Part shown: positions 1 to 64,000 of the stretch, piece after piece
Layout of the letters: each line of letters starts with the position of its first letter
Numbering within the stretch: position 1 is the stretch's first letter
Assembly (NCBI RefSeq): GCF_003352465.1
Contig: NZ_CP031153.1
Span: 546,465 to 610,464 of the forward strand
Reading direction: 5' to 3'
DNA from: Kordia sp. SMS9
Lineage (GTDB): Bacteria; Bacteroidota; Bacteroidia; Flavobacteriales; Flavobacteriaceae
Length of the DNA stretch: 64,000 bases
Notes under the pieces: model-generated
The model's database searches: none
Told to the model about the DNA's origin: nothing
What the model saw: only the letters and a program-made list of their open reading frames with translations
Made by a program: the position numbers and the translations under genes

Positions 1-2101
1 AATCGGTAGATACATAGATTGGATTTAGTGGATGATTTCCTTGATGTACAATATCTTCTGGATATTCTGTTGCTACAGGAAAGTTTCCTGTGATGTCTGT
101 CCACGTTAACCCGCCATCGGTTGTTTTAAAAATTCCTTTGTTTGCATAATCACCATCAGTGGTAATCCACATTTTACTAGGATCGTCTTTGTGAATGGCG
201 ATTCCCGCAATAGCGTTTCCAACTACATTGGTATTAAAGTCTAACGTTTGTCCACCATCAGAGCTTACACGGAAATTTTGATGACCAGATGACACAATGA
301 TGTTTGGATTGGAAGGCGCAATTTCCATGATGTCTGTATATCCTTGTAAATCGCCGACCAATTCCCACTCATAGGTTGATCTGTTTAACTTAAATAAATT
401 ACTCCAAGCGGCATATACGTCTCCATTACTATCTGCAGATAAAGGTGCTACCCAAACTCCTATACCTGAGTTTGAAGGTCGGTACACTCTTGTAAACCAA
501 CCATCTGCGCGATTGGAAACATATAGCGTTCCTCCATCTTGCGTAAGTCCGTAATACGTATCATCGTCTGTCGGTGTTATTAACGCGTTTACGCCATCTC
601 CAGGATGGAATGCACGCCAATCACCGTTTACATCCAAACCATGTCCGCCATTATCTTGCAAGCCACCTGTAATATTGTTTGCATTTCCTTGTGCAACTGC
701 TACATTAAAGAATTCGCCAATTTGCAATCCTTGATGGTGTGCTGTAAAATTTGTTCCGTTGTCTTCACTGCTGTAGATTCCACCATCGGACGCTACAAAC
801 ACTTTTCCTGCGACTACGCGAATGCTATGAATGTCCGCATGTGTGTAGGCTTCTGTCAATTGATCCCAACGGTTAAGTTTGTCCCATAATTGTCCGCCAT
901 TGGTAGATTTCCAAACGTCCATTACTCCAATATAAAGTTCATTGGCATTGGTATCCGACACGCCTATTGCCATGTTGTACCAAACTTGATTGTTTCCGAT
1001 TAGTGTATACGCACCTTGATCTCGCAATGAAAAACTTTGTCCGCTATTGGTAGATCTGTAAATTCCATGTTCTCGATTGTCGGTAGCATCTGAGCTGAAA
1101 AGATATACATAGTTTGGATTTGCAGGTGTTACATCAATCACCATTCGGAAAGTATTTGTTGGTATGCCATTGGTTATTTGCGTAAAGTTTGCGCCTCCAT
1201 CAGTTGAACGATAAAAAGCTGTGTTACTTACACAGTATATGGTACTCGCATTTCCTGGTTTTATACGTAAATCGCGAATGTTTATTCCTGCCAAACTTTG
1301 TGACCAAGTTACTCCTGCATCTGAAGAAGTATATACTCCATCATCTGAAGACGCAATTAGCGTATTTGAATTTGCTGGATCTATGAATAACTCAGTCATT
1401 CGATTCATAGTTCCTATCGTATTTACATTTAAGCCTGTAGTGCTCCAAGTGATTCCGCCATCTAATGATTTTAGTACTCCAAAAGTTGGAGTTTGATCTG
1501 CATCATCATCTCCTGTAGCGATGTAAATAATGTTTGAATTGTTATAATCTACGGCAATGGCCGAAACGCCTAAGCGTGGTAAGTTGTCTGTCATCGGCGT
1601 CCAATTTGCACCAGCATCTAAGGTTTTCCATAAACCTCCGTTTGGCGCACCTACGTACCAAATACTAGCATTGTTCGGATCTACTGTAACTGCGTTGAGT
1701 CGCCCTTGTCCAGAAGGTTGTGCATTTGCCTGAATGTGATTGTACGGCCCTAACGGTTGCCAATTGCTTAAATCTGTATTCCTTTGTGTTTGTGCAACTT
1801 GACTTTTTGTTTCCCAAGCATCCCATATTTCTTTTGCTTTTGGTAAATAACCATCTTTTTTTACGCGACGTTTCCATTGTTGTTCCCAGCGTTTGAAAGG
1901 TTTGTATCCGCTTCCTTTTTCGTCTTTGTCATGCGTTTGCCAATACGTATTGAATGCTTGTTGTACTTCTTGAAAAGTAGGTTTTTTTCCAGTTTGTTTT
2001 TGCTTGTTGTTCAACTCCTTCATCCAAGGAGCGTTTTGATTGTGTTGTGCTAGCATAAGTACACTAGAAAGCATACATATTAAAAGTATAATTTTTTTCA
2101 T
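1..2101 (-). CDS. BNR/Asp-box repeat beta-propeller protein (sortilin/VPS10- or GH74-like), secreted; C-terminal part runs off the window start (partial)
   Basis: Manual minus-strand translation from the ATG at 2099-2101 (MKKIILLICMLSSVLMLAQ signal peptide) stays open to position 1. Repeated S-x-D-x-G-x-T-W Asp-box motifs are present (SLDGGITWS, SSDAGVTWS, STDGGANFT, SSDGGQTL, TTDGGLTWT). It is absent from the ORF track because there is no in-window stop. Confidence 0.7.
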   Translation of the reverse strand, partial: MKKIILLICMLSSVLMLAQHNQNAPWMKELNNKQKQTGKKPTFQEVQQAFNTYWQTHDKDEKGSGYKPFKRWEQQWKRRVKKDGYLPKAKEIWDAWETKSQVAQTQRNTDLSNWQPLGPYNHIQANAQPSGQGRLNAVTVDPNNASIWYVGAPNGGLWKTLDAGANWTPMTDNLPRLGVSAIAVDYNNSNIIYIATGDDDADQTPTFGVLKSLDGGITWSTTGLNVNTIGTMNRMTELFIDPANSNTLIASSDDGVYTSSDAGVTWSQSLAGINIRDLRIKPGNASTIYCVSNTAFYRSTDGGANFTQITNGIPTNTFRMVIDVTPANPNYVYLFSSDATDNREHGIYRSTNSGQSFSLRDQGAYTLIGNNQVWYNMAIGVSDTNANELYIGVMDVWKSTNGGQLWDKLNRWDQLTEAYTHADIHSIRVVAGKVFVASDGGIYSSEDNGTNFTAHHQGLQIGEFFNVAVAQGNANNITGGLQDNGGHGLDVNGDWRAFHPGDGVNALITPTDDDTYYGLTQDGGTLYVSNRADGWFTRVYRPSNSGIGVWVAPLSADSNGDVYAAWSNLFKLNRSTYEWELVGDLQGYTDIMEIAPSNPNIIVSSGHQNFRVSSDGGQTLDFNTNVVGNAIAGIAIHKDDPSKMWITTDGDYANKGIFKTTDGGLTWTDITGNFPVATEYPEDIVHQGNHPLNPIYVSTD

Positions 2102-2199
2102 TTGGGGTTGGTTATTGTGTAATATTGATGTCTTATACCTAGAAAACTCCCTAGTTGAAAAGTATCAAATACAGGGAGTTGTCATTATTTTTTAATTTT

Positions 2200-5100
2200 T
2201 TATAGTTTATTCACTAAATATCCGTTGAAACCTGATTCAGTTTGTACTATAAAGTTTGCATCTCCAGTACTCTCAACAAATACAGATACGTAATCTCCAG
2301 CACTTAGTTTTAAAATTCCGCTTACATGTTGCGTGTCCCAATTGGCAGTTCCTGCATCCGCATTTCTAATAGAGTGTAAACCGTTTCTAAATCCTTGCTT
2401 GTTACCATTTTTCACAATCATTAAACGTGAATACACCGAACCAGAAGCGCCATTAATTGCATCAATTCGTACTTGTGCTGAGAAGAAATACAATCCATCT
2501 ACCGGAGCTGTAAAACGTCCGTTTGTGAGGTTTAAATGACTTCCATCATTAAAAAGGTCTGTATTTACTGAACTATTCCAATCGCCAACTTCTTTTTCTC
2601 CTGCTGTAGTGTATACGGTTCCGTTAGCGGCTACATTGAACGCTGGCAAACTTGGTATTTTTACACTAGTAGCTTCTACAGTATTTGTCCAACTAGGGTT
2701 TGTTCCGTCAGTAGTTAAAAATTTCCCTGATTCGCCAGCTTGTGTTGGTAATTCAATTTCATTGGTTGGATCATTATCTGCATCGTCTACTGCATCCGTT
2801 ACCCAAGCATAATTTCCTGAACCATCTGTTTTTAATAGTTGTCCGTCAGTTCCTCCACTAGGAAGCATCGTTCCAGCGGCAACTGCTGCCCAAGCAACAT
2901 TTCCAGCTCCATCTGTAGTTAGTACTTGATTTGCTGTTCCATCTTGTGCTGGTAATGTATACGAAGCTCCAGCACCTTGATTGTCTCCATCAATTGTTAA
3001 TTGACCGTTTAAAGTTGTATTTCCGTTTTTAAGCATTACTAAAGCATCACTCCTTGGCGCAGTACCATTATCTGCATCACCATTACCTATAACAAAAAGT
3101 CTATCTGTACTTACCCAATTATTCAAATCCCCTTCGACTAATGTATTATATGTTCCTATAGTAATTTGTTCTTTTGATTGTGCAAGTACTCTATAACCTA
3201 TGGACGTAGAACGCAAGCCATAAGTAGAAGCTGCATGACCTATAGATACCGATTCATCTCCTATAGCAGAAGAAAATGTACCTAAAGCTATAGAAGCACT
3301 ACCTTCAGCAAATGGTCTTCTTCCTAATGCTATAGAAAATTCTCCAACACTAGCATCGTCCCATTCGTTTATTTCTGCAATTCCAGCTCTAAATGCTCCT
3401 TTACTTTTATCAAAAAATAGTCTCCTATCATCATCAGTTGTATTTGTATCGTTATCCAATTGTGTACTTCCAAAAACAAAATCATCTGTAGCAATTGTTC
3501 CATTAGCATTGCTAGTTACACTAGCAGTTGTAGAAAACGCAGACATTGCTGCCATTGGCGCATCTACCCAAGAAGTACTTCCTGATCCATCTGTACTTAG
3601 TATTTGATTTGCAGTACCATCTTGTCCTGGTAATGTGTATCCAGTTCCAGCACCTTGATTATCCGCATCTATTGTTAATTGACCATTTAGCGTTGTATTT
3701 CCGTTTTTTAGCATGACTAAAGCATCACTAAATCCTACAGCCCTAAAAGCTTCATCTGGATTTGTACCGTTACCGATAACAAATAAACGATCTGTTTCAA
3801 CAAATTGAGTTGCATTTCCTGTTACTCGCGTATTATAGGTTCCAATAGATGTTTGTCCAAATGATTCTGCTGTTAAACTTGTACCAGCGGTTATCGCAGC
3901 CACTCCACTCGCAACATTACTTTCTCCTATTGCCACAGCACTCGTATTACTTGCAATAGAGTTATTTCCGAGCACTATAGAATTTCCACCTACATTCATA
4001 TCATTCCATTGTGAACCACTTGCGCCACCTGCTCTAAAAGCTTGTTTGCTTTTATCAAAAAACATACGACTGTCATCATTGGTAGCAGTTGTAATATCTT
4101 CTAATTGTGAACTTCCAAATACAAAGTCGTCTGTAGCGGTATCTCCATTAGCATTGCTAGTTATGTTCGTAGTTGTTATGAATGCTCCTGAACCTGTAGC
4201 AGCATCTGCCCAAGCAACATTTCCAGCTCCATCAGTTGTCATTACTTGATCTACGTTACCATCTTGTGCAGGCAAGGTATACCCACGTTCTATTTCTTGA
4301 TTGTCTCCATCAATGGTTAATGTACCGTTTATAGTTGTGTTTCCGTTTTTTAATACAACTAGAGCATCACTTTTATTTGCCGTATCTGCTCCATTTCCTA
4401 ATACGAATAATCTATCTGTTGCTACAAAAGTTGCCGCATTACCAGTTACTCCTGTATTGTTTGTTCCTAAAGTAATTTGAGCTAAAGATTCTGAGGTTAA
4501 TTGTATCCCTAAGCTCATAGCATACGCACCTGAGGTCGTATTATTAGATCCTATTGAAGCTGAACCAGCGCCTGAAGCTGTATTGAAATCTCCTGTTGAG
4601 AAAGATGCATATCCACTTGAATTGTTAAAAAACCCCATCGTAGCTGCATAATTTCCTCCTGCTTGATTGTTTACTCCAAAACCAACAGATCCTCCTCCCA
4701 TTTGATCTTGATTGAAATATGGTGTATTGAAAGCACTACCTGCTCTAAAGGCACCTGCATTACTTTTATCGAATACAATTCTATTATTATCTGGAATTCC
4801 AGGGATATCGTCTATTTGTGTACTTCCAAATACAAAATCATCTACTGTCGTATCACCGTTTGCATTACTTGTTACATTTCCAGTTGTAGAAAAACCTGCT
4901 GTTGCTGTTTGATTAACCCAAGAATAGACTCCTGAACCATCAGTTACTAATACTTGCCCATTAGTTCCTCCTGTTGGTAATTCATTGGGAACATCTTGCC
5001 AAGCTACGGCAGTTCCGTCTGTTGTTAGGAATTTATCTGCTTCTCCAGTTTGTGTTGGCAATTCTATTTCGTTTGTTGGATCGTTATCTGCATCGTCATT

Positions 5101-6294
5101 AGTTACCCATGATAAAACTCCTAAACCATCTGTAGACAATACATATCCGCTTGTTCCTCCATTTGGAATGGCTGAAGCTGCTGGTGTTACCCACGCAACA
5201 TTTCCTGAACCATCTGTTTGCATGATTTGATTGGCTGAACCATCTTGAGCAGGAAGTGTAAAAGAAGTTCCAGCTCCTGCGTTATCACCATCTATTGTTA
5301 GTGTACCATTTAAGGTTGTATTTCCATTTTTTAGCATGACTAAAGCATCACTGTTTAGTGCTAAGTTGATATCTTCTTGTCCATTACCAATGACAAATAA
5401 ACGATCAGTTGGCACCCAAGTATCTGTTGAACCAGAAACAAAGTTACTGTACTGACCCAATTGAATTTCTGCCATTGAGTTGGCGTTTAATTGTCGCCCA
5501 ATTGCTGTCGAATTTATACCATGAGCACGTGCATTTAATCCAAAACCTCTTGCATAATCTGCAAAACCTCCCGCATTTAATCCGAAAGCAAAAGCCTCAT
5601 TCCCAGTTGCATTGGCATTACGCCCCATAGAGAATGAGTTGCGTCCACTAGCTACTCCACCTTCACCAAAACCTACAGAATAATCTCCTACTTTGGCTTC
5701 ATCCCATTGATCTGTTTGTGTGTATCCTGCTCTAAAAGCCGCTTTGCTTTTGTCGTAGAACATTCTATTTCCAAAGGCTGCATTAAAAGATCCGTTATTA
5801 TCTAATTGATCAGATCCAAATACAAAATCGTCTGTTACGTTATTTCCGTTTCCGTTGCTTACAACACCACCATTTACAGCAAATATTCCTGCATTTCCAG
5901 CTTCGCCACTGTTTAATGCATACATAGCATACGGTACAAATTGCAGTTTTGAGGTGCCTAGTTGGACATAGCTTGTTCCGCCTGTGATGTCTACTTGAAT
6001 ATCGATCCACTGATTTTGAGAACTCCAATTGATTGCTAAGAAGTTAGCTCCAGAAGTTCCACCACCAACTGGCAGCGTAATGACACCTTGTGCATTGGAA
6101 GTTACTGTATGTGTTTCATTGTACACGACACTTCCTGTGGGACTTCCTTCAATAATTCTTACCAGTACACCAATTGACTGATTGGCAACAGGAGTGTTGG
6201 ACGCATCACGAACAACCGCTTGATAATTGAAGTTTTGCGCATAACTTATCACACAAAATAATAAGGCAATTATTAATAAGGTGTTTTTTTTCAT
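2200..6294 (-). CDS. 1364-aa repetitive cell-surface protein with tail-fibre-like Gly/Asn/Thr-rich repeats and a C-terminal C1q/TNF-like globular domain
   Basis: ORF track. N-terminal signal peptide MKKNTLLIIALLFCVISYAQ. Four ~220-330-aa internal repeats (...TDRLFV[IL]GNG...SDALVMLKNGNTTLNGxLTIDGDNxGAG..YTLPAQDGxANQ..TDGSGNVAW), also visible at the nucleotide level (gttgtatttccgtttttta[ag]cat[gt]actaaagcatcac at ~3030, 3700, 4340, 5320). The C-terminus FTAPVDGLYFFSAQV...GDYVSVFVES...ESGFNGYLV matches the C1q hallmark (GLYYFTYH ... FSGFLLF). Confidence 0.75.
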   Translation of the reverse strand: MKKNTLLIIALLFCVISYAQNFNYQAVVRDASNTPVANQSIGVLVRIIEGSPTGSVVYNETHTVTSNAQGVITLPVGGGTSGANFLAINWSSQNQWIDIQVDITGGTSYVQLGTSKLQFVPYAMYALNSGEAGNAGIFAVNGGVVSNGNGNNVTDDFVFGSDQLDNNGSFNAAFGNRMFYDKSKAAFRAGYTQTDQWDEAKVGDYSVGFGEGGVASGRNSFSMGRNANATGNEAFAFGLNAGGFADYARGFGLNARAHGINSTAIGRQLNANSMAEIQLGQYSNFVSGSTDTWVPTDRLFVIGNGQEDINLALNSDALVMLKNGNTTLNGTLTIDGDNAGAGTSFTLPAQDGSANQIMQTDGSGNVAWVTPAASAIPNGGTSGYVLSTDGLGVLSWVTNDDADNDPTNEIELPTQTGEADKFLTTDGTAVAWQDVPNELPTGGTNGQVLVTDGSGVYSWVNQTATAGFSTTGNVTSNANGDTTVDDFVFGSTQIDDIPGIPDNNRIVFDKSNAGAFRAGSAFNTPYFNQDQMGGGSVGFGVNNQAGGNYAATMGFFNNSSGYASFSTGDFNTASGAGSASIGSNNTTSGAYAMSLGIQLTSESLAQITLGTNNTGVTGNAATFVATDRLFVLGNGADTANKSDALVVLKNGNTTINGTLTIDGDNQEIERGYTLPAQDGNVDQVMTTDGAGNVAWADAATGSGAFITTTNITSNANGDTATDDFVFGSSQLEDITTATNDDSRMFFDKSKQAFRAGGASGSQWNDMNVGGNSIVLGNNSIASNTSAVAIGESNVASGVAAITAGTSLTAESFGQTSIGTYNTRVTGNATQFVETDRLFVIGNGTNPDEAFRAVGFSDALVMLKNGNTTLNGQLTIDADNQGAGTGYTLPGQDGTANQILSTDGSGSTSWVDAPMAAMSAFSTTASVTSNANGTIATDDFVFGSTQLDNDTNTTDDDRRLFFDKSKGAFRAGIAEINEWDDASVGEFSIALGRRPFAEGSASIALGTFSSAIGDESVSIGHAASTYGLRSTSIGYRVLAQSKEQITIGTYNTLVEGDLNNWVSTDRLFVIGNGDADNGTAPRSDALVMLKNGNTTLNGQLTIDGDNQGAGASYTLPAQDGTANQVLTTDGAGNVAWAAVAAGTMLPSGGTDGQLLKTDGSGNYAWVTDAVDDADNDPTNEIELPTQAGESGKFLTTDGTNPSWTNTVEATSVKIPSLPAFNVAANGTVYTTAGEKEVGDWNSSVNTDLFNDGSHLNLTNGRFTAPVDGLYFFSAQVRIDAINGASGSVYSRLMIVKNGNKQGFRNGLHSIRNADAGTANWDTQHVSGILKLSAGDYVSVFVESTGDANFIVQTESGFNGYLVNKL

Positions 6295-6783
6295 TTTAGT
6301 AGGTTTAAGATTTTATAGTTTTCTACTCTTATATTGTTATGACAGCAAAAAAGTGACACACCCTATTTTTTTATCATTTATAATTTTTTTGTTTATGACT
6401 ACTATATATTTCCTGTAGATACCAGTAGCATCATGATGATGATAACAATGAAAATGACAACTGCTCTGTGAAGTGAAATTTCTTTTTTCATACGATTTTA
6501 ATGAATTATTTTTTGGTTAAAAATGACGAAGATCAAATCCATACAGATTTGATCTTGTCGCTCGTTAAACTAAAATTGCCCTTTTTGATAATGACATTCG
6601 TTTCTCTAAATTCAGTAAAAATATGTTGCCCTAATCTGATAAATTCTACTGATATGTTTTTAGATTGTAATCAAAATTTCTGAGCTGCTTTTATCTCTAA
6701 GACCGTAAAAAACGAAGACACCCTATTTTATTTTCTGCTTTTTTAAGAGTTTTCAGTATTTTTGACTCTCATAGTTGAAGTAA

Positions 6784-7305
6784 ATGTCAGAGAAAGAACC
6801 TTCTATTTGCGAAGAAAAAAATTATAACACGCTGTTTCGTAAGTTCTACGAACCCGCTACAAAGTACATTTATTACAAATGTGGAAACTTGCAACGCGCT
6901 GAAGATATTGTGCAAAATGTGTTTGTCAAACTTTGGAAACTTTGCGCTACAATTACCTTTTCAAAAGCTAAATCCTATATTTATACGGCAAGCAATCATT
7001 CTTTTTTAAATGAAGTCGCACATGAAAAAGTAGTGCTAAAACACCAAAAAACAGTGATAGAAAATACCGATCATGAAAGTCCTGATTTTTTAATTGAAGT
7101 AGAAGAATTCAGAATCAAACTAAAAGAAGCTATCAACACCTTAAATCCTAAAGAAAGAGAAGTTTTTTTAATGAGTCGCATCGAACAAAAAACCTATAAA
7201 GAAATCGCCGAAATTACTGGGCTCACGGTAAAAGCTATTGAACGCAGAATGAGCAAAGCTTTAAAGGAATTACGCGCCATTTTGGGAAAAGAAATAAAAA
7301 TTTAA
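6784..7305 (+). CDS. RNA polymerase ECF-type sigma-70 factor
   Basis: Sigma-70 region 2 (DIVQNVFVKLWK) and region 4 HTH (KTYKEIAEITGLTVKAIERRMSKALKEL); ~170 aa; followed by a FecR gene. Confidence 0.9.
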   Translation: MSEKEPSICEEKNYNTLFRKFYEPATKYIYYKCGNLQRAEDIVQNVFVKLWKLCATITFSKAKSYIYTASNHSFLNEVAHEKVVLKHQKTVIENTDHESPDFLIEVEEFRIKLKEAINTLNPKEREVFLMSRIEQKTYKEIAEITGLTVKAIERRMSKALKELRAILGKEIKI

Positions 7306-7355
7306 TAGGGTACACACCTTTTTAAATGTCTAGTTAATAAGAAACTAAGCAAAAG

Positions 7356-8258
7356 ATGAAAAACTACGAAACAGACGAATCATTTTTAGGGCGATGGATT
7401 GCTGGTGAACTTTCTGAGGAAGAACGCATTGCTTTTGAAAAGACTGACGCCTTTAGACAATTTGACGTGATCAATAAAGAAGCGCAATTGTTAGATGGTC
7501 CTGAGATTGACGTAGAACGCGCTTTGCAAATCGTAAAAGATAAACTTGCCTCGAAACCAAAAAAAGGAAAATTAATCAAATTGTGGCAAAATATTTCTAT
7601 TGCAGCGATCCTTATTTTGTCAACAGGAATTTTTCTTACCTCAACTAAAACATATACAACTGGCATTGGCGAATCGCAAACAATTACGTTGGCAGATGGC
7701 TCCATCATAAATTTGAATGCAAATTCTAGTGTTTCTCACAAACGCTTCTTTTGGTCATCTCATAAAACAGTAGCATTGAAAGGTGAAGCTTATTTTACAA
7801 TTACAAAAGGAGATAATTTTAGAGTAGCAACATCCAAAGGAACGGTTGCTGTTTTGGGAACTAAATTCAACATTAAAGATCGTACCGATTTTGAATTGAA
7901 ATGTTATGAAGGGAAAATACAATTCACCCAAAATAATGCCGCTAAAAACAATTATATACTCACAAAAGGAACTCAAATTACCATCACTGATGATGTGTTA
8001 ATAGAAGAAACTTTTACAGAAGAAACTCCTGCTTGGAAAAAGGGTGTTTCTACGTTTACAGCAAAACCTTTATCAGAAGTTTTAGCGGAATTGTCTCTGT
8101 ATTTTAATTTAACTTTTGATGCCACGAAAATAGATGCAACACGTCTATTTTCTGGAAGTTTTTATCATTCTAACTTAAAAAATGCATTGAAAGCAACGTT
8201 AACACCTATGGGCATTCGTTATAAAAAAGTGAACTCTAAAATCACACTTTTTAAGTAG
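7356..8258 (+). CDS. FecR-family anti-sigma factor / transmembrane sensor
   Basis: N-terminal cytoplasmic domain, a single TM (IAAILILSTGIFL), and a periplasmic FecR domain; it sits between the ECF sigma and the TonB receptor. Confidence 0.85.
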   Translation: MKNYETDESFLGRWIAGELSEEERIAFEKTDAFRQFDVINKEAQLLDGPEIDVERALQIVKDKLASKPKKGKLIKLWQNISIAAILILSTGIFLTSTKTYTTGIGESQTITLADGSIINLNANSSVSHKRFFWSSHKTVALKGEAYFTITKGDNFRVATSKGTVAVLGTKFNIKDRTDFELKCYEGKIQFTQNNAAKNNYILTKGTQITITDDVLIEETFTEETPAWKKGVSTFTAKPLSEVLAELSLYFNLTFDATKIDATRLFSGSFYHSNLKNALKATLTPMGIRYKKVNSKITLFK

Positions 8259-8281
8259 CATAACATGTAGATATTATTATA

Positions 8282-10948
8282 TTGACACGCCTTAATCTTA
8301 ATTTTATGAAACAGCTTTGTGCACTTTTTTTGTTGTTGATGTTTGCCGTTTCAAACGCACAAAATATAAAGTACAACTACCTAAACACACCGCTTTTAGA
8401 AGTTATTAAAGAAATTGAAAAAACATACGATCTTTCGTTTTCGTATGCAAGTGATTTAATTCAAAATAAAACGATTACGCTCAATGTTTCACAGATAGAA
8501 TTATCAGAATTATTGATCATTTTAGAAGCGCAAACAGGCTTGACGTTTGATCAACTTTCCGACAAGCAAATCATCGTTGCACCAAAGCAAGGAGACAATA
8601 AAATTTGCGGTTATGTGTTGGATGCGATAACGCGAATACCGATTCCGTATGCAACGATTGGCACTGACGAAAACACAGGAGTTATTACCGATTTGAATGG
8701 TTTTTTCACCATTAATAAAACAAACAGCAATCGCTTTACGGCAACTAGTTTAGGCTATGAAGCCAAAGAATTTACAGGCAGCAAAACGTGTATGCAAATT
8801 TATTTGTCGCAAGGAACAGAATCATTGGAAGCCGTGATTATTTCTGGATACATTACCAATGGAATTGACCGAAATAAAGATGGCTCTATCGTTATAGACA
8901 CCAAACGTTTAGGCATTTTACCAGGTTTGTTGAATGCGGATATTGCACAAAGTATGCAATTGATTCCAGGGATTTCTACCTTGGACGAATCGGCAACAGG
9001 CATTCAAATTCGCGGTGGATCGCCCGATCAAAATTTAATTTTATACGACAATATCAAACTCTACAATACAGGACATTTTTACGGAATGTTTTCATTGTTC
9101 AATCCGTTTGCAACAGAAAAAGCGGCCATTTTCAGATCAGGTACAAGCGCGAGTTATGGCGATCGTATTTCTGGAATTATTGATATTTCTAGCGGTGAGG
9201 AAATTCCCAAAAAAACCAACGGAGGTTTTGAATTGGACGGTTTGGCAGTAAATGGTTTTGTAAAAATGCCGCTATCAGACAAAACAGCACTGTATGTATT
9301 TGCACGTCGTTCCTATCCTGATGTTTGGAAAACGCCAACCTACACAAGTTATGCCGATAAAATTTTTACAAATTTTGGCGTAGCACGCGATATTAATGGC
9401 AATGTGTTGGAATTGGAAACCGACGACGATTTTAATCGCGAAAGCAGTAACAACGATTTTTCTTTTGCAGATGTAAATGCAAAAGTGGTTATAAAACCAA
9501 ATGAAAAAAACACACTTTCCGTTAGCGGATTGTTCTCGCGAAATCGACTTGATTTTAATTTTATGGGCGGCGATGAATTACTGATCGATTCCCTCATTAC
9601 CAAAAATAAAGGCTTGAGTTTTGAGTGGAAACATCGCACAAGCGAGAAACAACAAGAAAAATTGACGGTGTATTTTTCAGAATACAATTCGTTCTATCAA
9701 AATAATGAAATTAAGGATGAAACTGGTGACGATATTCCTGAATTGGCCGAAATTAACATTCGTCAGAATGATATTGTAGATATTGGTGCCAACTTTTCTT
9801 TGACAAGAAACTTGACTAATACACAGAGAATTACCGCAGGTTATCAAGTTTCGTATACAAATTTGGACGTGATTATTCGAAAAATAAATCCTCTAGAAAA
9901 TAGCATAGAAGATTCAGGACAAAGTGATACCAATTTTAAAAATGCGTTGTTTGGTGAATATACGTTAAGCTTTAAAAATGATGCGTTCTTAAACGCAGGT
10001 GTACGATTGGTACATTACAATTCGGTAGATCGTTTTTTGGTAGAGCCACGTATCAATTTTGAATATCCGTTGAACGATCGTTTTCGTGTAAAAACAGCAA
10101 TTGAGCGACGAAATCAACCCATTTCACAACTGATAGAATTCAATCATACGGAATTGCGATTGGAAAACAATTTATGGCGTTTGTCGGATGACAATCAATA
10201 TCCGTTACTATCAAGCAATCAAATTTCTGGAGGAATTTTGTACAATCACAAAAATCTAAATATTGACATTGATGCATATTATAAAGAACTGGAAGGTTTA
10301 ACTACGTTTACCAACGGTTTTAGTAATCCACTAGAAAATTTAGAAGAAGGTGAAAGTACCATCAAAGGATTGGACGTTTTATTAAAATACAAATGGCATA
10401 ATTATAAAATTTGGGCAGGATATACATTTAATGACATTACGTTTTCGTTCCCTAATTTACAAGGAAATGAAGAGTTTCCAGGAAATAATGACATCACACA
10501 TGCGTTCCGAATTTCCAACACACTTAAAGTTGACAATTGGCAATTTTCATTAGGTTGGCAAATTCGATCTGGAAAACCTGTAACTCCCGTAAATAGGTAT
10601 GTTATTGAGATTGATGCAGATGGCGAAAATGCAGGTGTTGTCGATTTCGGACCGATTAATAGCGATCGTTTGCCTGCTTTTCATCGGTTGGATGCGTCTA
10701 TTTTGTATGATTTCAACATTAAAAAACTGCGCGCGCAATTAGGAGTTTCTGTACTCAACTTATACAACAGAGTAAAACCAATAAACGTAATTTACAAGGC
10801 AGAACGCAAACCGCTAGATGATGGCGGAATTGCTATTCCAGGCACTACAGGTTCCACTCCAGAAGAATTGGAAGTCATTTTAGAACAAGTGATTCAACGC
10901 TTTTCGCTTGGTTTAACGCCGAATGTTTCTTTTAAAATATTCTTTTAG
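8282..10948 (+). CDS. TonB-dependent outer-membrane receptor/transducer (STN + carboxypeptidase-regulatory-like + plug + barrel)
   Basis: 888 aa. Signal peptide (probable start at the second Met, MKQLCALFLLLMFAVSNAQ). STN-like N-terminal domain, a CGYVLDAITRIPIPYATIG CarbopepD_reg-like segment, and a C-terminus ending ...VSFKIFF (aromatic terminus typical of OM barrels). Confidence 0.9.
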   Translation: MTRLNLNFMKQLCALFLLLMFAVSNAQNIKYNYLNTPLLEVIKEIEKTYDLSFSYASDLIQNKTITLNVSQIELSELLIILEAQTGLTFDQLSDKQIIVAPKQGDNKICGYVLDAITRIPIPYATIGTDENTGVITDLNGFFTINKTNSNRFTATSLGYEAKEFTGSKTCMQIYLSQGTESLEAVIISGYITNGIDRNKDGSIVIDTKRLGILPGLLNADIAQSMQLIPGISTLDESATGIQIRGGSPDQNLILYDNIKLYNTGHFYGMFSLFNPFATEKAAIFRSGTSASYGDRISGIIDISSGEEIPKKTNGGFELDGLAVNGFVKMPLSDKTALYVFARRSYPDVWKTPTYTSYADKIFTNFGVARDINGNVLELETDDDFNRESSNNDFSFADVNAKVVIKPNEKNTLSVSGLFSRNRLDFNFMGGDELLIDSLITKNKGLSFEWKHRTSEKQQEKLTVYFSEYNSFYQNNEIKDETGDDIPELAEINIRQNDIVDIGANFSLTRNLTNTQRITAGYQVSYTNLDVIIRKINPLENSIEDSGQSDTNFKNALFGEYTLSFKNDAFLNAGVRLVHYNSVDRFLVEPRINFEYPLNDRFRVKTAIERRNQPISQLIEFNHTELRLENNLWRLSDDNQYPLLSSNQISGGILYNHKNLNIDIDAYYKELEGLTTFTNGFSNPLENLEEGESTIKGLDVLLKYKWHNYKIWAGYTFNDITFSFPNLQGNEEFPGNNDITHAFRISNTLKVDNWQFSLGWQIRSGKPVTPVNRYVIEIDADGENAGVVDFGPINSDRLPAFHRLDASILYDFNIKKLRAQLGVSVLNLYNRVKPINVIYKAERKPLDDGGIAIPGTTGSTPEELEVILEQVIQRFSLGLTPNVSFKIFF

Positions 10949-11023
10949 CGGCAAATCATTTAAAACATAAAAATGTACACATACAATTTTGTAACTTTAT
11001 GAGATAACCAAAAAACTTATCTC

Positions 11024-11245
11024 ATGAAAAAAAAGAAATTACAAAGTTTACAACTCAACAAAAAAGTAGTTTCCAGCTTACATGCTGAAAAAACGCAAGG
11101 AGGCGCTGCTGCCGGAACCTTATTTGGCGGGCCATGTCCTGGATCGGTTGGTGGTCCCTGTACTTCTATTCAAATACCGTGTACGTATGAAACTGATTGT
11201 TTAATAACGTTACAACAAAAAGAATGCATTGAACAAAAATCTTAA
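11024..11245 (+). CDS. Bacteroidetes-type double-glycine leader peptide with Cys-rich core (bacteriocin/RiPP precursor-like)
   Basis: Leader MKKKKLQSLQLNKKVVSSLHAEKTQGG matches the Bacteroidetes GG-leader pattern (Lys-rich start, LxL..K..IS.L, ending GG). The core has 6 Cys plus Thr/Ser (GPCPGSVGGPCTSIQIPCTYETDCLITLQQKECIEQKS). Confidence 0.6.
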   Translation: MKKKKLQSLQLNKKVVSSLHAEKTQGGAAAGTLFGGPCPGSVGGPCTSIQIPCTYETDCLITLQQKECIEQKS

Positions 11246-11254
11246 TTTAAAATG

Positions 11255-13531
11255 CTATTCATGTTCAGGCAATTGTTCTTGAATTTGATACGTACTAAAG
11301 TTTAAAAAATTACCTGGATGCGCCAGTACATTTTGTAAGATGAATGGCGTATCTGGTGTAGTTCCTGTGTATTGAACGTTTCCATCCATATTGATATCAT
11401 GAATATTATAACCCGAAATAGTAAACGTCGGAAAGTTTAAAAAGTTTCCAGGATCATTGAGCACTTCACTTAAAATGGCAGGTGCATCAGGATTTGTTCC
11501 TGTGTATTGAATAACGTCATTTGTGCTTACATTTCCTGCCCACATGGCAAAACGCCCCGAAGAAATTCCAAATTGCGTTTGCGGGTTGCTTCCGTAGCTT
11601 ATCAAATTAGAATCTTGTGAAAAGTTAATGGAAACCACACTTTCCGATAATTGTGTTGCGCCAATTGTCATAATTCCTAAATGATTTCTATGTCTAATTG
11701 CTACGTAATAATCTGCTGGTGGCACATTGAGTTTCACTGCGGTAGAAACACCATCTATATCTACCACATCGCCGTCGCGTTGAAGCAATGCAGAACGTGC
11801 ATATTTAACTTGCGCAGCATCGTTTGGATCGCGTAATTCTAGGTAGATCCAATCGACAATATCATTGTTTTCTGCACCCAAATTGGCGTCAAACACACTT
11901 GCTTCACAGGTAATTGCATCTTGATATGGAGAAGTGGTTGGCAAGAGATTATTTTGGCGTAAATCGTCTCGCATCAACGCTTCTTGTCCTACATACGGAT
12001 TGATTCCTGCACCTTGCAAGTATACAATTGGAGAAACCGTGGCAGTTTTTATAGAAAAATCTGTGACAACAGGAAAATGATCCGAAGCCGTTTCAGTATC
12101 ATTTTGTTGTAAATTATAGCTTGTCAAGCGCGTAGTTGACATCAATTCGGTTTGTAATACGAACGACTTTTCTGCTTCCAACGTAAAATCTGAAAACAAC
12201 ATAAAATCTAGCTTTCCCGGAGGAAATGCTTGCGAATCGGATCGCCATGTGTAATTCATGCGCACATCTGCTTGTAGCGTATTTTCTTCTTTGACTTCCG
12301 TATCATCCCAATCTAAAAAACCGCCTTGTCCGTAGGTTGCCGTATCTTGAATGTCGCCTGTTTTTAAGGTTTCTAACTGTTGTGCCAAACCTACCAAATT
12401 CAAATCGCCGCCATATACAAAAGGTGTATTCTCTGGAAGATCAATCAATCCGCCAGCAGTTTTCGCATCCAAAATAAATGCGGCATATTGATCTACTTGA
12501 TCTTGTCGTGAGGTATCAGCGCCGCAACAACTTAAATGTGCATTCGTGAATAATAAATCTGTATGATAGATAGCATCTGGTAAATCAATCAATACAGGAA
12601 ATTGGCGTGTTAAATGATCCCATTGTTGGGTAATTTCCCAACGTGAAACCGTGACTTCGCCTCCATGCTGCGCCACATACCAACCATGAGCTGTTCCCAA
12701 AGGCAACCACGTATCAAACAATCCTTTTACATAGGCTTCCGAAGTATTGTAACTTTCTACAAAACCCACAATATCAGGATGGAGCGATTTGATAATGCGC
12801 TCAAATTCATTCAAACGATTGGGTTCTAGCAATCCATTGAATAGCGTATTATACGCTACAATTCTAATGTGTTCGGTAGAATCTTTATTTATGTCAATTG
12901 GTGTGTATGCTGGCACAGGCGTTTCATCAAAAGTATAACTAAACACATTCCCAATATTTGGAATGCGATCAAAATTAGCATCGTTTTTGACGAGTATTTT
13001 TATGGTAGATGATGGAAATAATGCATTGATGCCATCGGGCAATACATGACGTCCAATCGCAATTTCAAACTCGTCCGAACTTACCGTGGGCGCTACTCTC
13101 ACTTTTAAATCTGACATGCTTACTTGCGAATACGGCGTTACGTTGTAATGTGCAAATAATCGTGTAAAAAGCAATCCCAATTCCGAACCATAATCTTGCT
13201 GAATGTCAAATCCTGTATTCGTATTATTATCTGCATCAATAAAAAGTCCTATTTCTTGTATAATGGTATTGTCATCTGTTAAATCAAATTCTTGATCTGC
13301 TTTGATGCGAATGAACAAAAATTCATCATCATTCGTCACTTGAATTTCTAACAAATCAACACCTGAAATACTTTCATTCGTGTCAACATACGTAGTTAAT
13401 CCGGAATGCCAATCCTCAAAAACACCATCAATGGTAATGGCAGCAGATTGTGAACAAACAAATTGAAGATTCAGCAAAAGAAAAATAAAAAAGTAGTTAA
13501 ATTTCATAAAAAGTGTATCATTTGTAACCAC
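11255..13531 (-). CDS. Secreted endonuclease/exonuclease/phosphatase (EEP) family protein with C-terminal dockerin/Ca-binding-like repeats
   Basis: Signal peptide MKFNYFFIFLLLNLQFVCS (likely true start at the second Met, ~13507). C-terminal EEP motif SDHFPV. Duplicated D-x-N-x-DG-N-V-QYTGT..PD.P.IL repeats at the C-terminus. Confidence 0.8.
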   Translation of the reverse strand: MVTNDTLFMKFNYFFIFLLLNLQFVCSQSAAITIDGVFEDWHSGLTTYVDTNESISGVDLLEIQVTNDDEFLFIRIKADQEFDLTDDNTIIQEIGLFIDADNNTNTGFDIQQDYGSELGLLFTRLFAHYNVTPYSQVSMSDLKVRVAPTVSSDEFEIAIGRHVLPDGINALFPSSTIKILVKNDANFDRIPNIGNVFSYTFDETPVPAYTPIDINKDSTEHIRIVAYNTLFNGLLEPNRLNEFERIIKSLHPDIVGFVESYNTSEAYVKGLFDTWLPLGTAHGWYVAQHGGEVTVSRWEITQQWDHLTRQFPVLIDLPDAIYHTDLLFTNAHLSCCGADTSRQDQVDQYAAFILDAKTAGGLIDLPENTPFVYGGDLNLVGLAQQLETLKTGDIQDTATYGQGGFLDWDDTEVKEENTLQADVRMNYTWRSDSQAFPPGKLDFMLFSDFTLEAEKSFVLQTELMSTTRLTSYNLQQNDTETASDHFPVVTDFSIKTATVSPIVYLQGAGINPYVGQEALMRDDLRQNNLLPTTSPYQDAITCEASVFDANLGAENNDIVDWIYLELRDPNDAAQVKYARSALLQRDGDVVDIDGVSTAVKLNVPPADYYVAIRHRNHLGIMTIGATQLSESVVSINFSQDSNLISYGSNPQTQFGISSGRFAMWAGNVSTNDVIQYTGTNPDAPAILSEVLNDPGNFLNFPTFTISGYNIHDINMDGNVQYTGTTPDTPFILQNVLAHPGNFLNFSTYQIQEQLPEHE

Positions 13532-13544
13532 GCAAAGATAAAAT

Positions 13545-14558
13545 TTACTCCGAATATTGACTTGCAGCGGCAGCTAATTTTTTGCGAATACGTTTGCGCA
13601 ACAATCGCGGTTCTAATACTTCAATTGTTTCGCCAAAACCAAGAATCAAGCGTTCCAACTCGAAATTGATGTGTACTTGTAATTGTACCGTAATGCTTCC
13701 ATTTTTATGGACTGAAATAATTTCTTGTGTATGATGAAGCGGTTTTGTGGTGACATACGGCGCGTTGCTTCGATCTATTCTAAGCACAATGCGTTGAATG
13801 TGTTTTTGATCTAAAACCGTCACACCAATTGTGTTTTTATAATACGTATCTCCATCAAATTGTTCGTTGCGGTAAGGAATGTCCAAATCATAATCTACAT
13901 GAATAATTCGGTCCAAAGCCAAGGTCATAATTTTAGGTTTATTCCCAGAAACGCCTACCAAAAACCAGCGATTGTTGAATTCTTTCAAAATAAACGGATG
14001 AAAAATAACTTCGGAAGCTTGGCGCGCTTTAAACGATCTGTACGTCAATCGCAACACGATTTTCTTTAAAATAGCTTGATACAACACATCGAGATGTTGC
14101 AAACCTTTCAAACCTTCATTTTTGTCTAAATGTATAATTGCCGACTGATGTGTTTTTTCGCTATATACCTTATCTTCCAAACGTTGAATGATGCCGCCTA
14201 ATTCTGAAAACAACGAAAAATCTTTAAACTGTTTCAACATTTCTACCGTTTCCGAAAGTACGTTCATGTCATTCTCGGTCAACGGAATATCCGTGATGGA
14301 ATACTCTTCTTCTTCATATTTGTAAAACTTACGATCGTACACTACAATTGGCGCATTATAGCCCAATTTGTCACTGCGCATCATTTGAATATCGAGTTGA
14401 ACCGTTCTGCGACTCACATTTACTTCACGACCTTCATATTCGTGCAACGCGTCTGAACAGGCTTCAATCAAATCGTTCAACGTCCATTGACGATAATGGT
14501 TTTGCAAACATTTATCAATGGTTTTATACCGAATTAGTGCGTTTTTATTAATTGCCAT
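13545..14558 (-). CDS. HTH + WYL-domain transcriptional regulator (YafY/PafBC-like)
   Basis: N-terminal HTH (INKNALIRYKTIDKCLQ...) and a central WYL-type region (...RWFLVGVSGNKPKIMTLALDRI). Divergent from the exonuclease/RtcB genes. Confidence 0.7.
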   Translation of the reverse strand: MAINKNALIRYKTIDKCLQNHYRQWTLNDLIEACSDALHEYEGREVNVSRRTVQLDIQMMRSDKLGYNAPIVVYDRKFYKYEEEEYSITDIPLTENDMNVLSETVEMLKQFKDFSLFSELGGIIQRLEDKVYSEKTHQSAIIHLDKNEGLKGLQHLDVLYQAILKKIVLRLTYRSFKARQASEVIFHPFILKEFNNRWFLVGVSGNKPKIMTLALDRIIHVDYDLDIPYRNEQFDGDTYYKNTIGVTVLDQKHIQRIVLRIDRSNAPYVTTKPLHHTQEIISVHKNGSITVQLQVHINFELERLILGFGETIEVLEPRLLRKRIRKKLAAAASQYSE

Positions 14559-14594
14559 TTTCTTGTATTTGGTGTGAAAATAACAAAAAAATCG

Positions 14595-14620
14595 CTACTG
14601 CGTAAAAAGATTGCGTAGTT
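14595..14620. promoter_or_regulatory. Operator-like motif copy 1 (ctactgcgtaaaaagattgcgtagtt)
   Basis: One of four near-identical ~25-nt motifs (consensus ACTACGYAAAAAKAWTGCGCASTT) in intergenic regions of the RNA-repair island; this copy lies between the WYL regulator and the exonuclease. Confidence 0.5.
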
Positions 14621-14708
14621 AAATAACATTCTTTGCACAAGTTCTTTTACATACATGTGCGTCGGCTTCATCTGTCAAACAAAAACAAATATTAAATTTA
14701 ATTAAAAG

Positions 14709-15260
14709 ATGAAAACAACAAACAAAATCCTAGTAGTAGACTTAGAAGCTACGTGCTGGGAACAAGATGGCGAATACCAACGAGCTCACAGTGAGATTAT
14801 TGAAATTGGTGTTTGCGAATTGGATACCCTTACGGGAGAAATATCCAAGCAACAAGGAATTCTCGTAATTCCTGAACATTCCGAAATCAGTCGATTTTGC
14901 ACAGAACTCACCTCAATTACACCCGAAATGGTAGCGCAAGATGGCGTTCCGTTTGAAGATGCAATTGAGATACTTTTTAACGAGTATGATGCGTCTGCAT
15001 ACACCTGGGCAAGTTACGGCGCGTACGATCGCAACAAAATGATCGAAACATGCAGACAAAAAAATGTCGATTTCCCATTCGGATATCAACACATAAACGT
15101 GAAAGAAGAGTTCAGACGTTGCAACCGAATGCGACGCGGCATCGGAATGGCACGCGCATTAAAACAACTTCGGATTCCTTTAGAAGGAAAACATCACCGA
15201 GGCGTTGATGATGCCAACAACACCGCAAAAATCTTACATTGGTGTTTAAATAATCCGTAA
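14709..15260 (+). CDS. DEDDh-family 3'-5' exonuclease (ERI-1/KapD-like)
   Basis: Exo I motif VVDLEAT, Exo II YGAYD, Exo III HHRGVDDANNTAKI (H-x4-D). Confidence 0.7.
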   Translation: MKTTNKILVVDLEATCWEQDGEYQRAHSEIIEIGVCELDTLTGEISKQQGILVIPEHSEISRFCTELTSITPEMVAQDGVPFEDAIEILFNEYDASAYTWASYGAYDRNKMIETCRQKNVDFPFGYQHINVKEEFRRCNRMRRGIGMARALKQLRIPLEGKHHRGVDDANNTAKILHWCLNNP

Positions 15261-15315
15261 GATGACCTTATAAATTTTTAAATTTTGATTAGCCTGGTGG
15301 CTAATTTTTTTTGCT

Positions 15316-15340
15316 TAAAAAACTTTACTACGTAAAAAGA
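15316..15340. promoter_or_regulatory. Operator-like motif copy 2 (tactacgtaaaaagattgcgcagtt)
   Basis: Second copy of the same motif, upstream of 15453. Confidence 0.5.
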
Positions 15341-15452
15341 TTGCGCAGTTTTTTACTTCTTTTGCCAAAGTTCATTGAAACACTTTTGAAATCAGTTTCC
15401 AAAAGATATGTGTGCCAATCATGACACATATAACTTTTAAAAAACAAACATT

Positions 15453-15749
15453 ATGAATTGGAAAATTCAAAAACTACTTGATGGTGAGACCATCATTTCA
15501 AAAGAACCTGGTAATTCTATGTTGCCACTTTTAAAATCGAAGCAACCTGTAAAGTTGCAGCCTATTTCTTGGGAAGATTGCGAAGTGGGTGATATTGTCT
15601 TTTGTAAAGTTCGCGGAAATGTATTTACACATTTAGTGAAAGGAAAAAACGAACGGCGCGGATTGTTAATTGGAAACAATCATGGCAGAATTAACGGATG
15701 GACAAAAAATGTATATGGTAAAGTAATAGAAATATTACCGATGTCATAG
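15453..15749 (+). CDS. Small S24/S26-like serine peptidase domain protein (LexA/UmuD-like catalytic domain without HTH)
   Basis: GNSMLP motif, which resembles the GDSM catalytic-Ser box of LexA/UmuD and signal peptidase I, with downstream Lys residues; 98 aa. Confidence 0.4.
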   Translation: MNWKIQKLLDGETIISKEPGNSMLPLLKSKQPVKLQPISWEDCEVGDIVFCKVRGNVFTHLVKGKNERRGLLIGNNHGRINGWTKNVYGKVIEILPMS

Positions 15750-15947
15750 ACATTCTTCACGTATTCAAATTAACAATCGTAATATTTTGGGCGTTCCCGC
15801 TAAGCGGTCGGGCTTTCCGTAGTCGCTTTTTTGTGTTGTCATTACAACTCAAAAAGAGCTCCAACAAAACGTCAATCCCTAACGCAAACTACCATTTAAA
15901 ATTCAAACTACATTGCCACAAAATAAAAACCTAAAAACACTACGCAA

Positions 15948-15972
15948 AATAATTGCGCACTTCCAATCAATA
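15948..15972. promoter_or_regulatory. Operator-like motif copy 3 (cactacgcaaaataattgcgcactt)
   Basis: Third copy, ~190 nt upstream of rtcB. Confidence 0.5.
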
Positions 15973-16153
15973 TTTGTTTCGGAATTATAAATAAGGTCAT
16001 TTCTATATGACAAAGTAACAACGCTCCGCTACATATTGAAAGTAGCGGAGTTTACAAAAAAAGTATCATGAAATGAGGCATAACGAGTAGTTGACACCTA
16101 CCAAATGACGATGGCGAATTCCATCTGACAAATTAAAAACAATAAAATAGTAA

Positions 16154-17542
<1,389 letters not shown>

Positions 17543-17586
17543 CCTACATTGTCAAAAACTATCTTAAAAATGCACGGAATAAAAAA

Positions 17587-18054
17587 ATGAAAACAATTAG
17601 TAAATTCGTAAAGTTTTTGGGCATAGTTTTTGGCTTTTTAGGCTTCTTATTGGTCCTTTTACTAGTATCTCCTTGGATCTATGTAAAAAACCGAATTTGG
17701 GGACGAAAACTTCGAAAAAAAATAAAAGCTCAATTAAAAAAATACGATGGGAAAATAATATTTCTATATGGAGAATATCACACCTTTGACTTTGAATGGT
17801 ATTTTCAAAAATTTCATCCAGATATCACTTGTTTGCAAGTTCCTAATCATCCTCCAATGGATCCGTTTATTCTGTATTTAAGTGCTAGAAACCCACCTAA
17901 AAGCTTACCACAATTGGTAAAGGTTACAGACGGACACACCTTTAAAAAAACACACTATTCGTCATTCAAATATTACATACGAAAACAGAAAGATGTCATC
18001 CGTTTTTTTGAACTCATGGAGCGATCTATTAAAAATTTACAAGAAATCGAGTGA
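17587..18054 (+). CDS. Hypothetical membrane-anchored protein
   Basis: ORF track; N-terminal TM (FLGIVFGFLGFLLVLLLV); no recognisable catalytic motif. Confidence 0.45.
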   Translation: MKTISKFVKFLGIVFGFLGFLLVLLLVSPWIYVKNRIWGRKLRKKIKAQLKKYDGKIIFLYGEYHTFDFEWYFQKFHPDITCLQVPNHPPMDPFILYLSARNPPKSLPQLVKVTDGHTFKKTHYSSFKYYIRKQKDVIRFFELMERSIKNLQEIE

Positions 18055-18068
18055 AAAATTAAATCACC

Positions 18069-18782
18069 ATGACCAAAAGAAGCAGAGGAAAAGAAGGAAG
18101 TGACGACCGTTTATTTGGCGATCCAAAAATGCAGTCAAAAATGCGAGAAGCCATCAAAGACTTGTCGTATTTATTGAGCAGAGGATTCTCTGAAAAATCG
18201 TCATTGGCATTGGTTGGAAATCGATATAAGCTCAACAATCGCCAACAACGTGCCGTTCAAGGAATGAGTGAAGCAAGTCACAAACTCGAAAAACGTGCAG
18301 CGAACTGTTTATTGCCAAATCAATTAGCAGAAAAGGAAGTCTATATAGACGGTTTTAATGTATTAATCCTATTAGAAAGTGCGTTGTCGGGCGCGTATCT
18401 CTTCAAAGGTTTAGATGGTTGCTATCGTGATATATCAAGCGTGCATGGAACGTATAAAAAAGTAAAACAAACGCCAGAAGCCATTCAACTCATTGCAAAC
18501 TTTCTACAAGAAAACAAGGTCAAAAAAGCTACTTGGATCTTTGACAAACCTGTTTCCAATAGTGGACGACTAAAAACAATGCTACGAGAATTCGCAGACG
18601 AGCATCAACTCCATTGGGAAATCATTTTAGACAATAATCCTGACAAATTTATCGCAGAAAGTAATCAAATCGCCATCAGTTCGGATGCTTGGATTTTAGA
18701 CAATGCAACAACTTGGTGCAATATGGTACGACAGATTGTAGACGAACACATTCCACAGAAAAATGTAGTGGAATCTGAATAA
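18069..18782 (+). CDS. Hypothetical protein (operon partner of RtcB island)
   Basis: ORF track; 237 aa; no motif I can assign with certainty. Confidence 0.45.
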   Translation: MTKRSRGKEGSDDRLFGDPKMQSKMREAIKDLSYLLSRGFSEKSSLALVGNRYKLNNRQQRAVQGMSEASHKLEKRAANCLLPNQLAEKEVYIDGFNVLILLESALSGAYLFKGLDGCYRDISSVHGTYKKVKQTPEAIQLIANFLQENKVKKATWIFDKPVSNSGRLKTMLREFADEHQLHWEIILDNNPDKFIAESNQIAISSDAWILDNATTWCNMVRQIVDEHIPQKNVVESE

Positions 18783-18786
18783 AAAA

Positions 18787-18812
18787 TTACTACGCAAAAA
18801 TAATGCGCACTT
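18787..18812. promoter_or_regulatory. Operator-like motif copy 4 (ttactacgcaaaaataatgcgcactt)
   Basis: Fourth copy, upstream of the nucleotidyltransferase operon. Confidence 0.5.
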
Positions 18813-19154
18813 ACAAATCATCTTTGAACTCAGAAATACAAAACAACGAAACATATAAAATCATGCAAACTAAAAAAGGTACCGTGTATTAAGTTTTAAC
18901 AAATAACTTAATACAAAATGAAAACACGTGAGAACAAGAAATTTTACAATTTCAAGGAAGTTCACAAACGCAAAAAAAGAACACGAGCTGCAAAAATTCA
19001 CTGGAAAAGCAACACTTGGGAATACCGTCGCTTTTTGCGTCAACAATACCGAACAAAATGCAAAGTCATTCTCAGAAAACAGCTCGAAGGACACGAAATA
19101 GAATTCCCAAGATTCCGAAAAACACTTTGGTGGGAATGGTAAAAACATTTAAAA

Positions 19155-19900
19155 TGAAAACAAGAATACTAGAAAAATTAGCAGAAATAGAACGCGATAA
19201 AAATATCGAAATCTTATTCGCTGTCGAATCAGGAAGCAGAGCTTGGGGCTTTGCTTCTCCCGATTCCGATTATGACATTCGTTTTGTGTACAAACACAAA
19301 ACCGAATGGTATTTGAATCTTTGGGAACAAAAAGATACGATTCAATTCATGACGGAAGACGAATTAGACGGTTCTGGTTGGGACATTAAAAAAGCATTAA
19401 AACTGCTCTCAAAATCGAATGCGTCTTTATTGGGCTGGCTCTTCTCTCCTATTGTGTACAGAAGTTCGGGAACGTTCTTGGAAGAAATGAAAATGGTCGC
19501 TGAAAAGAATTTCAATCCTGTTGCAGGTTTCTTTCACTATCACAGCATGAACAAAAATTTTGAAGAAACGTTAGACACCAATGAAATGACTTTAAAAAGT
19601 TATTTCTATACCATACGAACTGCTTTGTGTGCCAATTGGGTTTACAAAAAGGAAACGGTTCCGCCAGTAAATTTTCGTGAATTATATCCGCTTTTAGATG
19701 AGGAATCTAGTGCTCTTTTGGATGAATTAATTCTGCTAAAAAGCAACGAAATTGAAAAAAGTAATGCGCCTGTGGAGGCTTCTTTAATAAATTTGGTAAA
19801 AAGGATTGTTGCAGAAAACAACGAGATCAAAAATGATCTTAAAAACGTGAAACCAAACCCTGAAGATTTTAATACGCTATTTATAAAAACAATACAATGA
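19155..19900 (+). CDS. Pol-beta superfamily nucleotidyltransferase (COG3541-like), paralog 1
   Basis: ESGSRAWGFASPDSDYDIRFVY matches the G[GS]x9-13 D-x-[DE] pol-beta NTase signature. The start is placed at the internal Met MKTRILEK (the ORF track begins at 19016). Its stop overlaps the next gene (ATGA). Confidence 0.6.
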
Positions 19901-20958
19901 CACTCTCAGAACTCAAGAAATCAGGACATATCATCTTTGAATGTATCAGTGGAAGTCGCGCGTACGGATTAGACACGCCAACTTCCGATACCGATATTCG
20001 TGGTGTTTTTGTATTGCCAAAATCCATGTATTATTCACTCGACTATATTGATCAAATTAATGATGAAACGAATGATACTGTATATTATGAATTGCAAAAA
20101 TTCATTTCATTATGCGCCAAAAATAATCCTAACATCTTAGAATTACTGAATGTTTCGGAAGATTGTATTTTATACAAAAATCCGTTGTTTGACAACATTA
20201 AATTAGATACATTTCTATCCAAACAATGCGAAAAATCGTTTGCAAACTATGCGTTTACTCAAATCAAAAAAGCACGTGGATTGGAAAAGAAAATAGTCAA
20301 TCCAATGGAAAAAGAACGCAAATCTGTGTTGGACTTTTGTTTTGTGTATGAAAATGACACTTCCATTCCTTTAAAGGATTTTTTGATTGATAAAAACATC
20401 CAACAAGAACACTGTGGTATTGCAAACATTCCGCATCTAAAAGATTGTCACAACCTATATCACAACGAAAATATTCCCTACAAAGGAATCATCAAAAGTG
20501 AACTTGCAAACGAATTGGCATTGAGTTCTATCCCAAAAGAAGAAACGACAATTGGAATGCTATTTCACAATAAAGACAGTTATTCTAGTTATTGCAAAAA
20601 GTACAAGGAATATTGGAATTGGGTCGAAAAACGAAATGATGAACGTTACAAAACAACGGTTTCTCATGGAAAAAATTACGATTCCAAAAACATGATGCAT
20701 ACGTTTCGTTTGTTGCGCATGGCAAAAGAAATTGCAACTGAAAAAACGATTCACGTAAAGCGCCCAGATCGTGAATTTTTATTAGATGTAAAACATGGAA
20801 AATATGAATATGATGAATTGGTGACTTGGGCAACAGAATTAAAAACAGAATTGGAAAGACTATATGCAAATTCAACATTGCCAAAACGTCCTGATATAGA
20901 AAAAATTAATAATTTACTCATTAACATTAGAACCGATTTTTACACTAAAAACCCGTGA
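19897..20958 (+). CDS. Pol-beta superfamily nucleotidyltransferase (COG3541-like), paralog 2
   Basis: ISGSRAYGLDTPTSDTDIRGVFV is the same NTase signature; it is translationally coupled to its neighbours. Confidence 0.6.
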   Translation: MTLSELKKSGHIIFECISGSRAYGLDTPTSDTDIRGVFVLPKSMYYSLDYIDQINDETNDTVYYELQKFISLCAKNNPNILELLNVSEDCILYKNPLFDNIKLDTFLSKQCEKSFANYAFTQIKKARGLEKKIVNPMEKERKSVLDFCFVYENDTSIPLKDFLIDKNIQQEHCGIANIPHLKDCHNLYHNENIPYKGIIKSELANELALSSIPKEETTIGMLFHNKDSYSSYCKKYKEYWNWVEKRNDERYKTTVSHGKNYDSKNMMHTFRLLRMAKEIATEKTIHVKRPDREFLLDVKHGKYEYDELVTWATELKTELERLYANSTLPKRPDIEKINNLLINIRTDFYTKNP

Positions 20959-21662
20959 ATGCTCTTCAAAACATAGCATATTCCTGTAAAAGCTTCCTTT
21001 CGGAGGAATGGAAAGCAACATATAGCGCGTTTTTACAAAACGAACACTTGTCTGTACTAGCGCGCAATACGTTTGCCTTGTATAAAAATGATGTTGAGAA
21101 ATTTCACGGGAAACCCAATTTTGAAGAAGAAATTATTCCAAATCTCACGGAAGCATTTGCAATCTTTAAAGAACAATTCAAAACTTTAAAAAAGTATAAC
21201 TTTGAAGATAATAAACTAACGCGTAAAGCGTTTGCCACTGCCGTAGAACGGACAAACTTTGAACACATTTTGATACTTTCCGGACAACGATTGACCTCAG
21301 CGAGTTTGCAAGACGAAAACGCAATTCCGCCATTGCAATACGCATTGATGAAACACAGTTTTGAAGCACACAACGATCAAATTTCAAAAGCAGTCCGCGC
21401 TTGGGAAAAACATGCGCAACGCTCTACGGAAAGTTTCTGGGGAACCGTCAAAGGAAGTGCCGAAGACAAAGAAAAATATGTACAAAAATTGATAACACAC
21501 ATCCTAAAACACAAAACCTGGTGGAATGTATTTACACATTACAAACACGAAGTTGTATATGAAGCTAGAATTGCAAGCGGACACGGAATTCGCTGGAAAA
21601 AAGCTACCTTAGAACTCATCGGATTTTTAGAACCTTTTGAAGATTTTGACAATGGAACATAA
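20955..21662 (+). CDS. Hypothetical protein
   Basis: ORF track; overlapping start/stop with neighbours suggests the same operon. Confidence 0.45.
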   Translation: MNALQNIAYSCKSFLSEEWKATYSAFLQNEHLSVLARNTFALYKNDVEKFHGKPNFEEEIIPNLTEAFAIFKEQFKTLKKYNFEDNKLTRKAFATAVERTNFEHILILSGQRLTSASLQDENAIPPLQYALMKHSFEAHNDQISKAVRAWEKHAQRSTESFWGTVKGSAEDKEKYVQKLITHILKHKTWWNVFTHYKHEVVYEARIASGHGIRWKKATLELIGFLEPFEDFDNGT

Positions 21663-23019
21663 CGAACAAACCTATAATTTTTCGCAACAAGAATGGGAAA
21701 CGTGCTTAAAAGTATTGCATGCGCTCAAAGAAAATCCGTTTGAAAATCCAGATAACAAACAATTTGGAACACTCATCACGAAGATTTCTAAAAAGGCAAA
21801 AAAGGCAAATCGGAAAGATACATTTTCAACCAAAAGACAAGAAGATTTAGAAACGATCTTACATAGTGAAATCTCTAAAAATGCTTTGCAAAACAAGACC
21901 ATTTATCAAGACGAAAAAAAATCGCAACACTCGTTTACAAAACTGAATGTTCCAAAAAATTGTTATTGCTGTAATACTTCGTTCACTTTTGCACATTCGT
22001 TCTACAACCGTTTGTGTCCAACCTGCGCTGAACTCAATTATGAAAACCGGTTCAAAAATCTCGATCTATCAAATCGCAAGGTAATCTTAACAGGCGGACG
22101 TGTAAAAATTGGCTATGCAACAGCGTTGAAAATGCTACGTTTTCATGCACATGTAACGGTAACAACACGTTTTCCTGCAACTGCTTTAGACTTATTTCGC
22201 CAAGAAAAAGATTATGAATCTTGGAAAGATAACTTAGTCATATACGGATTGGATTTACGAAATCTAAAATCGGTTGAAAACTTCATTCACTATTACAAAA
22301 ACACACACAAAACGCTCGATATTCTCATCAATAATGCAGCGCAAACGATCAAATATACCGACCAATACTACACACCATTAATTGCGAGAGAACAACAATT
22401 GGCATTAGAATTTTCTGGTCAGCAAAACTTAATCGCGAATGAAACACCTGTGGCGAATGTGAAATTATTGAACAATCATGTAGAAAAAAGTTTCTTGGAA
22501 CTCAATCGTTTTGGACAACCTATTGACACTCGTTCAAAAAATAGCTGGAATGCTACTTTGGAAGAAATCTCCATGCAGGAATTGATTGAAGTCAACTTGA
22601 TCAATCAAATTTCGCCGTACTTTATCATCAAAGAATTGTTGCCATTGTTGAAAAATTCTAGCTTTCCTAAAAAACACATCATCAATGTCACTTCTTCGGA
22701 AGGACAATTCAGTTACAACAACAAAACTATGTTTCATCCGCACACCAATATGACCAAAGCGGCTTTAAACATGATGTCGTTAACCGCGGCAAAAACCTTT
22801 GAAAAAGATAACATTTACATGAACGCTATAGATGTTGGTTGGGTTTCTACAGGAGCAAACGAAACCTTACGAAAACAACAATTTGAAAAAGGATACATTC
22901 CGCCACTTGATCCTGTGGATGGCGCTTCAAGAATCGTACATCCTATCTATGAAAATGAAGAAAACAATACTATCTTTACAGGAAAGTTATTAAAAAACTA
23001 CTGTATTGTAGATTGGTAA
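21637..23019 (+). CDS. SDR-family oxidoreductase with N-terminal Cys4 zinc-ribbon-like extension
   Basis: Rossmann TGGrvkIGyAtA motif plus a downstream NNAAQ; the N-terminal region has CYCC...CPTC. Confidence 0.65.
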   Translation: MKILTMEHNEQTYNFSQQEWETCLKVLHALKENPFENPDNKQFGTLITKISKKAKKANRKDTFSTKRQEDLETILHSEISKNALQNKTIYQDEKKSQHSFTKLNVPKNCYCCNTSFTFAHSFYNRLCPTCAELNYENRFKNLDLSNRKVILTGGRVKIGYATALKMLRFHAHVTVTTRFPATALDLFRQEKDYESWKDNLVIYGLDLRNLKSVENFIHYYKNTHKTLDILINNAAQTIKYTDQYYTPLIAREQQLALEFSGQQNLIANETPVANVKLLNNHVEKSFLELNRFGQPIDTRSKNSWNATLEEISMQELIEVNLINQISPYFIIKELLPLLKNSSFPKKHIINVTSSEGQFSYNNKTMFHPHTNMTKAALNMMSLTAAKTFEKDNIYMNAIDVGWVSTGANETLRKQQFEKGYIPPLDPVDGASRIVHPIYENEENNTIFTGKLLKNYCIVDW

Positions 23020-23034
23020 AAGCTAAAAGATACA

Positions 23035-23109
23035 GCAGTAGTTCAAAAGAGTTGGAAGAACACTACCTTGCAAAGGTAGAGGATGCGGGTTCGAGTCCCA
23101 TTTACTGCT
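23035..23109 (+). tRNA. tRNA-Cys(GCA)-like
   Basis: Acceptor GCAGTAG/TTACTGC, anticodon arm CTACC-TTGCAAA-GGTAG (anticodon GCA), T-loop GGGTTCGAGTCCC. The T-stem has one mismatch and the D-arm is atypical. Confidence 0.45.
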
Positions 23110-23149
23110 CTTTAAAAACAATAATAAGAAATTTTGATACGCAAAGATT

Positions 23150-23410
23150 GATGGTTTAATTGGAAGAACACCTAGCTCATCACTGGAAGTGCGAGTTCAA
23201 ACCTCGCTCAATCTTTGCTCAAAAAACGGCAGTGATAGTAGCTCAATTGGAAGAGCATCTGCTCAACCAGCAGAGGGTTTTGAGTTCAAATATCAAGTAT
23301 TGCTGCCTATTAAAAATCATTACGAGAGTTGGTAGTTTAACTGGAAGAACACCTGGCAACCACTCAGGAAGTGCGAGTTCAAACCTTGCGCAACGCTCGT
23401 ATCACAATGG
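23150..23410 (+). pseudogene. Three degenerate tRNA-like repeats (paralogous to flanking tRNAs)
   Basis: Units share D-arm-like GGTTTAAYTGGAAGAACA and a perfect T-arm GCGAGTTCAAACCTCGC. Anticodon arms and acceptor stems pair poorly and carry 4-nt extras between the T-stem and the acceptor strand. Confidence 0.4.
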
Positions 23411-23412
23411 CA

Positions 23413-23485
23413 ACGGTAGTAGCTCAGTTGGAAGAGCGCATGCCTGTCACGCATGAGGTCGCGGGTTCGAATCTCGTTTACTGTT
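23413..23485 (+). tRNA. tRNA-Asp(GUC)
   Basis: D-arm GCTCAGTTGGAAGAGC, anticodon arm CATGC-CTGTCAC-GCATG (GTC), T-loop GGGTTCGAATCTC. The acceptor pairs with two G-U wobbles. Confidence 0.6.
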
Positions 23486-23507
23486 GCCTATTTAAAAAAA
23501 GAAACAC

Positions 23508-23732
23508 ATGAAATACGCATTAGAAAAAACCACCAATACACATATTTTGGAAGCCGAAAACATAAAAGTTCGCCATACAGTTGGTAGTACGCAAGTATTA
23601 CAAATTGAAGGTGAAGGAATGGTGTCACATGGAGAACACGGAATTATAAAAACAGACAGTAAATATGTGATTAAGTATGTGCAACAAGAATTTAATCCTG
23701 TAACACGCATCATTGAAAATGCTTTTGATTAA
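23508..23732 (+). CDS. Hypothetical small protein
   Basis: ORF track; 74 aa; directly upstream of the 676-aa ORF. Confidence 0.3.
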   Translation: MKYALEKTTNTHILEAENIKVRHTVGSTQVLQIEGEGMVSHGEHGIIKTDSKYVIKYVQQEFNPVTRIIENAFD

Positions 23733-23744
23733 GAGTTTAGGATC

Positions 23745-25775
23745 GTGAAAACCATAAAAATACATACTGAAGAAGATATTTCAAAAATCACGGAAACGGA
23801 TACTATTCGATTAGAAATATATCTAAAAAATGCTGTAATCCCCATTCAGGAAATGAGTGGCGAATTGTACGTACGCGCTGTTGGTTGTAAATTTCCAAAC
23901 TTAACAACCGTTTTCGGATTGGTTTCTTTAGATGCGCATAAAGCGGAATTGCCAAAACTCACAGAAATTCAAGGAAATTTGAACATTCATGGGAATGATA
24001 TTTTACTTCCTGAATTAAGCAAAATATTAGGTGATTTTAAACAACATCATCCTGTAGAATTACCCAAACTCAAAATAATCACGGGAAAATCCAATGTGCC
24101 AAAAAGTTGTATCCCAAAAAAATGGCAACGTGTTCTTTTTCAAAAGGATTTAGATATCTTGGAACAAGGCGAATTATACAATCTTAGTATAGAAAATTGT
24201 AATGTTACTTTGCGTAGTCATGTAATTTATGGAAACTTGAAAACTATCAATGCAAAAGTAAACTGTCCTAACTTAGAAACAATTTATGGTGATTTCACAC
24301 TTGAAATCTCTGATAAATTCAGTAATTATACAGCAAAACCAAGCTTAAATTTTGATGACATTGAAAGTGGAAAAGCAGCAAGTCTTTTTGAAAGTCCCAA
24401 GCTTAAAACAATTCATGGAAGCTGTGAAATCAACACAACAAAACCTATAAATATTGATGTTGAAAACGTTAACGATAGAATTGAAATTCAAAAAGGAAAA
24501 GCTTCTTTTAGAAAACTTCTTAAAACGGGAGCGCTAATTGTAAGAGAAAAATCAAAAATGGTTTGTGATGCGCTCACAGAAACAACAAAGAAACTCGTAA
24601 CGCACCAAGAAAGTTACCTAAGTGCAAAATCACTCTATAAAATTGGAAAACATTGTGGTATCGGTTCCAAAATTGATATTCCGAATTTACTTTTTATTCA
24701 GGGAGATTTATCTTTAAGCCAACGCAATTATAATGATCCAAAAATTAAGCATGAATTCAAAAGTCTAAAATATATAGGTGGAAAAATAACGTTTGATGAA
24801 TTCTGCTCATTTCCTAAATTAGAAGAAGTAAAAGGTGTTTGCAACATAAGAATGTTAAAAAACATCTCTGCTGCAACAGCACCAAAATTAACGTATATAG
24901 ATACCTTAGATATTGGTGAACAACAAAATTCTCGAATTAGAGAACGACTTCCAAGTCTGCAAAAAGTAGGAACAATGATGTATCAAGACAATACTGAACA
25001 TCTAGTTATTGATCATTTTTTTCATACTATAGAAAATCGAAATACAAAATTCATCATCTCAAAGGAATCTTTCTCAATATGGAATAGTTTAAGTGAAGAT
25101 AAATTACCTATACAAAGACTAATTGCTATTTTAAAAATGCGTCATATTTCTTTTGATAATTTTTACACACGTGAAGTGACTCGCGAATGGAAGTATGAAA
25201 GCAATCCGTCTTTTGATGAAATAATTCGTTCCATCAAAAAGAAATGGAAAAAGGTTACGCCATTAACGTATGAAGATATATTTCAACTTCATGACTTTTC
25301 TTTGCGAAGATTTGCGTTTAACTATGTTGGTGTAGACACTTTTATGCAAAAACTAAAAGCAAAACGAATTGCTACAGAAGGAATTGAAGTCAATCATATT
25401 CAATATGATGAATTAGGAAATAAAAAAATGGTGCAAAAACACAACGTTTTTGAAATTTACGAAGCCGATTTTAACAAAGTGGAACACTTTAGATCTTGGC
25501 GCGGAGAAAAACAATTGCGTTATGCTGTAAAATGTTGGTGTACTTCTACCCATCAAGAACATTGGATTTGGATTGAAGAAGCATACAAGAATGATCCACT
25601 TTCTGCGATTGCTTCTACATTTCGCGTGCATGAAAATGTGATTCCATATATTTCTTGTCTAAAGCGTCAAGGAGATATTTTATTATGTGAAATGAAACGA
25701 AATGTACGACCTGAAGGAACAATTAGAGCCTTAACCAAAGAAGAATATTTTGGCCTGCTTGTTGCAGAATCCTAG
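23745..25775 (+). CDS. Hypothetical 676-aa protein with leucine-rich-repeat-like N-terminal half
   Basis: ORF track; repeated LPKLxEIxGNLNIxGN-type units; no signal peptide. Confidence 0.55.
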   Translation: MKTIKIHTEEDISKITETDTIRLEIYLKNAVIPIQEMSGELYVRAVGCKFPNLTTVFGLVSLDAHKAELPKLTEIQGNLNIHGNDILLPELSKILGDFKQHHPVELPKLKIITGKSNVPKSCIPKKWQRVLFQKDLDILEQGELYNLSIENCNVTLRSHVIYGNLKTINAKVNCPNLETIYGDFTLEISDKFSNYTAKPSLNFDDIESGKAASLFESPKLKTIHGSCEINTTKPINIDVENVNDRIEIQKGKASFRKLLKTGALIVREKSKMVCDALTETTKKLVTHQESYLSAKSLYKIGKHCGIGSKIDIPNLLFIQGDLSLSQRNYNDPKIKHEFKSLKYIGGKITFDEFCSFPKLEEVKGVCNIRMLKNISAATAPKLTYIDTLDIGEQQNSRIRERLPSLQKVGTMMYQDNTEHLVIDHFFHTIENRNTKFIISKESFSIWNSLSEDKLPIQRLIAILKMRHISFDNFYTREVTREWKYESNPSFDEIIRSIKKKWKKVTPLTYEDIFQLHDFSLRRFAFNYVGVDTFMQKLKAKRIATEGIEVNHIQYDELGNKKMVQKHNVFEIYEADFNKVEHFRSWRGEKQLRYAVKCWCTSTHQEHWIWIEEAYKNDPLSAIASTFRVHENVIPYISCLKRQGDILLCEMKRNVRPEGTIRALTKEEYFGLLVAES

Positions 25776-26460
25776 ATATCAATAGGGTTAGAATAATTAT
25801 AAATAACACCCAAAATTTGGAAGAAACCCTATAAAAATGACATATTTGCCACACTAATGACAAAAAACTATTTACATATAGCCTCAATTTGCCTGAAAAG
25901 TCAGGACACAAATCGCGGAATGGTTGAACCATTTTGGCGAAACGAGACGCTTTATGTACATTTTTATCAGTGAAGTTTATGATGAAATAACACAAAAATT
26001 ATACAAATAGTAAAGCGTCCAAGGAATTGGGCGCTTTTTTTATGAAAAAAAATTAAAAAATGTTCAAAGCATAATCAAATAGAAACATAAAAGGTTGAAA
26101 CAAAAAGCAATTGAGAGACAGACAGTTGGCAAAAAGTTCAATATCCGTTGCATAACGGACAGGAATTCCCATATCTAAATCTAAACATAACTACTTGATT
26201 ATCAATAAAATAAATTTAAAAAAATTTGTGTAATCAAAAAATCGTTTTCATATTTGCAACGTCAAAAACAAAAAACGACAATATAAAAAACATCATGAAA
26301 TATACGATACATCACATATCCGCCTTAGCAAACATTCTCCGATCACTGGAAAATTGCAGCTTGTTTGTTTGGGAACAGAAGGGAGATTTTATGTATAGAA
26401 AAAAATGGGAGTATGATAAAGATACGTTACTATGATCGTAACTATATAGAAACTTTATAA

Positions 26461-26492
26461 AAGCATCTCCCAAAAAAGAGATGCTTTTTTTA
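26461..26492 (+). terminator. Rho-independent terminator
   Basis: GCATCTC...GAGATGC hairpin followed by a T-run, immediately before the tRNA array. Confidence 0.6.
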
Positions 26493-26513
26493 TGGTTTTT
26501 ATTTAACAAAAAA

Positions 26514-26588
26514 TGATGCATAGCTTAGTTGGTTAGCCCAGAGGCGCTTTTAACGTCAAGGTCGTGAGTTCGAACCTCACTGCGTCAA
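26514..26588 (+). tRNA. tRNA-Lys(UUU)-like
   Basis: Acceptor TGATGCA/TGCGTCA, anticodon loop CTTTTAA, T-arm GTGAG-TTCGAAC-CTCAC. The anticodon stem has a mismatch. Confidence 0.5.
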
Positions 26589-26594
26589 CAAAAA

Positions 26595-26681
26595 GGAAGA
26601 GCAAGCCAATTGGCGGTGGCCACGGTCTTGAAAACCGTTCGGAGTTAATGACTCGTGTGGGTTCGACTCCCACTTCTTCCG
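26595..26681 (+). tRNA. tRNA-Ser(UGA), type II
   Basis: Acceptor GGAAGAG/TTCTTCC, anticodon arm ACGGT-CTTGAAA-ACCGT, long variable arm, T-arm GTGGG-TTCGACT-CCCAC. Confidence 0.6.
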
Positions 26682-26691
26682 CAACTAATTT

Positions 26692-26778
26692 GGAGTGTAG
26701 GTAAATATTGGTTCGTTACGCTTGACTGCTAATCAAGTCCGTTTAACCGCGGTGAAGGTTCAATTCCTTTGCGCTCCG
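26692..26778 (+). tRNA. tRNA-Ser(GCU), type II
   Basis: Acceptor GGAGTGT/GCGCTCC (G-U wobbles), anticodon arm CTTGA-CTGCTAA-TCAAG, long variable arm, T-loop GGTTCAATTCC. Confidence 0.55.
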
Positions 26779-26787
26779 CAACATATT

Positions 26788-26914
26788 GGGGATATAGTTT
26801 ACCAAGCTAAAACAGTGGGTTTAACTCGATGATACCTATTTGATATTATGGTCTCATTGAATTCGCAAGCTTATTTGCTTCTCGCAGCACGGAGTGCAAG
26901 TCTCCGTATCTCCA
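26788..26914 (+). other. Oversized (127-nt) tRNA-like element
   Basis: Good acceptor GGGGATA/TATCTCC, D-arm GTTT-ACCAAGCTA-AAAC and T-like arm CGGAG-TGCAAGT-CTCCG, but ~50 extra nt in between with no clean anticodon arm. The T-loop has G at position 55. Confidence 0.35.
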
Positions 26915-26920
26915 CAACAT

Positions 26921-26992
26921 GATATTATAGCTCAATGGCAGAGCAAAGACCTGTTAAGTCTGAGGTTGAAGGTTCGAATCCTTCCGATATCG
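26921..26992 (+). tRNA. tRNA-Asn(GUU)
   Basis: D-arm GCTCAATGGCAGAGC, anticodon loop CTGTTAA, T-arm GAAGG-TTCGAAT-CCTTC. 3' end ...CGATATC-G-CA. Confidence 0.6.
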
Positions 26993-26996
26993 CAAC

Positions 26997-27069
26997 GACA
27001 AGGTGGCTGAATGGCAAAGGCAGCAGTCTGCAAAACTGTTTTGTATGAGTTCGAATCTCATCCTTGTCT
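26997..27069 (+). tRNA. tRNA-Cys(GCA)
   Basis: Acceptor GACAAGG/CCTTGTC perfect, anticodon arm GCAGT-CTGCAAA-ACTGT, T-arm ATGAG-TTCGAAT-CTCAT. Confidence 0.65.
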
Positions 27070-27117
27070 CAATGATTATGTAGTATCAAACTTGTTTGAA
27101 TAGTATATAATTTACTT

Positions 27118-27200
27118 GGAAGTGTTGAGAAATTGGTTGGCTTGCCAGACTGTAAATCTGGTCTCTTCGGAGCGTGTAGGTTCGAGTCCTACTACTTCCA
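27118..27200 (+). tRNA. tRNA-Tyr(GUA), type II
   Basis: Acceptor GGAAGTG/TACTTCC, anticodon arm CCAGA-CTGTAAA-TCTGG, long variable arm, T-arm GTAGG-TTCGAGT-CCTAC. Confidence 0.65.
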
Positions 27201-27206
27201 CAACAC

Positions 27207-27278
27207 ACGCTTGTGGTGTAACTGGTAGCATGTACGTCTCCAAAACGTACGGTTGAGGTTCAAATCCTTGCGGGCGTG
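27207..27278 (+). tRNA. tRNA-Trp(CCA)
   Basis: Anticodon arm TACGT-CTCCAAA-ACGTA, T-loop GGTTCAAATCC. The acceptor pairs with two G-U wobbles. Confidence 0.55.
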
Positions 27279-27282
27279 CAAA

Positions 27283-27440
27283 ATATAGCTATGGTGTAAT
27301 GGATAGCACATGAGATTTAGCTCACATGTTATTCATTATAGATTAAGCAGTTCGTGAATGTGAAAACATTTCTAACCTCATAGTCTAAGTTCGAAATGCT
27401 TTGCATTCATGAGTTCCTATTTATTAAGATAAGAACAAAA
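27283..27440 (+). pseudogene. Degenerate tRNA-Arg-like 5' half followed by ~100 nt of unassigned structured sequence
   Basis: Starts ATAGCTATGGTGTAATGGATAGCACA (same acceptor/D-arm as the tRNA-Arg at 27888), but the anticodon arm is broken and no intact T-arm/acceptor follows. Only an AAGTTCGAAATGC T-loop-like fragment is present. Confidence 0.35.
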
Positions 27441-27467
27441 CGAACTAATCTTAGTAGCTATACAAAT

Positions 27468-27539
27468 AGTATCGTGACTCAACGGTAGAGTGCTCGACTG
27501 TCTCTCGAGAAGTTGCGGGTTCGAATCCCGTCGGTACTG
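27468..27539 (+). tRNA. tRNA-Asp(GUC)-like (pyrimidine at position 37)
   Basis: D-arm ACTCAACGGTAGAGT, anticodon arm CTCGA-CTGTCTC-TCGAG, T-arm GCGGG-TTCGAAT-CCCGT, acceptor AGTATCG/CGGTACT. Confidence 0.5.
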
Positions 27540-27545
27540 CAAAAT

Positions 27546-27618
27546 CTGGGAATAGAACAATTGGCTGTTTACTCGCCTTGGACGCGAGAGGATGTAGGTT
27601 CGAATCCTGCTTCCCAGA
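27546..27618 (+). tRNA. tRNA-Pro(UGG)
   Basis: Acceptor CTGGGAA/TTCCCAG perfect, anticodon arm CTCGC-CTTGGAC-GCGAG, T-arm GTAGG-TTCGAAT-CCTGC. Confidence 0.6.
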
Positions 27619-27709
27619 CGACTAAATCAAAGCAAGCTTGCTTGAATTTGATTTGCAGTGAGGCATAGCAGGAACACTTTGCAAATCCTGCTTCTGAAAC
27701 AAATAAAAT

Positions 27710-27781
27710 GCTCCGTTCGTCTAATGGCTAGGACACCTGCCTTTCGAGCAGATAATAAGAGTTCGATTCTCTTACGGAGTA
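27710..27781 (+). tRNA. tRNA-Glu(UUC)
   Basis: Acceptor GCTCCGT/ACGGAGT, D-arm GTCTAATGGCTAGGAC, anticodon loop CTTTCGA, T-arm AAGAG-TTCGATT-CTCTT. Confidence 0.55.
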
Positions 27782-27787
27782 CAAAAT

Positions 27788-27860
27788 GCAGAGGTGGCGG
27801 AATGGCATACGCAGCTGTCTTAGAAGCAGTTTTTTGAGAGTTCGAATCTCTCTCTCTGTA
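27788..27860 (+). tRNA. Atypical tRNA: anticodon UAG (Leu) on a 73-nt type-I body
   Basis: Acceptor GCAGAGG/TCTCTGT (G-U wobbles), anticodon arm GCTGT-CTTAGAA-GCAGT, 5-nt variable loop, T-arm GAGAG-TTCGAAT-CTCTC. Bacterial tRNA-Leu normally has a long variable arm. Confidence 0.4.
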
Positions 27861-27887
27861 CAAACGCAATCTTGAAAGGAGTGCAAC

Positions 27888-27959
27888 AAGTTTATGGTGT
27901 AATGGATAGCACATTGGCCTACGAAGCCAAGAGTATAGGTTCGAATCCTATTAGACTTA
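27888..27959 (+). tRNA. tRNA-Arg(ACG)
   Basis: D-arm GTGTAATGGATAGCAC, anticodon arm TTGGC-CTACGAA-GCCAA, T-arm ATAGG-TTCGAAT-CCTAT. Confidence 0.6.
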
Positions 27960-27965
27960 CAATAT

Positions 27966-28037
27966 TGATCTGTGGTGTAACGGTTAGCACACGAGACTTT
28001 GACTCTCGGGGAAGAGGTTCGGTTCCTCTCAGATCTA
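27966..28037 (+). tRNA. tRNA-Gln(UUG)
   Basis: Anticodon arm CGAGA-CTTTGAC-TCTCG perfect, T-arm AGAGG-TTCGGTT-CCTCT, acceptor ...GATCTG/CAGATCT. Confidence 0.6.
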
Positions 28038-28041
28038 CTAT

Positions 28042-28137
28042 AGCGATATAGCTTAATTGGTAAAGCACTGGTCTCATAAGCCAGAAGTTGAAATGCCTGT
28101 ACTGAACTTGATTCAGTATCTAAGATTTCTATCGCCA
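28042..28137 (+). pseudogene. tRNA-Met/Ile2(CAU)-like gene whose T-loop is replaced by a ~29-nt palindromic (REP-like) insertion
   Basis: Acceptor AGCGATA, D-arm GCTTAATTGGTAAAGC, anticodon arm CTGGT-CTCATAA-GCCAG, then T-stem GAAAT/ATTTC enclosing GCCTGTACTGAACTTGATTCAGTATCTAAG in place of the 7-nt T-loop. It is a paralog of the intact tRNA-Ile that follows. Confidence 0.5.
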
Positions 28138-28145
28138 CTAAAAAT

Positions 28146-28218
28146 AGTGATATAGCTTAACTGGTAAAGCGTCAATCTGATAAGTTGGCAGATGAAAGTT
28201 CAAATCTTTCTATCACTA
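28146..28218 (+). tRNA. tRNA-Ile(GAU)
   Basis: Acceptor AGTGATA/TATCACT perfect, D-arm GCTTAACTGGTAAAGC, anticodon loop CTGATAA, T-arm GAAAG-TTCAAAT-CTTTC. Confidence 0.65.
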
Positions 28219-28225
28219 CAAAAAT

Positions 28226-28298
28226 GGTGACTTTAGTTTATTTGGTAAAACGCCTCACTGTGAATGAGAGGAACAGGGTTCGATCCCCGAAGTCACCC
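28226..28298 (+). tRNA. tRNA-His(GUG) with encoded G-1
   Basis: 5' GGTGACTT..., anticodon loop CTGTGAA, 3' ...AAGTCACC-C (G-1:C73 pair typical of bacterial tRNA-His). The T-stem is imperfect. Confidence 0.55.
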
Positions 28299-28303
28299 AA
28301 CCA

Positions 28304-28427
28304 GGAATAATGACAGAGTTGGTCAATGCGATGGATTGAAATGAGTTTACGAATTCATCGAAACCTATTTAATAAAATAGAATTCTATGAGATAAACCCA
28401 GAGATATAGGTTCGAATCCTATTTATT
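28304..28427 (+). other. Oversized (124-nt) tRNA-like element
   Basis: Acceptor GGAATAA/TTATTCC perfect and T-arm ATAGG-TTCGAAT-CCTAT, but ~50 extra nt internally, including a GAATTC-centred palindrome; no clean anticodon arm. Confidence 0.35.
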
Positions 28428-28533
28428 CCACAAAAGAAATGTAGTTTAAAATTAAAATAGCGAGCTAGTATCTCGAAGATGCAAGTAAAGTCTTGCCATT
28501 TCTCAAATTAAAAATTAATAAAAACAAACAGTC

Positions 28534-28848
28534 ATGAGACCAGATGTATTACAAAGGTTCTTTTACAGAACTGAAGATTCAGGAAGATTCCTTGTGACTT
28601 CAAAAAGAACAGGAGTCACCTATTTTGTAGAACCAATAGCTACTGGAAAGCCTGCTATTTTATGGGGCGATGTAGATCCAGCTACAAATAAATTGACGGG
28701 AGATTATGGAACTAAAAGAAGAGGCGCCGTTTTGCCAGAAGATTCTCTGATTACTAAGGAGAATGGTTTTCAAAATATTTCCACATTCAAAGGAAGTCCT
28801 TTCGGAGAAATTGATCGCAGAGATCGATTGTATGAAGATAAAATTTAA
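28534..28848 (+). CDS. Hypothetical protein
   Basis: ORF track; 104 aa; between the tRNA array and the RNA ligase. Confidence 0.4.
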   Translation: MRPDVLQRFFYRTEDSGRFLVTSKRTGVTYFVEPIATGKPAILWGDVDPATNKLTGDYGTKRRGAVLPEDSLITKENGFQNISTFKGSPFGEIDRRDRLYEDKI

Positions 28849-28884
28849 TAATAAAAAAGTAATCTGAAAAGATTTAAAAACGTC

Positions 28885-28954
28885 ATTCTGAACTTGATTC
28901 AGAATCTCACTCTACTAATTTTCAATTTATGATGAGAAACCGAATCAAGTTCGG
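28885..28954. repeat. Two adjacent REP-like palindromes (attctgaacttgattcagaat and ccgaatcaagttcgg), opposite orientation
   Basis: 15-nt palindromic cores related by compensatory changes. The same core occurs at 28100-28118 (inside the tRNA-Met-like gene) and at 42354-42372. Confidence 0.6.
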
Positions 28955-29006
28955 CTTGACGAAAATCCAACTTTTTAGGAAATTCTAAAAAAACAAAAAA
29001 GAAATC

Positions 29007-30014
29007 ATGTTTAAAAAATATAATAGTATCGAAAATACCTACCGTGAAAAGGCAACCGAACAAGTATATCTTCACGGGTATGGAAACGATGTATTTGTGG
29101 TACAAGAAAAAGTACATGGCGCTAATTTTTCTTTCATTACGGATGGAGATACAATTAGAGTTGCCAAACGTACATGTCTAATTGCAGAAGATGAAAACTT
29201 CAACAATCACAGATATGTTTTACACAAATATGAAAAAGCAATTACAGGGCTTTTCAAACGTGTAAAGAACGATTTTCCAGAAACAGAAATGATCACTGTT
29301 TTTGGTGAAATTTTCGGAGGAAGCTATCCGCATGCGGAGGTAGAAAAGATCGATGGAATGGTTCGCATTCAAAAAGGTGTTTTTTACAGTCCAGAAAATG
29401 ACTTTTACGCGTTTGATATTTGTATCAATCACACGCAATATCTTGATGTTACCATCGCGAACACATACTTTGAAGCAACAGGAATGTTGTATGCAAAAAC
29501 ACTTTTTGCAGGAACCTTTAGCGAATGTATGGCATATCCAAATGCATTTGAATCAAAAGTTCATGAATGGCTACATCTTCCAAAGATTGAAGACAATGTT
29601 TGTGAAGGAACCATCATCAAACCATTAACTAGCAAGCGTTTTGGAAATGGACAACGTGTTATTTTCAAAAACAAAAACGAAAAATGGTCTGAAAAGTCAC
29701 ATGAAAAACGATCAAGAGTTTCAAAGCCAAGTGCAATAGGAATGCTTTCACATACTGAAAAAGAATTGATGCACACGCTTTTGGGCTACGTGAACGAAAA
29801 TCGTTTGATGAATGTACAAAGTAAGCTTGGAGAGTTTTCACCAAAACAAACGGGAAAAACGATCGGATTGCTTGCCAAAGATGCACTAGAAGATTTTGTA
29901 AAAGATCATGAAAATGATTGGAATAACGTACAAAAAGAGCATCAAAAAGTATTAACAAAAATACTGAACAAAGAAGCAGTTACTGTCGTAAAAAAAGTAC
30001 TTCTTTTTAGGTAA
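29007..30014 (+). CDS. ATP-dependent RNA ligase, T4 Rnl2-like
   Basis: Nucleotidyltransferase motif I EKVHGANF (compare T4 Rnl2 EKIHGTN), motif IV VCEGTIIKP, motif V VIFKNKNEKW; 335 aa. Confidence 0.7.
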   Translation: MFKKYNSIENTYREKATEQVYLHGYGNDVFVVQEKVHGANFSFITDGDTIRVAKRTCLIAEDENFNNHRYVLHKYEKAITGLFKRVKNDFPETEMITVFGEIFGGSYPHAEVEKIDGMVRIQKGVFYSPENDFYAFDICINHTQYLDVTIANTYFEATGMLYAKTLFAGTFSECMAYPNAFESKVHEWLHLPKIEDNVCEGTIIKPLTSKRFGNGQRVIFKNKNEKWSEKSHEKRSRVSKPSAIGMLSHTEKELMHTLLGYVNENRLMNVQSKLGEFSPKQTGKTIGLLAKDALEDFVKDHENDWNNVQKEHQKVLTKILNKEAVTVVKKVLLFR

Positions 30015-30023
30015 TGTAGAAAT

Positions 30024-30060
30024 GACTGTCCAAGCTTCTATTCTTGGACAGTCTTTATAA
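30024..30060 (+). terminator. Rho-independent terminator after RNA ligase
   Basis: GACTGTCCAAG...CTTGGACAGTC hairpin followed by TTTAT. Confidence 0.55.
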
Positions 30061-30142
30061 AAGATACAAACAATGTGTTCAAGTAAAAACAGCCGCAAAC
30101 CAAAACTGTTGGCTGTAGTTAACTTGATATAAAATTAAACAG

Positions 30143-30628
30143 ATGAAAATAACAATGAACAAGTGGCGAAACTTTTCAGGCAAAGTGTTCAATGAACCCA
30201 TAACTACACTTGTTGAGAATGCCATTGTAAAAGAACAAAAAGCTGGTCACAGATTGAAAATCTATGTGGGTTCGGATTCACAAGCCTATAAAACACATGT
30301 AAACTATGGTACTGTCATAGTGATTCTTAGAAAAGGAAAAGGTGGTTTTATGTTTATCAAAAACGAAAAAGGAACCACTAAAATAGGACTAAAAGAGCGT
30401 ATGCTAAGAGAGGTAGCACTATCCGTAGAAACAGCCTACCGCATTTGTGACCTATTGGAAAAATACAATATTGAATTGGAAGTTCATGCAGATATCAATA
30501 CAGACTCAAAATTTGAATCAAATGTGGCACTTAAAGAAGCGATGGGATATATCATAGGAATGGGCTTTGCATTCAAGGCAAAACCGTATGCTTTCGCAAG
30601 TTCTTCTTGTGCAGATAGTATTGTCTAA
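30143..30628 (+). CDS. Hypothetical protein (possibly RNase H-like YkuK/DUF458 fold)
   Basis: ORF track; YVGSDSQ motif is reminiscent of YkuK-family proteins; the assignment is uncertain. Confidence 0.4.
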   Translation: MKITMNKWRNFSGKVFNEPITTLVENAIVKEQKAGHRLKIYVGSDSQAYKTHVNYGTVIVILRKGKGGFMFIKNEKGTTKIGLKERMLREVALSVETAYRICDLLEKYNIELEVHADINTDSKFESNVALKEAMGYIIGMGFAFKAKPYAFASSSCADSIV

Positions 30629-30934
30629 ATAACATTATATCTCTTCTTTTTTAATGAATATTTTAACTGCGCAAAATGAATGCGTAGTACTGTAAAATAT
30701 TTGTTCCCGAAAGAAAAACAGTTGCTAATCAATATACTGTTTATGCAGTTAATCATCCTCGCTACACGTTGATGGTAGCGAGGTTTAATAAAAAAGTATA
30801 AAATCTCGATTATCGAGTTAAAAATATCAAGCGAGTCTTGTTGCGTGTTTCTATATAGCACCATTGTATAAAACGTTGCACAATGTGTATCATGCTTTTA
30901 TATGCAACTCGACTTGGAGGCTTCGGGTTATAGC

Positions 30935-31140
30935 CAAATATAATCCTCCATAGAGAAACATGGGTCATGGGTTCGAATCCCATTCTCGCAAGAGATAGTT
31001 CAGCGGTTAGAACAATGTTTTTGGATGTTGCCGGTTCGAGTCCGGTCAGTAGTTCCGAAAGGGCGGCTATTGTAACTCAATTGGTAGAGTACTACACTTT
31101 TAATGTAGATTGAAGTTCGATTTCTTCTAAAAAAATCACC
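30935..31140 (+). pseudogene. Three tRNA-like fragments (minihelix-like T-arm+acceptor; D-arm+T-arm without acceptor pairing; Lys(UUU)-like D/anticodon arms without acceptor)
   Basis: ATGGGTTCGAATCCCAT flanked by GAGAA/TTCTC; GTTCAGCGGTTAGAAC ... GCCGGTTCGAGTCCGGT; ACTCAATTGGTAGAGT + CTACA-CTTTTAA-TGTAG + AAGTTCGATTTCTTC. None folds into a complete cloverleaf. Confidence 0.4.
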
Positions 31141-31450
31141 AGCCTGTCACGCTGTTAAATTTGACGAAAACGATGTTGCGTGTATCTGCTGAAGTTTCAC
31201 AAGAAACGAACAGCAATTTTGAAGTCACTTCGACATAAAAAGTGCTTACTGATCGCAACTGGAATTTCTTGAAGATCAGATCAAACTAAAAATATAGCTT
31301 TTGTTGTGTTTTGGTGCGATTCCATCCTCAAAAAAGAACAAGTGAACATGAGTAAAATCTTTTATCTCCGTGAACCAGAAATGATACATGTACGTCGTTT
31401 TTAAAACAAAGTAGAATCGCCAGTAATGGCACAAAATTAGAATAGAAATC

Positions 31451-32551
31451 ATGAAACGAGTACGAATTCACACTGGAAAAGTAGGGTTGGTTTTCAAAAA
31501 TGGAAACTACCAAAAAGTTTTGACAGAAGGCACCTATTGGTTAGGCTTCCGCCAGCATGTATTGATCTATAATATTACAGAAAAGTTTCATGCGTCAGTA
31601 GCGAGTGAAATTTTACTGCAAGATGTCACCTTGACAAACATGTTAGACGTAATCGACATTAAAGACAACGAAATTGTGTTGCTTTTTGAAAGAGGAAACT
31701 TTAAAACAGTTTTAGAAGCTGGACAACATTTGTATTGGAAAGGTTTAGTAGAACGAACGTTTACACGAGTTGACTTGAATACAACAGCAATTACAGAAAT
31801 CAACGATAAAAACTTGCTAAACGATTATAAATTAACAAAGTATATACGAACGTTTGAAGTCTTAGAATACGAAAAAGCAATTTTATTGATTGATGACAAA
31901 TTTGAAAAAATTCTAACCTCAGGAATCTATCATTTTTGGCGAAATGCCACTAATATTAAAATTTCAAAAGTAGATATGCGTCAGTTACAATTGGAAATTG
32001 CAGGACAAGAATTGTTAACAAAAGATAAAGCCGCAATTCGAATCAACTTTTACACACAATACAAAGTTACTGATGTTAAAAAAGCAATTTTAGACAACAA
32101 AGACTTTGAGAAGCAACTATACATTGCTATGCAGTTGAAGCTTCGCGCTTTTGTTGGAAACTATACATTGGATGAATTGTTGGATCAGAAAGAAGACATT
32201 GCCAATGCCGTTTTTGAAAACACAAAAGATGCCGCAGAAAACTTAGGAATCAACGTTTTGTATTGTGGTATTCGCGATGTGATTTTAACAGGAGAAATGA
32301 AAGATATCATGAATCAGGTTTTAATCGCACAGAAAAAAGCACAAGCAAACATCATTACACGACGTGAAGAAACGGCTTCCACAAGAAGTTTGCTCAACAC
32401 CGCAAAATTGATGGAAGAAAACGCAATGTTGTATCAGTTGAAAGAGATGGAATATGTGGAGAAAATCGCAGATAAAATTGGCGAAATCACGGTTGCTGGA
32501 AACGGCGGCGTGGTAAAGCAATTAAAAGACATCTTTTCTGTCAACAAATAA
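31451..32551 (+). CDS. SPFH/band-7 (slipin-like) domain protein
   Basis: C-terminal half KAAIRINFYTQYKV...QKKAQANIITRREETAS... is typical of stomatin/HflKC-type SPFH domains. Confidence 0.75.
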   Translation: MKRVRIHTGKVGLVFKNGNYQKVLTEGTYWLGFRQHVLIYNITEKFHASVASEILLQDVTLTNMLDVIDIKDNEIVLLFERGNFKTVLEAGQHLYWKGLVERTFTRVDLNTTAITEINDKNLLNDYKLTKYIRTFEVLEYEKAILLIDDKFEKILTSGIYHFWRNATNIKISKVDMRQLQLEIAGQELLTKDKAAIRINFYTQYKVTDVKKAILDNKDFEKQLYIAMQLKLRAFVGNYTLDELLDQKEDIANAVFENTKDAAENLGINVLYCGIRDVILTGEMKDIMNQVLIAQKKAQANIITRREETASTRSLLNTAKLMEENAMLYQLKEMEYVEKIADKIGEITVAGNGGVVKQLKDIFSVNK

Positions 32552-32585
32552 GCATCAAGAAACATAATCACTATGTTTTTATTTC

Positions 32586-32633
32586 GGTCTCACGACTGCG
32601 CTACCAACGTAGTTGTGAGACTACTTTTATTTA
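32586..32633 (+). terminator. Rho-independent terminator
   Basis: GTCTCAC...GTGAGAC hairpin followed by TACTTTTATTT. Confidence 0.55.
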
Positions 32634-32661
32634 AAAAGCTAACTATGTTAATACCATTAAA

Positions 32662-33102
32662 ATGTCACGCCTATTACAAAAAATTACATACTTTTTTTCT
32701 TCTTTTTTTTCGGAAAAAGAGAATGAAAAACCCAAAGCAAATACACTAAAAATAAGTGATGAAATTGTGTTAAATGTTATGGAGCGATTGTCTCATTTTG
32801 AGCAAACAAAAGGGTTTTTAAAACCAATGACGTTACATAAATTGGCAAAAAAACTAAAAACAAATCCTAAATATTTATCAAGAATCATCAATGATCAATA
32901 TCAGAAGAACTATAGTTCCTACATCAACGATTTGCGTATTTCCTACTTACTAAAAGCATTGGAAAACGATGATTCGTTAAAAAAAGTAACCGTAAAATCA
33001 CTAGCAAAAAAGTTAGGATTTGGCAATACAGAATCCTTCGCAAAAGCATTTAAAAAGTATACAGGAGTCAATCCTTCTGTCTATTTAAATAGCTTGCCAT
33101 AA
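32662..33102 (+). CDS. AraC-family transcriptional regulator (short, HTH domain)
   Basis: C-terminal KSLAKKLGFGNTESFAKAFKKYTGVNPSVY is the AraC-type HTH signature. Confidence 0.75.
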   Translation: MSRLLQKITYFFSSFFSEKENEKPKANTLKISDEIVLNVMERLSHFEQTKGFLKPMTLHKLAKKLKTNPKYLSRIINDQYQKNYSSYINDLRISYLLKALENDDSLKKVTVKSLAKKLGFGNTESFAKAFKKYTGVNPSVYLNSLP

Positions 33103-33405
33103 ATAGGAAATAACATTTTTTATCTGACACTTTTCTTGTATGGATGAGCTCCTTTATTTATAAAAAACGTAAATATTGGAGCTTTTCTTTTTAAGCCAAA
33201 CTCATAAGTATATTTTTCTTCTTCCCAAAAAAACACAAGTAGGTTTTGTCAATGCAAAAGCTATTTTTTTGTAATAATTATCTGATAATCAACTACAAAA
33301 ATCGTTTCAAAAAAATCACTAAATCATCAGCAAATACTTTTCCTGCATTCAAAAGTGATAATACTCAATCTGAAAATCAAGTAAAACTACGCATCTATAT
33401 AATAG

Positions 33406-34977
33406 GTGTATTGTAGAACTTTGATACACTCTAATCAACCTCAACACTGTATGGAATCTAGCCAAGAAAACACACCGCAAACTGATACAATCGAAATCAA
33501 AGTCTATGTCCCAATCAACGAAGTGACAGAGCGACAAAAGGGAATGATTGACAATGCTATTGCCAAACACCCTAGAGATCGAAAATACCTCTCAAACTCA
33601 GCGCATTCAGAAATTTTTGCTCCTAGTAAAAATGATGCCAACGACATTATTGAACATGCACAAGCTCAGAACTGGGAAGTAGATTTCAATGAAAAAGCTC
33701 GTAAAATTACGATCAAAATAAACTCAGAAGATATTGCTGACCAAAATAATCCTGTTACCCTTGATACGCTTCAATTTCTAAGTTCACAAGGAGATATTCA
33801 CATGGAAGTACTTGGTGAAGATCAACATGCAAAAGCCGAAGACATTACAGATCCTACACAAAAAACAGGCTTTGTAAAAAGTAATCAAGAACAACGCGTA
33901 GGTCGTGGACGCCAAATTCCAATTCAAGAACCTGCACACGGATACAGCGTCTTAGAAATTGCAGAAAGCTACAACTTCCCTGATGGTGATGGCGAAGGAC
34001 AAACCATAGGAATTATAGAATTAGGTGGAGAAGTACAGCAAAGCGACTTGGAAAAATTCTTTGCAGAATACAACACGCCAATTCCAGAAATTCAAATTGT
34101 GGGCAAACCAACTACAACTCCCGTAAATGATAACGTAGAAGTAACTGCAGACATTCAAGTAGCTGGAATCTTAGCGCCAAAAGCAAAGTTTGTCATCTAT
34201 TACGGAACTACCATCTTAGAAGCAATGAAAGCAGCATTGGCAGATACTGAAAACAAACTAACCGTCATTTCCATCAGTTGGGCAGGATCTGAATTGGGAT
34301 ATGCGCAACAAGAAATTATAGAACTCAACAATGTTTTTCATGAAGCTTCCTTAAAAGGAATTACTGTAGTGGGCGCTTCGGGCGATAATGGTGCTTTAAA
34401 CAACAAAGCATATGCAAATGTAAATGTGCCTGTAAACTCTCCGTATGTACTCGCTTGTGGCGGAACACAAACCTATATTACAGATGATAAAATTGCAGCA
34501 GAAGTTGTATGGAACGAATCTACGCAACAATCGCAAATAGGATCTGGTGGCGGATTCAGTCAGCGTATTTCCCAACAACAATATCAAATAAAATCTTCAC
34601 AAGAATACATTCAAAAATTTCCAAAATTTGCATCTTACCATCAAGCTGGCGGAAGAGGAATTCCAGACATTGCTGCAAATGCGGCAGATGCTTCGGGCTA
34701 TAGTATTGTTTTTCAAGGTCAATGGGTTAAAGTTGGCGGAACCAGTTTAGCAACACCACTTTGGGCTGCTCTAATCGGGCGTATGAATCAAAACTTAGGA
34801 TACCGATTAGGATTTATAAATCCATACTTATATGAGTTAATGGGTTCTTCGTCATTTCATCAAATTTTAGAAGGAAACAACAACCTCTATGTTGCCTCGG
34901 AAGGATGGAATCCATGTACAGGATTAGGCACGCCTGATGGAAAAGAACTAATGCATTCCATTGATAGTTTAGAATAA
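33406..34977 (+). CDS. S53 (sedolisin/kumamolisin-like) serine-carboxyl peptidase with pro-domain, no signal peptide
   Basis: YSVLEIAESYNFPDGDGEGQTIGIIELGG (start of the mature S53 domain), GASGDNGA (oxyanion Asp box), GGTSLATPLWAALIGRMNQ (catalytic Ser). The N-terminal ~180 aa form a pro-segment, and no secretion signal is present. Confidence 0.8.
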   Translation: MYCRTLIHSNQPQHCMESSQENTPQTDTIEIKVYVPINEVTERQKGMIDNAIAKHPRDRKYLSNSAHSEIFAPSKNDANDIIEHAQAQNWEVDFNEKARKITIKINSEDIADQNNPVTLDTLQFLSSQGDIHMEVLGEDQHAKAEDITDPTQKTGFVKSNQEQRVGRGRQIPIQEPAHGYSVLEIAESYNFPDGDGEGQTIGIIELGGEVQQSDLEKFFAEYNTPIPEIQIVGKPTTTPVNDNVEVTADIQVAGILAPKAKFVIYYGTTILEAMKAALADTENKLTVISISWAGSELGYAQQEIIELNNVFHEASLKGITVVGASGDNGALNNKAYANVNVPVNSPYVLACGGTQTYITDDKIAAEVVWNESTQQSQIGSGGGFSQRISQQQYQIKSSQEYIQKFPKFASYHQAGGRGIPDIAANAADASGYSIVFQGQWVKVGGTSLATPLWAALIGRMNQNLGYRLGFINPYLYELMGSSSFHQILEGNNNLYVASEGWNPCTGLGTPDGKELMHSIDSLE

Positions 34978-35015
34978 GATTTAGCAAAATCATTACTCAC
35001 CTAAAACTCAAAATT

Positions 35016-35450
35016 ATGACTAAAAAATTGGCATTAGATGAACTTCCTAAACGTCTCACTATAGATGGTAAAAAAATAGACGATATGCTAATGATCTATG
35101 GTTTTGTGGCTCCAGGAACAGCAGAAAACAACATCAAATTCTACCTAGATCCTTCTTTGAAAACATCAGTAGTTATTAACGATGAAGATATCATTCACCA
35201 TGCAAAAGTGAACAAGTCGCACAATCCTATTGGTGGAACAGTCATTTGGGTTAAAAATGCAGCTAAGTACATACAAGGAAACGCAACACCAGCACAGGCA
35301 GTAGCAAACATACAAGCACAACAACATGCTGAACAATTTTTCCAAGGAGACATTTATCAACAATATGCAAACACTGTTCAAGGAAATACCCAACCAAAAC
35401 CACAAAACCCTTATGCACCAGTTTGTGGATGCGGAAAATGCGAACAGTAA
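35016..35450 (+). CDS. Hypothetical 144-aa protein with Ala/Gln-rich segment and C-terminal CGCGKC
   Basis: ORF track. TPAQAVANIQAQQHAEQ resembles the AQAQ punctuation of the downstream precursor. The C-terminus reads PVCGCGKCEQ. Confidence 0.5.
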   Translation: MTKKLALDELPKRLTIDGKKIDDMLMIYGFVAPGTAENNIKFYLDPSLKTSVVINDEDIIHHAKVNKSHNPIGGTVIWVKNAAKYIQGNATPAQAVANIQAQQHAEQFFQGDIYQQYANTVQGNTQPKPQNPYAPVCGCGKCEQ

Positions 35451-35542
35451 AAGAGATCATACCCAAAATTGATAAGCAACTATCAATTTCCAAAATCGTA
35501 AGATTTTAAAAATCATATTATTAACCTTTAACTTAAATTATT

Positions 35543-36850
35543 ATGTTTACATTTTTTCACGGATGTGGAATTCCGCCTATCACAGTAACATGTGGTCAAG
35601 GTGGTGCACATGCACAGAATGTTGGACCTACGGGGACATTCGGTTGTACACAACCAGGTCATTGTTTAGGCCCAACAGGAACGCAAGGTTGTACAGTAGC
35701 TACTGCGCCACCACATTGCTTAATTGGACCTACGGGAACGCAAGGTTGTACGCAACCAGGTCATTGTGTTGGACCTACTGGAACGTATGGATGTACAGTA
35801 GTTGGACCAACAGGAACACAAGGCTGTACACAACCACAAACTATTTTACCTCCAACTATTGGATGTATTACAGTTACAACAACAGTAGTAACACATGCGC
35901 AAGCACAAGCTAATGTACCTAACACTATTGGATGTACAGCTATTACACCTTGTCCTACTTTACCTTGTCCACAAGGTGGAAATGCACAAGCGCAAACTAT
36001 TTTACCGCCAACATTACCTCCAGCATGCGTACCTCATACAGTAGGATGTACGGCTATTACGCCATGTGTAACAATTGGTGGTCATGCACAAGCACAAACT
36101 GTTCCACGTCCATCTGCCATTTGTGCAACAGCTATTGCATGCACAATTACGACAGCTCCACAGGCTGCACAAGCACAAACTATTGGTATTACTGGATGGC
36201 ATGGATGCACTGTGGTTGGACCAACAGGAACACAAGGATGTACAGTTGTAGGACCGACAGGTTACCAAGGTTGTCTAACACCAACAGGAACACCTCCAGC
36301 TACAGTTTGCCCAGGTGGTAATGCACAAGCACAAACAATCGGTGTTACGGGATGGCATGGTTGCACAGTTGTAGGACCAACTGGTTATCTAGGATGTTTA
36401 ACTCCAACAGGAACGCCTCCAGCTACAGTTTGCCCAGGTGGTAATGCACAAGCACAAAACGTAGGACCAACAGGATGGGAAGGTTGTCACCAACAAAACA
36501 CGCTTGCTACTGTTTGCACACAAATTGATTGTGGCGGACCAACACACCTTTTAGGTTGTACAGGTTACGAAGGTTGCCTAACTCCAACAGGAACGCCTCC
36601 AGCTACAGTTTGCCCAGGCGGCGATGCACAGGCACAGACTCTTGGTCATACAGCGTATGAAGGTTGTGGACAGCATGGAACAGAAGCTACGGTATGTACA
36701 CAAATTGGATGCGGACCAACACATCTTTTAGGATGTACTGGATATGAAGGATGTCATAATGGAGGAAATGCTCAGGCACAAATTCATAGTATTCCTGTAG
36801 CAGACTGTATTCCTACACGTAGTTGTACAGGAGCTTGGCCAGTATGTTAA
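35543..36850 (+). CDS. 435-aa Cys/Thr/Gly/Pro-rich multi-cassette polypeptide (candidate multi-core RiPP/lanthipeptide precursor)
   Basis: No signal peptide (MFTFFHGCGIPP...). About nine segments are separated by the conserved punctuation (P)GG[NHD]AQAQ[TN][IVL]. The segments are dominated by Cys, Thr, Gly, Pro (for example TIGVTGWHGCTVVGPTGYLGCLTPTGTPPATVCP). Two cassettes are nearly identical. The other-frame ORFs 35563-36321 are artefacts of this repetitive DNA. Confidence 0.55.
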   Translation: MFTFFHGCGIPPITVTCGQGGAHAQNVGPTGTFGCTQPGHCLGPTGTQGCTVATAPPHCLIGPTGTQGCTQPGHCVGPTGTYGCTVVGPTGTQGCTQPQTILPPTIGCITVTTTVVTHAQAQANVPNTIGCTAITPCPTLPCPQGGNAQAQTILPPTLPPACVPHTVGCTAITPCVTIGGHAQAQTVPRPSAICATAIACTITTAPQAAQAQTIGITGWHGCTVVGPTGTQGCTVVGPTGYQGCLTPTGTPPATVCPGGNAQAQTIGVTGWHGCTVVGPTGYLGCLTPTGTPPATVCPGGNAQAQNVGPTGWEGCHQQNTLATVCTQIDCGGPTHLLGCTGYEGCLTPTGTPPATVCPGGDAQAQTLGHTAYEGCGQHGTEATVCTQIGCGPTHLLGCTGYEGCHNGGNAQAQIHSIPVADCIPTRSCTGAWPVC

Positions 36851-36908
36851 TGATAGCTTATCTACAATAGATACAGCTATTTTTTAGTAGTATAAAGCTG
36901 CCTGTACA

Positions 36909-38027
36909 TTGCAGGCAGCTTTCAAAACTCAAAAAACTATTTTTATGCGCTTAACGAAAAAAAACATCACTCATTACCTACTAGACAAAGGATTTTTAGA
37001 ACCTACATCCTTTATGTCAGGAGAGTATATGCTTACGCAAACTCAAAGTAGAAACTCCATCTTTAAAATTCAACAACAACAAGACAAAGGATTATTTGTT
37101 AAGCAACTCATCGCGCAAGATGCTACAAATAGCTACTTGATGCAGAAAGATGCCACAAGTCACTATTTAATTCATCAATCAGATTTATATAAAGAAACCG
37201 CAACACATATTCCTGAATATTACGGGTACGATCCGTATCATAACATTTTAGTCACGGAATATTTTGCAAACACCAAAAACATACACGAAGTTGTTTATCG
37301 TGATAAAAAATTATCAGAATCACACGCAGTAAAAATGGCGCATATATTAGCTTCGTTTCATTTTGATATTACAAAAGAGATTAAAAATAATAGTTCGCTT
37401 CAATTCTTCAGTAAACAAATTCCGTGGATTTTAAACACAAATCAACTACTAAACAACAACTCCCAAAGTATTAATAATGCTGTCATTGCAGAAATTCACA
37501 AACATCAAGATTTGGTGAAACGCATGGACAAAGTGGCTTCGCAGTGGGAAACTTCAAGCTTGATTCATGGAGATATTAAGTGGATGAATTTCATCGTAAT
37601 GCCAAATAATGAAGAGGTAAAACTCATTGATTGGGAAATTGCCGATTTAGGCGATCCACTATGGGATGTAGCCGGAGTTTTTCAATCGTATTTCTGTGCT
37701 TGGGTTTTAAGTTTTAACAATCAAAACATACAGGATCATCAACAAATGCCTGGTACGGAGTTTTTATCGGTAGAAACCATCACACCAGTTGTAAAATTGC
37801 TTTGGGAAACCTATGCATCTGCTCAAAAATTTACAGCTACCGAAGCTAGAGAAAAGTTACTCAAAACACTTTCCTACATGGCAGCTCGCATGATACAAAC
37901 TGCTTTTGAAAACAATATGGCGCAACAACAACAAATGTATCCGAATTCGGCACGTATCCTACAATTCTGCAATCATATTTTAGCAGATGTTGAAGGAATT
38001 GCAAAACAATGGAATTTAATAGACTAA
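36909..38027 (+). CDS. Aminoglycoside-phosphotransferase-fold (APH/CotS-like) kinase
   Basis: Catalytic loop HGDIKWMNF and IDWEIADLGDPLWDVAG (D-[FW]-E ... GDP..D of the APH fold); N-lobe Lys in GLFVKQL. 4-nt gap to the next ORF. Confidence 0.65.
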   Translation: MQAAFKTQKTIFMRLTKKNITHYLLDKGFLEPTSFMSGEYMLTQTQSRNSIFKIQQQQDKGLFVKQLIAQDATNSYLMQKDATSHYLIHQSDLYKETATHIPEYYGYDPYHNILVTEYFANTKNIHEVVYRDKKLSESHAVKMAHILASFHFDITKEIKNNSSLQFFSKQIPWILNTNQLLNNNSQSINNAVIAEIHKHQDLVKRMDKVASQWETSSLIHGDIKWMNFIVMPNNEEVKLIDWEIADLGDPLWDVAGVFQSYFCAWVLSFNNQNIQDHQQMPGTEFLSVETITPVVKLLWETYASAQKFTATEAREKLLKTLSYMAARMIQTAFENNMAQQQQMYPNSARILQFCNHILADVEGIAKQWNLID

Positions 38028-38031
38028 AACC

Positions 38032-39087
38032 ATGAAAAACAACACACATACAAAACAAGTACGTCAAATTATAGATGCTATTGAAATTACTTCGTTAACC
38101 ACGTATAAAGTACATGGTGAAGAAGAATATGTGCAAAATCAAATGCCGTATCAAACCTTTGCAGAAGATTTTAAATCGTTTGGAAGCAATGCCACTGTAG
38201 ATTCACAGCAACAGCGCACCAACTTAACCAACGCACTTACCAATACGATTTACGCTAAATTCTATTGTGGAATTCAAAATGGCAATCATACGTCAAAAAT
38301 TCCACCAAAAGTGGAACGAGATGAATTTATGAATCAACTTTCGCAGGCAAATACTTCCGTTAATGGACTCGACTATCATTGGAATATTTACAATATTGAC
38401 GCCAAAACAGGAAGCGCATACGTTCAAAAAAACGGCGAATTGCGTTGGTTACAACCGAACGGATTTCAATTTGTAAATCCGCAGCAAAAACAAGCAATCG
38501 TGAATACGAAAGTAAATCTAACACGTCAAAAAGAAAACAGAAACCTTCAACCTGTATTTTATCATGTGTTTAGCAATGAAATGTTTCCGCAGGAAGTCGA
38601 AATTGGAAGATTCTACTGGAACGTTTCGCCAGAAGGCGCTGCCAAACTCGTCAACTTGCTCACAACAACGTTGAATGATTATAAAATTCCATTTCAATTC
38701 AAATGCTTAAATCACCCTGAGTTGTATGTCCGATCCGACTCCGCCGTTTTATATGTAAGTAAAAAACACGTGCAATTAGTTTCCATCATTTTACAAAGTG
38801 TCATTCCGAATTTAGAACCGTATCTTGTAGACGAAATTCCGATGTTTACCAAACAGCTTCACAAAGGTGTTGGGTACGCAGAAGATCCTGGGAAAGGGCA
38901 AAGTTTTGGAATGAGTCGCTCATCTACCATTGCAGAAGCGTTGGTAGAAGCATTCTTGCAAGAACAAAATGCCACACAAAGGTTCAACACAGTGGTCAAT
39001 TCTTTATCGCGAAAAGGAATGTCACTCGATCGTTTGCACCTAAACAAACACACCGCATTAACGCCAACATTCCCAACATATGAATAG
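38032..39087 (+). CDS. Hypothetical 351-aa protein between kinase and LanC-like genes (candidate phospho-Ser/Thr lyase partner)
   Basis: ORF track; translationally coupled on both sides; no motif I can assign from memory. Confidence 0.5.
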   Translation: MKNNTHTKQVRQIIDAIEITSLTTYKVHGEEEYVQNQMPYQTFAEDFKSFGSNATVDSQQQRTNLTNALTNTIYAKFYCGIQNGNHTSKIPPKVERDEFMNQLSQANTSVNGLDYHWNIYNIDAKTGSAYVQKNGELRWLQPNGFQFVNPQQKQAIVNTKVNLTRQKENRNLQPVFYHVFSNEMFPQEVEIGRFYWNVSPEGAAKLVNLLTTTLNDYKIPFQFKCLNHPELYVRSDSAVLYVSKKHVQLVSIILQSVIPNLEPYLVDEIPMFTKQLHKGVGYAEDPGKGQSFGMSRSSTIAEALVEAFLQEQNATQRFNTVVNSLSRKGMSLDRLHLNKHTALTPTFPTYE

Positions 39088-40342
39088 TATAGAAACCACC
39101 CAAAAAACAGACGTACAAATGTATGTAAAAACGGCACACAATATTGGCAAGTACTTAGCCAAAGAAGCATTATGGTATAAAGATATGTGCAACTGGACTG
39201 GGCATGAAGTGGCGCCCGTTGGCGATACATTCCAAACGGTTGTCAAAGCGTGTAGCATTGATTTGTACAGCGGACTCACAGGAATTGCTTTATTTTTAGC
39301 AGAATTATATGATAAAACGCAAGATACAATCATTTTGCACACCTTAAATGGTGCCTTAAAAACCATCTATTCAAATTTAGAAGGTGACAAAGTAAACAAC
39401 TTCGGATACTACTCTGGAAAAATTGGATTGGGATATACGCTGTGGCGCATTGGGAAAAAATCAGCAAATGCGGAATTGGTAGACAAAGCACTTTCCATAG
39501 TAAAATCTGTCAAAGACAAAGACATTGCCGATTATGAAGTAGATATCATTTCTGGCGCTGCGGGATCCATCTCAGTGTTATTAAAACTATACTATGCCGA
39601 ACAAGACAATGACTTTTTGGAAATTGCTGAAAAATGTGGTCAATTTCTATTGAAAAAAGCGATCCGACAAGGTGAAATCTGTTCATGGATGACGGTTGAC
39701 AAATCCAATGCACTTACAGGCTATTCGCATGGCGCTTCGGGTATTGCTTCCGCATTGATGGAACTCTATGCAACCACAAAGAAAGAGGAATACTGGCATA
39801 CCGCTATGGGCGGATACAACTATGAGAAACAATGGTTCAATCAGCAAACTCAAAACTGGCCCGATTTACGTGAATATGATGGTTCCAAACCGTTAAACTA
39901 CGGCGTTATGTGGTGTCACGGCGCACCCGGAATTGCCATTGCGCAACTAAAAGCCTACGAAATGACGAAGCATGAATACTTTTTACAGGAAGCGAAAGTT
40001 GCTTTGGAAACTACCAAAAGAACAGTCATTCAAGAAATCAATATAAACTCGAAAGCAAACTTTTCACTATGTCACGGATTGGCTGGAAATGCTGATATAT
40101 TACTCTACGGAAGTCAAATACTAAATCATCCAGAATATGCGCAAATTGCCAAAAATGCAGGCGATTTCGGAATTGCACACTACGATGCAACAGGTGTGAT
40201 ATTTCCAAGTGGCGTGAACGATCCTAGCGGACTCACCATCGGACAAGAAGAAAATCCTGGACTCATGTTAGGACTTTCAGGAACAGGCATGTTTTACTTG
40301 CGTTTGGCAGATATCATGGTTCCTTCGGCGTTGGTGCCTTGA
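39080..40342 (+). CDS. Stand-alone LanC-like lanthionine cyclase domain protein
   Basis: All three LanC zinc-ligand motifs are present: GYSHGASGIASAL, VMWCHGAPGIAIAQL, SLCHGLAGNADILLYG. 420 aa; it overlaps the upstream stop by 8 nt. Confidence 0.8.
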   Translation: MNSIETTQKTDVQMYVKTAHNIGKYLAKEALWYKDMCNWTGHEVAPVGDTFQTVVKACSIDLYSGLTGIALFLAELYDKTQDTIILHTLNGALKTIYSNLEGDKVNNFGYYSGKIGLGYTLWRIGKKSANAELVDKALSIVKSVKDKDIADYEVDIISGAAGSISVLLKLYYAEQDNDFLEIAEKCGQFLLKKAIRQGEICSWMTVDKSNALTGYSHGASGIASALMELYATTKKEEYWHTAMGGYNYEKQWFNQQTQNWPDLREYDGSKPLNYGVMWCHGAPGIAIAQLKAYEMTKHEYFLQEAKVALETTKRTVIQEININSKANFSLCHGLAGNADILLYGSQILNHPEYAQIAKNAGDFGIAHYDATGVIFPSGVNDPSGLTIGQEENPGLMLGLSGTGMFYLRLADIMVPSALVP

Positions 40343-40378
40343 CATAAAAAATAATTCCTACAACCAAAACTTCATAAC

Positions 40379-40406
40379 AAGGGTTTTTTTCCCTTTTATT
40401 TTTAAG
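40379..40406 (+). terminator. Rho-independent terminator closing the putative RiPP operon
   Basis: AAGGG-TTTTTTT-CCCTT hairpin followed by TTATTTTT. Confidence 0.6.
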
Positions 40407-40678
40407 GTATTCCCTAGAGGATTCCTATTCAGAAGCATGTACTTTTATTTGCTGAAAGTTCACATACAATTTATGTATATTTCTGAATAGAGGTTGTAGT
40501 CATTCATAGATAGTTAGATGCATAAACTCAATGAACTTTCGAAAATCCCAAGTGTCCGCTTGGGATTTTTAAAATATCTTCACTTCGCTTGTAAAGTTTT
40601 GAAAAAAATCTCGTCTCATTATAGAATGTTTGTTTTTGCGTATTTTAGCAAATCTCAAATGAAAAATAAGAACGAAGC

Positions 40679-41014
40679 ATGGACAAATCATACTACAACC
40701 CAAGAGACTTAAAAAAATTCGGATCCATTACTGAATGGAGTGAAGAATTGGGAAACAAATTCTTTGAATACTACGGAAAAGTGTTTGAAGAAGGCGCGCT
40801 CACACCTCGCGAAAAATCACTCATCGCTTTAGCAGTAGCACATACCGAGCAATGTCCGTATTGCATTGATGCCTATTCACAAGACGGTTTGCAACGCGGA
40901 ATCACAAAAGAAGAAATGATGGAAGCCATTCACGTTGGTGCCGCCATCAAAAGTGGTGCAACATTAGTGCATGGTGTGCAAATGATGAACAAAGTAAATA
41001 AATTGGAAATGTGA
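40679..41014 (+). CDS. AhpD/carboxymuconolactone-decarboxylase-fold protein (arsenosugar-biosynthesis-associated peroxidase-like)
   Basis: 111 aa; CPYC within the helix-rich AhpD core (LIALAVAHTEQCPYCIDAY); immediately upstream of ArsS. Confidence 0.7.
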   Translation: MDKSYYNPRDLKKFGSITEWSEELGNKFFEYYGKVFEEGALTPREKSLIALAVAHTEQCPYCIDAYSQDGLQRGITKEEMMEAIHVGAAIKSGATLVHGVQMMNKVNKLEM

Positions 41015-41127
41015 TTTTTATAATTTCAAAAATTATAAAAATCATCCTGAGCACCGTCGAAGGATCTTTGAAACTCAAATACTCTGAATTACGTATATAA
41101 TTTAGAAACGAAACACAAAACATATAC

Positions 41128-42183
41128 ATGGCGACAAAGTCCCTACAAAAAAGAGAAAGTGAACTTGCAAGTACAAAACGACAACTGGAAATTCTGTCTA
41201 ACGGAATCTTTCAAAGTGGCGAATTGCCAACGTTTGCCAACAAAATAAAAGAAACAAATCAATTTCCCCTAAAGCCCAAAAAAATTGAAATCTTACAAAT
41301 CAATGTTGGGTATATGTGCAATCAAGTCTGTTCGCATTGTCATGTAGATGCAGGTCCCGACCGAAAGGAAATCATGACGCGTGAAACCATGCAACAATGT
41401 TTGGATGTCATTGAAAAAACGGGCGCACATACGCTCGATTTAACAGGTGGCGCACCCGAAATGAATCCACACTTTCGTTGGTTTGTAGAAGAAGCGTCTA
41501 AAATTGGTGTGAAAGATTTTATTGTACGATCAAATCTTACGATCATTCGTGCGAACAAAAAATACTACGATTTGCCAGAATTCTTCAAAAAACACAATGT
41601 ACATGTCGTTTCTTCCATGCCGCACTGGACACGTGGAAAAACGGACAAACAACGTGGCGACGGTGTTTTTGACAAATCTATCAAAGCCTTACAAGAACTC
41701 AACGCAGTTGGCTACGGAATGCCCGATAGCGATTTGCGATTAGACTTGGTATACAATCCGTCAGGAGCGTTTTTACCGGGAGATCAAACAGCGATGGAAA
41801 AAGATTTCAAAAAAGCCTTATTCGACGATTTCGGCATTCAATTTCACAACCTATTTGCCATTACTAACTTGCCGATCAGTCGTTTTTTGGATTACCTTAT
41901 TGCTTCTGAAAACTATGAAGATTATATGTACTCTTTGGTGGAAGCGTTCAATCCGGGCGCGGTGACAAATGTCATGTGCACCAATACCATTTCCGTAAGT
42001 TGGGACGGTTGGTTGTACGATTGCGATTTCAACCAAATGCTCGATTTAAAAGTAGCAAGCAAGGTAAAACACATTTCAGAATACAACGAAGAACTATTAC
42101 AAAACAGAAACATCATCATCTCTCAACACTGTTATGGTTGCACCGCTGGCGCAGGAAGCAGTTGTCAAGGAAGTGTTGCTTAA
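41128..42183 (+). CDS. arsS: Radical SAM protein ArsS (rSAM/Cys-rich-domain, arsenosugar biosynthesis)
   Basis: CNQVCSHC (CxxxCxxC) radical-SAM cluster motif and a C-terminal Cys-rich tail CYGCTAGAGSSCQGSVA. There is no in-frame TGA, so it is the Cys form, not the Sec form. Confidence 0.75.
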   Translation: MATKSLQKRESELASTKRQLEILSNGIFQSGELPTFANKIKETNQFPLKPKKIEILQINVGYMCNQVCSHCHVDAGPDRKEIMTRETMQQCLDVIEKTGAHTLDLTGGAPEMNPHFRWFVEEASKIGVKDFIVRSNLTIIRANKKYYDLPEFFKKHNVHVVSSMPHWTRGKTDKQRGDGVFDKSIKALQELNAVGYGMPDSDLRLDLVYNPSGAFLPGDQTAMEKDFKKALFDDFGIQFHNLFAITNLPISRFLDYLIASENYEDYMYSLVEAFNPGAVTNVMCTNTISVSWDGWLYDCDFNQMLDLKVASKVKHISEYNEELLQNRNIIISQHCYGCTAGAGSSCQGSVA

Positions 42184-42353
42184 AATATACAAAATTTGGT
42201 ATGATAGCTTTTCCGCAGTGTCGCAATGATTTTTCGTTAAAAATTTTTGAAGCCTTGGAAAAAATTTAGAAAAATTATTGCGGTTGTAGTTTTTCAATAA
42301 CAGAAAAACTACAAACACCTCTGGAAAAATTCCCTTTCTTTTGTTGACGCCTG

Positions 42354-42372
42354 TGCTGAACTTGATTCAGTA
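42354..42372. repeat. REP-like palindrome tgctgaacttgattcagta
   Basis: Same 15-nt palindromic core as at 28100, 28885, and 28940. Confidence 0.55.
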
Positions 42373-42483
42373 TTCTTTGGGAAGGCAAAGAAAACGAAAA
42401 TAAAAAACTGAAAATTGAGCTATGAAACAAATGATTACTTTGAGTATTTCAATTTTTCTTTGAAAGAATTAAATTTATATTAA

Positions 42484-43005
42484 ATGAAAAACATTCTTTA
42501 CATACTAACTTTTCTAGGTGTCGCTTTCGCGAATAGCCAAACCGCACTCGACAGTCTCTTGCAAAAAGAAAACAAAGCATCTGTTCCCTACATCACGGTT
42601 TCAGAATTGCTTCAAAAGGAAAACATCGTTCTCTTAGACAGTCGCGAAAAAGTAGAATATGAAACCAGCCATATTGAAAATGCGGTGTGTGTTGGCTATG
42701 ATAAATTCAAACTGAAAAAAGTAAAAAAACTATTGCCTAAAGATAAAAACACGCCAATTGTTGTTTATTGTTCTTTGGGAATTCGCTCAGAAGATGTTGG
42801 CGAAAAACTACAAAAAGCAGGCTACAAAAACGTGTACAATCTTTATGGGGGTATTTTTGAATGGAAAAATCAAGATCAGACTGTGGTAGACAACAAAGGA
42901 GAAACGACCGAAAACATACACACGTTCAATGAAGATTGGAGCATTTGGCTAAAAAAAGGCGTGAAAATTTTCGACAAGAAAAAATCCAACAAAGACAAAT
43001 CATAA
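42484..43005 (+). CDS. Secreted rhodanese-domain sulfurtransferase
   Basis: Signal peptide MKNILYILTFLGVAFANSQ; active-site loop YCSLGIRS. Confidence 0.75.
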   Translation: MKNILYILTFLGVAFANSQTALDSLLQKENKASVPYITVSELLQKENIVLLDSREKVEYETSHIENAVCVGYDKFKLKKVKKLLPKDKNTPIVVYCSLGIRSEDVGEKLQKAGYKNVYNLYGGIFEWKNQDQTVVDNKGETTENIHTFNEDWSIWLKKGVKIFDKKKSNKDKS

Positions 43006-43007
43006 AC

Positions 43008-43616
43008 ATGCATAAAAGCAACACGTTACTTATGACGTTTACACGAAATCCCGAATTGGGAAAAGTAAAAAGTCGCTTGGCAAAAGGCATTGGTGAAAAA
43101 GCCGCATTGGAAGTATATATTCAACTTTTAGAACATACCAAAAGTGTACTGCAACAAATAGACGTAGACAAATGTGTATGGTATTCTGTCGCAGTGCGAA
43201 AAAATGATTTGTGGAATGATAAAATCTATCAAAAAAAAGCACAAATTGGAGACGATTTAGGCGCACGAATGTTAAATTCATTCAAAGATGCTTTTCAAAA
43301 TAATTATGAAAAAGTCATTATCATTGGAAGCGATTTATACGATTTGCGCCCAACACACATTCAAGAAGCCATTGATGCTTTAGACACTAATGATGTTGTC
43401 ATCGGACCTGCAAAAGATGGCGGATACTATTTATTGGGAATGAAAACACTGCACGAAAAAGCGTTTGCACCAAAAGCTTGGGGAACGGAAACCGTATTGG
43501 CAGACACCTTAAAAGAGTTAGATTCACAAAAAATACAGTTGTTAGAAACGCTAAACGATATAGATTACGCAGAAGATTTACTACCTTACGAAACTTTTAA
43601 AAAATACACTTCATAA
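43008..43616 (+). CDS. DUF2064/TIGR04282-like transferase (rSAM/selenodomain-associated transferase 1)
   Basis: Start set at the internal Met MHKSNTLLMTFTRNPELGKVKSRLA (the track ORF begins at 42936, overlapping the rhodanese gene). ...IIIGSDLYDLRP...GPAKDGGYYLLG is typical of this MobA-like family. Confidence 0.55.
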   Translation: MHKSNTLLMTFTRNPELGKVKSRLAKGIGEKAALEVYIQLLEHTKSVLQQIDVDKCVWYSVAVRKNDLWNDKIYQKKAQIGDDLGARMLNSFKDAFQNNYEKVIIIGSDLYDLRPTHIQEAIDALDTNDVVIGPAKDGGYYLLGMKTLHEKAFAPKAWGTETVLADTLKELDSQKIQLLETLNDIDYAEDLLPYETFKKYTS

Positions 43617-43624
43617 ATATATTT

Positions 43625-44437
43625 ATGTTAAAACACATCGCAGAAACCACCGAATATTTACAAAAAAAAGGATTTGACAATCCTGAAATTGGCATCGTTC
43701 TAGGAACAGGTTTGGGAAAACTCATAGACGATATCGAAATCATCGCAGAAGCCCATTATAACAATATTCCTTACTTTCCATTGGCAACAGTAGAATTCCA
43801 TACGGGAAAGCTTGTCTTTGGAAACTTGGCAGGAAAAAAAGTAGTCGTAATGCAAGGACGTTTTCATTTATATGAAGGCTATGATTTTATCGACATCACC
43901 TACCCGATTCGCATCATGCACAAACTCGGAATTCAAAAACTCCTAGTGTCTAATGCCGCAGGTGCCATCAATCTCAATTACAAAAAAGGCGACATCATGA
44001 TCATTGACGATCACATCAACTTGCAAGGTGGATCGCCATTGGCTTTTAAAGGTGTGAGCGAATTTGGAGAACGTTTTGCAGACATGAGCGCTCCGTACGA
44101 TGCAGACATGATTGCAACCGTGGAGAACATTGCCGCAAATCACAATATTGACATTCAAAAAGGGGTTTACGCAAGTGTTGTGGGGCCGCAATTAGAAACA
44201 CGTGCCGAATACCGAATGTTAAAAATCATTGGTGCAGATGCCGTGGGAATGAGTACCGTTCCCGAAGTTATTGTTGCCAATCACTTAAACGTGCCGTGTT
44301 TGGCAGTTTCGGTGTTGACAGACGAATGCGATCCTGATAACTTAGCACCTGTAGACATTGCGGACATCATTGCAGTCGCTGGAAAAGCCGAACCAAAAAT
44401 GATTACTCTTTTTAGTGAACTGATCAAAACGTTGTAA
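43625..44437 (+). CDS. Purine nucleoside phosphorylase (PNP family I)
   Basis: IGIVLGTGLG, ...GRFHLYEGY..., GMSTVPEV. Confidence 0.85.
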   Translation: MLKHIAETTEYLQKKGFDNPEIGIVLGTGLGKLIDDIEIIAEAHYNNIPYFPLATVEFHTGKLVFGNLAGKKVVVMQGRFHLYEGYDFIDITYPIRIMHKLGIQKLLVSNAAGAINLNYKKGDIMIIDDHINLQGGSPLAFKGVSEFGERFADMSAPYDADMIATVENIAANHNIDIQKGVYASVVGPQLETRAEYRMLKIIGADAVGMSTVPEVIVANHLNVPCLAVSVLTDECDPDNLAPVDIADIIAVAGKAEPKMITLFSELIKTL

Positions 44438-44443
44438 GATGTC

Positions 44444-44507
44444 AGTATGAAGTTATGAGTATTGAGAGGTTAGTATTGAGAAATTAGTATTGAGTATTGA
44501 GAAGTTA
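44444..44507. repeat. GTATTGAG heptamer-based tandem repeat array
   Basis: agtattgagaggttagtattgagaaattagtattgagtattgagaagtt immediately 3' of the PNP stop. The same family occurs at 45547-45580 and 62285-62306. Confidence 0.6.
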
Positions 44508-44575
44508 AAAAGCGTGGTCTGAGGCACTCGAAGACCACCCCAAAGCAAACAGCTAGAAGCTAAAAAAACAAAAAA

Positions 44576-45544
44576 ATGAGTTATTTAGACACTACACACG
44601 ACGTATATAAAGAAGCAGCCTTAACGCCAGACGTTGGACTGTGTTGCACTACAAACCCAATTTGGGAATTGCCAGGGTTAAAAATTCCGAAAATCATGCA
44701 GGAAATGAATTATGGATGCGGAAGTACAGTGCATGCGCGCGATTTAACCAACAATCCAACGATGTTATATGTTGGCGTTGGTGGCGGAATGGAATTATTG
44801 CAATTTTCATATTTCAATCGCCAAAAAGGTGGCGTGATTGGATTGGATGTCGTAGATGAAATGTTAGAAGCATCTCGTAAAAACTTTACAGAAGCCGAAG
44901 CACAAAACGATTGGTTTAAAAGTGAGTTTGTAGACTTGCGAAAAGGCGATGCGCTCAACTTGCCTGTGGATGATAATAGTATAGATGTAGCAGCGCAAAA
45001 CTGCTTGTTCAACATCTTTAAAACAGACGATTTAAAGAAAGCGATTGCAGAAATGTATCGTGTACTCAAACCACATGGAAAACTCGTCATGAGTGATCCA
45101 ACGTGTGAACAACCGATGAACGAAACCTTACGTAACGACGAACGCTTACGCGCTTTATGTTTAAGTGGAAGCTTGCCAATTGCAGAATATGTAAAAATGT
45201 TGACAGACGCAGGTTTTGGAACCATTGAAATTCGCGCTAGAAAACCATACAGAATTTTAGATCCAAAAAACTATCCAACAGACGAATTAATCTACATCGA
45301 ATCTATTGAAGTGGCAGCCATCAAAGATCCAATGCCAGCGGACGGACCGTGTATTTTTACAGGAAAAGCGGCAATTTACTTTGGTACAGAAGATTACTTT
45401 GACGATGAAAAAGGACATATTTTATTGAAAAATCAGCCGATTGCGATTTGTGACAAAACTGCACAAGCGTTGGCCGATTTAGGACGCGACGATATTTTCA
45501 TTTCAGAATCTACCTATCATTATGATGGTGGTGGATGTTGTTAA
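44576..45544 (+). CDS. arsM: SAM-dependent arsenite methyltransferase (ArsM-like)
   Basis: N-terminal Cys pair (GLCCTT), YGCGS, and SAM motif I LYVGVGGG, as in ArsM/AS3MT. Confidence 0.7.
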   Translation: MSYLDTTHDVYKEAALTPDVGLCCTTNPIWELPGLKIPKIMQEMNYGCGSTVHARDLTNNPTMLYVGVGGGMELLQFSYFNRQKGGVIGLDVVDEMLEASRKNFTEAEAQNDWFKSEFVDLRKGDALNLPVDDNSIDVAAQNCLFNIFKTDDLKKAIAEMYRVLKPHGKLVMSDPTCEQPMNETLRNDERLRALCLSGSLPIAEYVKMLTDAGFGTIEIRARKPYRILDPKNYPTDELIYIESIEVAAIKDPMPADGPCIFTGKAAIYFGTEDYFDDEKGHILLKNQPIAICDKTAQALADLGRDDIFISESTYHYDGGGCC

Positions 45545-45724
45545 AAAGTATTGAGTATTGAGATGTTAGTATTGAGAAGTACTTTGAAACGTCATCATTA
45601 CGAGCGATAGCGCGGTAATCTGTTTATCATAAGCAGTTTCGTTATTTGAAGCATGAGATTGCCATGAATTTTCACAAAAACTTGTAAAACAAATCTAAAC
45701 GTTCTCTATGAACGCAAACTATAT

Positions 45725-45770
45725 AAACACCACAGTTTACGAATTGAACTGTGGTGTTTTTTTATTTTTT
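45725..45770 (+). terminator. Rho-independent terminator after arsM
   Basis: AACACCACAGTT...AACTGTGGTGTT hairpin followed by a long T-run. Confidence 0.65.
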
Positions 45771-45889
45771 GAAAGGTCGCTACAAAAAACACGACCGATT
45801 CCTTAGGTTTTTTTGCGAAGTTTGAGTTACCAAACGAACGAAAAAGCAAGCTCAATAGAAACGGAAAAGAATACGTAAATTTGTAAGCT

Positions 45890-46771
45890 ATGGAAAACTA
45901 TCTTGATATCTTTCTAAAATCATACAGCGAGTATTGGAATTACTTTTTGAACTTGATTTATTTTAGAGAAATTGAAAACTATTTTTACGGCTTAATCGCA
46001 ATTTCTTTGATCGTTTGGATATTGGAAATCTTATTTCCTTGGCGAAAAAATCAAGCTATTTTTCGCAAAGATTTTTGGTTGGATACGTTTTACATGTTTT
46101 TCAACTTCTTCATTTTTAATTTGATTCTTTTTACAGCACTTTCCAACACAACCGCGGCGTTTTTTAATGATATTTTAGGTGTAATCGGACTTTCGATAGA
46201 AAGCATACAATTGTTCAATGTGAGCGCGCTTCCAGCTTGGGCTGGCTTGTTGATTTTCTTTGTCGTTTCTGATTTTGTGCAATGGAATACACATCGTTTG
46301 TTGCACAGAGTTGACTTTTTGTGGAACTTTCACAAAGTGCATCATTCCGTAAAAGAAATGGGCTTTGCCGCACATTTACGCTATCATTGGATGGAAACGG
46401 TTGTGTACAAATCGTTGCTTTACATTCCGATTGCGCTTATTGGTGGATTTAGTGTTCAAAATGTTGCGTTTGTATATTTCTTTACCATTTCTGTTGGTCA
46501 TTTGAATCATGCCAATTTGGGTTGGGATTATGGTTTTTTAAAATATATTTTCAACAATCCGAAGATGCATATTTGGCATCACAGCAAGAAATTGCCTAGA
46601 AAATACGGTGTCAATTTCGGTCTTACGTTAAGCATTTGGGATTATCTTTTCAGAACAAATTATATTCCAAAAAGCGGGCGCGATATTGAACTAGGTTTTG
46701 CAAATGACGAAACCTTTCCGCAAGATTTTCTACAACAAGAAATCTATCCTATCAAACTAAAAAAAGATTAA
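45890..46771 (+). CDS. Sterol-desaturase/fatty-acid-hydroxylase-family membrane protein
   Basis: His boxes HRLLH, HKVHH, WHHSKK; multiple TM helices. Confidence 0.75.
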   Translation: MENYLDIFLKSYSEYWNYFLNLIYFREIENYFYGLIAISLIVWILEILFPWRKNQAIFRKDFWLDTFYMFFNFFIFNLILFTALSNTTAAFFNDILGVIGLSIESIQLFNVSALPAWAGLLIFFVVSDFVQWNTHRLLHRVDFLWNFHKVHHSVKEMGFAAHLRYHWMETVVYKSLLYIPIALIGGFSVQNVAFVYFFTISVGHLNHANLGWDYGFLKYIFNNPKMHIWHHSKKLPRKYGVNFGLTLSIWDYLFRTNYIPKSGRDIELGFANDETFPQDFLQQEIYPIKLKKD

Positions 46772-46775
46772 CACT

Positions 46776-47618
46776 ATGCGACAAATTATAAGTACAATTG
46801 TGATAACAATTTGTTTCATTTCTTGTGGAACGCAGCAAAAATCTACTAAAAAAACTCCAGAAACGGTGTTCACTATATTAGATTCTATTCAGAAGAAATT
46901 TGATGAAATTGCGGAAAAAGATAGTATCAATTTTAAAAAGAATGCAAAGTTTGTTTCTAGTAAATCCATTTCAAAATCCAATCATACAGCGTGGCACAAT
47001 CTGCTTCAAAAATATGTGTCTGACGACGGAAAGGTAAATTATGTAGGATTGAAAGAAGATCGCCAAAAGGTATTGATGTATATTGATCAGTTGGGAGCAC
47101 AAAAACCTACGAAAGACTGGTCTAGAAACGAAACTTTGGCGTATTGGATCAATGCGTATAATGTGATGACCGTTGATTTGATTTTGGATAGTTATCCTGC
47201 AAGAAAAGGCATCAAAGAAATTCGAAATCCTTGGAAACAACGACGCTGGACAATTGAAGGAAGAGCGTATAATTTAGATGAAATTGAGCATGACATTTTA
47301 CGTAAAATGAACGAACCAAGAATTCATTTTGCCATCAATTGCGCTTCGTTTTCCTGTCCTCCATTATTGAATGAAGCATTTACGGCAAACAAAATGGAAT
47401 CGCAATTAACGCAAGTTACCAAAGCATTTTTGGCGGATTCAAAACGAAATACCATCACCAAAAATCAACTGGAAATCTCTAAGATTTTTAAGTGGTTTTC
47501 AAAAGATTTTAAACAAAAGGGTTCGCTGATCGATTTTTTAAATTTGTACAGTCCCATCAAAATAAACGCAGACGCCAATATTGATTATAAAGACTACGAT
47601 TGGCGTTTGAACGAATAG
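46776..47618 (+). CDS. DUF547-domain lipoprotein
   Basis: Lipoprotein-type signal (ICFISCG); HFAINCASFSCPPL core motif of DUF547. Confidence 0.7.
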   Translation: MRQIISTIVITICFISCGTQQKSTKKTPETVFTILDSIQKKFDEIAEKDSINFKKNAKFVSSKSISKSNHTAWHNLLQKYVSDDGKVNYVGLKEDRQKVLMYIDQLGAQKPTKDWSRNETLAYWINAYNVMTVDLILDSYPARKGIKEIRNPWKQRRWTIEGRAYNLDEIEHDILRKMNEPRIHFAINCASFSCPPLLNEAFTANKMESQLTQVTKAFLADSKRNTITKNQLEISKIFKWFSKDFKQKGSLIDFLNLYSPIKINADANIDYKDYDWRLNE

Positions 47619-47659
47619 ATTTTCAATAAAACCATCAAGACAGTTTCGTATACAAAGCA

Positions 47660-48436
47660 ATGACAGCAAACAAAATTTCCATCATCGTTCCAATTTTCAA
47701 CGAAGCAAATACCATTGTTTCGTTGCTGGAAACGTTGTTGGATCGCATGAAATATAAACATCATGAAATACTTTTGGTTGATGGCGGAAGTTCGGACGAA
47801 ACGGTTGAACTTGTTTCCAACTTCATCTCAAAATTCAACAGAACTCAAAATGAACATCGAAAAAGATGTGTAGATCAGTTGTTTGGAAACGAAGATTTTG
47901 CCGTGTACATTCAACTTTTTGAATCTAAAAAAGGACGTGCCAAACAGATGAATTTTGGCGCGCAGAAAGCAACTGGAGACACCTTGTATTTTCTGCATGC
48001 AGACACGTTTCCTCCACAACATTTTGATGAATTTATTCTACAAGAAATCAACAACGGAAACGAAGCTGGCTGTTTTCGCATGAAATTTAATTCGTGGCAT
48101 CCTGTGTTGCTCGTTTCACAGTTTTTTACACGTTTCAATCTCAGTTGGTGTCGTGGTGGCGACCAATCTTTATACATTTCTAAATCACTTTTTGACGAAT
48201 TAAATGGTTTTGACGAATCATATATTATTTATGAAGATTGCGAATTTATCAATCGGTTGTATGCGCAGAAACAGTTTACTATCATTCCCAAAAGCGTGAA
48301 AACTTCTGCCAGAAAATACAAAACCAATGGCACCTGGAAATTACAATATCATTTCGCCATGATTCACGTCAAAAAATCTAAAGGTGCTACTCCACAAGAA
48401 TTGTACGCGTATTATCAAAAACATATAGCTTCTTAG
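47660..48436 (+). CDS. Family 2 glycosyltransferase (rSAM/selenodomain-associated transferase 2-like)
   Basis: ISIIVPIFNEANTI...LLVDGGSSDETV is the GT2 N-terminal signature. Confidence 0.7.
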   Translation: MTANKISIIVPIFNEANTIVSLLETLLDRMKYKHHEILLVDGGSSDETVELVSNFISKFNRTQNEHRKRCVDQLFGNEDFAVYIQLFESKKGRAKQMNFGAQKATGDTLYFLHADTFPPQHFDEFILQEINNGNEAGCFRMKFNSWHPVLLVSQFFTRFNLSWCRGGDQSLYISKSLFDELNGFDESYIIYEDCEFINRLYAQKQFTIIPKSVKTSARKYKTNGTWKLQYHFAMIHVKKSKGATPQELYAYYQKHIAS

Positions 48437-48883
48437 ATAGTTAGACGCGCTTCGCTGTTAGATTTTAGACATGTTCGATACGTCTGTGCAAAAATTTCAG
48501 AAAAATTCGTGGCAATCTGTTTGTTTCATATTTGTATGTGTTATTTGGATTTTTCATAAAATAAGCTAATCGTTTTTAAATTCTCTATCAAAAAGTTCGA
48601 CTTTAGAAACTTTGGGTTTAGGCTTCTTAGACAATATTAGAAAGAAGTATTAGAAACGTCCTTGAGGAGCATAACGACGTGGCAATCTGTTTCTTTAATA
48701 ATTAAAAAGTTTTCTTTGAAAAACGCTAAATACTCACAGCTTTTTACCACGAATGCACGAATGTAGACGCACTTTGGGTTTAGACTTTTTCCACTTAGCA
48801 AAAATCTCTTAGATTGTTAGATAATTTCATTGTAAAAAGTTCAAAAAGCAATCGCGTGTCTAAAAGCGCAGCGTATCTAACAA

Positions 48884-49507
48884 TCATTCTTCAAACTGTT
48901 CCAAAATCTCTTCTAACTTTCGTACGTGTACGCCATACAATTTATCTGTCCAAAGTACCGTAATGTAGTAAATTAGTAATCCGCACACCAAGTATCCTAA
49001 AATCACTAAAATCAACGTGCTAGTTGGCATTTGTAATAAAAACCATTCTGAAAAACGATCGACATCATTACGAACAGAGCCCATAAACAAGGCTGCGATA
49101 GGAATTGGTAATACTAACGAACCCGCAATAATTCCTGATTTATACACTTCCATGGTGAGTTTAATGTCGTAAATAAAACGCAATATAGTTTCTTTGGTTT
49201 GCTGAGTTATATTAGACGTTCTTCGCAGAAACCAAACCATTTTTGCTAAATATCCAAGCGTCATAATAAACGTTAGAAACATACAAATAAGGTAGGTCGC
49301 ACGTGGCAATTCGTACATTTTAATGATAAATGGATAGCAAAAGAAAACAATAAAAGCAACCAATTGAATCGCAATTTCTCCTTTCATCGTTTTGCGAATT
49401 TGAGCAATTGGCATTTGACTTTTTTTGAGGTTTTCTAAACTTGTTGGCAGTTGTAAATCGTCTTGATTTTCGTCATCCATCAATTCTTTTATTTTATCAA
49501 AATCCAT
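48884..49507 (-). CDS. Membrane protein downstream of ECF sigma (possible anti-sigma)
   Basis: ORF track; 4-5 predicted TM helices; overlaps the sigma gene by 11 nt. Confidence 0.5.
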   Translation of the reverse strand: MDFDKIKELMDDENQDDLQLPTSLENLKKSQMPIAQIRKTMKGEIAIQLVAFIVFFCYPFIIKMYELPRATYLICMFLTFIMTLGYLAKMVWFLRRTSNITQQTKETILRFIYDIKLTMEVYKSGIIAGSLVLPIPIAALFMGSVRNDVDRFSEWFLLQMPTSTLILVILGYLVCGLLIYYITVLWTDKLYGVHVRKLEEILEQFEE

Positions 49508-50000
49508 GATGTTGTGTTTTTATAATTTCTTTTAATTTTTTCTTCGTTCTATTGAGCTTTACGCGAACATTTACAGGCGACATTCCTAAGTTTTTCGCCA
49601 TTTCTTCTCCTGAAAATCCTTCGATAAACTGAAAGATCAGCGCTTTTTCAATTTTATTTAATTGCTGCACAGCTTTGTAAAAAATTGCCAGTTGTTCTTC
49701 CTTTTCATCCGAATATTCTTCATGCGCCAATTGCACATGTTCAGGCATTTTATAAGTATCTGGCTTGCGCTTTTCTTTCTTAAAAAATACAATTGCTGTA
49801 TTCAATGCTACGCGATACATCCAGCTTGAAAATTGACTATTTCCATTGAACGATTTGAGCGATTTCCACAGTTGCAAAATAATTTCTTGTACCAAGTCTT
49901 CACGATCGTTCGCATCTTCAAAATACATGCGAGAGACCTTGTGCAAAATACCTTTGTGTGTGGTAATTTTAGTAAGAAATTCGTGTTCTGTGAGTTCCAA
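49497..50000 (-). CDS. ECF-type sigma-70 factor (probable TTG start)
   Basis: Sigma region 2 (DLVQEIILQLWKS) and region 4 (EEMAKNLGMSPVNVRVKLNRTKKKL). The track ORF (to 50147) overlaps the upstream gene by 135 nt. An in-frame TTG at 49998-50000 immediately after the upstream stop gives MELTEHEF..., a canonical ECF N-terminus. Confidence 0.75.
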   Translation of the reverse strand: MELTEHEFLTKITTHKGILHKVSRMYFEDANDREDLVQEIILQLWKSLKSFNGNSQFSSWMYRVALNTAIVFFKKEKRKPDTYKMPEHVQLAHEEYSDEKEEQLAIFYKAVQQLNKIEKALIFQFIEGFSGEEMAKNLGMSPVNVRVKLNRTKKKLKEIIKTQHHGF

Positions 50001-50011
50001 TGGTTGATGCT

Positions 50012-50863
50012 TTAAAATACAGGTGTCACCGTAAATCCTTGTTTTTGAAGTAATGCAATTACGCCGTTTTCTCCTGGCAAATGTGCTGCGCCCACGGCAA
50101 ATAAATTGGATTGTTTTTTCATAAGTTCTGGCATCAGTTTCGCCCAATTATTGTTGCGAACGGTCAACATCCAATATTCCGCATTTTTGTTAAAAAAACG
50201 TTCGTCTTTCATATCGTTATGGAGCTTGCCAATTTCTTCATTCTTGTACGATGTTACCATGTCTTGCATCATTGTTTTGTATTCAGAGAACAGTTTTACT
50301 TGCTGCCATAAAAAGTCTTTTGGATATGCTTTCGCAAAAAAATCCAATTGACCGTCCAAGGTTTCCAATCCGGCTACTTTTTTATTATTTGCTTTTGCAA
50401 GACTTGTCAATTCTACTTCATACATTTTTTTAATAGGACAATTATAACTTTGCTGAATCAACAGCGTATACACTGTCATTAAGGTATAACTATTCACCAT
50501 TTGCAGTGACATGTTTAGTTCTTTTTTCAGTAAATTATCGAGAAATGTTTGCTGCTCTTTTGACAATTCTTCCGTTAATTTTCCGCCAGACATCATCTTT
50601 TTTTGAGCTGCCATTAATGCTTTTGTGTCCGACATGTCAACTTCTAACACTAAATTTTCTGTTTCTTTAAACGCATTGGTCACCTTTGCAGGAATGGCAA
50701 AATCATCTTTGCACAGAATATGAATCGTTCCCAGCAAATACGAAGGTTTTTCAAGGTCTTTGTGTTCAATTTTCCACAGAACAGAATTTTCAAGTTTTTG
50801 ATCTTGTGCGTTGATTGTAAAACTGCTTACGATGAAGCAACAGAGTGCAATAATTTTTTTCAT
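50012..50863 (-). CDS. TraB/GumN-family protein (secreted)
   Basis: Signal peptide; YLLGTIH and AVGAAHLPGENG motifs. Confidence 0.7.
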   Translation of the reverse strand: MKKIIALCCFIVSSFTINAQDQKLENSVLWKIEHKDLEKPSYLLGTIHILCKDDFAIPAKVTNAFKETENLVLEVDMSDTKALMAAQKKMMSGGKLTEELSKEQQTFLDNLLKKELNMSLQMVNSYTLMTVYTLLIQQSYNCPIKKMYEVELTSLAKANNKKVAGLETLDGQLDFFAKAYPKDFLWQQVKLFSEYKTMMQDMVTSYKNEEIGKLHNDMKDERFFNKNAEYWMLTVRNNNWAKLMPELMKKQSNLFAVGAAHLPGENGVIALLQKQGFTVTPVF

Positions 50864-51027
50864 GATGTTGTTTTTTATACAAGAAATTTTTCAGCTGAAT
50901 AGATTTTCTTTCAATTTATATCTATTTGCTCCGTAAGTAGCAACTTTGAAAATATGTTACAAAAAAAATATTTTTATTTTTAATTAACTGATTGCCTGCA
51001 TTATAAAATATTTTAAAACACTCTTAA

Positions 51028-51546
51028 TCAACTTGAAAATATACCAAGCTGATCTTTCATATCAAAAATCATATCAATAACACTAAAGTGATACGGAATA
51101 AACTGTTTCGATTGAATGAGCGTAACTATCTCGTCTTTATAAGCCCATTTTACATTTTGCACTTCAGTTTCTTGCAGTGTTAATTTTGTAAGATCTACCT
51201 CAGCTTTTAGAATATAATAATCGTCAAATCCTCTTTGAAAGTTGATGGTGAAATGAGGTCTGATAGTTGTAAAATCAAATGCATACCCTAATTCTTCAAA
51301 CAATTCTCTTTCTGCGGCTTGTTGAGAAGTTTCACCAGCTTGCGCTGTTCCTCCAACGGTAATATCCCATAAATTTGGCCAGCCTTTTTTAAATGGTTGT
51401 CGCTGTTGAATGAGCAATTGATTGTTGGAATTGATAATTGCTACGTGAATCACCAAATGAAATTCATCAGCATTCAACGTATCGCCACGCGTAACAACTT
51501 TACCTTTTTTGATTCGATACTTGTCGTAAATATCCCATTCTTCCAT
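51028..51546 (-). CDS. Nudix hydrolase
   Basis: Nudix box GGTAQAGETSQQAAERELFEELG. Confidence 0.85.
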   Translation of the reverse strand: MEEWDIYDKYRIKKGKVVTRGDTLNADEFHLVIHVAIINSNNQLLIQQRQPFKKGWPNLWDITVGGTAQAGETSQQAAERELFEELGYAFDFTTIRPHFTINFQRGFDDYYILKAEVDLTKLTLQETEVQNVKWAYKDEIVTLIQSKQFIPYHFSVIDMIFDMKDQLGIFSS

Positions 51547-51584
51547 GAAAATGACTGCTTTTTAATAAATATTGAAAAGTGATA

Positions 51585-52040
51585 TTATTTCGCCGCAATG
51601 ACGTCAATTTCAATTTTTGCACCAATAGCGAGTCCGCCAGCCGCAAAAGTTGTCCGTGCAGGTTTGTTTGGAAAGTATTGTACATACACACTATTAAAAT
51701 CTTTAAAATCGTTGATGTCTGCTAGAATTACCGTGCATTTTACCACACGATCTAACGAAGAATTGTGTTGTGCTAAAACCGCTTTTATGTTTTCAATGGC
51801 TTGTTTGGTTTCCGCTTTAATTCCGCCTTCGACCAACATTCCTTTGGTATGATCTTTCCCTATTTGTCCAGCTAAGAAGAGTAAATTTTCCGTTTCTACT
51901 GCGGCGCTAAATGGTGTGTTTTGTCGTTGTGGCAAGTGTGATTTGTGGAATTTGACATCCGTTGTTTTGGTTTCGTTTGACGTTTGACAACTGGTGAAGC
52001 ATAGTAAAAATACTACGCAAAGAGAAAAGATGGTTTTCAT
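51585..52040 (-). CDS. ridA: RidA/YjgF-family protein with signal peptide
   Basis: ...DRVVKCTVILADINDFKDFNSVY...PARTTFAAGGLAIGAKIEIDVIA is a typical RidA C-terminus. Confidence 0.8.
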   Translation of the reverse strand: MKTIFSLCVVFLLCFTSCQTSNETKTTDVKFHKSHLPQRQNTPFSAAVETENLLFLAGQIGKDHTKGMLVEGGIKAETKQAIENIKAVLAQHNSSLDRVVKCTVILADINDFKDFNSVYVQYFPNKPARTTFAAGGLAIGAKIEIDVIAAK

Positions 52041-52052
52041 GGTGTTTGATTT

Positions 52053-53114
52053 TCAGACTTTGAGTGTCTCTTTCTTTGACTTTAAAGAATCTTTTTTAAC
52101 TTGAATGTAATCATTAATCCCTTTAGATTCTAGATGAAGTTTTATTTGCTTTGCCAATTCATAAGCTAGATTAACTGGAACTGCATTTCCTATCATTTTA
52201 TACCCAGCTGCTACTTTGTTATAAACAAATATGAAATCATCAGGAAAAGTTTGTATTCGAGCACATTCTCGAACACTTAAACGTCTATATAAATGCTCTT
52301 TACCAGGCACAAAAATCCTAATATTTTTTTCTATAAATTTCATTTTGGGTGCTTGAGGATGAATAGGAGCATGCCTTCCTCCTGCTTGAATAGTGAAAGA
52401 TTGTTCATCCCAACTTCTTACTCTATTTCGAGACATAAATATCGTTGAAAAACTTCCAACCATATACTCATTATTAGGTACTAGGCAACTATTTCCATTT
52501 GTATAATTCTTTTCCTTGGCGGCTAAAACTGAATCTTTTAAATCACTAATTCTTTCTTTTAATGATATTTTTTGTGAAAATTTTTCAGGAAACTTAAAAT
52601 TGATTTTTAAATCTTTTCTAAAACCTATAAAAAAAACTCTTTTTCTATCTTGAGGAACTCCATAGTCCGAAGCATTCAATAATTCAAATGATAAATCATA
52701 TCCAACACCAGCACTTTTGAACATTTCTTTAATATTTTTTAAAGCATCATTATGCCTAGGAAGTAACATTCCTGACACATTTTCAGCTAAAAAAAATAAA
52801 GGTTGTTTATCTTCTAAGACTTCAATAAAATTAAAAAAAAGTTGTCCTCTTTTATCTTTAATTCCTCTCAATGCTCCTGCTTCACTCCAACTCTGACAAG
52901 GAGGTCCTCCAATAATTCCAATAGGATTATCTGGGATTTCAGAAACCGAAATATTACGCATACTTCTCCTATCTAAAAAAGTGTTTGGATGATTTTTCTC
53001 ATACGTTTCCCATATCTCTTTGTCGTATTCATTTGCCCATGTCACATTGAATCCAGCTTTTTCAAAACCAAGGTCAAGTCCACCTGCACCTGCAAAAAAA
53101 GAAATTATATTCAT
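52053..53114 (-). CDS. DNA (cytosine-5)-methyltransferase
   Basis: [12 protein letters not shown] (motif I), GGPPCQSWS (motif IV PCQ), ENV (motif VI). Confidence 0.9.
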
Positions 53115-53992
53115 TATTTAATATTATATTTTATTAGTATGGAATCCAACAATTTTGCTGTATTGTTAGGGTTTTTAATCTTAACCGATTTCATCTTTAC
53201 TTGCTTTAAAGATTCTAAATTTTCTCGATCTATTTTTGAAAATGAATTAAACTTATCACGAGTCATTAACACCCTTAGTTTAAATGCAGCACCTTCATTG
53301 TCATTTATATATTGGAAAACCTTATTTGGATTAGCAATATGCCACATACCTCTTATTCTTAAATCAGTAATTCCCAAAGGATCAACTTTCTTAACTTTAC
53401 CTAACTCTTTTGTTTCTGTAAATTCAACATCGCTAATTTCAGTTATACCTTCAGTTATTTTATTTTTTATTCTTTGATAAATAGATTTGTCCGCGGCATA
53501 ACAATCTCCATATACCAACCATAACCAGTTTATCTTATCATCACTAGTATAACCTACTGCATAAATAATATCTTTTACTTTCCAATCTTCACAATCTCTA
53601 CATGATTTTGTTATCATTGGACTATCTGAATATAATTTAGCTTTAGGGAAAGAACTATTCAATGCCAAAGTACTACCTGGACTCTGAATCTTTTTAACTT
53701 CGATAGCATCTCCATTCTTAATCATCAAATCTGGAGGATTATTCTGATTTCCTAAATATGAGAAGTGTTTTTCATACTCTGTGAGACTTTCTCCTTCACT
53801 ACTATTAATTGTATTTGCAAATATATCTTTAATATAAGTTTCTAAAGCACCCCCAACGCTATTTGCTCTATTTCTTCCTTGATAATAAGATTTTATATCT
53901 ATTACAGGGTTTTCTACCAAATTTTTTATTGCAATCAAAATATTTGTCATAGTAACAAAAATAAAAATTTCGAACTTACCTTTTTCAACCAC
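53114..53992 (-). CDS. Putative type II restriction endonuclease partnered with the m5C methyltransferase
   Basis: PD-(D/E)xK-like [16 protein letters not shown]; its start overlaps the MTase stop (ATGA). Confidence 0.55.
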
Positions 53993-54048
53993 TCCAATTA
54001 ATTATAAACAAATATAAAACGTAAATGAAGATTCAGTATTCAAAAATA

Positions 54049-54113
54049 GAGATTCCTGCCTGCGCAGAAATGACAGAGTAAACAGGATGAGATTCCTGCC
54101 TACGCAGGAATAA
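54049..54113. repeat. Two copies of hairpin repeat gagattcctgcct[ga]cgcag[ga]aat
   Basis: Near-palindromic ATTCCTGC-CTGC-GCAGGAAT; a third copy lies at 63577-63599. Confidence 0.6.
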
Positions 54114-54125
54114 AAAAGTAGCTAA

Positions 54126-55388
54126 TTAAAAATACTGCCCAATTCCAAAGACGATTCCGCGACTTGCATTTTTAGTAATTCCGTAGCCGTAATCTATTCG
54201 GAAAATAGCGTTGAAGATGCGCTTGTGTATGAATCGTAAACCAACTCCAGGATAGATTCTAAAGTTTTGACTGTCTACGAAATCGCCAAAGTCTCCGCCT
54301 GGATTTCGCCACGTTCCTGCATCAATGAATCCGTTTCCTTGTAGAATAAACCAACCTTTTTCATACAGTGTATAACGATATTCAGAGTTTAATACAATAC
54401 TTCCTGTTCCGCGATCAATGATGTTTCCAACACCTCGAATGTTTAAATTATTATCTACTGAAAATGGTGCAAATGGACTGTCATCATTGGAGGAAAGACC
54501 AAAACGAAAACGATTTGCCCAGTTTCCTTTTTCGCCAATGCGTTTAAAATATAAAAAGTCGCTCCAACCAATTAAGAAATTGTCTTGAAAATCATTTTCA
54601 GTGGTCACATATTGTAAATATAACGTGTTTTTGATGCCTTCTACATATTGATAATCATAATCTAAATCATCGTATTCATAGACAAATTTGAGCATTTGCT
54701 TGTCTAGCGAGAGACTTTGCGGAATGACAGTAGAAGTCAATCCATTTAAGTAACTGTATTCTTCTTTGAATATGTTGATTCCGAATTGCAATAAGTTTTT
54801 AAAGTTGATTTGATACAACGCCAATACTTCAAACGACGTGTTGCTGTATTTGTAATTTGCCGAACCGTTGTCAAAAAACAATGGCTCTTCACTCGTCCAG
54901 TTTTGGTGATTGATGGCGAGTCCGAAGTTTCGTGTAATTAAATTCGGCGCACGCAAATTGATTCCGTATGAGTCAAATCCGTTGTTCTGATAAAATCCGC
55001 CAAAAGCGATGTTTCTTCCCAAAAAATTATAATCATACAAACCTACTTTATAGGCAAATTGCTGATTGGTTGTTGTCCAAATATTGACATTGGGAATGAG
55101 CGTGAAGTTTTCTTCAATATTAAAATAGACATTATACAGATTGTCATGCGAATAGAAAATTTGATAGTACGCATGTGAAACTCCCGCCAATCGCTTCAAA
55201 AGAATAACATCTTTGTCCAACTGAAGTGAATCTAAAGTATCACCGTTTCGGACACTGACATAGTTTCTTAAAAACCCGACTTTGTTCTTTTTTTGTCCTT
55301 GAAATTTTACATCATACACAATCTTATCTTGTGCAATTCCGCTAAAGACCATCAAGAAAAACGTAATAAAAAGAAGTATTTTTTTCAT
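54126..55388 (-). CDS. Omp85-superfamily outer-membrane protein (POTRA + barrel; BamA/TamA/ShlB-like)
   Basis: Signal peptide, N-terminal POTRA-like segment (VYDVKFQGQKKNKVGFLRNYVSVRNGDTLD), and a C-terminus ending ...GIGQYF. Confidence 0.6.
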   Translation of the reverse strand: MKKILLFITFFLMVFSGIAQDKIVYDVKFQGQKKNKVGFLRNYVSVRNGDTLDSLQLDKDVILLKRLAGVSHAYYQIFYSHDNLYNVYFNIEENFTLIPNVNIWTTTNQQFAYKVGLYDYNFLGRNIAFGGFYQNNGFDSYGINLRAPNLITRNFGLAINHQNWTSEEPLFFDNGSANYKYSNTSFEVLALYQINFKNLLQFGINIFKEEYSYLNGLTSTVIPQSLSLDKQMLKFVYEYDDLDYDYQYVEGIKNTLYLQYVTTENDFQDNFLIGWSDFLYFKRIGEKGNWANRFRFGLSSNDDSPFAPFSVDNNLNIRGVGNIIDRGTGSIVLNSEYRYTLYEKGWFILQGNGFIDAGTWRNPGGDFGDFVDSQNFRIYPGVGLRFIHKRIFNAIFRIDYGYGITKNASRGIVFGIGQYF

Positions 55389-55390
55389 AG

Positions 55391-56146
55391 CTATTCAGCT
55401 ATAAATATACTCTGAATTACTGTATTTACCCAATTATCTTCGCTTACGTCCATTAATGTGAATTTATACGGATTGTCAACCGTTAATTCGAGCGGATTTT
55501 CCTCAGAAATATTTAAAACTACGTTGGATGTGTTGTAGTATTGAAATTGGTTTTCAAACGTGTACGTTCCGGAAAGTAAACCATCATCAACAGTAGAAAC
55601 AATTTGAAAATAAATAGCATTATCGCCATTGGCATTGTGTTCCCACAAAAATTTTGGCATTTTAGACACTTCATGATCCACCGTCACTACATCTGTCCAA
55701 ACAGTTGGTTTTGTTATATTTTTTGTACGAATCGGATTGGAGAGCTTCACTTCACCATCCAACTCAAATGCAATGATAATCCATTGTTCCTGTGCAAAAG
55801 GTCGTGTAAATTGATAGATGAATCCTTCAAAAAGTGCTGTTGATGGCAAATCTAACTTTCGATAGTTACTATAATCGTTTGCGTCAACATCTGCGGTATT
55901 GGTTTCAAAAAACTGCACATTCGTTGCGCCTTCTTCCAAATAATAAAAAATATTTACAATAGCTGTATTGGAAGTATCACTTGCCGCACAAGCAATGACC
56001 GCACCGTTTTCAATAGTTCTATTCGCAATGATATCTGATAGTTTCGCCGTATTTTCTATCCTAATAGCTTCAACTGTATCATCTGATTGACAGGAAAGTA
56101 TCGTTGAAAATACCGTGAGATATAGAAGTATTTTTAGTTTGTTCAT
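55391..56146 (-). CDS. Lipoprotein, unknown function
   Basis: Lipobox LSCQS after the signal peptide. Confidence 0.5.
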   Translation of the reverse strand: MNKLKILLYLTVFSTILSCQSDDTVEAIRIENTAKLSDIIANRTIENGAVIACAASDTSNTAIVNIFYYLEEGATNVQFFETNTADVDANDYSNYRKLDLPSTALFEGFIYQFTRPFAQEQWIIIAFELDGEVKLSNPIRTKNITKPTVWTDVVTVDHEVSKMPKFLWEHNANGDNAIYFQIVSTVDDGLLSGTYTFENQFQYYNTSNVVLNISEENPLELTVDNPYKFTLMDVSEDNWVNTVIQSIFIAE

Positions 56147-57147
56147 TCGTGTTTTTTATAATTTTCACGGACAATTGCCTCCGCAGGCTTGTTTTGTGGT
56201 GTAAATTGATTGTTTTCCAAGCCACCTACTTTTTCATCGTTTATAAACCATTTCCAGATAAATCCGCCCGCAAACCATTCTTCTTTCCAAAATTCATTGT
56301 ACAACGCTTGCAACGCAATTTCCTGTGCTTTTAAATTGAGTACTTTTCCGCTTCTGCTAGAATCCCAAGGTTCTTTGCCAGTATATTCCATACTGCGATA
56401 TCCGTATTCAGTGAAGAGTATTTTTCGCTGTAACTTTTCAGACAAGCTTACGATTTTCTGTTTGTGCGATTGCCAACCTTTTTGCAAATTTTCTAACGAA
56501 GGAATTTTTTCTTCACTTAACGGAAAATACGCGTCAATTCCTATAAAATCTAAGGCTTCCCAAAACGGTACCTTGTCAAACGAATCCCAATTTTCTGCAT
56601 AGGTCAATTTTCCTTTGTATACTTTTTTCACTTTCGTGATGAGTTCCTTCCAAAAAGCCGGTCGCGCTGCTACAAACTTGTGCAATTCCGTGCCAATGCA
56701 GTACATTTCTGCTTTGAGCTCTTCTGCCAAACTTGCATATTCCAGAATAAAACTTTCATATGATTTTTCAAACGCTTTCCAATCTTCCTCAGATTCCATT
56801 TCAATAAAACCTGTAAATTCACCATTCCAAACCCAAATTTGCGGTTTGATCATGATTTTAATGTTGTTCTTTTGCAACAATTCCGAATATTGCTTTGCTC
56901 CTTTTCGCGTTTCGCCAAACCATTGTCGGTCTGTGTTATGAATGACATCCGTAGTATTCAATTTTCGCATAAAACCAAAAGGCATAATTGCCGCGTAATT
57001 TGCGTTTACACTAATTACAGGATCTACATGCGTTTGATTCGCAGGTTGTGATGCAGCGACAAAACTTACACCATTTATTTTTTTGGTTTGACTAGTACAA
57101 GAAAGTTGCAACAGGCCAAAAAATATGCAAAGGAGCCTACATTTCAT
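56143..57147 (-). CDS. TIM-barrel glycoside hydrolase-like lipoprotein (GH5/GH113-like)
   Basis: Signal/lipobox LQLSCTS; catalytic-Glu context ILFTEYGY. Confidence 0.55.
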   Translation of the reverse strand: MKCRLLCIFFGLLQLSCTSQTKKINGVSFVAASQPANQTHVDPVISVNANYAAIMPFGFMRKLNTTDVIHNTDRQWFGETRKGAKQYSELLQKNNIKIMIKPQIWVWNGEFTGFIEMESEEDWKAFEKSYESFILEYASLAEELKAEMYCIGTELHKFVAARPAFWKELITKVKKVYKGKLTYAENWDSFDKVPFWEALDFIGIDAYFPLSEEKIPSLENLQKGWQSHKQKIVSLSEKLQRKILFTEYGYRSMEYTGKEPWDSSRSGKVLNLKAQEIALQALYNEFWKEEWFAGGFIWKWFINDEKVGGLENNQFTPQNKPAEAIVRENYKKHE

Positions 57148-57183
57148 AGTTGATTGTTTTAGACTCCTAAAATAAGTATATTC

Positions 57184-58107
57184 TTAAAAAAGTGCTCTTA
57201 AACCTATGCTAAAAGTTTGTCCTAGTCCTTGAAAATTACTTCCCCGAACAAACTTGTCAAAAGAAGCTTCTACGTTTAACACACTTGTCAATTGATATTT
57301 TGTTCCAATTCCTAACGAAGTAGAATTTTGCGAAAAATCGTTTCCTAAATCTATTAAAAATGCCTGTTTTGTATTTACATAAACAGTAGATTTTGGCGAT
57401 GGAAAGTAGCTTAAAAATACAGCAAGTGGCATGAATAAACTGTTATTTGCAAAACGTTCGCCTACGTTAGAATCATTTGGATTAGCATCTTCTGCTTTTT
57501 CTCCAAAATTGAATCCGAAATCAGCTTGTGTAAATAACTGCCATTTGTCTTGTCCGAACGTTTTGTCATAGAAAAATTTGGTTTCCCAAAACACACTTCG
57601 TTTGTCTAAATACGGCGCATTGGCTTTGTCTGCAAAAATTGGTAAGTAGATAGAACTTGTAAATGAAAACGTTGATAAACTCTTAAACGGTTGCACACGA
57701 ATTGACGGCGCAATGGTTGTAAATCCGCTTCTAGAAGTTGCGTTATCTCTAAAGTTAAATACATCTAACGCGCCAGCACCACCAAAGGTATTAGAACGCA
57801 CTTGGAAAATAAAACCGATGTTGACACGGCGATTTTCACTAATTCCTGTGTAAATTTCTGTGGTATTTGTAAAAAAGGTTTCTCTCGGAATCGTGACTGA
57901 AGTACTTCCTGCGTCGGTTCTTTCCGTTTGTGTATAAATACTGTTGAAAAACTTAATATCCCATTGTCCTTTTTTCAATAATTTTGAAGGTGTAAACTCT
58001 TGAATATTCGTTAAATTATCAGTAGTATCCTCATCTTCATCTTGTGCAAATGAGAAGCTTACACATAATACTGCAAGCGCAGTGAGCCATAAATTTTTAG
58101 TGTTCAT
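57184..58107 (-). CDS. Outer-membrane beta-barrel protein, unknown function
   Basis: Signal peptide ending FAQ; alternating amphipathic strands; C-terminal ...GLRALF. Confidence 0.5.
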   Translation of the reverse strand: MNTKNLWLTALAVLCVSFSFAQDEDEDTTDNLTNIQEFTPSKLLKKGQWDIKFFNSIYTQTERTDAGSTSVTIPRETFFTNTTEIYTGISENRRVNIGFIFQVRSNTFGGAGALDVFNFRDNATSRSGFTTIAPSIRVQPFKSLSTFSFTSSIYLPIFADKANAPYLDKRSVFWETKFFYDKTFGQDKWQLFTQADFGFNFGEKAEDANPNDSNVGERFANNSLFMPLAVFLSYFPSPKSTVYVNTKQAFLIDLGNDFSQNSTSLGIGTKYQLTSVLNVEASFDKFVRGSNFQGLGQTFSIGLRALF

Positions 58108-58315
58108 TTTTGATTTAATTTAGTATTGGTTCTTTTAATTTTTTTCTATATTAATGTTCACACTGAGCATCTCAAAGTATCAATGTGTTCACACTGAGCC
58201 TGTCGAAGTGTCTAGTTTTCCAAGTACTTCTCGATACAATTTTCTTGGGAAAATCACTCGAAGTGACGATTGAAAACAATTTATAATTCAACATTTAGCA
58301 TTTAAAATTTTTCAA

Positions 58316-59032
58316 CTATTTCGTTTTATTCAAATTCCAGTTGTAAGGATAATAGCTGATTTTAGATTTTTTGGCAATTTTTTCTTCTCTATATTGATTG
58401 ATAAAGTCGATTTCAGTTCCGTTTTGGATAAAATCTTCTTTGTACCATTTCATAATTTCAGAAAGTTGTACACGCTTTTTCTTGGTATTTACTTTGATAA
58501 AATCATTACTATTTAAGGCAATTCGTGTTTGCTTGTCAAGCTGTTCGTCTAAAGTGTTTGGCAAATATGCTTCCGCGATGATTGGAGGACACCCCAAACC
58601 TGCGCACACCAACACAAAGTGAAAACGTGCATCAGCAAACTGTCCGCGTAACAACTTATGTTCTATATCGTTGAGTGTGATTTTTTTTCCGCCAACAGCA
58701 TGTGTTGTTTTATCGAAAAATCCTTTAATATCCAACGGTGATTTTACAGGATACTTTTCAACAATTCCCTTAATAACCGATAAATTGTAGATATTAATCC
58801 AAAATGCTTGATACGCTGCTGCATCACTCTTATCAATCTTAATACTATTGGTCGCTGTTAAAATCTTTTCTAGTTGTGCTGGATTCTTTTGGATCGCTTT
58901 ATAATTGACACGTCCATTCTTCACATGTGCTTCCAAAAAAGCATTGGTATCTTCAAAAAAGGTATCTATATTTTGTGCAAATCCGAACGTAGTAACACAG
59001 AAGACAATAAGTGTGATGATTTTAGATTTCAT
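58316..59032 (-). CDS. DUF547-domain protein (second paralog)
   Basis: HFVLVCAGLGCPPI motif; signal peptide. Confidence 0.7.
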   Translation of the reverse strand: MKSKIITLIVFCVTTFGFAQNIDTFFEDTNAFLEAHVKNGRVNYKAIQKNPAQLEKILTATNSIKIDKSDAAAYQAFWINIYNLSVIKGIVEKYPVKSPLDIKGFFDKTTHAVGGKKITLNDIEHKLLRGQFADARFHFVLVCAGLGCPPIIAEAYLPNTLDEQLDKQTRIALNSNDFIKVNTKKKRVQLSEIMKWYKEDFIQNGTEIDFINQYREEKIAKKSKISYYPYNWNLNKTK

Positions 59033-59312
59033 AGCAATTTTTAATAATTAATTTTTAGTTGTAATGCTGGGTAAGTCCACTAAAGGGTTCAGAACTTACA
59101 AACTTTCTGAAAAAAAATTCAAATCGCATCAAATTGACTTTCAAAGACAAAGCGAGTTGTAGTTTTTTAAAAATCCTTACAAAAAGGTTTTAATTTATAA
59201 TAATTCTAAATTCCTTACCTTGGTTAAGTTCTTAACTTTAACAGCGACAGAACTCACGACATAAGTCAATTCCTAAGCACCAATAGGAATCAATATAACC
59301 AATTCACAATTT

Positions 59313-60662
59313 ATGGAACACATTGTCATTATAGGGAACGGAATTTCTGGAGTTACGGCTGCCAGACATATCCGAAAAAACTCCGACAAACGCATTACTA
59401 TTATTTCTGCGGAGACCGAATATTTCTTCTCGCGTACAGCGCTCATGTACATTTATATGGGACACATGAAGTTTGAACACACACAACCATACGAAAATTG
59501 GTTTTGGAAAAAGAATCGTATCGAACTGAAAAAAGGCTTCGTTAAAACCATAAAAGATACTTCAAAAGAATTGGTTTTTGCCAGTGGAGAAACGCTAAAA
59601 TATGACAAACTCATCATCGCCACAGGTTCTAAACCCAACAAATTTGGTTGGCCTGGACAAGATTTGGATGGCGTTATGGGCATGTATCACAAACAAGATT
59701 TGGAAAATTTAGAGAAATTTGCACCCAATAATAAAGTGTGTAAACGCGCGGTCATTGTCGGCGGTGGACTCATCGGAATTGAATTGGCAGAAATGTTACA
59801 AAGTCGCGATATTCCTGTAACCTTCTTAGTGCGTGAAAAAAGTTTTTGGAATGGTGTGTTGCCTGCGGGCGAATCGGCAATGATAAACGAACATATAAAA
59901 GAACATCATATTGACTTACGCTTAGGCGTGAATTTACAAGAAATCAAAGCAGACGAACACGGAAAAGTAAAGTCGATCGTCATCCAAGAAACGGGCGAAG
60001 AAATTGAATGTTCTGTGGTTGGATTGACCGCAGGTGTTTCACCAAATGTAGATTTCTTAAAAGATTCTAACATTGAAATTGGTCGTGGCGTAAAGGTGAA
60101 TCGCATGTTAAAAACCAACGTAAAAGATGTGTATGCCATTGGCGATTGTGCCGAACAGCATGAAGCCATTGGCAATCGCAGACCCATTGAAGCGGTTTGG
60201 TACACAGGTCGCATGATGGGCGAAACGGTTGCGCAAACTATTTGTGGAAATCCGAAAGAATATAATCCTGGACATTGGTTCAATTCTGCTAAGTTTTTAG
60301 ACATTGAATACCAAACCTACGGATGGGTTTTTGGCGAACGCGGACGACCAGAATACGAACAACATTTTCATTGGAAACATCCAAAAGAACACCTTTGCAT
60401 TACGATTGCATTTCATAAAGAAACCAATCTTTTCTTAGGAATCAATACGTTTGGCATTCGCATGCGCCATCATGCGTTTGACAAATGGTTAACAGAAAAA
60501 CGTTCCGTAGAATATGTCTTAGAACATTTAGCCGACGCCAATTTTGATCCTGAATTTTACAAATTGCACGAAAAAGATATAGTAGCACAATTCAATCAAG
60601 AACACAACACCAATATTCAATTAAAGAAAAGAAGCTGGAAACGTATTTTTCAATTTTCTTAA
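59313..60662 (+). CDS. FAD-dependent pyridine-nucleotide-disulfide oxidoreductase
   Basis: Two dinucleotide-binding motifs: VIIGNGISG and AVIVGGGLIGIELA. Confidence 0.8.
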   Translation: MEHIVIIGNGISGVTAARHIRKNSDKRITIISAETEYFFSRTALMYIYMGHMKFEHTQPYENWFWKKNRIELKKGFVKTIKDTSKELVFASGETLKYDKLIIATGSKPNKFGWPGQDLDGVMGMYHKQDLENLEKFAPNNKVCKRAVIVGGGLIGIELAEMLQSRDIPVTFLVREKSFWNGVLPAGESAMINEHIKEHHIDLRLGVNLQEIKADEHGKVKSIVIQETGEEIECSVVGLTAGVSPNVDFLKDSNIEIGRGVKVNRMLKTNVKDVYAIGDCAEQHEAIGNRRPIEAVWYTGRMMGETVAQTICGNPKEYNPGHWFNSAKFLDIEYQTYGWVFGERGRPEYEQHFHWKHPKEHLCITIAFHKETNLFLGINTFGIRMRHHAFDKWLTEKRSVEYVLEHLADANFDPEFYKLHEKDIVAQFNQEHNTNIQLKKRSWKRIFQFS

Positions 60663-60689
60663 TCTGTCATAACCACTTACAGCAACAAC

Positions 60690-62279
60690 ATGAAAGCAAT
60701 ACAAAATATAGGATTGAGTCTTTTTTTAGCAGGACTTGCCATTTTCACCATACTTCCATTGATTGGTTCGTATAAAATCAGTTCTGAAAAACTGGATGAA
60801 ATCGTAAGAAATAAAGGAATTAAAAGTGAACTTTTCATCGAAGATTTACAAGCTAATATGGTTGGTAAAGAATTTACAAATCCATTCACATTTTCTTCCA
60901 CCATTATATCTGCCATTGAAAATGCGAATGAAAAACACAAAGCAAACAGCGAATGGGATAAAGTGATTTGGGATAAAAAACACAGTTTTTCATACAATAT
61001 TGCCAAAGATGTTGGTTCAGGGCCTGTGCAGGAAAATAAAGGACTGTTTTGGTGGCTCACTTTTGGGTTGGGAATTATTGGTTCGCTACTATTTATCATT
61101 CCTGAATTGTATCGAAAACCAATTCCAGGCATTAAAAACAACGGAATTTGGCTAAATCCGTCCACCAATAGAGGTTGGATTGCTTGGTTTGCCTTTGTCT
61201 TCCTTGTCGGATTTTACATTCTCCTCTACTTCTATCCAGATTATATTGTGAATTGGACGTATATCGTTGATCCCATCAGTGAAAGTATTAGTGGAAATAG
61301 GGCGAGTCAGTGGTTTTTATACGGATTCATGTATTGTACGGTAATGACAGTGATGGCGATTCGGATGTACATCAAATACCGTCACAATAAATACCAAATG
61401 TTGCGTACGACTTCAGTATTATTCTTTCAAATTGTATTTGCGTTTTTAATTCCTGAAATCATGGTAAGTTTTGAAATGCCTTGGTACGACTTTAAAAATG
61501 CCTTTCCATTGGATTATGATTTTTTCTTTCAGTGGAATATAAAAGATTTGATTAATAGTGGTGGCATTGGCATTTTTATTCTCGTTTGGGGAATTTTACT
61601 GACCATCGTCGTCGTTCCTGTGATGGTCTACTTTTTTGGAAAACGCTGGTATTGTTCTTGGGTTTGCGGTTGCGGTGGATTGGCAGAAACGCTGGGTGAT
61701 CCGTACCGACAATTATCTGACAAATCTTTACGATCGTGGAAGGTAGAACGCTGGTTGATTCATGGAGTTTTGGTATTTGCGGTAGTTATGACAGGAATGA
61801 CCTTATATGCGTTCTTTACAGGAGCAGATACTGTGCTAGGAATCAAGACGCAAACCATTCAAGATATATATGGATTCTTGATCGGATCTATTTTTGCAGG
61901 CGTGATTGGAACTGGATTTTACCCAATTTTCGGAAACCGAGTTTGGTGTCGTTTTGGATGTCCGTTAGCAGCGTATTTGGGAATTGTACAACGTTTCAAA
62001 TCGAAATTTAGAATTACCACTAACGGCGGACAATGTATTTCATGTGGAAATTGCTCCACCTATTGCGAACAAGGAATTGACGTGCGAGCGTATGCGCAAA
62101 AAGGACAAAACATTGTACGTTCATCCTGTGTCGGTTGCGGAATTTGTAGTGCGGTGTGTCCAAGAGGCGTTTTAAAACTAGAAAACGGTACAGACGATGG
62201 CGACACACGTCACAAAGTTCCAGAAGTCATCTTAGGAAACGACATGGATTTGTTTGAAATGTTGGAAGAAAATAAGTAG
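60690..62279 (+). CDS. Membrane-bound 4Fe-4S polyferredoxin (NapH/MauN-like)
   Basis: Multiple TM helices plus CSWVCGCGG, CISCGNCSTYC, and CVGCGICSAVCP cluster motifs. Confidence 0.75.
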   Translation: MKAIQNIGLSLFLAGLAIFTILPLIGSYKISSEKLDEIVRNKGIKSELFIEDLQANMVGKEFTNPFTFSSTIISAIENANEKHKANSEWDKVIWDKKHSFSYNIAKDVGSGPVQENKGLFWWLTFGLGIIGSLLFIIPELYRKPIPGIKNNGIWLNPSTNRGWIAWFAFVFLVGFYILLYFYPDYIVNWTYIVDPISESISGNRASQWFLYGFMYCTVMTVMAIRMYIKYRHNKYQMLRTTSVLFFQIVFAFLIPEIMVSFEMPWYDFKNAFPLDYDFFFQWNIKDLINSGGIGIFILVWGILLTIVVVPVMVYFFGKRWYCSWVCGCGGLAETLGDPYRQLSDKSLRSWKVERWLIHGVLVFAVVMTGMTLYAFFTGADTVLGIKTQTIQDIYGFLIGSIFAGVIGTGFYPIFGNRVWCRFGCPLAAYLGIVQRFKSKFRITTNGGQCISCGNCSTYCEQGIDVRAYAQKGQNIVRSSCVGCGICSAVCPRGVLKLENGTDDGDTRHKVPEVILGNDMDLFEMLEENK

Positions 62280-62284
62280 TGAGT

Positions 62285-62306
62285 TATTAGTATTGAGTAT
62301 TGAGAT
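62285..62306. repeat. GTATTGAG tandem repeat (third locus)
   Basis: tagtattgagtattgagattgta immediately 3' of the polyferredoxin stop. Confidence 0.55.
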
Positions 62307-62421
62307 TGTATCAAAGAAAATTTTGAGTTTTACATTTTATTTCAATTTTATGTTGAATGTTAAATTTTTCTTAGATAAAAACCTATGATTTGCTAGCAAA
62401 TCATAGGTCAGAGATAATGTT

Positions 62422-62661
62422 CTATTGCGGTTCTGAAGTATCGCAAGCATTACAAATATATATCCAACTGGAAGGACATGCTTCACTTTCAGGACAACTT
62501 AGGGCAGTTTCACAATGATTGCTACAATGACGCGTACAATCATGGGAACAAGCCATCGGTGTAGTATAATCGGCTGAGCTTCCACCATTAATGGCGTTAC
62601 CATGCAATTGTGAAATTGACTTTTTATTAAGTTTTAACGATTTAAAATTTTTCTTTTTCAT
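62422..62661 (-). CDS. Second Bacteroidetes-type GG-leader peptide with Cys-rich core
   Basis: Leader MKKKNFKSLKLNKKSISQLHGNAINGG; the core has 10 Cys plus His (CSHDCTRHCSNHCETALSCPESEACPSSWIYICNAC). Confidence 0.6.
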   Translation of the reverse strand: MKKKNFKSLKLNKKSISQLHGNAINGGSSADYTTPMACSHDCTRHCSNHCETALSCPESEACPSSWIYICNACDTSEPQ

Positions 62662-62875
62662 GATTTAATTTTTTAAAGAATTAATAACAATGTAAAGAAA
62701 GAATATATTTACAAAATATCCTAAAGGGAAAATTCCCCTTTAACATTTAGACAGTAAAGAATCTTTCATTAAACAAAACATTCGTTAGGTTTTACTGTAA
62801 GTTTAAACGATTCATAAAGACCATTAAACTAATCCAAAGTAAAGCGACCAAAAACCCAAGACCTAAACCAAAAAA

Positions 62876-63352
62876 ATGAAAAACTTTCTCATCACCCTTT
62901 GCCTCAGTATTACCTTCTGCGGAAGCGCACAAAAAAAGTATCAAAAAGATTATTATGATAACGGACAACTAAAAGCGGAAGGTTGGGTAAAAGATGATGT
63001 AAAAATTAAATACTGGAAGTTTTACCATCCAAATGGTGCGTTGCAAAAACAAGGGCGTTACAAGAATGGAAAACCCACAAAATATTGGTACTTTTATCGC
63101 GAAAATGGCACAAAAAAAAGTGAAGGTCATTATGTAAAAGGTCTAAAAAGTAAATGGTGGCTTTTTTATGATGAAAACGAAAAAGTGAATCATAAATGCC
63201 AATTGAAAAACAATGAGAAAAATGGGTATTGTTTGTTGTATGCAAATGAAGAATTGATTAGCGCTGAGAAATACAAAAACGGACAAAGAATTGGAAAATG
63301 GACCGATTTAGAAAGTTTTAAAAAAGAAAATAGTGTTTGGGATTTGCAGTAA
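62876..63352 (+). CDS. YwqK-family (MORN-like repeat) protein with signal peptide
   Basis: Repeated G-x-W-x-x-Y/F-x-x-NG units (WKFYHPNG, YWYFYRENG, WWLFYDENE). Confidence 0.65.
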   Translation: MKNFLITLCLSITFCGSAQKKYQKDYYDNGQLKAEGWVKDDVKIKYWKFYHPNGALQKQGRYKNGKPTKYWYFYRENGTKKSEGHYVKGLKSKWWLFYDENEKVNHKCQLKNNEKNGYCLLYANEELISAEKYKNGQRIGKWTDLESFKKENSVWDLQ

Positions 63353-63619
63353 ATTGGTTGCTTGTTGTTAGTTACTAGTTGCTTGTTTTATCTACTTTTG
63401 AATATCGGTTTGAAACGTAAACTTATAAACTCTTAAACCTTTAAACTAAGAATTATAAATGCTAAATGTTGAATGTTGAATGTTGAATGTTGAATATATT
63501 TCAAAACGTAATTCAGAAACGCATTCAACATTTACAATTTAAAAAATAACATAAAAGCCAAAGGCTAAAAGCAAGAGAGATTCCCGCCTGCGCAGGAATG
63601 AAAAATACAAGTAAGATAT

Positions 63620-64000
63620 ATGAACATAACAGTCATCATTCCTGCATATAATGAAGAAGATTCTATTGCGAATGTTATTCAGGAAATCCCCGAAATTGTT
63701 ACAGAAGTTATTGTGGTAAGCAATAATTCTACCGATCATACGGAAGCAAATGCGGCGGCGGCGGGCGCAACAGTTTTGAAAGAACCCAAAAAAGGCTACG
63801 GATACGCATGTTTGAAAGGTATGGAATATATTGCCAATCAAGAAAAAAAGCCTGAGATTCTTGTATTTTTAGACGGCGATTATTCGGATTATCCTGAAGA
63901 ATTGACTAAAATTGTGGCGCCAATTGTAGAGCAAGATATTGATTTTGTGGTGGGTGCGCGTGTAAAATCGCTTCGTGAACAAGGTTCTATGACACCGCAA
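63620..64000 (+). CDS. Family 2 glycosyltransferase (dolichyl-phosphate-sugar synthase-like), partial, runs off window end
   Basis: MNITVIIPAYNEEDSIANVI...LVFLDGDYSD is the GT2 signature; there is no stop before position 64000. Confidence 0.7.
   Translation, partial: MNITVIIPAYNEEDSIANVIQEIPEIVTEVIVVSNNSTDHTEANAAAAGATVLKEPKKGYGYACLKGMEYIANQEKKPEILVFLDGDYSDYPEELTKIVAPIVEQDIDFVVGARVKSLREQGSMTPQ

Follow-up and report, generated by a model that had tools for sequence, protein, structure and literature searches.

The chromosome of the marine bacterium Kordia sp. SMS9 carries a ~19-kb island in which tRNA-type genes and RNA-repair enzymes are, to judge from their co-conservation in other genomes, non-randomly associated. 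We estimate, with a probability of roughly 70%, that this chromosomal locus is an RNA-damage response island under common regulation, accreted around a core module widespread in Bacteroidota. This conserved core, in which a set of tRNA look-alikes is combined with a colicin-D-like tRNA nuclease and a dehydrogenase-like protein, appears to be undescribed. All coordinates are positions in the window, i.e., the 64,000-nt stretch of the SMS9 chromosome that was analyzed, in which the island spans positions 13545-32551.

Results

The island occupies one chromosomal site in three Kordia species, as judged by synteny: it is collinear in K. algicida (~83% nucleotide identity) and present in a reduced version at the identical site in K. 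antarctica. An earlier, sequence-only reading had described the region as an RNA-repair island ending at position 31140. As a whole, this observation was borne out, with all of the named proteins encoded in their places, but the island runs ~1.4 kb further, up to a Band-7 gene. The proposed number of about 27 tRNA or tRNA-like genes is close to the 24 Rfam matches at gathering score (5 at 23032-23488, 18 at 26514-28504 and 1 at 31066-31135) plus a number of degenerate pieces (26788-26917, 27284-27420 and 30955-31050), with ARAGORN calling 21 genes. What did not hold up was the notion of a private, deviant tRNA set. Instead, the tRNA-type genes belong to three unrelated classes, and the truly deviant ones make up a separate, SDR-tied family of tRNA-like RNAs.

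A regulator with WYL and WCX domains (13545..14558, - strand; PF13280, 6.9e-12; PF25583, 5.3e-15; PADLOC WYL model, 5e-26) is transcribed divergently from the repair genes; all other features described here lie on the + strand. The first of them is a DEDDh (RNase T-like) 3'-5' exonuclease (14709..15260; PF00929, 2.5e-15) with homologs in five related loci, followed by a 98-aa ORF (15453..15749) that is also seen again in five loci. The S24-like domain previously assigned to this ORF gave no match in a Pfam search, but a distant likeness to this LexA-type peptidase family is indicated by its 108-aa homolog from Flavobacterium reichenbachii, which has a weak precomputed match to PF00717. The RNA ligase RtcB (16157..17542; PF01139, 6e-37), a member of a phage-type clade that joins 3'-P or 2',3'>P to 5'-OH ends, contains the expected HGAGR motif (residue 367), matches phrog_1075 over its full length (7e-99) and has its best relatives in Tenacibaculum and Cellulophaga phages (58-68% identity). 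It is followed by a 155-aa ORF with a hydrophobic N-terminal segment (17587..18054; weak LapA_dom match only), kept in K. algicida and K. antarctica, and by a COG2454 protein with DUF434 and DUF5616 domains (18069..18782; PF18481, 7e-55; PF04256, 2e-15). The latter is a predicted NYN/PIN-like nuclease, in line with the classification of COG2454 as NYN-type PIN-like (PMC5499597), and has homologs in 13 related loci (tblastn). The tandem nucleotidyltransferase paralogs noted before proved to be two RlaP proteins with PF10127 domains, RlaP1 (19016..19900; 2.6e-69) and the phage-like RlaP2 (19897..20958; 1.5e-29; phrog_388, 2e-56); there is published experimental precedent for RlaP adding nucleotides to cleaved tRNA, followed by ligation. 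Three further ORFs lie downstream of the long tRNA array described below. A 104-aa ORF (28534..28848), 86% conserved in K. algicida and without a match in Pfam and PHROG searches, is located between the array and the gene for the Rnl2-type ligase (29007..30014; PF09414, 4.5e-21; PF18043, 1.6e-21), an enzyme type that seals nicks with 3'-OH and 5'-P ends. This ligase, correctly recognized earlier, has the motif I sequence KVHGAN, matches phrog_548 (2e-70) and is 35% identical over its full length to Rnl2 from T4-like phages. It is followed by a YkuK-like RNase-H-fold protein (30143..30628; PF04308, 6e-33).

Five transcription units of the island are linked by a common 19-nt motif, TRCGYAAAANNAWTGCGYA. 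A pattern search located it at 14599..14617, 15329-15347, 15941-15959, 18791-18809 and 30668-30686, at five operon starts, with all matches on the + strand and within the island, where shuffling expects 0.13. In 17 related loci, the exact pattern occurs at 23 sites, all on the + strand. The motif is thus far more widespread than the WYL regulator, which tblastn detected in Kordia loci only (with the orthologue in K. antarctica L008 at an unchanged position) and which is not among the top families in a Pfam census of related-locus neighbors. The motif is missing immediately 5' of the long array, and a terminator-like hairpin (26450-26497) comes before the array, so that its joint regulation with the repair genes is only putative.

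The core of the island starts with orf235 (20955..21662), an ORF without earlier annotation upstream of the SDR gene. Its product combines an N-terminal helical domain with a C-terminal domain of the BECR fold that resembles colicin-D/CdiA-CT tRNases and conserves a KH..R motif and a catalytic-type His; a secretion domain was not found in it. Related C-terminal domains occur fused to RNA-binding ASCH domains. We predict that the island encodes, in orf235, its own anticodon-nuclease-type tRNase. The orf235 stop is overlapped by 11 nt by the start of the gene for an atypical, Zn-ribbon-containing SDR of 455 aa (21652..23019; PF00106, 6e-19). This protein, which is ~60% identical across orders, has four invariant Cys residues (CxxC...CPxC) as well as the motifs TGGRVK[IV]G[YF] and HPHTNMTK, the latter with no conservation at the position of the catalytic Tyr of canonical SDRs; in its structure model, confidence is low for the N-terminal part. 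At least 598 SDR-related loci are present in genomes.

Directly 3' of the SDR gene lie five paralogous tRNA-like RNA genes (23032..23488) with the nominal anticodons GCA, CAU, AAC, ACC and GUC, which score 30-61 bits with the Rfam tRNA model versus 56-73 bits with the family model R1. Homologs of these RNAs are found beside the SDR gene in 39 of the 39 informative Bacteroidota-type loci (the clade with an SDR identity of at least 41%), which represent several families, and in 0 of 47 loci with more distant SDR homologs. Their stems display 26-51 double-sided compensatory changes (102 sequences), which argues for a real structured RNA family. A function in decoding is unlikely, because U33 is present in 51% of these RNAs (versus 98% of array tRNAs), loops of other than 7 nt occur (8 of 105) and a 3' CCA is seldom encoded, with some distant family members as exceptions; their anticodon arms are hypervariable. 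According to tblastn, orf235 homologs adjoin the SDR/tRNA-like pair in 20 loci, with about half of the loci lacking them. In about ten loci, including those of Pedobacter, Tenacibaculum, Aureivirga and Sphingobacterium, the pair is followed by the counterpart of a 676-aa protein (23745..25775) whose N-terminal part is rich in repeats and whose C-terminal domain is conserved, with only 9 homologs among 5.8 billion proteins and no relative in PDB, Pfam and PADLOC searches.

The long tRNA array (26514..28504; ARAGORN, Rfam) comprises 16 tRNAs called by ARAGORN (Lys, two Ser, Asn, Cys, Tyr, Trp, Asp, Pro, Glu, Leu, Arg, Gln, CAU, Ile and His), along with interrupted Ala and Phe copies, a Thr-like copy, gene fragments and partial duplicates. 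The reported lack of Gly, Ala, Val, Thr, Phe and intact Met therefore applies to intact genes of the main array, but Phe and Ala copies do exist, split by 54-nt insertions that are missing in K. algicida. The fold is canonical in most of the array (Rfam, 45-69 bits), and C32-U33 is found in 16 of the 16 ARAGORN-called tRNAs. Homologous arrays are present in K. algicida and K. antarctica. Given the interruption of Phe and Ala and the variable content between congeners, the array is apparently supernumerary, dispensable and partly decayed, and, being present in only 3-4 of 40 loci, it ranks as an accessory and not as a defining component. One of these arrays, an independent one in Chryseobacterium shigense (L044), a member of a different family, lies next to YkuK-like, Rnl2 and SDR genes.

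The third class of tRNA-type genes is represented by a composite, tRNA-derived and Y-RNA-like non-coding RNA (30955..31135; Rfam tRNA, 35.3 bits at 31066-31135), made up of a T-arm piece, a D-arm plus T-arm mini-tRNA and an AT-rich tRNA-like unit. Its match to YrlA covers T-arm, stem and D-arm at 32.5 bits, below the gathering score of 69. This element lies upstream of a gene for an SPFH/Band-7 (slipin-like) protein (31451..32551; PF01145, 3e-29), whose K. algicida counterpart (87% identity) is followed by a Ro60/TROVE gene. Similar degenerate pieces are located 5' of Band-7 or adjoining Ro60/TROVE in four other loci (L003, L023, L015 and L016).

RNA-repair families dominate the neighborhoods of the SDR/tRNA-like pair. 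Next to it, tblastn detected TatD in 11 loci, RlaP in 6-7, PNKP in 5, Ro60 in 3, Rnl2 in 3 and phage-type RtcB in 5 (of six matches, the one in L024 being merely 23% identical). In an unbiased Pfam survey of the flanks of 22 loci (133 ORFs), DUF434/DUF5616, TatD, RlaP, RtcB, PNKP and RNA ligases rank first. The functional link proposed by the sequence-only reading is thus real, as indicated by the conserved pairing, the array beside Rnl2 in C. shigense and the common motif, together with the Kordia synteny.

Discussion

Our results are best explained by a core module, consisting of the cytoplasmic colicin-D-type tRNase orf235, the translationally coupled Zn-ribbon SDR and the tandem tRNA-like RNAs, onto which RNA end-processing and sealing enzymes, mostly of phage-like ancestry, would have been grafted. 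These enzymes may divide their labor, with RtcB acting on 2',3'-cyclic-P/5'-OH breaks, Rnl2 on 3'-OH/5'-P nicks, the RlaP pair restoring lost nucleotides and the DEDDh exonuclease trimming ends; further additions would be the NYN nuclease, the YkuK-like protein, the supernumerary, partly decayed array and a Band-7 scaffold accompanied by a Y-RNA-like RNA of its own. We infer that an attack on the translation apparatus, or its stalling, induces the motif-marked operons. tRNAs with a cut anticodon loop could then be healed and re-ligated, with replacements provided by the long array, while the tRNA-like RNAs, rather than decoding, may serve the tRNase/SDR pair as decoys, sensors or cofactors. 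The cuts might be made by a foreign ribotoxin or by the tRNase of the island itself, in the latter case leading to a reversible translation arrest. The previously suggested anti-ribotoxin/tRNA-rescue module is consistent with the link to repair, but the presence of a predicted tRNase in the island makes this reading incomplete; self-inflicted cut-and-repair and anti-ribotoxin rescue are equally possible.

A possible, if rather doubtful, alternative is that the core represents a toxin-antitoxin-like or abortive-infection module, in which orf235 is the toxin, the tRNA-like RNAs are decoy antitoxins and the repair enzymes do no more than reverse self-damage, with type III systems and the tRNA-mimicking ImmD protein as analogues. 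In agreement with this idea, orf235 has the tRNase fold and the conserved His but no secretion domain, and its operon includes tandem structured RNA genes with hypervariable anticodon arms, as expected of substrate mimics; the colicin D immunity protein, moreover, is called a tRNA mimic in the title of a 2004 paper by Graille et al. (cited in PMC9086364). However, the tRNA-like RNAs invariably go with the SDR protein, whose role would be left unexplained, and not with orf235; PADLOC defence models gave no match, and the RNA units differ from the short direct repeats of type III systems, which are processed by the toxin. This alternative overlaps with the explanation that we prefer, the difference being that self-inflicted cleavage is primary.

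It is unlikely that the island is a domesticated phage cassette or prophage remnant, i.e., an anti-defence package from a large phage, combining spare tRNAs with repair against host anticodon nucleases, that persists without a host-level function. The end-to-end matches of RtcB, RlaP2 and Rnl2 to phage families, the phage relatives of RtcB and the decay of the array by insertions and fragmentation would fit such an origin, and jumbo phages do join tRNA sets to these enzymes. However, no integrase, capsid, tail or terminase genes are found among the annotated ORFs in and around the island, the RtcB neighborhoods in phages are not syntenic with it, and no GenBank phage matches the array over an extended stretch. 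Moreover, the core SDR module was not found on IMG/VR phage contigs (3 distant matches only), and both the single site in three Kordia species and the conserved host-type cis motif in front of operons speak against this origin.

We consider it quite unlikely that the SDR, together with the 676-aa protein and the tRNA-like RNAs, constitutes a tRNA-dependent biosynthetic or RNA-modification pathway, in which the SDR would chemically modify either the tRNA-like RNA itself or an attached moiety and the repair link would be secondary. The strong conservation of the SDR resembles that of a highly constrained enzyme, Pedobacter and one metagenome contig contain a minimal SDR, tRNA-like RNA and 640-aa protein module without repair genes, and a 3' CCA is encoded in some distant tRNA-like RNAs. 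However, the catalytic Tyr position is not conserved, half of the tRNA-like RNAs lack U33 and most an encoded CCA, and the recurrent neighbors are RNA-repair rather than biosynthetic enzymes. Finally, chance adjacency of ordinary chromosomal tRNA genes and repair genes, which had been named as the refuting outcome, is very improbable despite the canonical nature of most array members, since it is contradicted by the invariable SDR/tRNA-like pairing across Bacteroidota families, the recurrence of an array beside Rnl2 and a YkuK-like gene in a different family and the dispensable, supernumerary state of the array.

The RNA-damage response island that we favor has clear precedents, contrary to the initial view that such a combination was undescribed. 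In the cyanobacterium Anabaena, experiments have documented that TrcR co-represses rtcB, a slipin (SPFH/Band-7) gene and a trn L-array, all of which translation stress induces (PMC8421152, PMC10272220). The Kordia island shares RtcB, a tRNA array and a slipin with this system. Similarly, the tRNA sets of jumbo phages occur together with RtcB, Rnl2 and RlaP (PMC7824862), which are also combined in the island. Earlier publications thus cover the Anabaena co-regulation and the phage tRNA/repair sets, as well as RlaP, Band-7 and Ro60 systems. For the SDR protein, by comparison, we found no literature precedent in RNA repair, and it is the core module of orf235 tRNase, SDR and tRNA-like RNAs that may be new.

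Gene content and phage affinities of the island

The window is a Bacteroidota-type chromosome segment with a GC content of ~36%, in which a set of ECF sigma factor, FecR and SusC-like receptor genes (6784-10948) precedes the island (13545-32551). The island starts with a WYL+WCX regulator on the minus strand (13545-14558), followed by a DEDDh RNase T-like exonuclease (14709-15260), an S24-like ORF (15453-15749), RtcB (16157-17542; PF01139, 6.2e-37; HGAGR at residue 367), a COG2454 NYN/PIN-like nuclease composed of DUF434 and DUF5616 (18069-18782) and two tandem RlaP (PF10127) nucleotidyltransferases (19016-19900 and 19897-20958; 2.6e-69 and 1.5e-29). Further downstream lie a Zn-ribbon SDR protein of 455 aa (21652-23019), Rnl2 (29007-30014; PF09414, 4.5e-21, and PF18043, 1.6e-21; motif I KVHGAN with K35), a YkuK-like RNase-H-fold protein (30143-30628) and a Band-7/SPFH protein (31451-32551). 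All of the proteins named in the sequence-only reading, comprising the WYL+WCX regulator, the DEDDh exonuclease, RtcB, both RlaP proteins and Rnl2, were recovered by Pfam and motif analysis, with the COG2454 nuclease, the SDR, the YkuK-like protein and the Band-7 protein as further components.

RtcB has both the PF01139 domain and the His-containing motifs conserved in the active site of its family, and its ligase activity is predicted on this basis. Rnl2 possesses the motif I lysine in its nucleotidyltransferase domain as well as the Rnl2-specific C-terminal domain, and it aligns over its full length with T4-like Rnl2 at 35% identity. The RlaP genes, bona fide members of their family, are located downstream of RtcB and upstream of Rnl2. 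Three of the enzymes match phage protein families end to end (RtcB, phrog_1075, 7e-99; RlaP2, phrog_388, 2e-56; Rnl2, phrog_548, 2e-70), and the closest RtcB proteins in GenBank phages, at 58-68% identity, are those of Tenacibaculum and Cellulophaga phages. The neighborhoods of these closest phage RtcB genes are not syntenic with the island. None of the window's ORFs with a Pfam annotation encodes an integrase or a phage structural protein; judged by these genes, the locus does not qualify as a prophage or integrative element. No HNH homing endonuclease was seen in the island.

Outside the island, the window encodes a 1364-aa protein with an unusual adhesin-like architecture, consisting of YadA-head repeats and a C-terminal C1q/TNF-like domain (2200-6294, minus strand), and a C-5 cytosine DNA methyltransferase (52053-53114, minus strand; PF00145, 1.5e-96), which has neighbors without annotation and may be part of a restriction-modification system.

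A directional 19-nt motif within the island

The 19-nt motif TRCGYAAAANNAWTGCGYA (also written TGCGTAAAAAGATTGCGTA) comprises two TGCGYA half-sites spaced 13 nt apart. Its five copies in the window (14599-14617, 15329-15347, 15941-15959, 18791-18809 and 30668-30686), with 0.13 expected by chance, are confined to the island and all lie on the plus strand. They precede RNase T (in the intergenic region divergent from WYL), the S24-like ORF, RtcB, the RlaP1-RlaP2-orf235-SDR unit, and the Y-like RNA together with Band-7; no copy was found directly upstream of the long tRNA array. The motif is retained in the WYL intergenic region of K. antarctica and thus occupies this divergent position in two Kordia species. 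Exact matches to the pattern number 23 across 17 related loci, among them L003, L008, L013-L022, L025, L033, L039 and L042, where it is invariably on the gene strand and typically just ahead of the SDR, orf235, RtcB or TROVE, with conservation extending over Flavobacteriaceae, Weeksellaceae, Saprospiraceae and Crocinitomix loci. It is a directional mark at the starts of RNA-repair transcription units. With its WYL and WCX domains, the WYL protein is a candidate regulator; no WYL homologs were detected in the loci outside Kordia, and the motif is present in such loci.

orf235 is a predicted tRNase

The 235-aa protein orf235 (20955-21662, plus strand; 100% identical to KORDIASMS9_00516 of Kordia sp. 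SMS9) is encoded by an ORF that runs 11 nt into the start of the SDR gene, and tblastn located the SDR directly downstream of orf235 in 20 other loci. It has no match in Pfam, NCBIfam or PHROGs. In the pairwise alignment, it shares the signature KHxxR..WGxVKGS with the colicin-D/CdiA-CT tRNase, and residues E151, K152, H153 and R156 are invariant in 28 members of its family. The structure 6D7Y represents a BECR-fold tRNase that cleaves tRNA-Gln and tRNA-Pro, employs a catalytic His and is closest in fold to colicin D (PMC9086364); orf235 likewise displays a BECR-type alpha+beta fold with a catalytic-type His. In addition, relatives of its C-terminal domain are fused behind ASCH RNA-binding domains. 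We conclude that orf235 is a predicted cytoplasmic tRNase of the colicin-D type. A small immunity ORF is not evident next to it, the downstream gene being the 455-aa SDR.

Besides ASCH domains, an EamA transporter can also be found ahead of the tRNase-like C-terminal domain, and in some organisms the ColD-like module is fused to long pentapeptide-repeat regions. The relatives of ~700-733 aa (P0278, P0286, P0310, P0318 and P0337) are of interest in this respect: the idea that these ~700-aa proteins are orf235-SDR fusions was ruled out, because they consist of orf235 plus pentapeptide repeats (domains checked for P0278, P0310 and P0337).

The SDR is paired with a family of tRNA-like RNAs

Five paralogous tRNA-like genes (class 1; 23032-23488) follow the SDR gene. 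The general tRNA model scores them poorly (30-61 bits), and all five share one D-arm (UAGYUYAAnUGGAARARC), whatever their nominal anticodon. The SDR itself is ~60% identical across Flavobacteriia, Sphingobacteriia, Cytophagia and Saprospiria and belongs to a wider family with at least 598 related genomic loci; the N-terminal domain of its structure model was too poor for a fold search. Within the clade defined by at least 41% SDR identity (40 loci, 39 of them informative), same-strand tRNA-like genes, one to seven per locus, accompany the SDR in 39 of 39 informative loci, beginning 7-140 nt past its stop codon or finishing 20-140 nt ahead of its start codon. This pairing does not extend to distant SDR homologs from other phyla (35-40% identity), next to which ARAGORN and a dedicated covariance model detected tRNA-like genes in 0 of 47 loci. 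When viral contigs were searched for the SDR module, three distant matches were all that turned up.

In an alignment of 102 tRNA-like RNAs, the acceptor, D and T stems show 26-51 double-sided compensatory changes per pair, and the covariance model derived from it raises the five RNAs of the window to 56-73 bits, whereas most array tRNAs score lower with it than with the general tRNA model. The anticodon arms are hypervariable. U33 is present in 54 of 105 tRNA-like RNAs, as opposed to 46 of 47 array tRNAs, and the anticodon loop deviates from 7 nt in 8 of the 105; the nominal anticodons ACC, AUC, AGC and ACA are common, and an encoded CCA is rare. Based on these features, class 1 is read as a putative dedicated family of tRNA-like RNAs that would not serve as decoders. 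A literature search for a link between the SDR, tRNA-like RNAs and RNA repair returned nothing, nor did the literature searched contain a functional explanation for the pairing.

Modules of the Bacteroidota type, with SDR identities of 41-57%, are also carried by the MAG contigs L028, L036, L040 and L043, labeled Campylobacteraceae, Acinetobacter, Desulfobacterales and SAR324, reflecting either mis-binning or horizontal transfer. A 3' CCA is encoded in several distant modules (L028, L040 and L043 as well as the Saprospiraceae loci L014 and L018).

The gene for a 676-aa protein (23745-25775) follows the tRNA-like genes. A word-indexed search of 5.8 billion proteins retrieved 9 homologs, and there is no recognizable relative in PDB, Pfam, NCBIfam, PHROGs or PADLOC. 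Tracing of the homologs led to Pedobacter and a metagenome contig, in which the SDR, tRNA-like RNAs and the large protein occur together without any repair gene. In the proteins of this family (640-680 aa), the N-terminal half resembles leucine-rich repeats and the C-terminal domain is highly conserved (YAVKCWCTST..EHWIWIE..FRVHENVIP..CLKRQGD), and their genes always adjoin the SDR/tRNA-like pair (loci L005, L007, L024, L025, L027 and L029-L031).

A decaying long tRNA array and a Y-RNA-like element

ARAGORN called 21 tRNAs in the window and Rfam 24 at gathering score, the latter in clusters at 23032-23488 (5 genes), 26514-28504 (18) and 31066-31135 (1). Together with the Pfam results, these calls bear out the initial observation of RNA-repair genes interleaved with clusters of tRNA and tRNA-like genes. 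Sixteen genes of the long array (class 2) are canonical according to ARAGORN, all with C32-U33. Comparison with K. algicida revealed array decay of several kinds: tRNA-Phe(GAA) contains an exact 54-nt insertion in its anticodon loop, tRNA-Ala(UGC) contains a related 54-nt insertion in the opposite orientation, with the K. algicida copy intact in both cases, tRNA(CAU) carries a ~23-nt palindromic hairpin (CTGAAYTTGATTCAG) in its T-loop (28093-28120), and there are partial duplicates of tRNA-Arg and tRNA-Pro. Decoding of Phe and Ala is essential. Because these copies are interrupted and the array content differs among the three Kordia species, we infer that housekeeping copies are located elsewhere and that the array is supernumerary.

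The 54-nt insertions (26820-26873 and 28340-28393) sit precisely in the anticodon loops and share the core CGAATTCAWYGARACC, with no third copy in the window; a very small mobile element or an insert resembling an intron could account for them. Archaeal-type bulge-helix-bulge introns were rejected, as folding gave no support (z -1.9 to -2.5, local hairpins only) and one insertion is not at position 37/38. More speculatively, the insertions could be removed by the nuclease and ligase set of the island, which would amount to protein-dependent bacterial tRNA splicing. A palindrome similar to the tRNA(CAU) insert is found upstream of RtcB in K. antarctica (L008, 7105-7179), suggesting that Kordia has a repeat family of the REP or MITE kind. 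A CCA is encoded in 0 array tRNA genes, and in most of them (A)CAA or CAAA directly follows the discriminator base, which could be a common processing signal or a relic of unit duplication.

By the definition of Tran et al. 2016 (PMC4758250), a tRNA array unit has 20 or more tRNA genes, with no fewer than 2 per kb. With 18 Rfam hits in 1.99 kb, the array reaches this density, its count being just below 20; pooling with the five SDR-linked genes gives 23 in 5.5 kb, but those five constitute a different RNA family. L-arrays duplicate housekeeping tRNA genes, are silent under standard conditions and are induced by translational stress (Santamaria-Gomez et al. 2021). The array resembles them in the uniform plus-strand orientation of its genes and its sporadic distribution, with long arrays occurring in only three Kordia species and Chryseobacterium shigense among the 40 SDR loci. 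No extended match was obtained against GenBank phages. C. shigense, a member of a different family, possesses an independent array of 14 tRNAs, followed by a YkuK-like gene, Rnl2 and, further on, RNase T, with the array divergent from a tRNA-like gene and the SDR. Given this independent arrangement, the association of array, Rnl2 and YkuK-like protein is no Kordia accident.

Upstream of Band-7, the class 3 element (30955-31135) is pieced together from tRNA-derived fragments. It reaches 32.5 bits with the YrlA model (RF02553), whose gathering score is 69, in an alignment that covers the T-arm, stem and D-arm and leaves the Ro-binding stem unaligned; the element thus does not classify as a YrlA RNA. 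There is no TROVE gene in the window. In other genera, similarly degenerate pieces are located upstream of Band-7 or beside Ro60/TROVE.

Conservation and neighborhoods

In K. algicida OT-1, a collinear region corresponds to positions 17677-32589 of the window at ~83% nucleotide identity and continues past Band-7 with additional genes for an R2K ATP-grasp protein and Ro60/TROVE. The reduced version of K. antarctica contains the WYL regulator, the S24-like ORF, RtcB, a small ORF, the orf235 homolog, the SDR and ~7 tRNA/tRNA-like genes, and it is flanked by genes matching 41128-45544 of the window. Synteny within Kordia thus portrays the island as a chromosomal locus that grew and shrank within the genus. 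The block shared with K. antarctica (41128-45544), which encodes a radical SAM protein (DUF3641), a rhodanese-sized ORF, a DUF2064/CofC-like protein, a PNP_UDP phosphorylase and a methyltransferase, marks the native chromosomal flank of the island. Three neighboring genes for an APH-like kinase, a HopA1-family protein and a LanC-like cyclase (36909-40342) resemble a modification cluster of the lanthipeptide type; the matching region of K. antarctica does not contain them.

When island proteins were compared with the loci fetched from related genomes by tblastn, the SDR/tRNA-like pair was found beside orf235 in 20 loci, COG2454 in 13, TatD in 11, the 676-aa protein in 9-10, RlaP in 6-7, PNKP kinase/phosphatase in 5, the S24-like ORF in 5, Ro60 in 3, Rnl2 in 3 and Band-7 in 2. 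Phage-type RtcB was adjacent in 5 loci, a sixth match (L024) being only 23% identical. In an unbiased census of Pfam families among 133 ORFs flanking the pair in 22 loci, the most recurrent were DUF434/DUF5616 (5 members), TatD (4), RlaP (4), RtcB (3), AAA_33/HAD_PNKP (3/2) and Rnl2-type and Rnl1-type ligases (2 each). These counts indicate that the SDR/tRNA-like core is repeatedly set in RNA-repair neighborhoods. The functional link between tRNA genes and repair enzymes proposed by the sequence-only reading is supported by this recurrence and by the combination of array, Rnl2 and YkuK-like protein in C. shigense.

Discussion

Collectively, our findings suggest that the locus is most likely a co-regulated RNA-damage response island. 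A Bacteroidota-wide core, consisting of the tRNase, the SDR and the tRNA mimics, would have been the seed around which a nuclease module, enzymes that heal and seal ends of both chemistries, ribonucleoproteins that serve as scaffolds, and a spare tRNA array accreted. The damage could be either foreign or self-inflicted as a reversible arrest. Our leading guess for the tRNA-like RNAs, held with low confidence, is that the tRNase/SDR pair uses them as decoys or sensors. A more far-reaching version, which we regard as rather unlikely, is that the core trio and its own 19-nt motif form an undescribed Bacteroidota ribonucleoprotein system, in which the mimics serve as programmable decoys or sensors of anticodon nucleases or undergo a new type of NAD(P)-dependent RNA chemistry as its substrates, with repair enzymes and spare arrays docking as accessories.

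Little is understood about either RNA-repair operons or long tRNA arrays. To our knowledge, a link between arrays and repair has been demonstrated experimentally in one cyanobacterium only, whose genes are scattered. Here, one co-marked locus holds ligases for both chemistries, nucleotide-restoring enzymes, a predicted anticodon nuclease, scaffolds with non-coding RNAs, and spare tRNAs. With all parts in a single locus of a culturable marine bacterium, the logic of cutting, repair and replacement is directly testable. Should the tRNA-like RNAs indeed be tRNase decoys or sensors, tRNA mimicry would emerge as a new principle in immunity or regulation. The notion that the combination as a whole is undescribed holds in part: the core module (tRNase, SDR and tRNA-like RNAs) and its motif may be new, but there are known precedents in Anabaena and phages.

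Burroughs & Aravind 2016 (NAR 44:8525) reportedly describe two kinds of scaffold, Ro60 together with Y RNAs and SPFH/Band-7 together with a novel tRNA-like RNA, and RlaP-containing ligase operons are said to be among their RNA-repair systems. The island appears to follow the same syntax, as outlined there, of ligase, nucleotidyltransferase, end-processing enzyme and scaffold with cognate non-coding RNA, with RlaP next to RtcB and Rnl2, a tRNA-like RNA before Band-7, and Ro60 in the K. algicida version. RlaP owes its name to its association with RNA ligases and was shown to add nucleotides to cleaved tRNA ahead of ligation.

The similarity to type III toxin-antitoxin systems is remote. ToxIN-like systems have short RNA repeats upstream of an endoribonuclease toxin that processes them, whereas the units here are 70-79-nt cloverleaves downstream of the SDR; by analogy, only the general decoy idea would carry over. 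Compared with colicin D and CdiA-CT(PABL017) (PMC9086364), orf235 lacks translocation/secretion domains and a small immunity gene, and it features an N-terminal helical domain, the overlap with the SDR and a repair-operon setting. In the Salmonella rsr-yrlBA-rtcBA operon, RtcB is encoded with tRNA-mimicking YrlA Y RNAs, tRNA fragments induce expression, and YrlA's tRNA-like domain was proposed to be a competitive inhibitor of an anticodon nuclease (PMC7790460, PMC4201824). The island similarly unites RtcB with a tRNA-mimicking non-coding RNA. However, the Salmonella operon is controlled by RtcR (sigma-54/CARF), the window has no Ro60 gene, and the SDR-associated RNAs are complete cloverleaves, unlike YrlA RNAs.

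In jumbo phages, sets of tRNA genes occur together with RtcB, Rnl1/2 and RlaP (PMC7824862). The island shares with jumbo and T4-like phages (RtcB/Rnl1/Rnl2/RlaP/Pnkp, 18-22 tRNA genes) the same enzyme families together with tRNA genes, and its enzymes are the nearest relatives of phage proteins. By contrast, it is chromosomal, conserved among congeners, devoid of phage structural genes and equipped with a cell-specific SDR core.

A further parallel is the L-array/TrcR regulon of Anabaena sp. PCC 7120. Anabaena has long, horizontally acquired tRNA arrays in neighborhoods rich in RNA-processing genes, including rtcB; TrcR co-represses the trn array, rtcB and a slipin (SPFH) gene via repeated operator motifs, and all three are induced by ribosome-targeting antibiotics (PMC8421152, PMC10272220). 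Both systems involve a same-strand, horizontally spread array with some non-canonical members, which in the island is presumably supernumerary, tied to rtcB and slipin, direct-repeat motifs common to promoters, and RNA-processing neighborhoods. In the Bacteroidota system, however, the genes are not dispersed but sit together in a single island, a WYL protein takes the place of the RHH repressor TrcR as candidate regulator, a different motif is used and is not placed directly before the array, and no HNH-type homing endonuclease was seen. Moreover, the island extends beyond the Anabaena regulon by including Rnl2, two RlaP proteins, a NYN nuclease, a predicted ColD-like tRNase and the SDR/tRNA-like core.

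Follow-up and report, generated by a model that had tools for sequence, protein, structure and literature searches.

Tandem tRNA-like RNAs linked to a Zn-ribbon-SDR gene in Kordia: possible non-decoding tRNA mimics

Genes and features of the island

The window analysed here, a stretch of 64,000 nucleotides from Kordia sp. SMS9, contains an island that varies between genomes and in which five head-to-tail tRNA-like genes are found on the + strand (23032-23488, as called by ARAGORN). The array begins 13 nt past the stop codon, at 23019, of a gene encoding a fusion between a Zn-ribbon and a classical SDR (21637-23019, + strand; Pfam adh_short), whose likely start is the ATG at 21652, which gives a protein of 455 aa as in relatives. 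A previous sequence-only reading of this DNA had described five tandem paralogous tRNA-like units after a nucleotidyltransferase/SDR operon, had tied them to that operon and had considered such an array unusual for a bacterial chromosome, with all of which we agree.

Divergent from the island lies a gene for a WYL/WCX-domain regulator (13545-14558, - strand; Pfam), conserved in the related loci L081 and L082 too, which PADLOC assigned to WYL and which was its only match in a search for known defence systems. The + strand genes preceding the array encode an RtcB RNA ligase (16157-17542; Pfam PF01139, 6.2e-37), a protein with DUF434 and DUF5616 (18069-18782; Pfam) and two RlaP-family nucleotidyltransferases (19016-19900 and 19897-20958; Pfam PF10127, 2.6e-69 and 1.5e-29). 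The DUF434/DUF5616 protein belongs to COG2454, classified as a NYN/PIN-like nuclease (PMC5499597), and the gene for this predicted nuclease occurs in 12 of 33 related loci. RlaP puts one or two NMP on the 3'-OH of RNA (PMC12776372). Next comes o235 (20955-21662, + strand), whose product consists of a helical N-terminal domain and a C-terminal BECR-fold domain (AF2 pLDDT 92). Foldseek aligns the latter to 6d7y_A (probability 1.0, TM(target) 0.81, rmsd 2.3 A), and as modelled this domain is homologous to the CdiA-CT(PABL017) tRNase, a toxin that resembles colicin D (PMC9086364); the motif A..KHA.R...WG.VKGS is common to both proteins. A role centred on the o235 RNase cannot be general, since the gene is present in 16 of the 33 related loci and thus missing from about half of them.

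Directly 3' of the array lie o74 (23508-23732, + strand) and o676 (23745-25775, + strand), two uncharacterised genes without family matches, homologues of which are found 3' of the array in L013, L014, L016 and L084; neither NCBIfam nor PHROGs was informative for o235, o74, o676 or o155. The units would be co-transcribed within a single RlaP-RlaP-o235-SDR-(five units)-o74-o676 operon, because the gaps are of 13 and 20 nt and a terminator scan found no terminator between 19016 and 26012, the first intrinsic terminators after the array being at 26012-26037 and 26459-26488. A promoter scan, the models of which do not extend to Bacteroidota promoters, gave no more matches than the shuffled expectation.

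Further downstream are about 19 other tRNA genes, for most amino acids (26514-28504, + strand), which have an N73-CAA trailer and no leader/trailer pairing. In the island's tRNA-Asp and tRNA-Glu, too, the loop is a variant one (U37). Some island tRNA genes carry short inserts at T-loop position 59/60, which might possibly be spliced out by nuclease and ligase proteins encoded in the island. The island also encodes a DEDD exonuclease, an Rnl2-type RNA ligase (29007-30014, + strand; Pfam RNA_ligase and T4_Rnl2_C) and an SPFH/Band-7 protein (31451-32551, + strand; Pfam Band_7). The SPFH/Band-7 gene lies 3' of two tRNA-like elements (30996-31046 and 31058-31134, + strand; Rfam 35.3 bits), which are candidates for the 'band-7-associated tRNA' and score 29.8 and 20.6 bits with R1, the model of the array's own family. 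This arrangement is repeated in L084 and L086, and an SPFH gene within 10 kb of the array is found in the window, L012, L084 and L086 only. A phage origin, suspected because there are at least 21 tRNAs in the window, was rejected: DNA similarity to 50,697 phage records is limited to single tRNAs, the window has chromosomal genes (e.g. for a SusC/TonB receptor and LanC), and complete Kordia chromosomes of 5.4-5.6 Mb encode the SDR and o235 proteins.

Five units with a tRNA fold

The units have in common a D-arm sequence, UUGGAAGA[A/G]C, and a T-arm sequence, the former in keeping with the D-arm-like segments noticed before; they are 0.57-0.93 identical over the D, variable and T regions, and 44-70% identical overall. 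ARAGORN calls all five as tRNAs and all five fit the RF00005 cloverleaf, with 42.0, 45.1, 30.4, 31.4 and 60.8 bits for units 1 to 5, i.e. above the gathering score of 29 bits. The Rfam E-values, which range from 1e-12 to 2.4e-4 for the 611-nt region searched, mean that the array is not due to chance. No other known RNA family fits: at E <= 1, Rfam gave tRNA only and one Plastid-ycf2 match that is sub-threshold, on the minus strand and mirrors the tRNA. According to the sequence-only reading, only the outer two units, the first Cys(GCA)-like and the last Asp(GUC), could be folded, the middle three having lost anticodon-stem and acceptor pairing. The nominal identities hold, since the outer units read Cys-GCA and Asp-GUC, but the folding claim does not, since RNAfold unaided gives a cloverleaf for units 2, 3 and 5 and the worst copy is an outer one.

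That copy is unit 1 (23032-23110, + strand; R1 65.3 bits), the least canonical and most damaged of the array, to which its real lesions are confined. Its D loop has 13 nt and its acceptor stem two mismatches (A1.C72 and C5.A68), which result from a 3-nt insertion when compared with orthologues; two of these (L087:4372 and L089:4373) have a fully paired ACAGCAG/CUGCUGU stem and a D loop of 8 nt. RNAfold shifts the acceptor stem (z = -1.4). Unit 2 (23141-23218, or 23144-23216 in ARAGORN, + strand) has a perfect 7-bp acceptor stem, lengthened by four leader/trailer pairs (GCAA/UUGC) and folded by RNAfold into a cloverleaf that an 11-bp helix closes (z = -2.75). Its 4-bp anticodon stem bears the loop CUCAUCA (CAU, C37), the UCAU core of which is kept in the orthologues of L081, L084, L086, L088 and L089. 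In unit 3 (23228-23307, or 23231-23307 in ARAGORN, + strand; R1 65.5 bits), six of seven acceptor pairs form and four more are added (GGCA/UGCC), while a 5-bp anticodon stem closes the loop UCAACCA, which has C33 in place of U33, A34 and C37. RNAfold gives a cloverleaf (z = -2.8) that 0/200 shuffles equal, and the L084 orthologue differs by two compensatory anticodon-stem pairs (UCUGC/GCAGA versus CUUGC/GCAAG).

Unit 4 (23322-23400, or 23326-23398 in ARAGORN, + strand; R1 52.1 bits) is closely paralogous to unit 2, to which it is 93% identical in the D, variable and T regions, and has five of seven acceptor pairs, four further pairs (ACGA/UCGU) and a 5-bp anticodon stem. Its odd loop CAACCAC, with A33 in place of U33 and A34, is identical in the L084 orthologue, in which the A.G mismatch of unit 4 is a U-A pair, both strands having changed. 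Finally, unit 5 (23409-23488, or 23412-23488 in ARAGORN, + strand; R1 75 bits) is a normal-looking tRNA-Asp, with the canonical loop CUGUCAC, except that it has U73 and not G73; its 7-bp acceptor stem is lengthened by GGCA/UGCC. This class of unit is present in 9/9 Kordia-clade loci, each time last in the array, and has compensatory variants of the anticodon stem (CAUGC/GCAUG, CCUGC/GCAGG and CAUGA/UCAUG). The stems of the middle units are therefore largely intact, and it is the anticodon loop that is abnormal in them, A34 occurring in two. Covariance models score these middle units as tRNA, which is the outcome that the sequence-only reading had itself named as speaking against decay.

A conserved elbow and variable arms

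Across the family, 83% of cloverleaf cells are paired (90 units), versus 59% in shuffles, and the covariation score is 0.698 versus 0.256, with 0/500 shuffles reaching 0.698. Pairing amounts to 88.5% in the acceptor stem, 97% in the D stem, 85% in the anticodon stem and 93% in the T stem, and a comparison of the window with L084, L081, L082 and L087 shows compensatory changes. The D and T arms are well conserved (entropy of 0.70 and 0.81 bits) when compared with the acceptor and anticodon arms (1.6-1.7 bits), which vary yet remain paired. Paralogues in one array differ mainly in the anticodon arm (8/17 versus 1/54 positions, p = 2e-5), four more pairs of paralogues have an excess of differences in this arm (p < 0.01), and orthologues keep it (0/17 and 1/14 differences). 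That the arm is diverse in paralogues and conserved in orthologues argues that it matters, and units in which the tRNA body is kept and the anticodon arm varied look like dedicated mimics rather than dying copies.

Linkage to the Zn-ribbon-SDR gene

The Zn-ribbon-SDR fusion, which has at least 598 homologues in one species-level genome collection, is characterised by invariant CxxC...CPxC and TGGRVKIG motifs. Within the close SDR clade (at least 41% identity, ranging from Kordia to SAR324), one to eight tRNA-like units lie beside the SDR gene, on the same strand and within about 100 nt, in 41/41 evaluable loci (32/32 evaluable genome loci of this clade and 9/9 Kordia-clade loci), which are spread over several phyla. 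About a dozen loci share nothing but the SDR gene and the RNA, and in many the two are alone, with no ligase within 5 kb. At the loci of distant SDR homologues (L034-L080), there is neither a conserved partner gene nor a tRNA-like RNA, and in viral contigs an SDR relative is found in three only, none with a tRNA-like RNA. For the N-terminal domain of the fusion, nothing was returned by Pfam at E <= 10 or by a PDB sequence search, and Foldseek run on the AF2 model, which is poor (pLDDT 65), retrieved generic classical SDRs only (e.g. FabG and tropinone reductase). The RNA is probably the cognate of the Zn-ribbon-SDR protein family, and would be its first concrete handle.

Decoding features

In bacteria, a canonical decoder has a 7-nt anticodon loop with U33 and a purine at 37, and A34 in Arg-ACG only. 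Loop registers were taken from ARAGORN and not from RNAfold, whose loop sizes are misleading because it adds pairs 32-38 and 33-37 in silico. A canonical loop is found in 49/114 family units (43%), versus 96/114 other tRNAs in the same loci; A34 is found in 23/114 units, and many units have A34, 'anticodons' of two or four nt, or loops without U33. In the window, units 1 and 5 are canonical and units 2, 3 and 4 are not. The main identity determinant agrees with the anticodon in 9/90 units, versus 29/40 other island tRNAs, as judged by the sets of E. coli (discriminator base, G3:U70 and long variable arm), which are established knowledge and may not be those of the hosts. All five units in the window have U73, which is correct only for the nominal Cys unit, and the long variable arm is missing in all ten 'Ser', two 'Leu' and two 'SeC' units of the family, as is G3:U70 in 10/12 'Ala' units.

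The 3' end is equally unusual. None of the five units has an encoded CCA, and in four of them positions 73-76 pair with the leader. Such leader/trailer pairing of at least 3 bp is seen in 13/15 Kordia array units and in 0/66 other island tRNAs. As a family-defining trait the 4-bp extension had to be rejected, since 46% of the cells are paired family-wide, which is chance level; it is real in Kordia and a few other genera only. In Kordia, the tail being paired with the 5' leader, no free NCCA end would be offered.

The units as possible tRNA mimics

Our tentative best explanation, held with somewhat less than even confidence, is that the units are protein-bound tRNA-shaped non-coding RNAs, which are paired with the Zn-ribbon-SDR protein and serve as non-decoding mimics in tRNA damage and repair. 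Within a conserved module, they would be the dedicated RNA part and the fusion encoded upstream the constant protein. The transcribed units are predicted in silico to fold into L-shaped RNAs, in which the near-invariant 'elbow' formed by the D and T arms might be the surface bound by the protein of the module and the anticodon arm the specificity part. This arm would copy or distort real anticodon stem-loops (of Asp-GUC, CAU, Gly-UCC and Ser-GCU types), often by having another base in place of U33 or R37. In view of the paired tail, the distorted loops and the elbow/arm design, we propose that these RNAs do not decode; they might be surrogate substrates of anticodon-arm nucleases, decoys that compete for them or sensors of them. 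These nucleases could be the colicin-D/CdiA-like RNase domain of the operon and/or incoming tRNase toxins. RNAs that are broken would be healed by RtcB, RlaP, Rnl2 and exonucleases, and losses made good from the complete tRNA set nearby. Why a dehydrogenase should be the constant partner is unaccounted for by this explanation.

Other explanations and known systems

The units might on the contrary be working spare isoacceptors that, like the rest of the island tRNAs, resist nucleases, their altered loops escaping anticodon nucleases, which we consider unlikely, though it is not without support. All five units pass tRNA models and Kordia orthologues retain the GUC and CAU triplets; given the 43% of canonical loops and the likeness of unit 5 to tRNA-Asp, charging and decoding could occur in some members. 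The island has a full tRNA set, including the U37 variants of tRNA-Asp and tRNA-Glu, and changes in the anticodon loop are known to let phage tRNAs escape defences that target tRNAs, as with T5 tRNA-Lys against PARIS (PMC10264068; PMC11464382). These virus and island tRNAs are also found in conflict-related clusters, with repair enzymes and whole tRNA sets nearby, but they are charged and decode (PMC10264068; PMC11464382), whereas most members of the present family have no matching identity elements and often neither U33 nor a 7-nt loop. The missing variable arms and G3:U70, the A34 and the aberrant 'anticodons' argue against decoding, as do the 3' tail paired with the leader and the lack of the N73-CAA trailer seen in other island tRNAs, and strict linkage to one protein gene would not be expected of decoders.

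The same island contains RtcB, Rnl2, RlaP and Band-7 proteins, and the elbow is conserved, which would also be consistent with RNAs that serve the ligation and repair of other RNAs as scaffolds or structural cofactors, variation of the anticodon arm then being without meaning for targeting. Such a role has been proposed for YrlA with Ro60 and for the band-7-associated tRNA with Band-7, and the idea that RNA ligases are assisted by tRNA-like RNAs is a published hypothesis of Burroughs & Aravind (2016), as quoted in bioRxiv 10.1101/312249. Nevertheless, we regard scaffolds as distinctly unlikely: many loci have no ligase within 5 kb of the SDR gene and RNA, paralogues, unlike orthologues, diverge in the arm, and arrays of up to eight different units would be needless. 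The closest known kind is the band-7-associated tRNA, which Burroughs & Aravind reportedly predicted in 2016 and for which there is no Rfam family. The band-7-associated tRNA is a prediction only and sits in RNA-repair neighbourhoods of the RtcB type, and RtcB is also in this island, in which the window's own Band-7 gene with its tRNA-like elements lies 8 kb downstream of the array. The five units differ from it in that their direct neighbour is the Zn-ribbon-SDR gene and not Band-7/SPFH, in that they form arrays of one to eight with diversified anticodon arms and, in Kordia, in their leader/trailer-extended acceptor stems.

YrlA and other Y RNAs are similar too, in being tRNA mimics that lack a free CCA end and whose D and T arms make tertiary contacts, encoded beside a protein partner (Ro60/Rsr) and RtcB, with a proposed role in RNA repair or decay. 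However, YrlA is circularly permuted, ending in the equivalent of the anticodon stem with the acceptor stem capped, whereas our units end at the acceptor stem and have a full anticodon stem-loop. Rfam gave no Y RNA match at gathering or at E <= 1, and no Rsr gene or TROVE domain was found among the neighbours scanned. The mitochondrial protein-only RNase P, composed of SDR5C1/MRPP2, the NYN nuclease PRORP and TRMT10C, likewise brings together an SDR-fold protein, an NYN nuclease and tRNA-shaped RNAs that punctuate a polycistronic transcript, but the island has no methyltransferase, the likeness is at fold level and the resemblance is purely an analogy.

Very unlikely, in our view, is an RNA antitoxin array that would inhibit the o235 RNase until transcription stops, in the style of type III toxin-antitoxin systems (ToxI/ToxN). 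As in these systems, structured RNAs are in tandem beside an endoribonuclease-like gene, here one of tRNase-toxin fold with conserved catalytic-motif residues, and unit copy number is variable. Unlike ToxI, the units are tRNA-shaped and, at 44-70% identity, too different from one another to count as near-identical repeats; two protein genes precede them, without any intervening terminator, and they are not placed upstream of the toxin gene behind a terminator. Moreover, the array persists in loci without o235 and its constant neighbour is the SDR gene.

We find it hardly credible that this is a locally amplified tRNA family decaying into pseudogenes, as the sequence-only reading had it: the amplified paralogous family stands, the decay does not. 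The D-loop insertion and acceptor lesion of unit 1, the insertions in some units of relatives, and units 3 and 4 being barely above the Rfam threshold might suggest decay. However, the units are kept beside the same gene in all 41 loci across several phyla, covary strongly, have stems that are compensated between close relatives, including within Kordia, and keep odd loops in orthologues (that of unit 4 in L084), and they are therefore not decaying. Remnants of island integration into tRNA genes (duplicated att sites) can be dismissed almost entirely: the units do sit in a variable genomic island, but they are full-length and not 3' fragments, there is no integrase nearby, and their one backbone whatever the 'anticodon' refutes this explanation.

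Implications

tRNA-cleaving toxins (among which are colicins, CDI and T6SS effectors, PrrC, PARIS and VapC) are a major weapon in conflicts of bacterium against bacterium and phage against host, and are known to be countered by repair enzymes and by replacement tRNAs. A third component might be mimics whose anticodon arms vary, as we tentatively propose the units to be. A bolder version of this proposal, which is decidedly doubtful at this stage, is that of a genome-encoded mimic library, in which the elbow would dock on the Zn-ribbon-SDR protein, often together with a colicin-D-like RNase, and swappable, fast-diversifying arms would sense, soak up or redirect anticodon nucleases.

There are also more immediate implications: (i) in present annotations the units pass for normal tRNAs whose anticodons are odd (Val-AAC, Gly-ACC and Asp-AUC, among others), which distorts analyses of tRNA repertoires and codon usage in Bacteroidota, (ii) the Zn-ribbon-SDR protein, uncharacterised and very widespread, now has a strictly linked RNA and (iii) dozens of natural variants are on offer for probing the predicted tRNA-like RNAs of RNA-repair operons. 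If true, the mimic library would be an RNA-based means of protecting the translation apparatus, and one of a new class.

The five-unit array

The five tRNA-like units lie head to tail on the + strand (ARAGORN), 13 nt after the stop codon (23019) of the gene for a Zn-ribbon-SDR protein, and a gap of 20 nt separates the last of them from the following ORF (23508). All exceed the Rfam tRNA gathering score of 29: unit 1, Cys-GCA (23032-23110, 42.0 bits); unit 2, Met-CAU (23144-23216, 45.1 bits); unit 3, Val-AAC (23231-23307, 30.4 bits); unit 4, Gly-ACC (23326-23398, 31.4 bits); and unit 5, Asp-GUC (23412-23488, 60.8 bits). ARAGORN and the Rfam tRNA model thus agree with the sequence-only reading, which had placed a five-unit array here. 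That reading had also held that the middle three units had lost acceptor and anticodon-stem pairing, which is not what we find: the acceptor stem of unit 2 is a perfect 7 bp, units 3 and 4 keep 6/7 and 5/7 acceptor pairs, and the anticodon stems of units 2-4 measure 4-5 bp. RNAfold on its own folds units 2, 3 and 5 into a cloverleaf, with a folding z of -2.8 for unit 3 (0/200 shuffles equally stable). The abnormal part of units 2-4 is the anticodon loop (CUCAUCA with C37; UCAACCA and CAACCAC without U33), and two of them carry A34, which in bacteria is confined to tRNA-Arg(ACG). The least regular unit is an outer one, unit 1 (D loop of 13 nt, two acceptor mismatches), which has gained 5-nt and 3-nt insertions here, since in its orthologues at two related loci (L087 and L089) the D loop is 8 nt long and the stem ACAGCAG/CUGCUGU pairs without a mismatch. 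The sequence-only reading is partly confirmed; its 'decaying family' finds no support beyond unit 1.

The array sits within a variable island, ordered as follows: WYL regulator (minus strand), DEDD exonuclease, RtcB, o155, DUF434/DUF5616, two RlaP genes, o235, Zn-ribbon-SDR, the five units, o74, o676, two terminators, ~19 further tRNAs, Rnl2 ligase, RNase H-like protein, tRNA-like elements and SPFH/Band-7 (o155, o235, o74 and o676 being unnamed ORFs). A terminator scan found no terminator-like site within 19016-26012, so the units are probably co-transcribed with the flanking protein genes. The many tRNAs suggested a phage origin, which we rejected: DNA matches to known phages are limited to single tRNAs, the window holds chromosomal genes such as those for a SusC-type TonB receptor and LanC, and flanking proteins are 85-92% identical to those on complete 5.4-5.6 Mb Kordia chromosomes. 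The island is directly flanked in Kordia by a peptidase S8/APH-type kinase/HopA1/LanC set (window 33406-40342; L082 14258-20956), possibly a lanthipeptide-like cluster.

Linkage to the SDR gene and conservation of structure

A search with an alignment of the 455-aa Zn-ribbon-SDR protein, run against a single genome for each species, found 598 relatives; 80 loci were retained for study. At ≥41% identity (33 loci), 1-8 tRNA-like genes (ARAGORN or family covariance model) are the immediate neighbours of the SDR gene and share its strand, lying downstream of it in most loci and upstream in nine, the sole exception being a locus truncated by a contig end. These loci span Flavobacteriaceae, Weeksellaceae, Sphingobacteriia, Saprospiraceae and Cytophagales, together with MAGs labelled Desulfobacterales, SAR324, Campylobacteraceae and Acinetobacter. 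Kordia-clade loci, obtained by exact protein look-up, have units in 9/9 evaluable cases; over the close and Kordia clades, units adjoin the SDR gene in 41/41 evaluable loci, the chance that any given gene has a tRNA gene among its nearest few hundred bases being, by our estimate, ~1%. The 47 loci at 35-40% identity (Gemmatimonadota, Armatimonadota and others) have neither units nor a conserved neighbour. The fusion family at large counts at least 598 loci (one genome per species), including Gemmatimonadota, Acidobacteriota, Verrucomicrobiota and Actinomycetota, and outside the Bacteroidota-type clade (L034-L080) shows no conserved neighbours.

The cloverleaf is strongly supported by an alignment of 90 units with their flanks, in which 83% of cells pair vs 59% in shuffles (acceptor 88.5%, D 97%, anticodon 85%, T 93%), 704 cells are altered on both sides vs 238 expected, and the covariation score (0.698 vs 0.256) was not approached by any of 500 shuffles or by any slid register. 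The D arm (UAG[C/U]U.AA.UGGAA[G/A]A[G/A]C, 0.70 bits per column) and T arm (GGUUCGAnUCC, 0.81 bits per column) are near-invariant; the acceptor and anticodon arms (1.6-1.7 bits) vary in sequence as much as the flanks, yet keep their pairing. Against L084, a relative of 88% identity, the window shows two compensatory pairs in the anticodon stem of unit 3, and in unit 4 an A.G mismatch replaced by U-A through changes on both strands, the loop CAACCAC being identical. The Asp-like unit 5 class occurs in 9/9 Kordia arrays, last in each, with GUC kept throughout and stem variants CAUGC/GCAUG, CCUGC/GCAGG and CAUGA/UCAUG. The pattern is one of purifying selection for structure rather than of decay.

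Departures from ordinary tRNAs

The units differ from the island's ordinary tRNAs. Identity was scored, for the amino acid that each 'anticodon' would specify, by the single strongest E. coli element: in Ala this is G3:U70; in Ser, Leu, Tyr and Sec, a long variable arm; and in Asp, Gly, Cys, Trp, Val, Glu, Met and Arg, the discriminator base. By these E. coli rules, element and 'anticodon' match in 9/90 units vs 29/40 other tRNAs of the same islands (Asp 6/6, Cys 4/4, Trp 4/4, Ser 5/5, Arg 5/5 and Tyr 2/2 among the latter). A 3-nt anticodon with U33 and purine 37 is present in 49/114 SDR-adjacent units vs 96/114 other tRNAs of the same loci, and A34 in 23/114 units, just one of these 23 being Arg-ACG. 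No unit encodes CCA. In Kordia, the four nucleotides leading up to position 1 form base pairs with positions 73-76 (GCAA/UUGC, GGCA/UGCC, ACGA/UCGU), creating an 11-bp closing helix in 13/15 array units vs 0/66 other island tRNAs, where N73-CAA follows the body. This leader/trailer extension is also seen in Aquimarina, Dokdonia and Aureivirga; family-wide, pairing is at chance level (46%). Phage tRNAs with anticodon-loop changes are decoders (PMC10264068, PMC11464382), and the units might likewise be genuine, nuclease-resistant decoders, which, beside these departures, we consider unlikely.

Several further features concern the island's other tRNAs. Nearly all those in the large cluster (window 26514-28504; also L084, L086 and L033) are followed by N73 + CAA(A) where CCA would stand, and its 'Leu-UAG' genes are 74 nt long, without a long variable arm. 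In all islands seen, which come from three genera, the loop of the ordinary tRNA-Asp(GUC) reads CUGUCUC, U37 standing in place of a purine (window 27468-27540; L081 12441; L082 12329; L084 16074; L086 15619; L088 5880; L089 6557; L090 5410; L004 18945; L012 12903; L033 8674), and that of tRNA-Glu(UUC) in L084 and L086 reads CUUUCUA; these conserved anticodon-loop variants recall nuclease-evading phage tRNAs. A ~24-nt hairpin (CCTGTGCTGAACTTGATTCAGTAT) has been inserted between the T-stem 5' strand and T54 in several different tRNA and tRNA-like genes of the islands (window 28041-28133; L084 11385-11480; L081 ~12790-12860; L088 ~6290-6350; L082 ~12440-12500 and ~12810-12870; also window 42351 and L084 88 (minus strand)). 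Since it is found outside tRNAs too, it has the look of a small mobile repeat with T loops as its target. A ~50-nt insert (ATG..TTCACGAA..GTGAGCTAA), which could be an intron-like element, separates TTCGAA from the T-stem 3' strand at precisely position 59/60 of different tRNAs in different genomes, next to the RtcB and Rnl2 ligases: L082 12190-12320 (Cys), L087 ~7020-7140 (Lys), L086 11372-11490, 11513-11640 and ~15300-15420 (Tyr), and window ~27290-27440 (minus strand) and 28304-28430. The minus-strand copy suggests a tRNA gene missed by ARAGORN and Rfam, and the 127-nt Rfam tRNA match at 28304-28430 has a related insert at another site.

A diversifying anticodon arm

The units diversify in the anticodon arm. 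In recently duplicated arrays, paralogues are almost identical outside it: differences number 8/17 in the arm vs 1/54 elsewhere in L015 (p = 2e-5), three paralogue pairs in L003 show the same excess (p = 8e-5 to 6e-3), and units 2 and 4 of the window differ at 10/16 vs 11/55 positions (p = 0.0035). Between orthologues (L018 vs L020), the arm is kept (0/17 and 1/14 differences). Many arms resemble real ones (Asp CUGUCAC, Gly CUUCCAA, Ser UUGCUAA) and many others are real-type loops with U33 or position 37 swapped (CCGUCAC, CCAUCAA, CCUCCAA, CAUCCAA). To judge from these sequences, the arm looks like the specificity part of the units; that they are a ligation cofactor, the arm variation being without meaning, strikes us as quite improbable.

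Protein partners

Besides the SDR gene, close-clade loci share o235 (16/33) and the DUF434/DUF5616 protein (12/33), more rarely RtcB, RlaP, Rnl2, o74/o676 and SPFH, and about a dozen have nothing in common but SDR gene and RNA. DUF434/DUF5616 is COG2454, a predicted NYN/PIN-like nuclease (PMC5499597), and RlaP adds 1 or 2 nucleotides to RNA 3'-OH ends, restoring tRNA function after excessive damage (PMC12776372). The SDR fusion (21637-23019, +) has a basic helical N-terminus and an invariant CxxC...CPxC zinc ribbon, then a classical SDR core; it reads HPHTNMTK where the usual catalytic Tyr would sit, and its structure model is too weak for interpretation.

Family searches with o235 (20955-21662) gave no match. 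Over its last ~95 residues, the AlphaFold model (pLDDT 92) matches the P. aeruginosa PABL017 toxin CdiA-CT (6d7y_A; Foldseek probability 1.0, TM 0.81 on target, rmsd 2.3 A, 24% identity); a profile search gave E = 0.0025, and the two proteins share the motif A..KHA.R...WG.VKGS. This toxin is a BECR-fold, colicin-D-like tRNase with tRNA-Gln and tRNA-Pro as reported targets (PMC9086364). Annotated as 'hypothetical' and confined to Bacteroidota (325 homologues, KH..R conserved), o235 places a C-terminal domain homologous to a CDI tRNase in a cytoplasmic, non-secreted context. The units might be its RNA antitoxin, a reading to which, with o235 in about half of the close-clade loci, we give little credence.

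Known systems and concluding view

Compared by description only, the band-7-associated tRNA comes closest among described kinds; the units differ from it, as far as that description goes, in partner gene, array form, diversified arms and closed acceptor end, and to our knowledge it has never been validated. It was predicted in RtcB/Band-7 operons (Burroughs and Aravind, 2016; bioRxiv 10.1101/312249). The window has tRNA-like elements of this type upstream of its own Band-7 gene, conserved in L084 and L086. There, a ~230-nt composite (window 30940-31160; L084 20330-20530; L086 19555-19760) comprises a fragment of a T arm, a tRNA-like element that lacks a normal anticodon arm, a Lys-UUU-like tRNA with no 3' acceptor strand and, standing alone, an Asp-type anticodon hairpin (CAGCCUGUCACGCUG), and is probably the predicted locus. 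YrlA is a permuted mimic partnered by Ro60, and the window has neither a Ro60-type gene nor a YrlA match in Rfam. From comparison with these RNAs and phage tRNAs, the five units belong with the tRNA-like RNAs of RNA-repair neighbourhoods.

That the units are pseudogenes in decay is very improbable, the selection on structure standing against it for all but unit 1, and that they are integration scars is the least credible reading of all.

In conclusion, the array is real, conserved and only partly anticipated by the literature, and its RNAs are tRNA-shaped, under selection and co-inherited with the SDR gene. We lean, tentatively, towards tRNA mimics that would be produced from the operon transcript, may be bound at their conserved elbow by the module's protein, and could belong to a tRNA damage-and-repair system in which they face anticodon-arm nucleases as surrogate substrates, decoys or sensors.

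Follow-up and report, generated by a model that had tools for sequence, protein, structure and literature searches.

L-arrays are among the described systems closest to the locus analysed here: at least 20 tightly packed tRNA genes on one strand that supplement the housekeeping set. According to the L-array paper, they contain aberrant members and pseudogenes, undergo frequent insertions and deletions between species, are linked or co-regulated with an RNA ligase (rtcB), and have been reported in Bacteroidetes too. Small repeats such as MITEs, REP/BIME, Correia, ERIC, and IS200/IS605-derived PATEs are short, non-coding, multi-copy hairpin repeats that occupy intergenic DNA in either orientation. 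As non-autonomous elements, they display filled/empty polymorphism, and the enzyme is supplied in trans. The intervening sequences (IVS) of bacterial 23S rRNA form one long stem that RNase III recognises and cuts out; the ends are not rejoined, and the rRNA is functional in its fragmented form. Archaeal non-canonical tRNA introns have 16–100 nt, are located in the anticodon, T, and D regions, and use RtcB as ligase; related sequences at different positions suggest mobility (PMC4090602). In bacteria, group I introns interrupt tRNA anticodon loops, including those of Arg-UCU and Leu-UAA (bioRxiv 10.1101/2020.01.27.920355). Islands with RtcB, Rnl2, and RlaP have been explained by tRNA repair (PMC12776372; PMC8421152), plausibly in answer to tRNA-targeting ribotoxins (PMC12776372).

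We analysed a window of 64,000 nucleotides from the Kordia sp. SMS9 chromosome. It carries an RNA-repair island with genes for a WYL regulator, an RNase T-like exonuclease, RtcB, a DUF434/DUF5616 protein, two RlaP proteins, Rnl2, and an RNase H-like protein. A densely packed accessory tRNA array is embedded in this island. The main features are as follows (window coordinates):

16157..17542, + strand: RtcB RNA ligase (Pfam PF01139, E=6e-37)
19016..20958, + strand: two RlaP nucleotidyltransferases (Pfam PF10127, E=2.6e-69 and 1.5e-29)
23032..23488, + strand: tRNA array A, five genes, several with aberrant anticodon loops
26514..28504, + strand: tRNA array B, about 24 tRNA genes (ARAGORN and Rfam)
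29007..30014, + strand: Rnl2-family RNA ligase (Pfam PF09414 and PF18043; Kordia homologues are named Rnl2)

Within 23032-23488 and 26514-28504, 21 genes were called by ARAGORN and 4 more were recovered by Rfam or orthology, with spacers of typically 2–10 nt. Array B is located directly upstream of a small ORF and Rnl2, and all its tRNA genes are on one strand. The order of its genes is shared with 8 other Kordia genomes and extends to further genera of Flavobacteriaceae; array gene order was also seen in Dokdonia, Winogradskyella, Psychroserpens, and Flavobacterium, with varying content. The whole array, including its spacers, is 85–100% identical among Kordia, and exon conservation is therefore no evidence of selection. 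A decayed piece at 27684-27707 duplicates the 3' end of tRNA-Pro (repeat D14).

The array thus has the genomic hallmarks of an L-array: at least about 20 same-strand genes, spacers of a few nucleotides, and a unit conserved across relatives with gains, losses, and aberrant members. Expression and aminoacylation of the tRNAs under stress also count among the marks of an L-array. The Kordia locus differs in that the island combines RtcB with Rnl2 and two RlaP genes. A further difference is that many Kordia members are split by a defined repeat of about 53 bp, of which searches within the L-array paper revealed no mention.

The earlier note had pointed to five unusual tRNA-like elements in array B, and all of them are present where it placed them, save one boundary error. 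Comparison with the orthologous arrays of eight other Kordia genomes showed the oversized ones to be ordinary array tRNAs, namely Ala(UGC), Arg(UCU), Phe(GAA), and Met(CAU), whose DNA was hit by short non-coding insertions. Intact 73-nt orthologues are found at the same array position in sister species, and the window genes differ from them essentially by clean single gaps of 53–54 nt. Four of the five inserts in the window are copies of one family (class 1, 53–55 bp), and the insert in tRNA-Met is of another type (class 2). The interrupted and atypical genes are:

26788..26914, + strand: tRNA-Ala(UGC), split in the anticodon loop (end-to-end alignment with intact orthologues)
26823..26876, - strand (reverse to the tRNA): class-1 copy in Ala, 54 bp (nhmmer 26874-26821 minus, E=1.9e-8)
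27285..27462, + strand: tRNA-Arg(UCU) with two inserts, in anticodon loop and T-loop (alignment to intact orthologues)
27319..27371, - strand: class-1 copy in the Arg anticodon loop, 53 bp (nhmmer 27371-27317 minus, E=6.3e-9)
27394..27446, + strand: class-1 copy in the Arg T-loop (GTTCG^AATC), 53 bp (nhmmer 27394-27448 plus, E=1.4e-7)
27468..27539, + strand: tRNA-Asp(GUC) with U37, loop CUGUCUC (ARAGORN and Rfam)
27788..27860, + strand: compact class-I tRNA, anticodon UAG, 73 nt (ARAGORN; Rfam 56.7 bits)
28042..28137, + strand: tRNA-Met(CAU), enlarged T-loop (Rfam tRNA 47.2 bits)
28094..28118, + strand: class-2 insert of about 25 bp in the Met T-arm, GCCTGT plus a 7-bp hairpin (TACTGAA CTTGA TTCAGTA)
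28304..28430, + strand: tRNA-Phe(GAA), split after the anticodon (Rfam tRNA 42.9 bits, gathering score 29)
28339..28393, + strand: class-1 copy in the Phe anticodon loop, 55 bp (nhmmer 28340-28394 plus, E=1.7e-4)
28435..28504, + strand: extra tRNA-like gene, anticodon AGU, reduced D-arm and short T-loop (Rfam tRNA 46.1 bits)

The 127-nt tRNA-Ala gene is separated from the intact 73-nt tRNA-Ala of L007, L009, L010, L012, and L013 by one 54-nt gap, the boundaries of which are ambiguous by 3 nt (TTT). In-silico excision of the insert restores the tRNA. Neither the Rfam tRNA model nor ARAGORN detects the interrupted gene. In the window allele, A37 is changed to U, and positions 37/38 are altered in all three interrupted Ala alleles and in none of the five intact ones. 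The Ala insert forms an inverted repeat with the Phe insert (I1, 78% over 27 nt).

The tRNA-Arg(UCU) gene consists of three exon pieces and two 53-nt inserts, which appear as gaps against the intact tRNA-Arg(UCU) of L009, L012, and L014; L007 carries the same double-insert allele. The anticodon-loop site is also filled in L007, L010, Dokdonia L022 and L023, and Psychroserpens L036, and the T-loop site in L007, L008, and L036. This element had been read as 27283-27440, beginning like the Arg paralogue and then dissolving. The beginning is correct, since over 22 nt from the 5' end the gene matches tRNA-Arg(ACG) at 27893-27914 with 100% identity (repeat D5), but nothing dissolves, and the full tRNA-Arg(UCU) spans 27285-27462.

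Intact 73-nt tRNA-Phe orthologues are present in all 8 Kordia genomes. The Rfam match to the window gene has a 56-nt insertion right after UUGAA, and ARAGORN misses the gene. It extends to 28430 with the discriminator base, instead of ending at 28427 as proposed before. In this allele, G10 is changed to A, which turns G10-C25 into A.C, and 1 nt is lost at the 3' junction (GT>A). Because of the lost nucleotide, excision could not yield a normal 7-nt anticodon loop. The Phe insert and the Arg T-loop insert form direct repeat D12. The 7-bp acceptor stems and the D- and T-arms ascribed to the Ala and Phe elements were borne out, with a surplus of about 54 nt, but their anticodon arms are split rather than absent (in Ala, GTGGG...CTCGC).

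Insert-bearing tRNAs generally retain acceptor stems, D-arms, and T-stems. In other species, the same kind of insert is found in Leu-UAA, Lys, Tyr, Ser, and Gly tRNAs, and it is common for one gene to have been hit twice (Arg in the window, L007, and L036; Ser-UGA in L010; Tyr in L013). The array of L012 is complete without any class-1 insert, from which we conclude that the inserts are not needed. Private substitutions are modestly higher in interrupted exons (2.3% vs 1.2% in intact ones; 1.5% vs 1.2% without L013).

In tRNA-Met, 32 nt replace 9 nt of the T-loop region, the orthologues having 73 nt, and the T-stem is retained as GAAAU/AUUUC via a compensatory change. The class-2 insert type also occurs in Ser-GCU (L010), Asn (L013), Tyr (L013), and Met (L011), and its hairpin core CTGAACTTGATTCAG recurs at 28888, 28940 (minus strand), and 42356. 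Both tRNA-Met with its large T-loop and the gene at 28435-28504 had been omitted from the earlier note; ARAGORN also misses the latter, whereas it calls the L010 orthologue tRNA-Thr(AGU).

The two remaining elements were as described before. The compact 73-nt tRNA with anticodon UAG has a short variable region of 4–5 nt, and the long variable arm of a class II tRNA-Leu is absent. It is 80% identical over 59 nt to tRNA-Cys at 27001-27059 (repeat D7), and UAG tRNAs of 73–75 nt are found at the same array position in other genera. Judged by these similarities, it is a conserved, anticodon-shifted paralogue of tRNA-Cys. The Asp-like gene with a pyrimidine at position 37 is identical (72/72) in L007, L008, and L012, and the same loop occurs in Flavobacterium L040.

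We defined the class-1 family by an alignment of 18 copies. The consensus consists of 5'-AAAT, a covarying hairpin, ATTCAYGARCNCC, a variable A/T-rich segment with AAATAG, and RYGARCT-3'. Copies are found by nhmmer on either strand with E-values of 1e-4 to 1e-11; the four in the window are all inside the 2-kb array, with none elsewhere in the 64 kb. Covariation supports the 5' hairpin, which has canonical pairs in 92 of 108 copies against 45.7 expected, and the 3' helix is weakly supported. Wobble pairs are without RNA-strand bias (G.T 61 vs A.C 64). Terminal inverted repeats are absent from the 18-copy alignment, as AAATGC... and the reverse-complemented 3' end AGCTCAC... are dissimilar. There is no target-site duplication either; the tRNA sites show only AA(A/T) redundancy. 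No Rfam family, Intron_gpI, or ribozyme (hammerhead, twister, pistol, hatchet, HDV-like) matched the element at E<=10 on either strand of 22500-29200. We came across no account of a mini-element of this kind in the literature.

An AA dinucleotide is present at both junctions, and the target lies between G (or C) and AA. Above all, insertion favours GGTTCG^AATCC in T-loop coding DNA. Among the flanks of 108 copies, G/C is found at -1 in 82, A/T at -4 in 95, and A after ...CTAA in 80. T-loop copies are forward in 17/17 cases. Half of the anticodon-loop copies are reverse overall, including those in Arg, Ala, Gly, and Glu, because the opposite strand of anticodon stem-loops can offer look-alikes of the target (GGTTAG^AAATC in Arg-UCU and GATTGG^AAGTC in Gly-UCC).

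Class-1 inserts are missing from the same genes in sister species and recur in tRNA arrays linked to Rnl2 in several genera of Flavobacteriaceae; array-A tRNAs are interrupted in L008, L012, and L017. Metagenome contigs gave at least 120 matches, most in intergenic DNA, with an orientation independent of neighbouring genes; the tRNA-embedded ones are all within multi-tRNA arrays. A filled/empty pair was found in an IS3 transposase gene, where the 53-nt insert is bounded by identical, directly abutting flanks ...GCATTTTTT|CCAAGAG... without duplication. IS3 lineages with and without the insert are intermingled. One IS3 copy whose frameshift window holds the element was found with 100% identity between two distinct flanking contexts, which suggests that the function of this host gene is not abolished by the insert, unless the IS is moved in trans. 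Same-site copies across species are more alike than different-site copies within one genome, and recent intragenomic jumping in Kordia is therefore not evident. The Arg-UCU anticodon-loop copy is common to Kordia, Dokdonia, and Psychroserpens, with compensatory changes in tRNA stems.

With the small repeats, class 1 shares short length, lack of coding capacity, multiple copies, hairpins, intergenic locations in either orientation, filled/empty sites, and a presumed dependence on an enzyme supplied in trans. It is unlike them in having neither terminal inverted repeats nor target duplications, in its size of only about 53 bp, in its strong site specificity (G^AA; GGTTCG^AATCC), and in its location inside tRNA genes and the IS3 frameshift window. 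A classical DDE-derived MITE was rejected on the two missing hallmarks, although the element is short, non-coding, multi-copy, and polymorphic for filled and empty sites. PATEs of the IS200/IS605 type lack inverted repeats and duplications, have hairpins at both ends, and insert next to a fixed short target; in class 1, inverted repeats and duplications are absent, one of the two helices covaries, and the target is only loosely defined upstream (G/C at -1). We know of no partner transposase. Like a 23S rRNA IVS, it is a short extra sequence at a helix tip of a stable-RNA gene, sporadic among strains and copies, and not self-splicing; in contrast, its ends do not pair, and it resides in tRNAs, in which a cut loop would have to be ligated. 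Archaeal introns depend on a bulge-helix-bulge and EndA and have a single orientation, whereas for class 1 neither was found, and copies occur in both orientations and outside tRNAs. Group I introns exceed 200 nt, have a catalytic core (P3-P9), and self-splice; class 1 has 53–55 nt and no match to an Rfam intron or ribozyme.

In our view, the spare array tRNAs were probably split by DNA-level, target-specific insertions of a tiny non-coding mobile element, and the resulting alleles are most likely disabled and tolerated because the array is redundant. Insertion by a mobile repeat at the DNA level follows from the presence of both orientations together with intergenic and IS3 copies. The element would be moved in trans by an enzyme encoded elsewhere. 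A site-specific (e.g., serine) recombinase would fit the shared AA core and the subterminal YGARC direct repeats, and a single-strand HUH transposase would fit the two back-to-back hairpins. The array may gather copies as T-loop targets recur in it every ~80 bp and its genes are redundant beside the housekeeping tRNAs. With 53 extra nt in the anticodon loop or T-loop, a tRNA could presumably not decode; on this ground, the disabled alleles would most likely have reached different stages of decay. The apparent damage in the junction loss and G10 change of Phe, the 37/38 changes of Ala, and the doubly hit genes points the same way. Several observations count against this explanation. Pfam detected no class-1 transposase or recombinase and no partner TnpA (Y1) among 35 scanned ORFs of the window, and no defined MITE class fits an element that lacks inverted repeats and duplications. 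Furthermore, the exon substitution excess is modest, the Arg-UCU copy is shared by three genera, the filled IS3 copies are identical, same-site copies resemble each other across species, and the array has two RNA ligases and putative nucleases on its flanks.

A rival explanation, which we regard as unlikely, is removal of the inserts from transcripts. A nuclease, for instance the PIN-like DUF434/DUF5616 protein or the RNase H-like protein of the island or an RNase of the host, would cut at the insert base, and RtcB or Rnl2 would rejoin the exons, with RlaP trimming or filling. The array indeed lies between RtcB and Rnl2 with two RlaP genes and nucleases nearby, all tRNA-embedded copies found sit in such arrays, and the inserts are only in loops, from which in-silico excision gives good cloverleaves. 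The interrupted Arg-UCU with its compensatory stem changes in three genera, exons that do not evolve markedly faster, and at least two identical copies of the filled IS3 also speak for removal. However, two orientations would confront any sequence-specific machinery with two unrelated RNA sequences, and class 1 occupies intergenic DNA just as readily, whichever way it points with respect to genes. Exon conservation is uninformative at the identity level of the whole array, the Phe allele is not restorable, and tRNA repair already explains RtcB/Rnl2/RlaP islands (PMC12776372; PMC8421152). By eye, no bulge-helix-bulge was seen at the junctions (the 5' junction of T-loop copies ends a possible 4-bp helix, with no 5' bulge), and Pfam scans of the island proteins revealed no EndA family. 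It is very unlikely that the insert-bearing molecules function as such, i.e., as tRNA-shaped scaffolds with an extra RNA module that are decoys for anticodon- or T-loop-cleaving toxins, or substrates or regulators of repair enzymes. The preserved acceptor, D-arm, and T-stems, the compensatory change in the Met T-stem, and a plausible island response to ribotoxins (PMC12776372) would agree with such a role, but the insert-bearing tRNAs vary by species with none in L012, the orientation varies between sites, copies are present in non-tRNA contexts including the IS3 gene, and the wobble pairs are unbiased. The earlier suggestion of deliberate decoys found nothing in its support.

Local decay, slippage, or duplication within the array, or two mis-joined tRNAs, is an extremely improbable origin. 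Decayed pieces such as 27684-27707 do exist, but the insert boundaries are sharp and reproducible, the inserts have conserved sequence in common, and the family extends to other genera, intergenic DNA, and IS3. The exon pieces of each gene line up in order with one orthologous tRNA, which excludes the mis-joining considered before; decay fits only as a secondary consequence (e.g., the Phe 3' junction and D-stem mismatch). To group I introns, archaeal-type introns with a bulge-helix-bulge, and permuted or split tRNAs, we give practically no credence. Anticodon-loop positions recall tRNA introns, and a discrete intervening insert relative to 73-nt orthologues is what the idea of intron-containing tRNAs had right, but no known kind of intron fits: 53 nt is far below group I size, Intron_gpI and ribozyme matches are lacking at E<=10, and other copies are reverse-oriented or in the T-loop. 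An archaeal/eukaryal-type tRNA intron was rejected on the reverse half of the anticodon-loop copies and the lack of tRNA_int_endo in Pfam scans of island proteins. Permuted genes are excluded, as the acceptor halves and every arm follow the same order as in the orthologues.

Insertion of a mobile repeat into spare tRNA genes thus remains our preferred explanation. A wider possibility, to which we attach little probability, is that class 1 is phenotypically silent, being removed or bypassed in host RNA, so that array tRNAs are cut and rejoined by the island nucleases and RtcB/Rnl2 and the interrupted IS3 is likewise functional. If true, Bacteria would for the first time be seen to splice tRNAs in a protein-dependent manner, and the array and its repair island would constitute a dedicated maturation system, beyond repair alone.

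ARAGORN called 21 tRNA genes on the + strand of the window, in clusters at 23032-23488 and 26514-28298. The blanks in its calls coincide exactly with oversized elements that an earlier note, made from the sequence alone, had marked. The Rfam tRNA model added three genes, each above the gathering score of 29 bits. At 28304-28430 (42.9 bits), 56 nt are inserted behind the loop bases UUGAA, and at 28042-28137 (47.2 bits) the T-loop is replaced by 32 nt. The third, 28435-28504 (46.1 bits), is a tRNA-like gene missed by ARAGORN and unlisted in the earlier note; it has the anticodon AGU, a reduced and A/U-rich D-arm and a T-loop of 6 nt, and its orthologue in another Kordia (locus L010) is called tRNA-Thr(AGU). 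The elements at 26788-26914 and 27285-27462 gave no Rfam match at E<=10, and no intron or ribozyme family matched within 22500-29200 at the same threshold. Ala, Arg-UCU and Phe had looked "missing" from this array.

In sister arrays, 73-nt genes for tRNA-Ala(UGC), tRNA-Arg(UCU) and tRNA-Phe(GAA) occupy the positions of the three long elements. Alignments of the window genes with the sister tRNAs are near-identical over the full length except for single clean gaps, which define the following inserts.

Interrupted tRNA genes of array B (26514-28504), upstream of the Rnl2 gene
26788-26914, tRNA-Ala(UGC): 54-nt insert in the anticodon loop, 26823-26876
27285-27462, tRNA-Arg(UCU): 53-nt insert in the anticodon loop, 27319-27371, and 53-nt insert in the T-loop, 27394-27446
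28042-28137, tRNA-Met(CAU): 25-nt GCCTGT-hairpin in the T-arm, 28094-28118
28304-28430, tRNA-Phe(GAA): 55-nt insert after GAA, 28339-28393

Judged from these alignments, each oversized gene is orthologous to an ordinary tRNA and carries one or more discrete inserts. The third oversized element of the earlier note is real, although its end at 27440 was wrong and lies 22 nt further downstream, at 27462. It does not dissolve into unassigned structure, as had been thought, and is fully accounted for as tRNA-Arg(UCU) with two 53-nt inserts. The suggestion of intron-containing genes survives in so far as the long elements are single tRNA genes with inserts inside them; the insert itself is not a group I intron, a BHB intron or a known ribozyme. 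Because tRNA finders overlook interrupted genes, array content is under-counted, and insert-bearing genes explain the misses in such arrays.

Large inserts elsewhere in Kordia lie in Leu-UAA (four species), in Lys, Tyr and Gly, and in Ser-UGA, whose gene is hit twice; Ala is interrupted in two further species. The small hairpin insert, here class-2, is found in Ser-GCU, Asn, Tyr and Met of other Kordia, and Ile of L009 and L011 carries further insertions of ~21 nt. The array of L012 is complete with zero large inserts. The class-2 hairpin core CTGAACTTGATTCAG recurs at 28888-28902, 28940-28954 (-) and 42356-42370, all non-tRNA sites (4 matches vs 0.15 expected), and appears to be a dispersed REP-like hairpin. 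Most tRNAs of array B are 97-100% identical to those of L007, the exceptions being tRNA(UAG) (58/73), Glu (53/71) and Gln (55/71), and the intact Ala of L007 is closer to the L008 exons than to those of the window. The array B alleles of the window, L007 and L010 form a mosaic, a pattern that suggests recombination between array alleles.

Two short genes flagged as atypical are as the earlier note described them. The first, 27788-27860, is a 73-nt tRNA with anticodon UAG (ARAGORN; Rfam, 56.7 bits). It shares 80% identity across 59 nt with the tRNA-Cys of the array (direct repeat D7), and a 73-75-nt gene is kept at the same array position in several genera. It is best classed as an anticodon-shifted class-I paralogue and not as a degraded tRNA-Leu. 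The second, 27468-27539, is a tRNA-Asp with the loop CUGUCUC and hence U37 (ARAGORN, Rfam). The gene is identical in three other Kordia genomes and Flavobacterium (L040) has an identical loop, so U37 is conserved.

Other parts of the arrays are also unusual. The 91-nt "spacer" between tRNA-Pro and tRNA-Glu (27619-27709), kept in L009, L011 and L012, contains a 26-nt palindrome (27624-27649) and a copy of the tRNA-Pro 3' end (27684-27707, 79% to 27603-27626); it is probably the remnant of one more tRNA. Array A (23032-23488) consists of five tRNA-like genes whose anticodon loops are odd (CUCAUCA with C37, UCAACCA, CAACCAC) and which include A34 anticodons (AAC, ACC). Its 79-nt gene called "Cys" is the counterpart of 80-82-nt "Val" genes in other Kordia, and the large (class-1) inserts also occur in array-A genes of L008, L012 and L017.

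The large inserts belong to one ~53-bp non-coding repeat, the class-1 element, of which 18 copies align once all are turned the same way. Copies run from AAAT through a short hairpin, ATTCAYGARCNCC and an A/T-rich part of variable sequence that includes AAATAG to RYGARCT, followed by AA. An HMM built from the 18 copies detects four in the 64-kb window and no more, two on each strand and all of them in the array. An independent repeat search agrees: it matches the Phe insert with the Ala insert as inverted repeat I1 and with the Arg T-loop insert as direct repeat D12. The 5' hairpin covaries: the first variable position forms a canonical pair in 92 of 108 distinct copies, against 45.7 expected. 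RNAalifold returned no structure for the raw alignment because the hairpin is misaligned there. By hand, only the 5' hairpin is supported, a proposed 3' helix (P3) weakly so, and shuffled sequences fold as well as the variable middle does. Wobbles of G.T (61) and A.C (64) are equally frequent, so that the folding strand is not singled out. No known RNA family, intron or ribozyme in Rfam matches the element.

In-silico excision of 28 HMM matches restored a tRNA each time, with doubly hit genes counted on top of these. T-loop copies are all forward (17/17), at GTTCG^AATC (^, insertion point). Forward copies also lie in the anticodon loops of Phe, Ser-UGA and Tyr, while the reverse copies lie in those of Arg-UCU, Ala, Gly and Glu. 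In element orientation, the Arg (GGTTAG^AAATC) and Gly (GATTGG^AAGTC) targets are antisense-strand look-alikes of the T-loop target GGTTCG^AATCC; hence the target sets the orientation, whichever way the tRNA is transcribed. Such a pattern could not arise from insertion into RNA; the insertion is at the DNA level and target-specific. The base preceding the element is G or C in 82/108 copies, position -4 is A or T in 95/108, and AA plus a further A follows in 80/108. AA stands at both junctions, otherwise without duplication. Targeting of hairpin loops holds for the tRNA sites; as a general rule it fails at non-tRNA sites (27/80 vs 143/480, p=0.51). At T-loop sites, the 3' end YGARCT is complementary to the preceding RGTTCG (e.g., 27387-27446), with 6 bp in Arg and 5-6 bp including wobbles in Leu, Lys, Ser and Tyr, and an internal ATTCAYGA resembles the T-loop sequence itself. 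This may be relevant to target recognition, but the anticodon-loop subfamily does not show it.

Outside tRNA genes, a pattern scan of metagenome contigs gave at least 120 matches. Among the matches listed, the HMM confirms 75 class-1 copies in 64 loci, no intact ORF of >=80 aa contains a copy, no Rfam family lies near the non-tRNA copies, and the few copies found inside tRNA genes again belong to arrays of several tRNAs. The idea of a UTR motif that acts as RNA in one orientation was rejected, as element orientation is unrelated to the flanking genes. Larger conserved blocks around non-tRNA copies, considered as parts of a bigger RNA, are actually orthologous loci upstream of an MFS transporter. 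Tandem copies occur in L086 (764-1223, four copies within 460 nt) and in L111/L160 (three units of ~90-130 nt, with a conserved ATAGCCNC...CCAACGCTCA segment behind every unit); L078, L126 and L145 also have tandem arrays. The strict pattern gave just two chance matches in IMG/VR, and a consensus search of annotated phages and plasmids gave no meaningful match. In a search for an enzyme that recurs beside the copies, the only recurrent neighbours were host genes, an IS3 transposase, which is itself a target, and RteC-type conjugative-transposon genes. The RteC family comprises regulators of Bacteroidetes conjugative transposons, and its genes adjoin non-tRNA copies in L090, L103, L115, L137 and L186. 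Integrative conjugative elements may be a vehicle for the class-1 element.

In at least five loci, an IS3-family transposase contains the element, placed precisely in its orfA/orfB frameshift window. Empty copies of the IS (L199-L204) read ...AGCAATCAGCATTTTTTCCAAGAGCGGTCGATG..., and in filled copies (L195-L198), whose flanks are unchanged, 53 nt separate TTTTTT from CCAAGAG. In element orientation the site is CTCTTGG^AAAAAATGC, and the filled/empty pair has no target duplication. The insert follows the A AAA AAA slippery site at a distance of 20 nt, brings stop codons in both frames and ends in GCATTT, and the left flank ends in GCATTTTTT. At least two copies of the filled IS3 must exist, as 100% identical sequences stand beside two different right-hand contexts. 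Monophyly of the filled lineages was rejected, because the closest OrfB relatives (86-90% identity) are empty, another filled lineage stands at 84%, and filled copies are interspersed among empty ones. This distribution speaks for a single hot spot that was hit repeatedly.

The arrays are part of an RNA-repair island spanning 13545-30628.

Main genes of the RNA-repair island
13545-14558, - strand: WYL regulator
14709-15260: RNase T-like exonuclease
16157-17542: RtcB
18069-18782: DUF434/DUF5616 protein
19016-20958: two RlaP genes
23745-25775: 676-aa repeat protein, between array A and array B
29007-30014: Rnl2-family RNA ligase, after a 104-aa ORF that adjoins array B
30143-30628: RNase H-like protein (PF04308)

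A 155-aa ORF lies between the RtcB and DUF434/DUF5616 genes, and a 235-aa protein and an SDR-like 460-aa protein are encoded between the RlaP genes and array A. The 676-aa protein is leucine-rich-repeat-like by eye in its N-terminal part (Pfam Receptor L-domain, marginal) and has a C-terminal domain of ~200 aa. Neither it nor the 235-aa protein has a significant PDB sequence match or a Pfam match above the curated cut-off, and the 676-aa protein has no NCBIfam or PHROG family. A single locus combines RNA ligases of both classes, 3'-P and 5'-P, with about 29 tRNA genes. The closest homologues of Rnl2 (81-91%) are from Kordia, and a scan of species-representative genomes gave 67 loci with an Rnl2 relative. 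Eight other Kordia genomes, as well as Dokdonia, Winogradskyella, Psychroserpens, Flavobacterium and further Flavobacteriaceae, have a tRNA array with this gene order directly upstream of the Rnl2 relative. A phage origin, suggested by an RNA ligase beside a tRNA array, was rejected: the Rnl2 protein is encoded on a 5.48-Mb Kordia contig, the same locus is chromosomal in many Flavobacteriaceae, and no close phage relative was found. The array is a member of an already known class, the long tRNA arrays, which in cyanobacteria are co-regulated with rtcB (PMC8421152); RlaP has a proposed role in tRNA repair (PMC12776372). The HopA1-family, LanC-like and C-5 cytosine DNA methylase genes at 38032-40342 and 52053-53114 belong to the ordinary chromosomal or accessory gene complement and have no connection with the tRNA inserts.

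Removal of the inserts at the RNA level, e.g., by the neighbouring RNA ligases, or simple tolerance would be favoured by the RtcB, Rnl2, RlaP and putative nuclease genes that flank the array, by the duplicated filled IS3, and by the Arg-UCU anticodon-loop copy, which is common to three genera and accompanied by compensatory stem changes. The Phe allele stands against function: its 3' junction has lost one nt (GT to A), which makes a normal 7-nt anticodon loop impossible to rebuild, and G10 of the D-stem is changed to A. Positions 37/38 are altered in 3/3 interrupted Ala alleles and in 0/5 intact ones, and double hits within one gene are frequent. Together with the insert-free arrays, these changes count against function. 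Exon conservation was rejected as proof of function: the array including its spacers is 85-100% identical among Kordia, and with spacers as conserved as exons, conserved exons prove nothing. Private substitutions amount to 2.3% in interrupted and 1.2% in intact genes, a difference due mostly to one species in an underpowered test. Overall, we regard removal at the RNA level as unlikely; the probable explanation is that a site-specific mini-element has inserted at the DNA level and that the genes it interrupts are most likely disabled.

Like bacterial MITE/REP-type repeats, the class-1 element is small, non-coding and dispersed, and it presumably depends on an enzyme in trans. It differs from them in its unusually small size and unusual site specificity, and it lacks both defining features of MITEs, TIR and TSD. 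Literature searches turned up no account of inserts like these in tRNA genes. The element is defined as a very small site-specific mobile element, with neither inverted repeats nor target duplication, whose transposition enzyme is worth finding. It prefers the T-loop coding sequence, present in nearly all tRNA genes, and also parasitises another mobile element, the IS3. The findings suggest that redundant tRNA arrays are tolerant sinks for a parasite that targets tRNA genes. Lying beside RtcB, Rnl2 and RlaP, the inserts bear on whether bacteria splice non-group-I intervening sequences from tRNAs.
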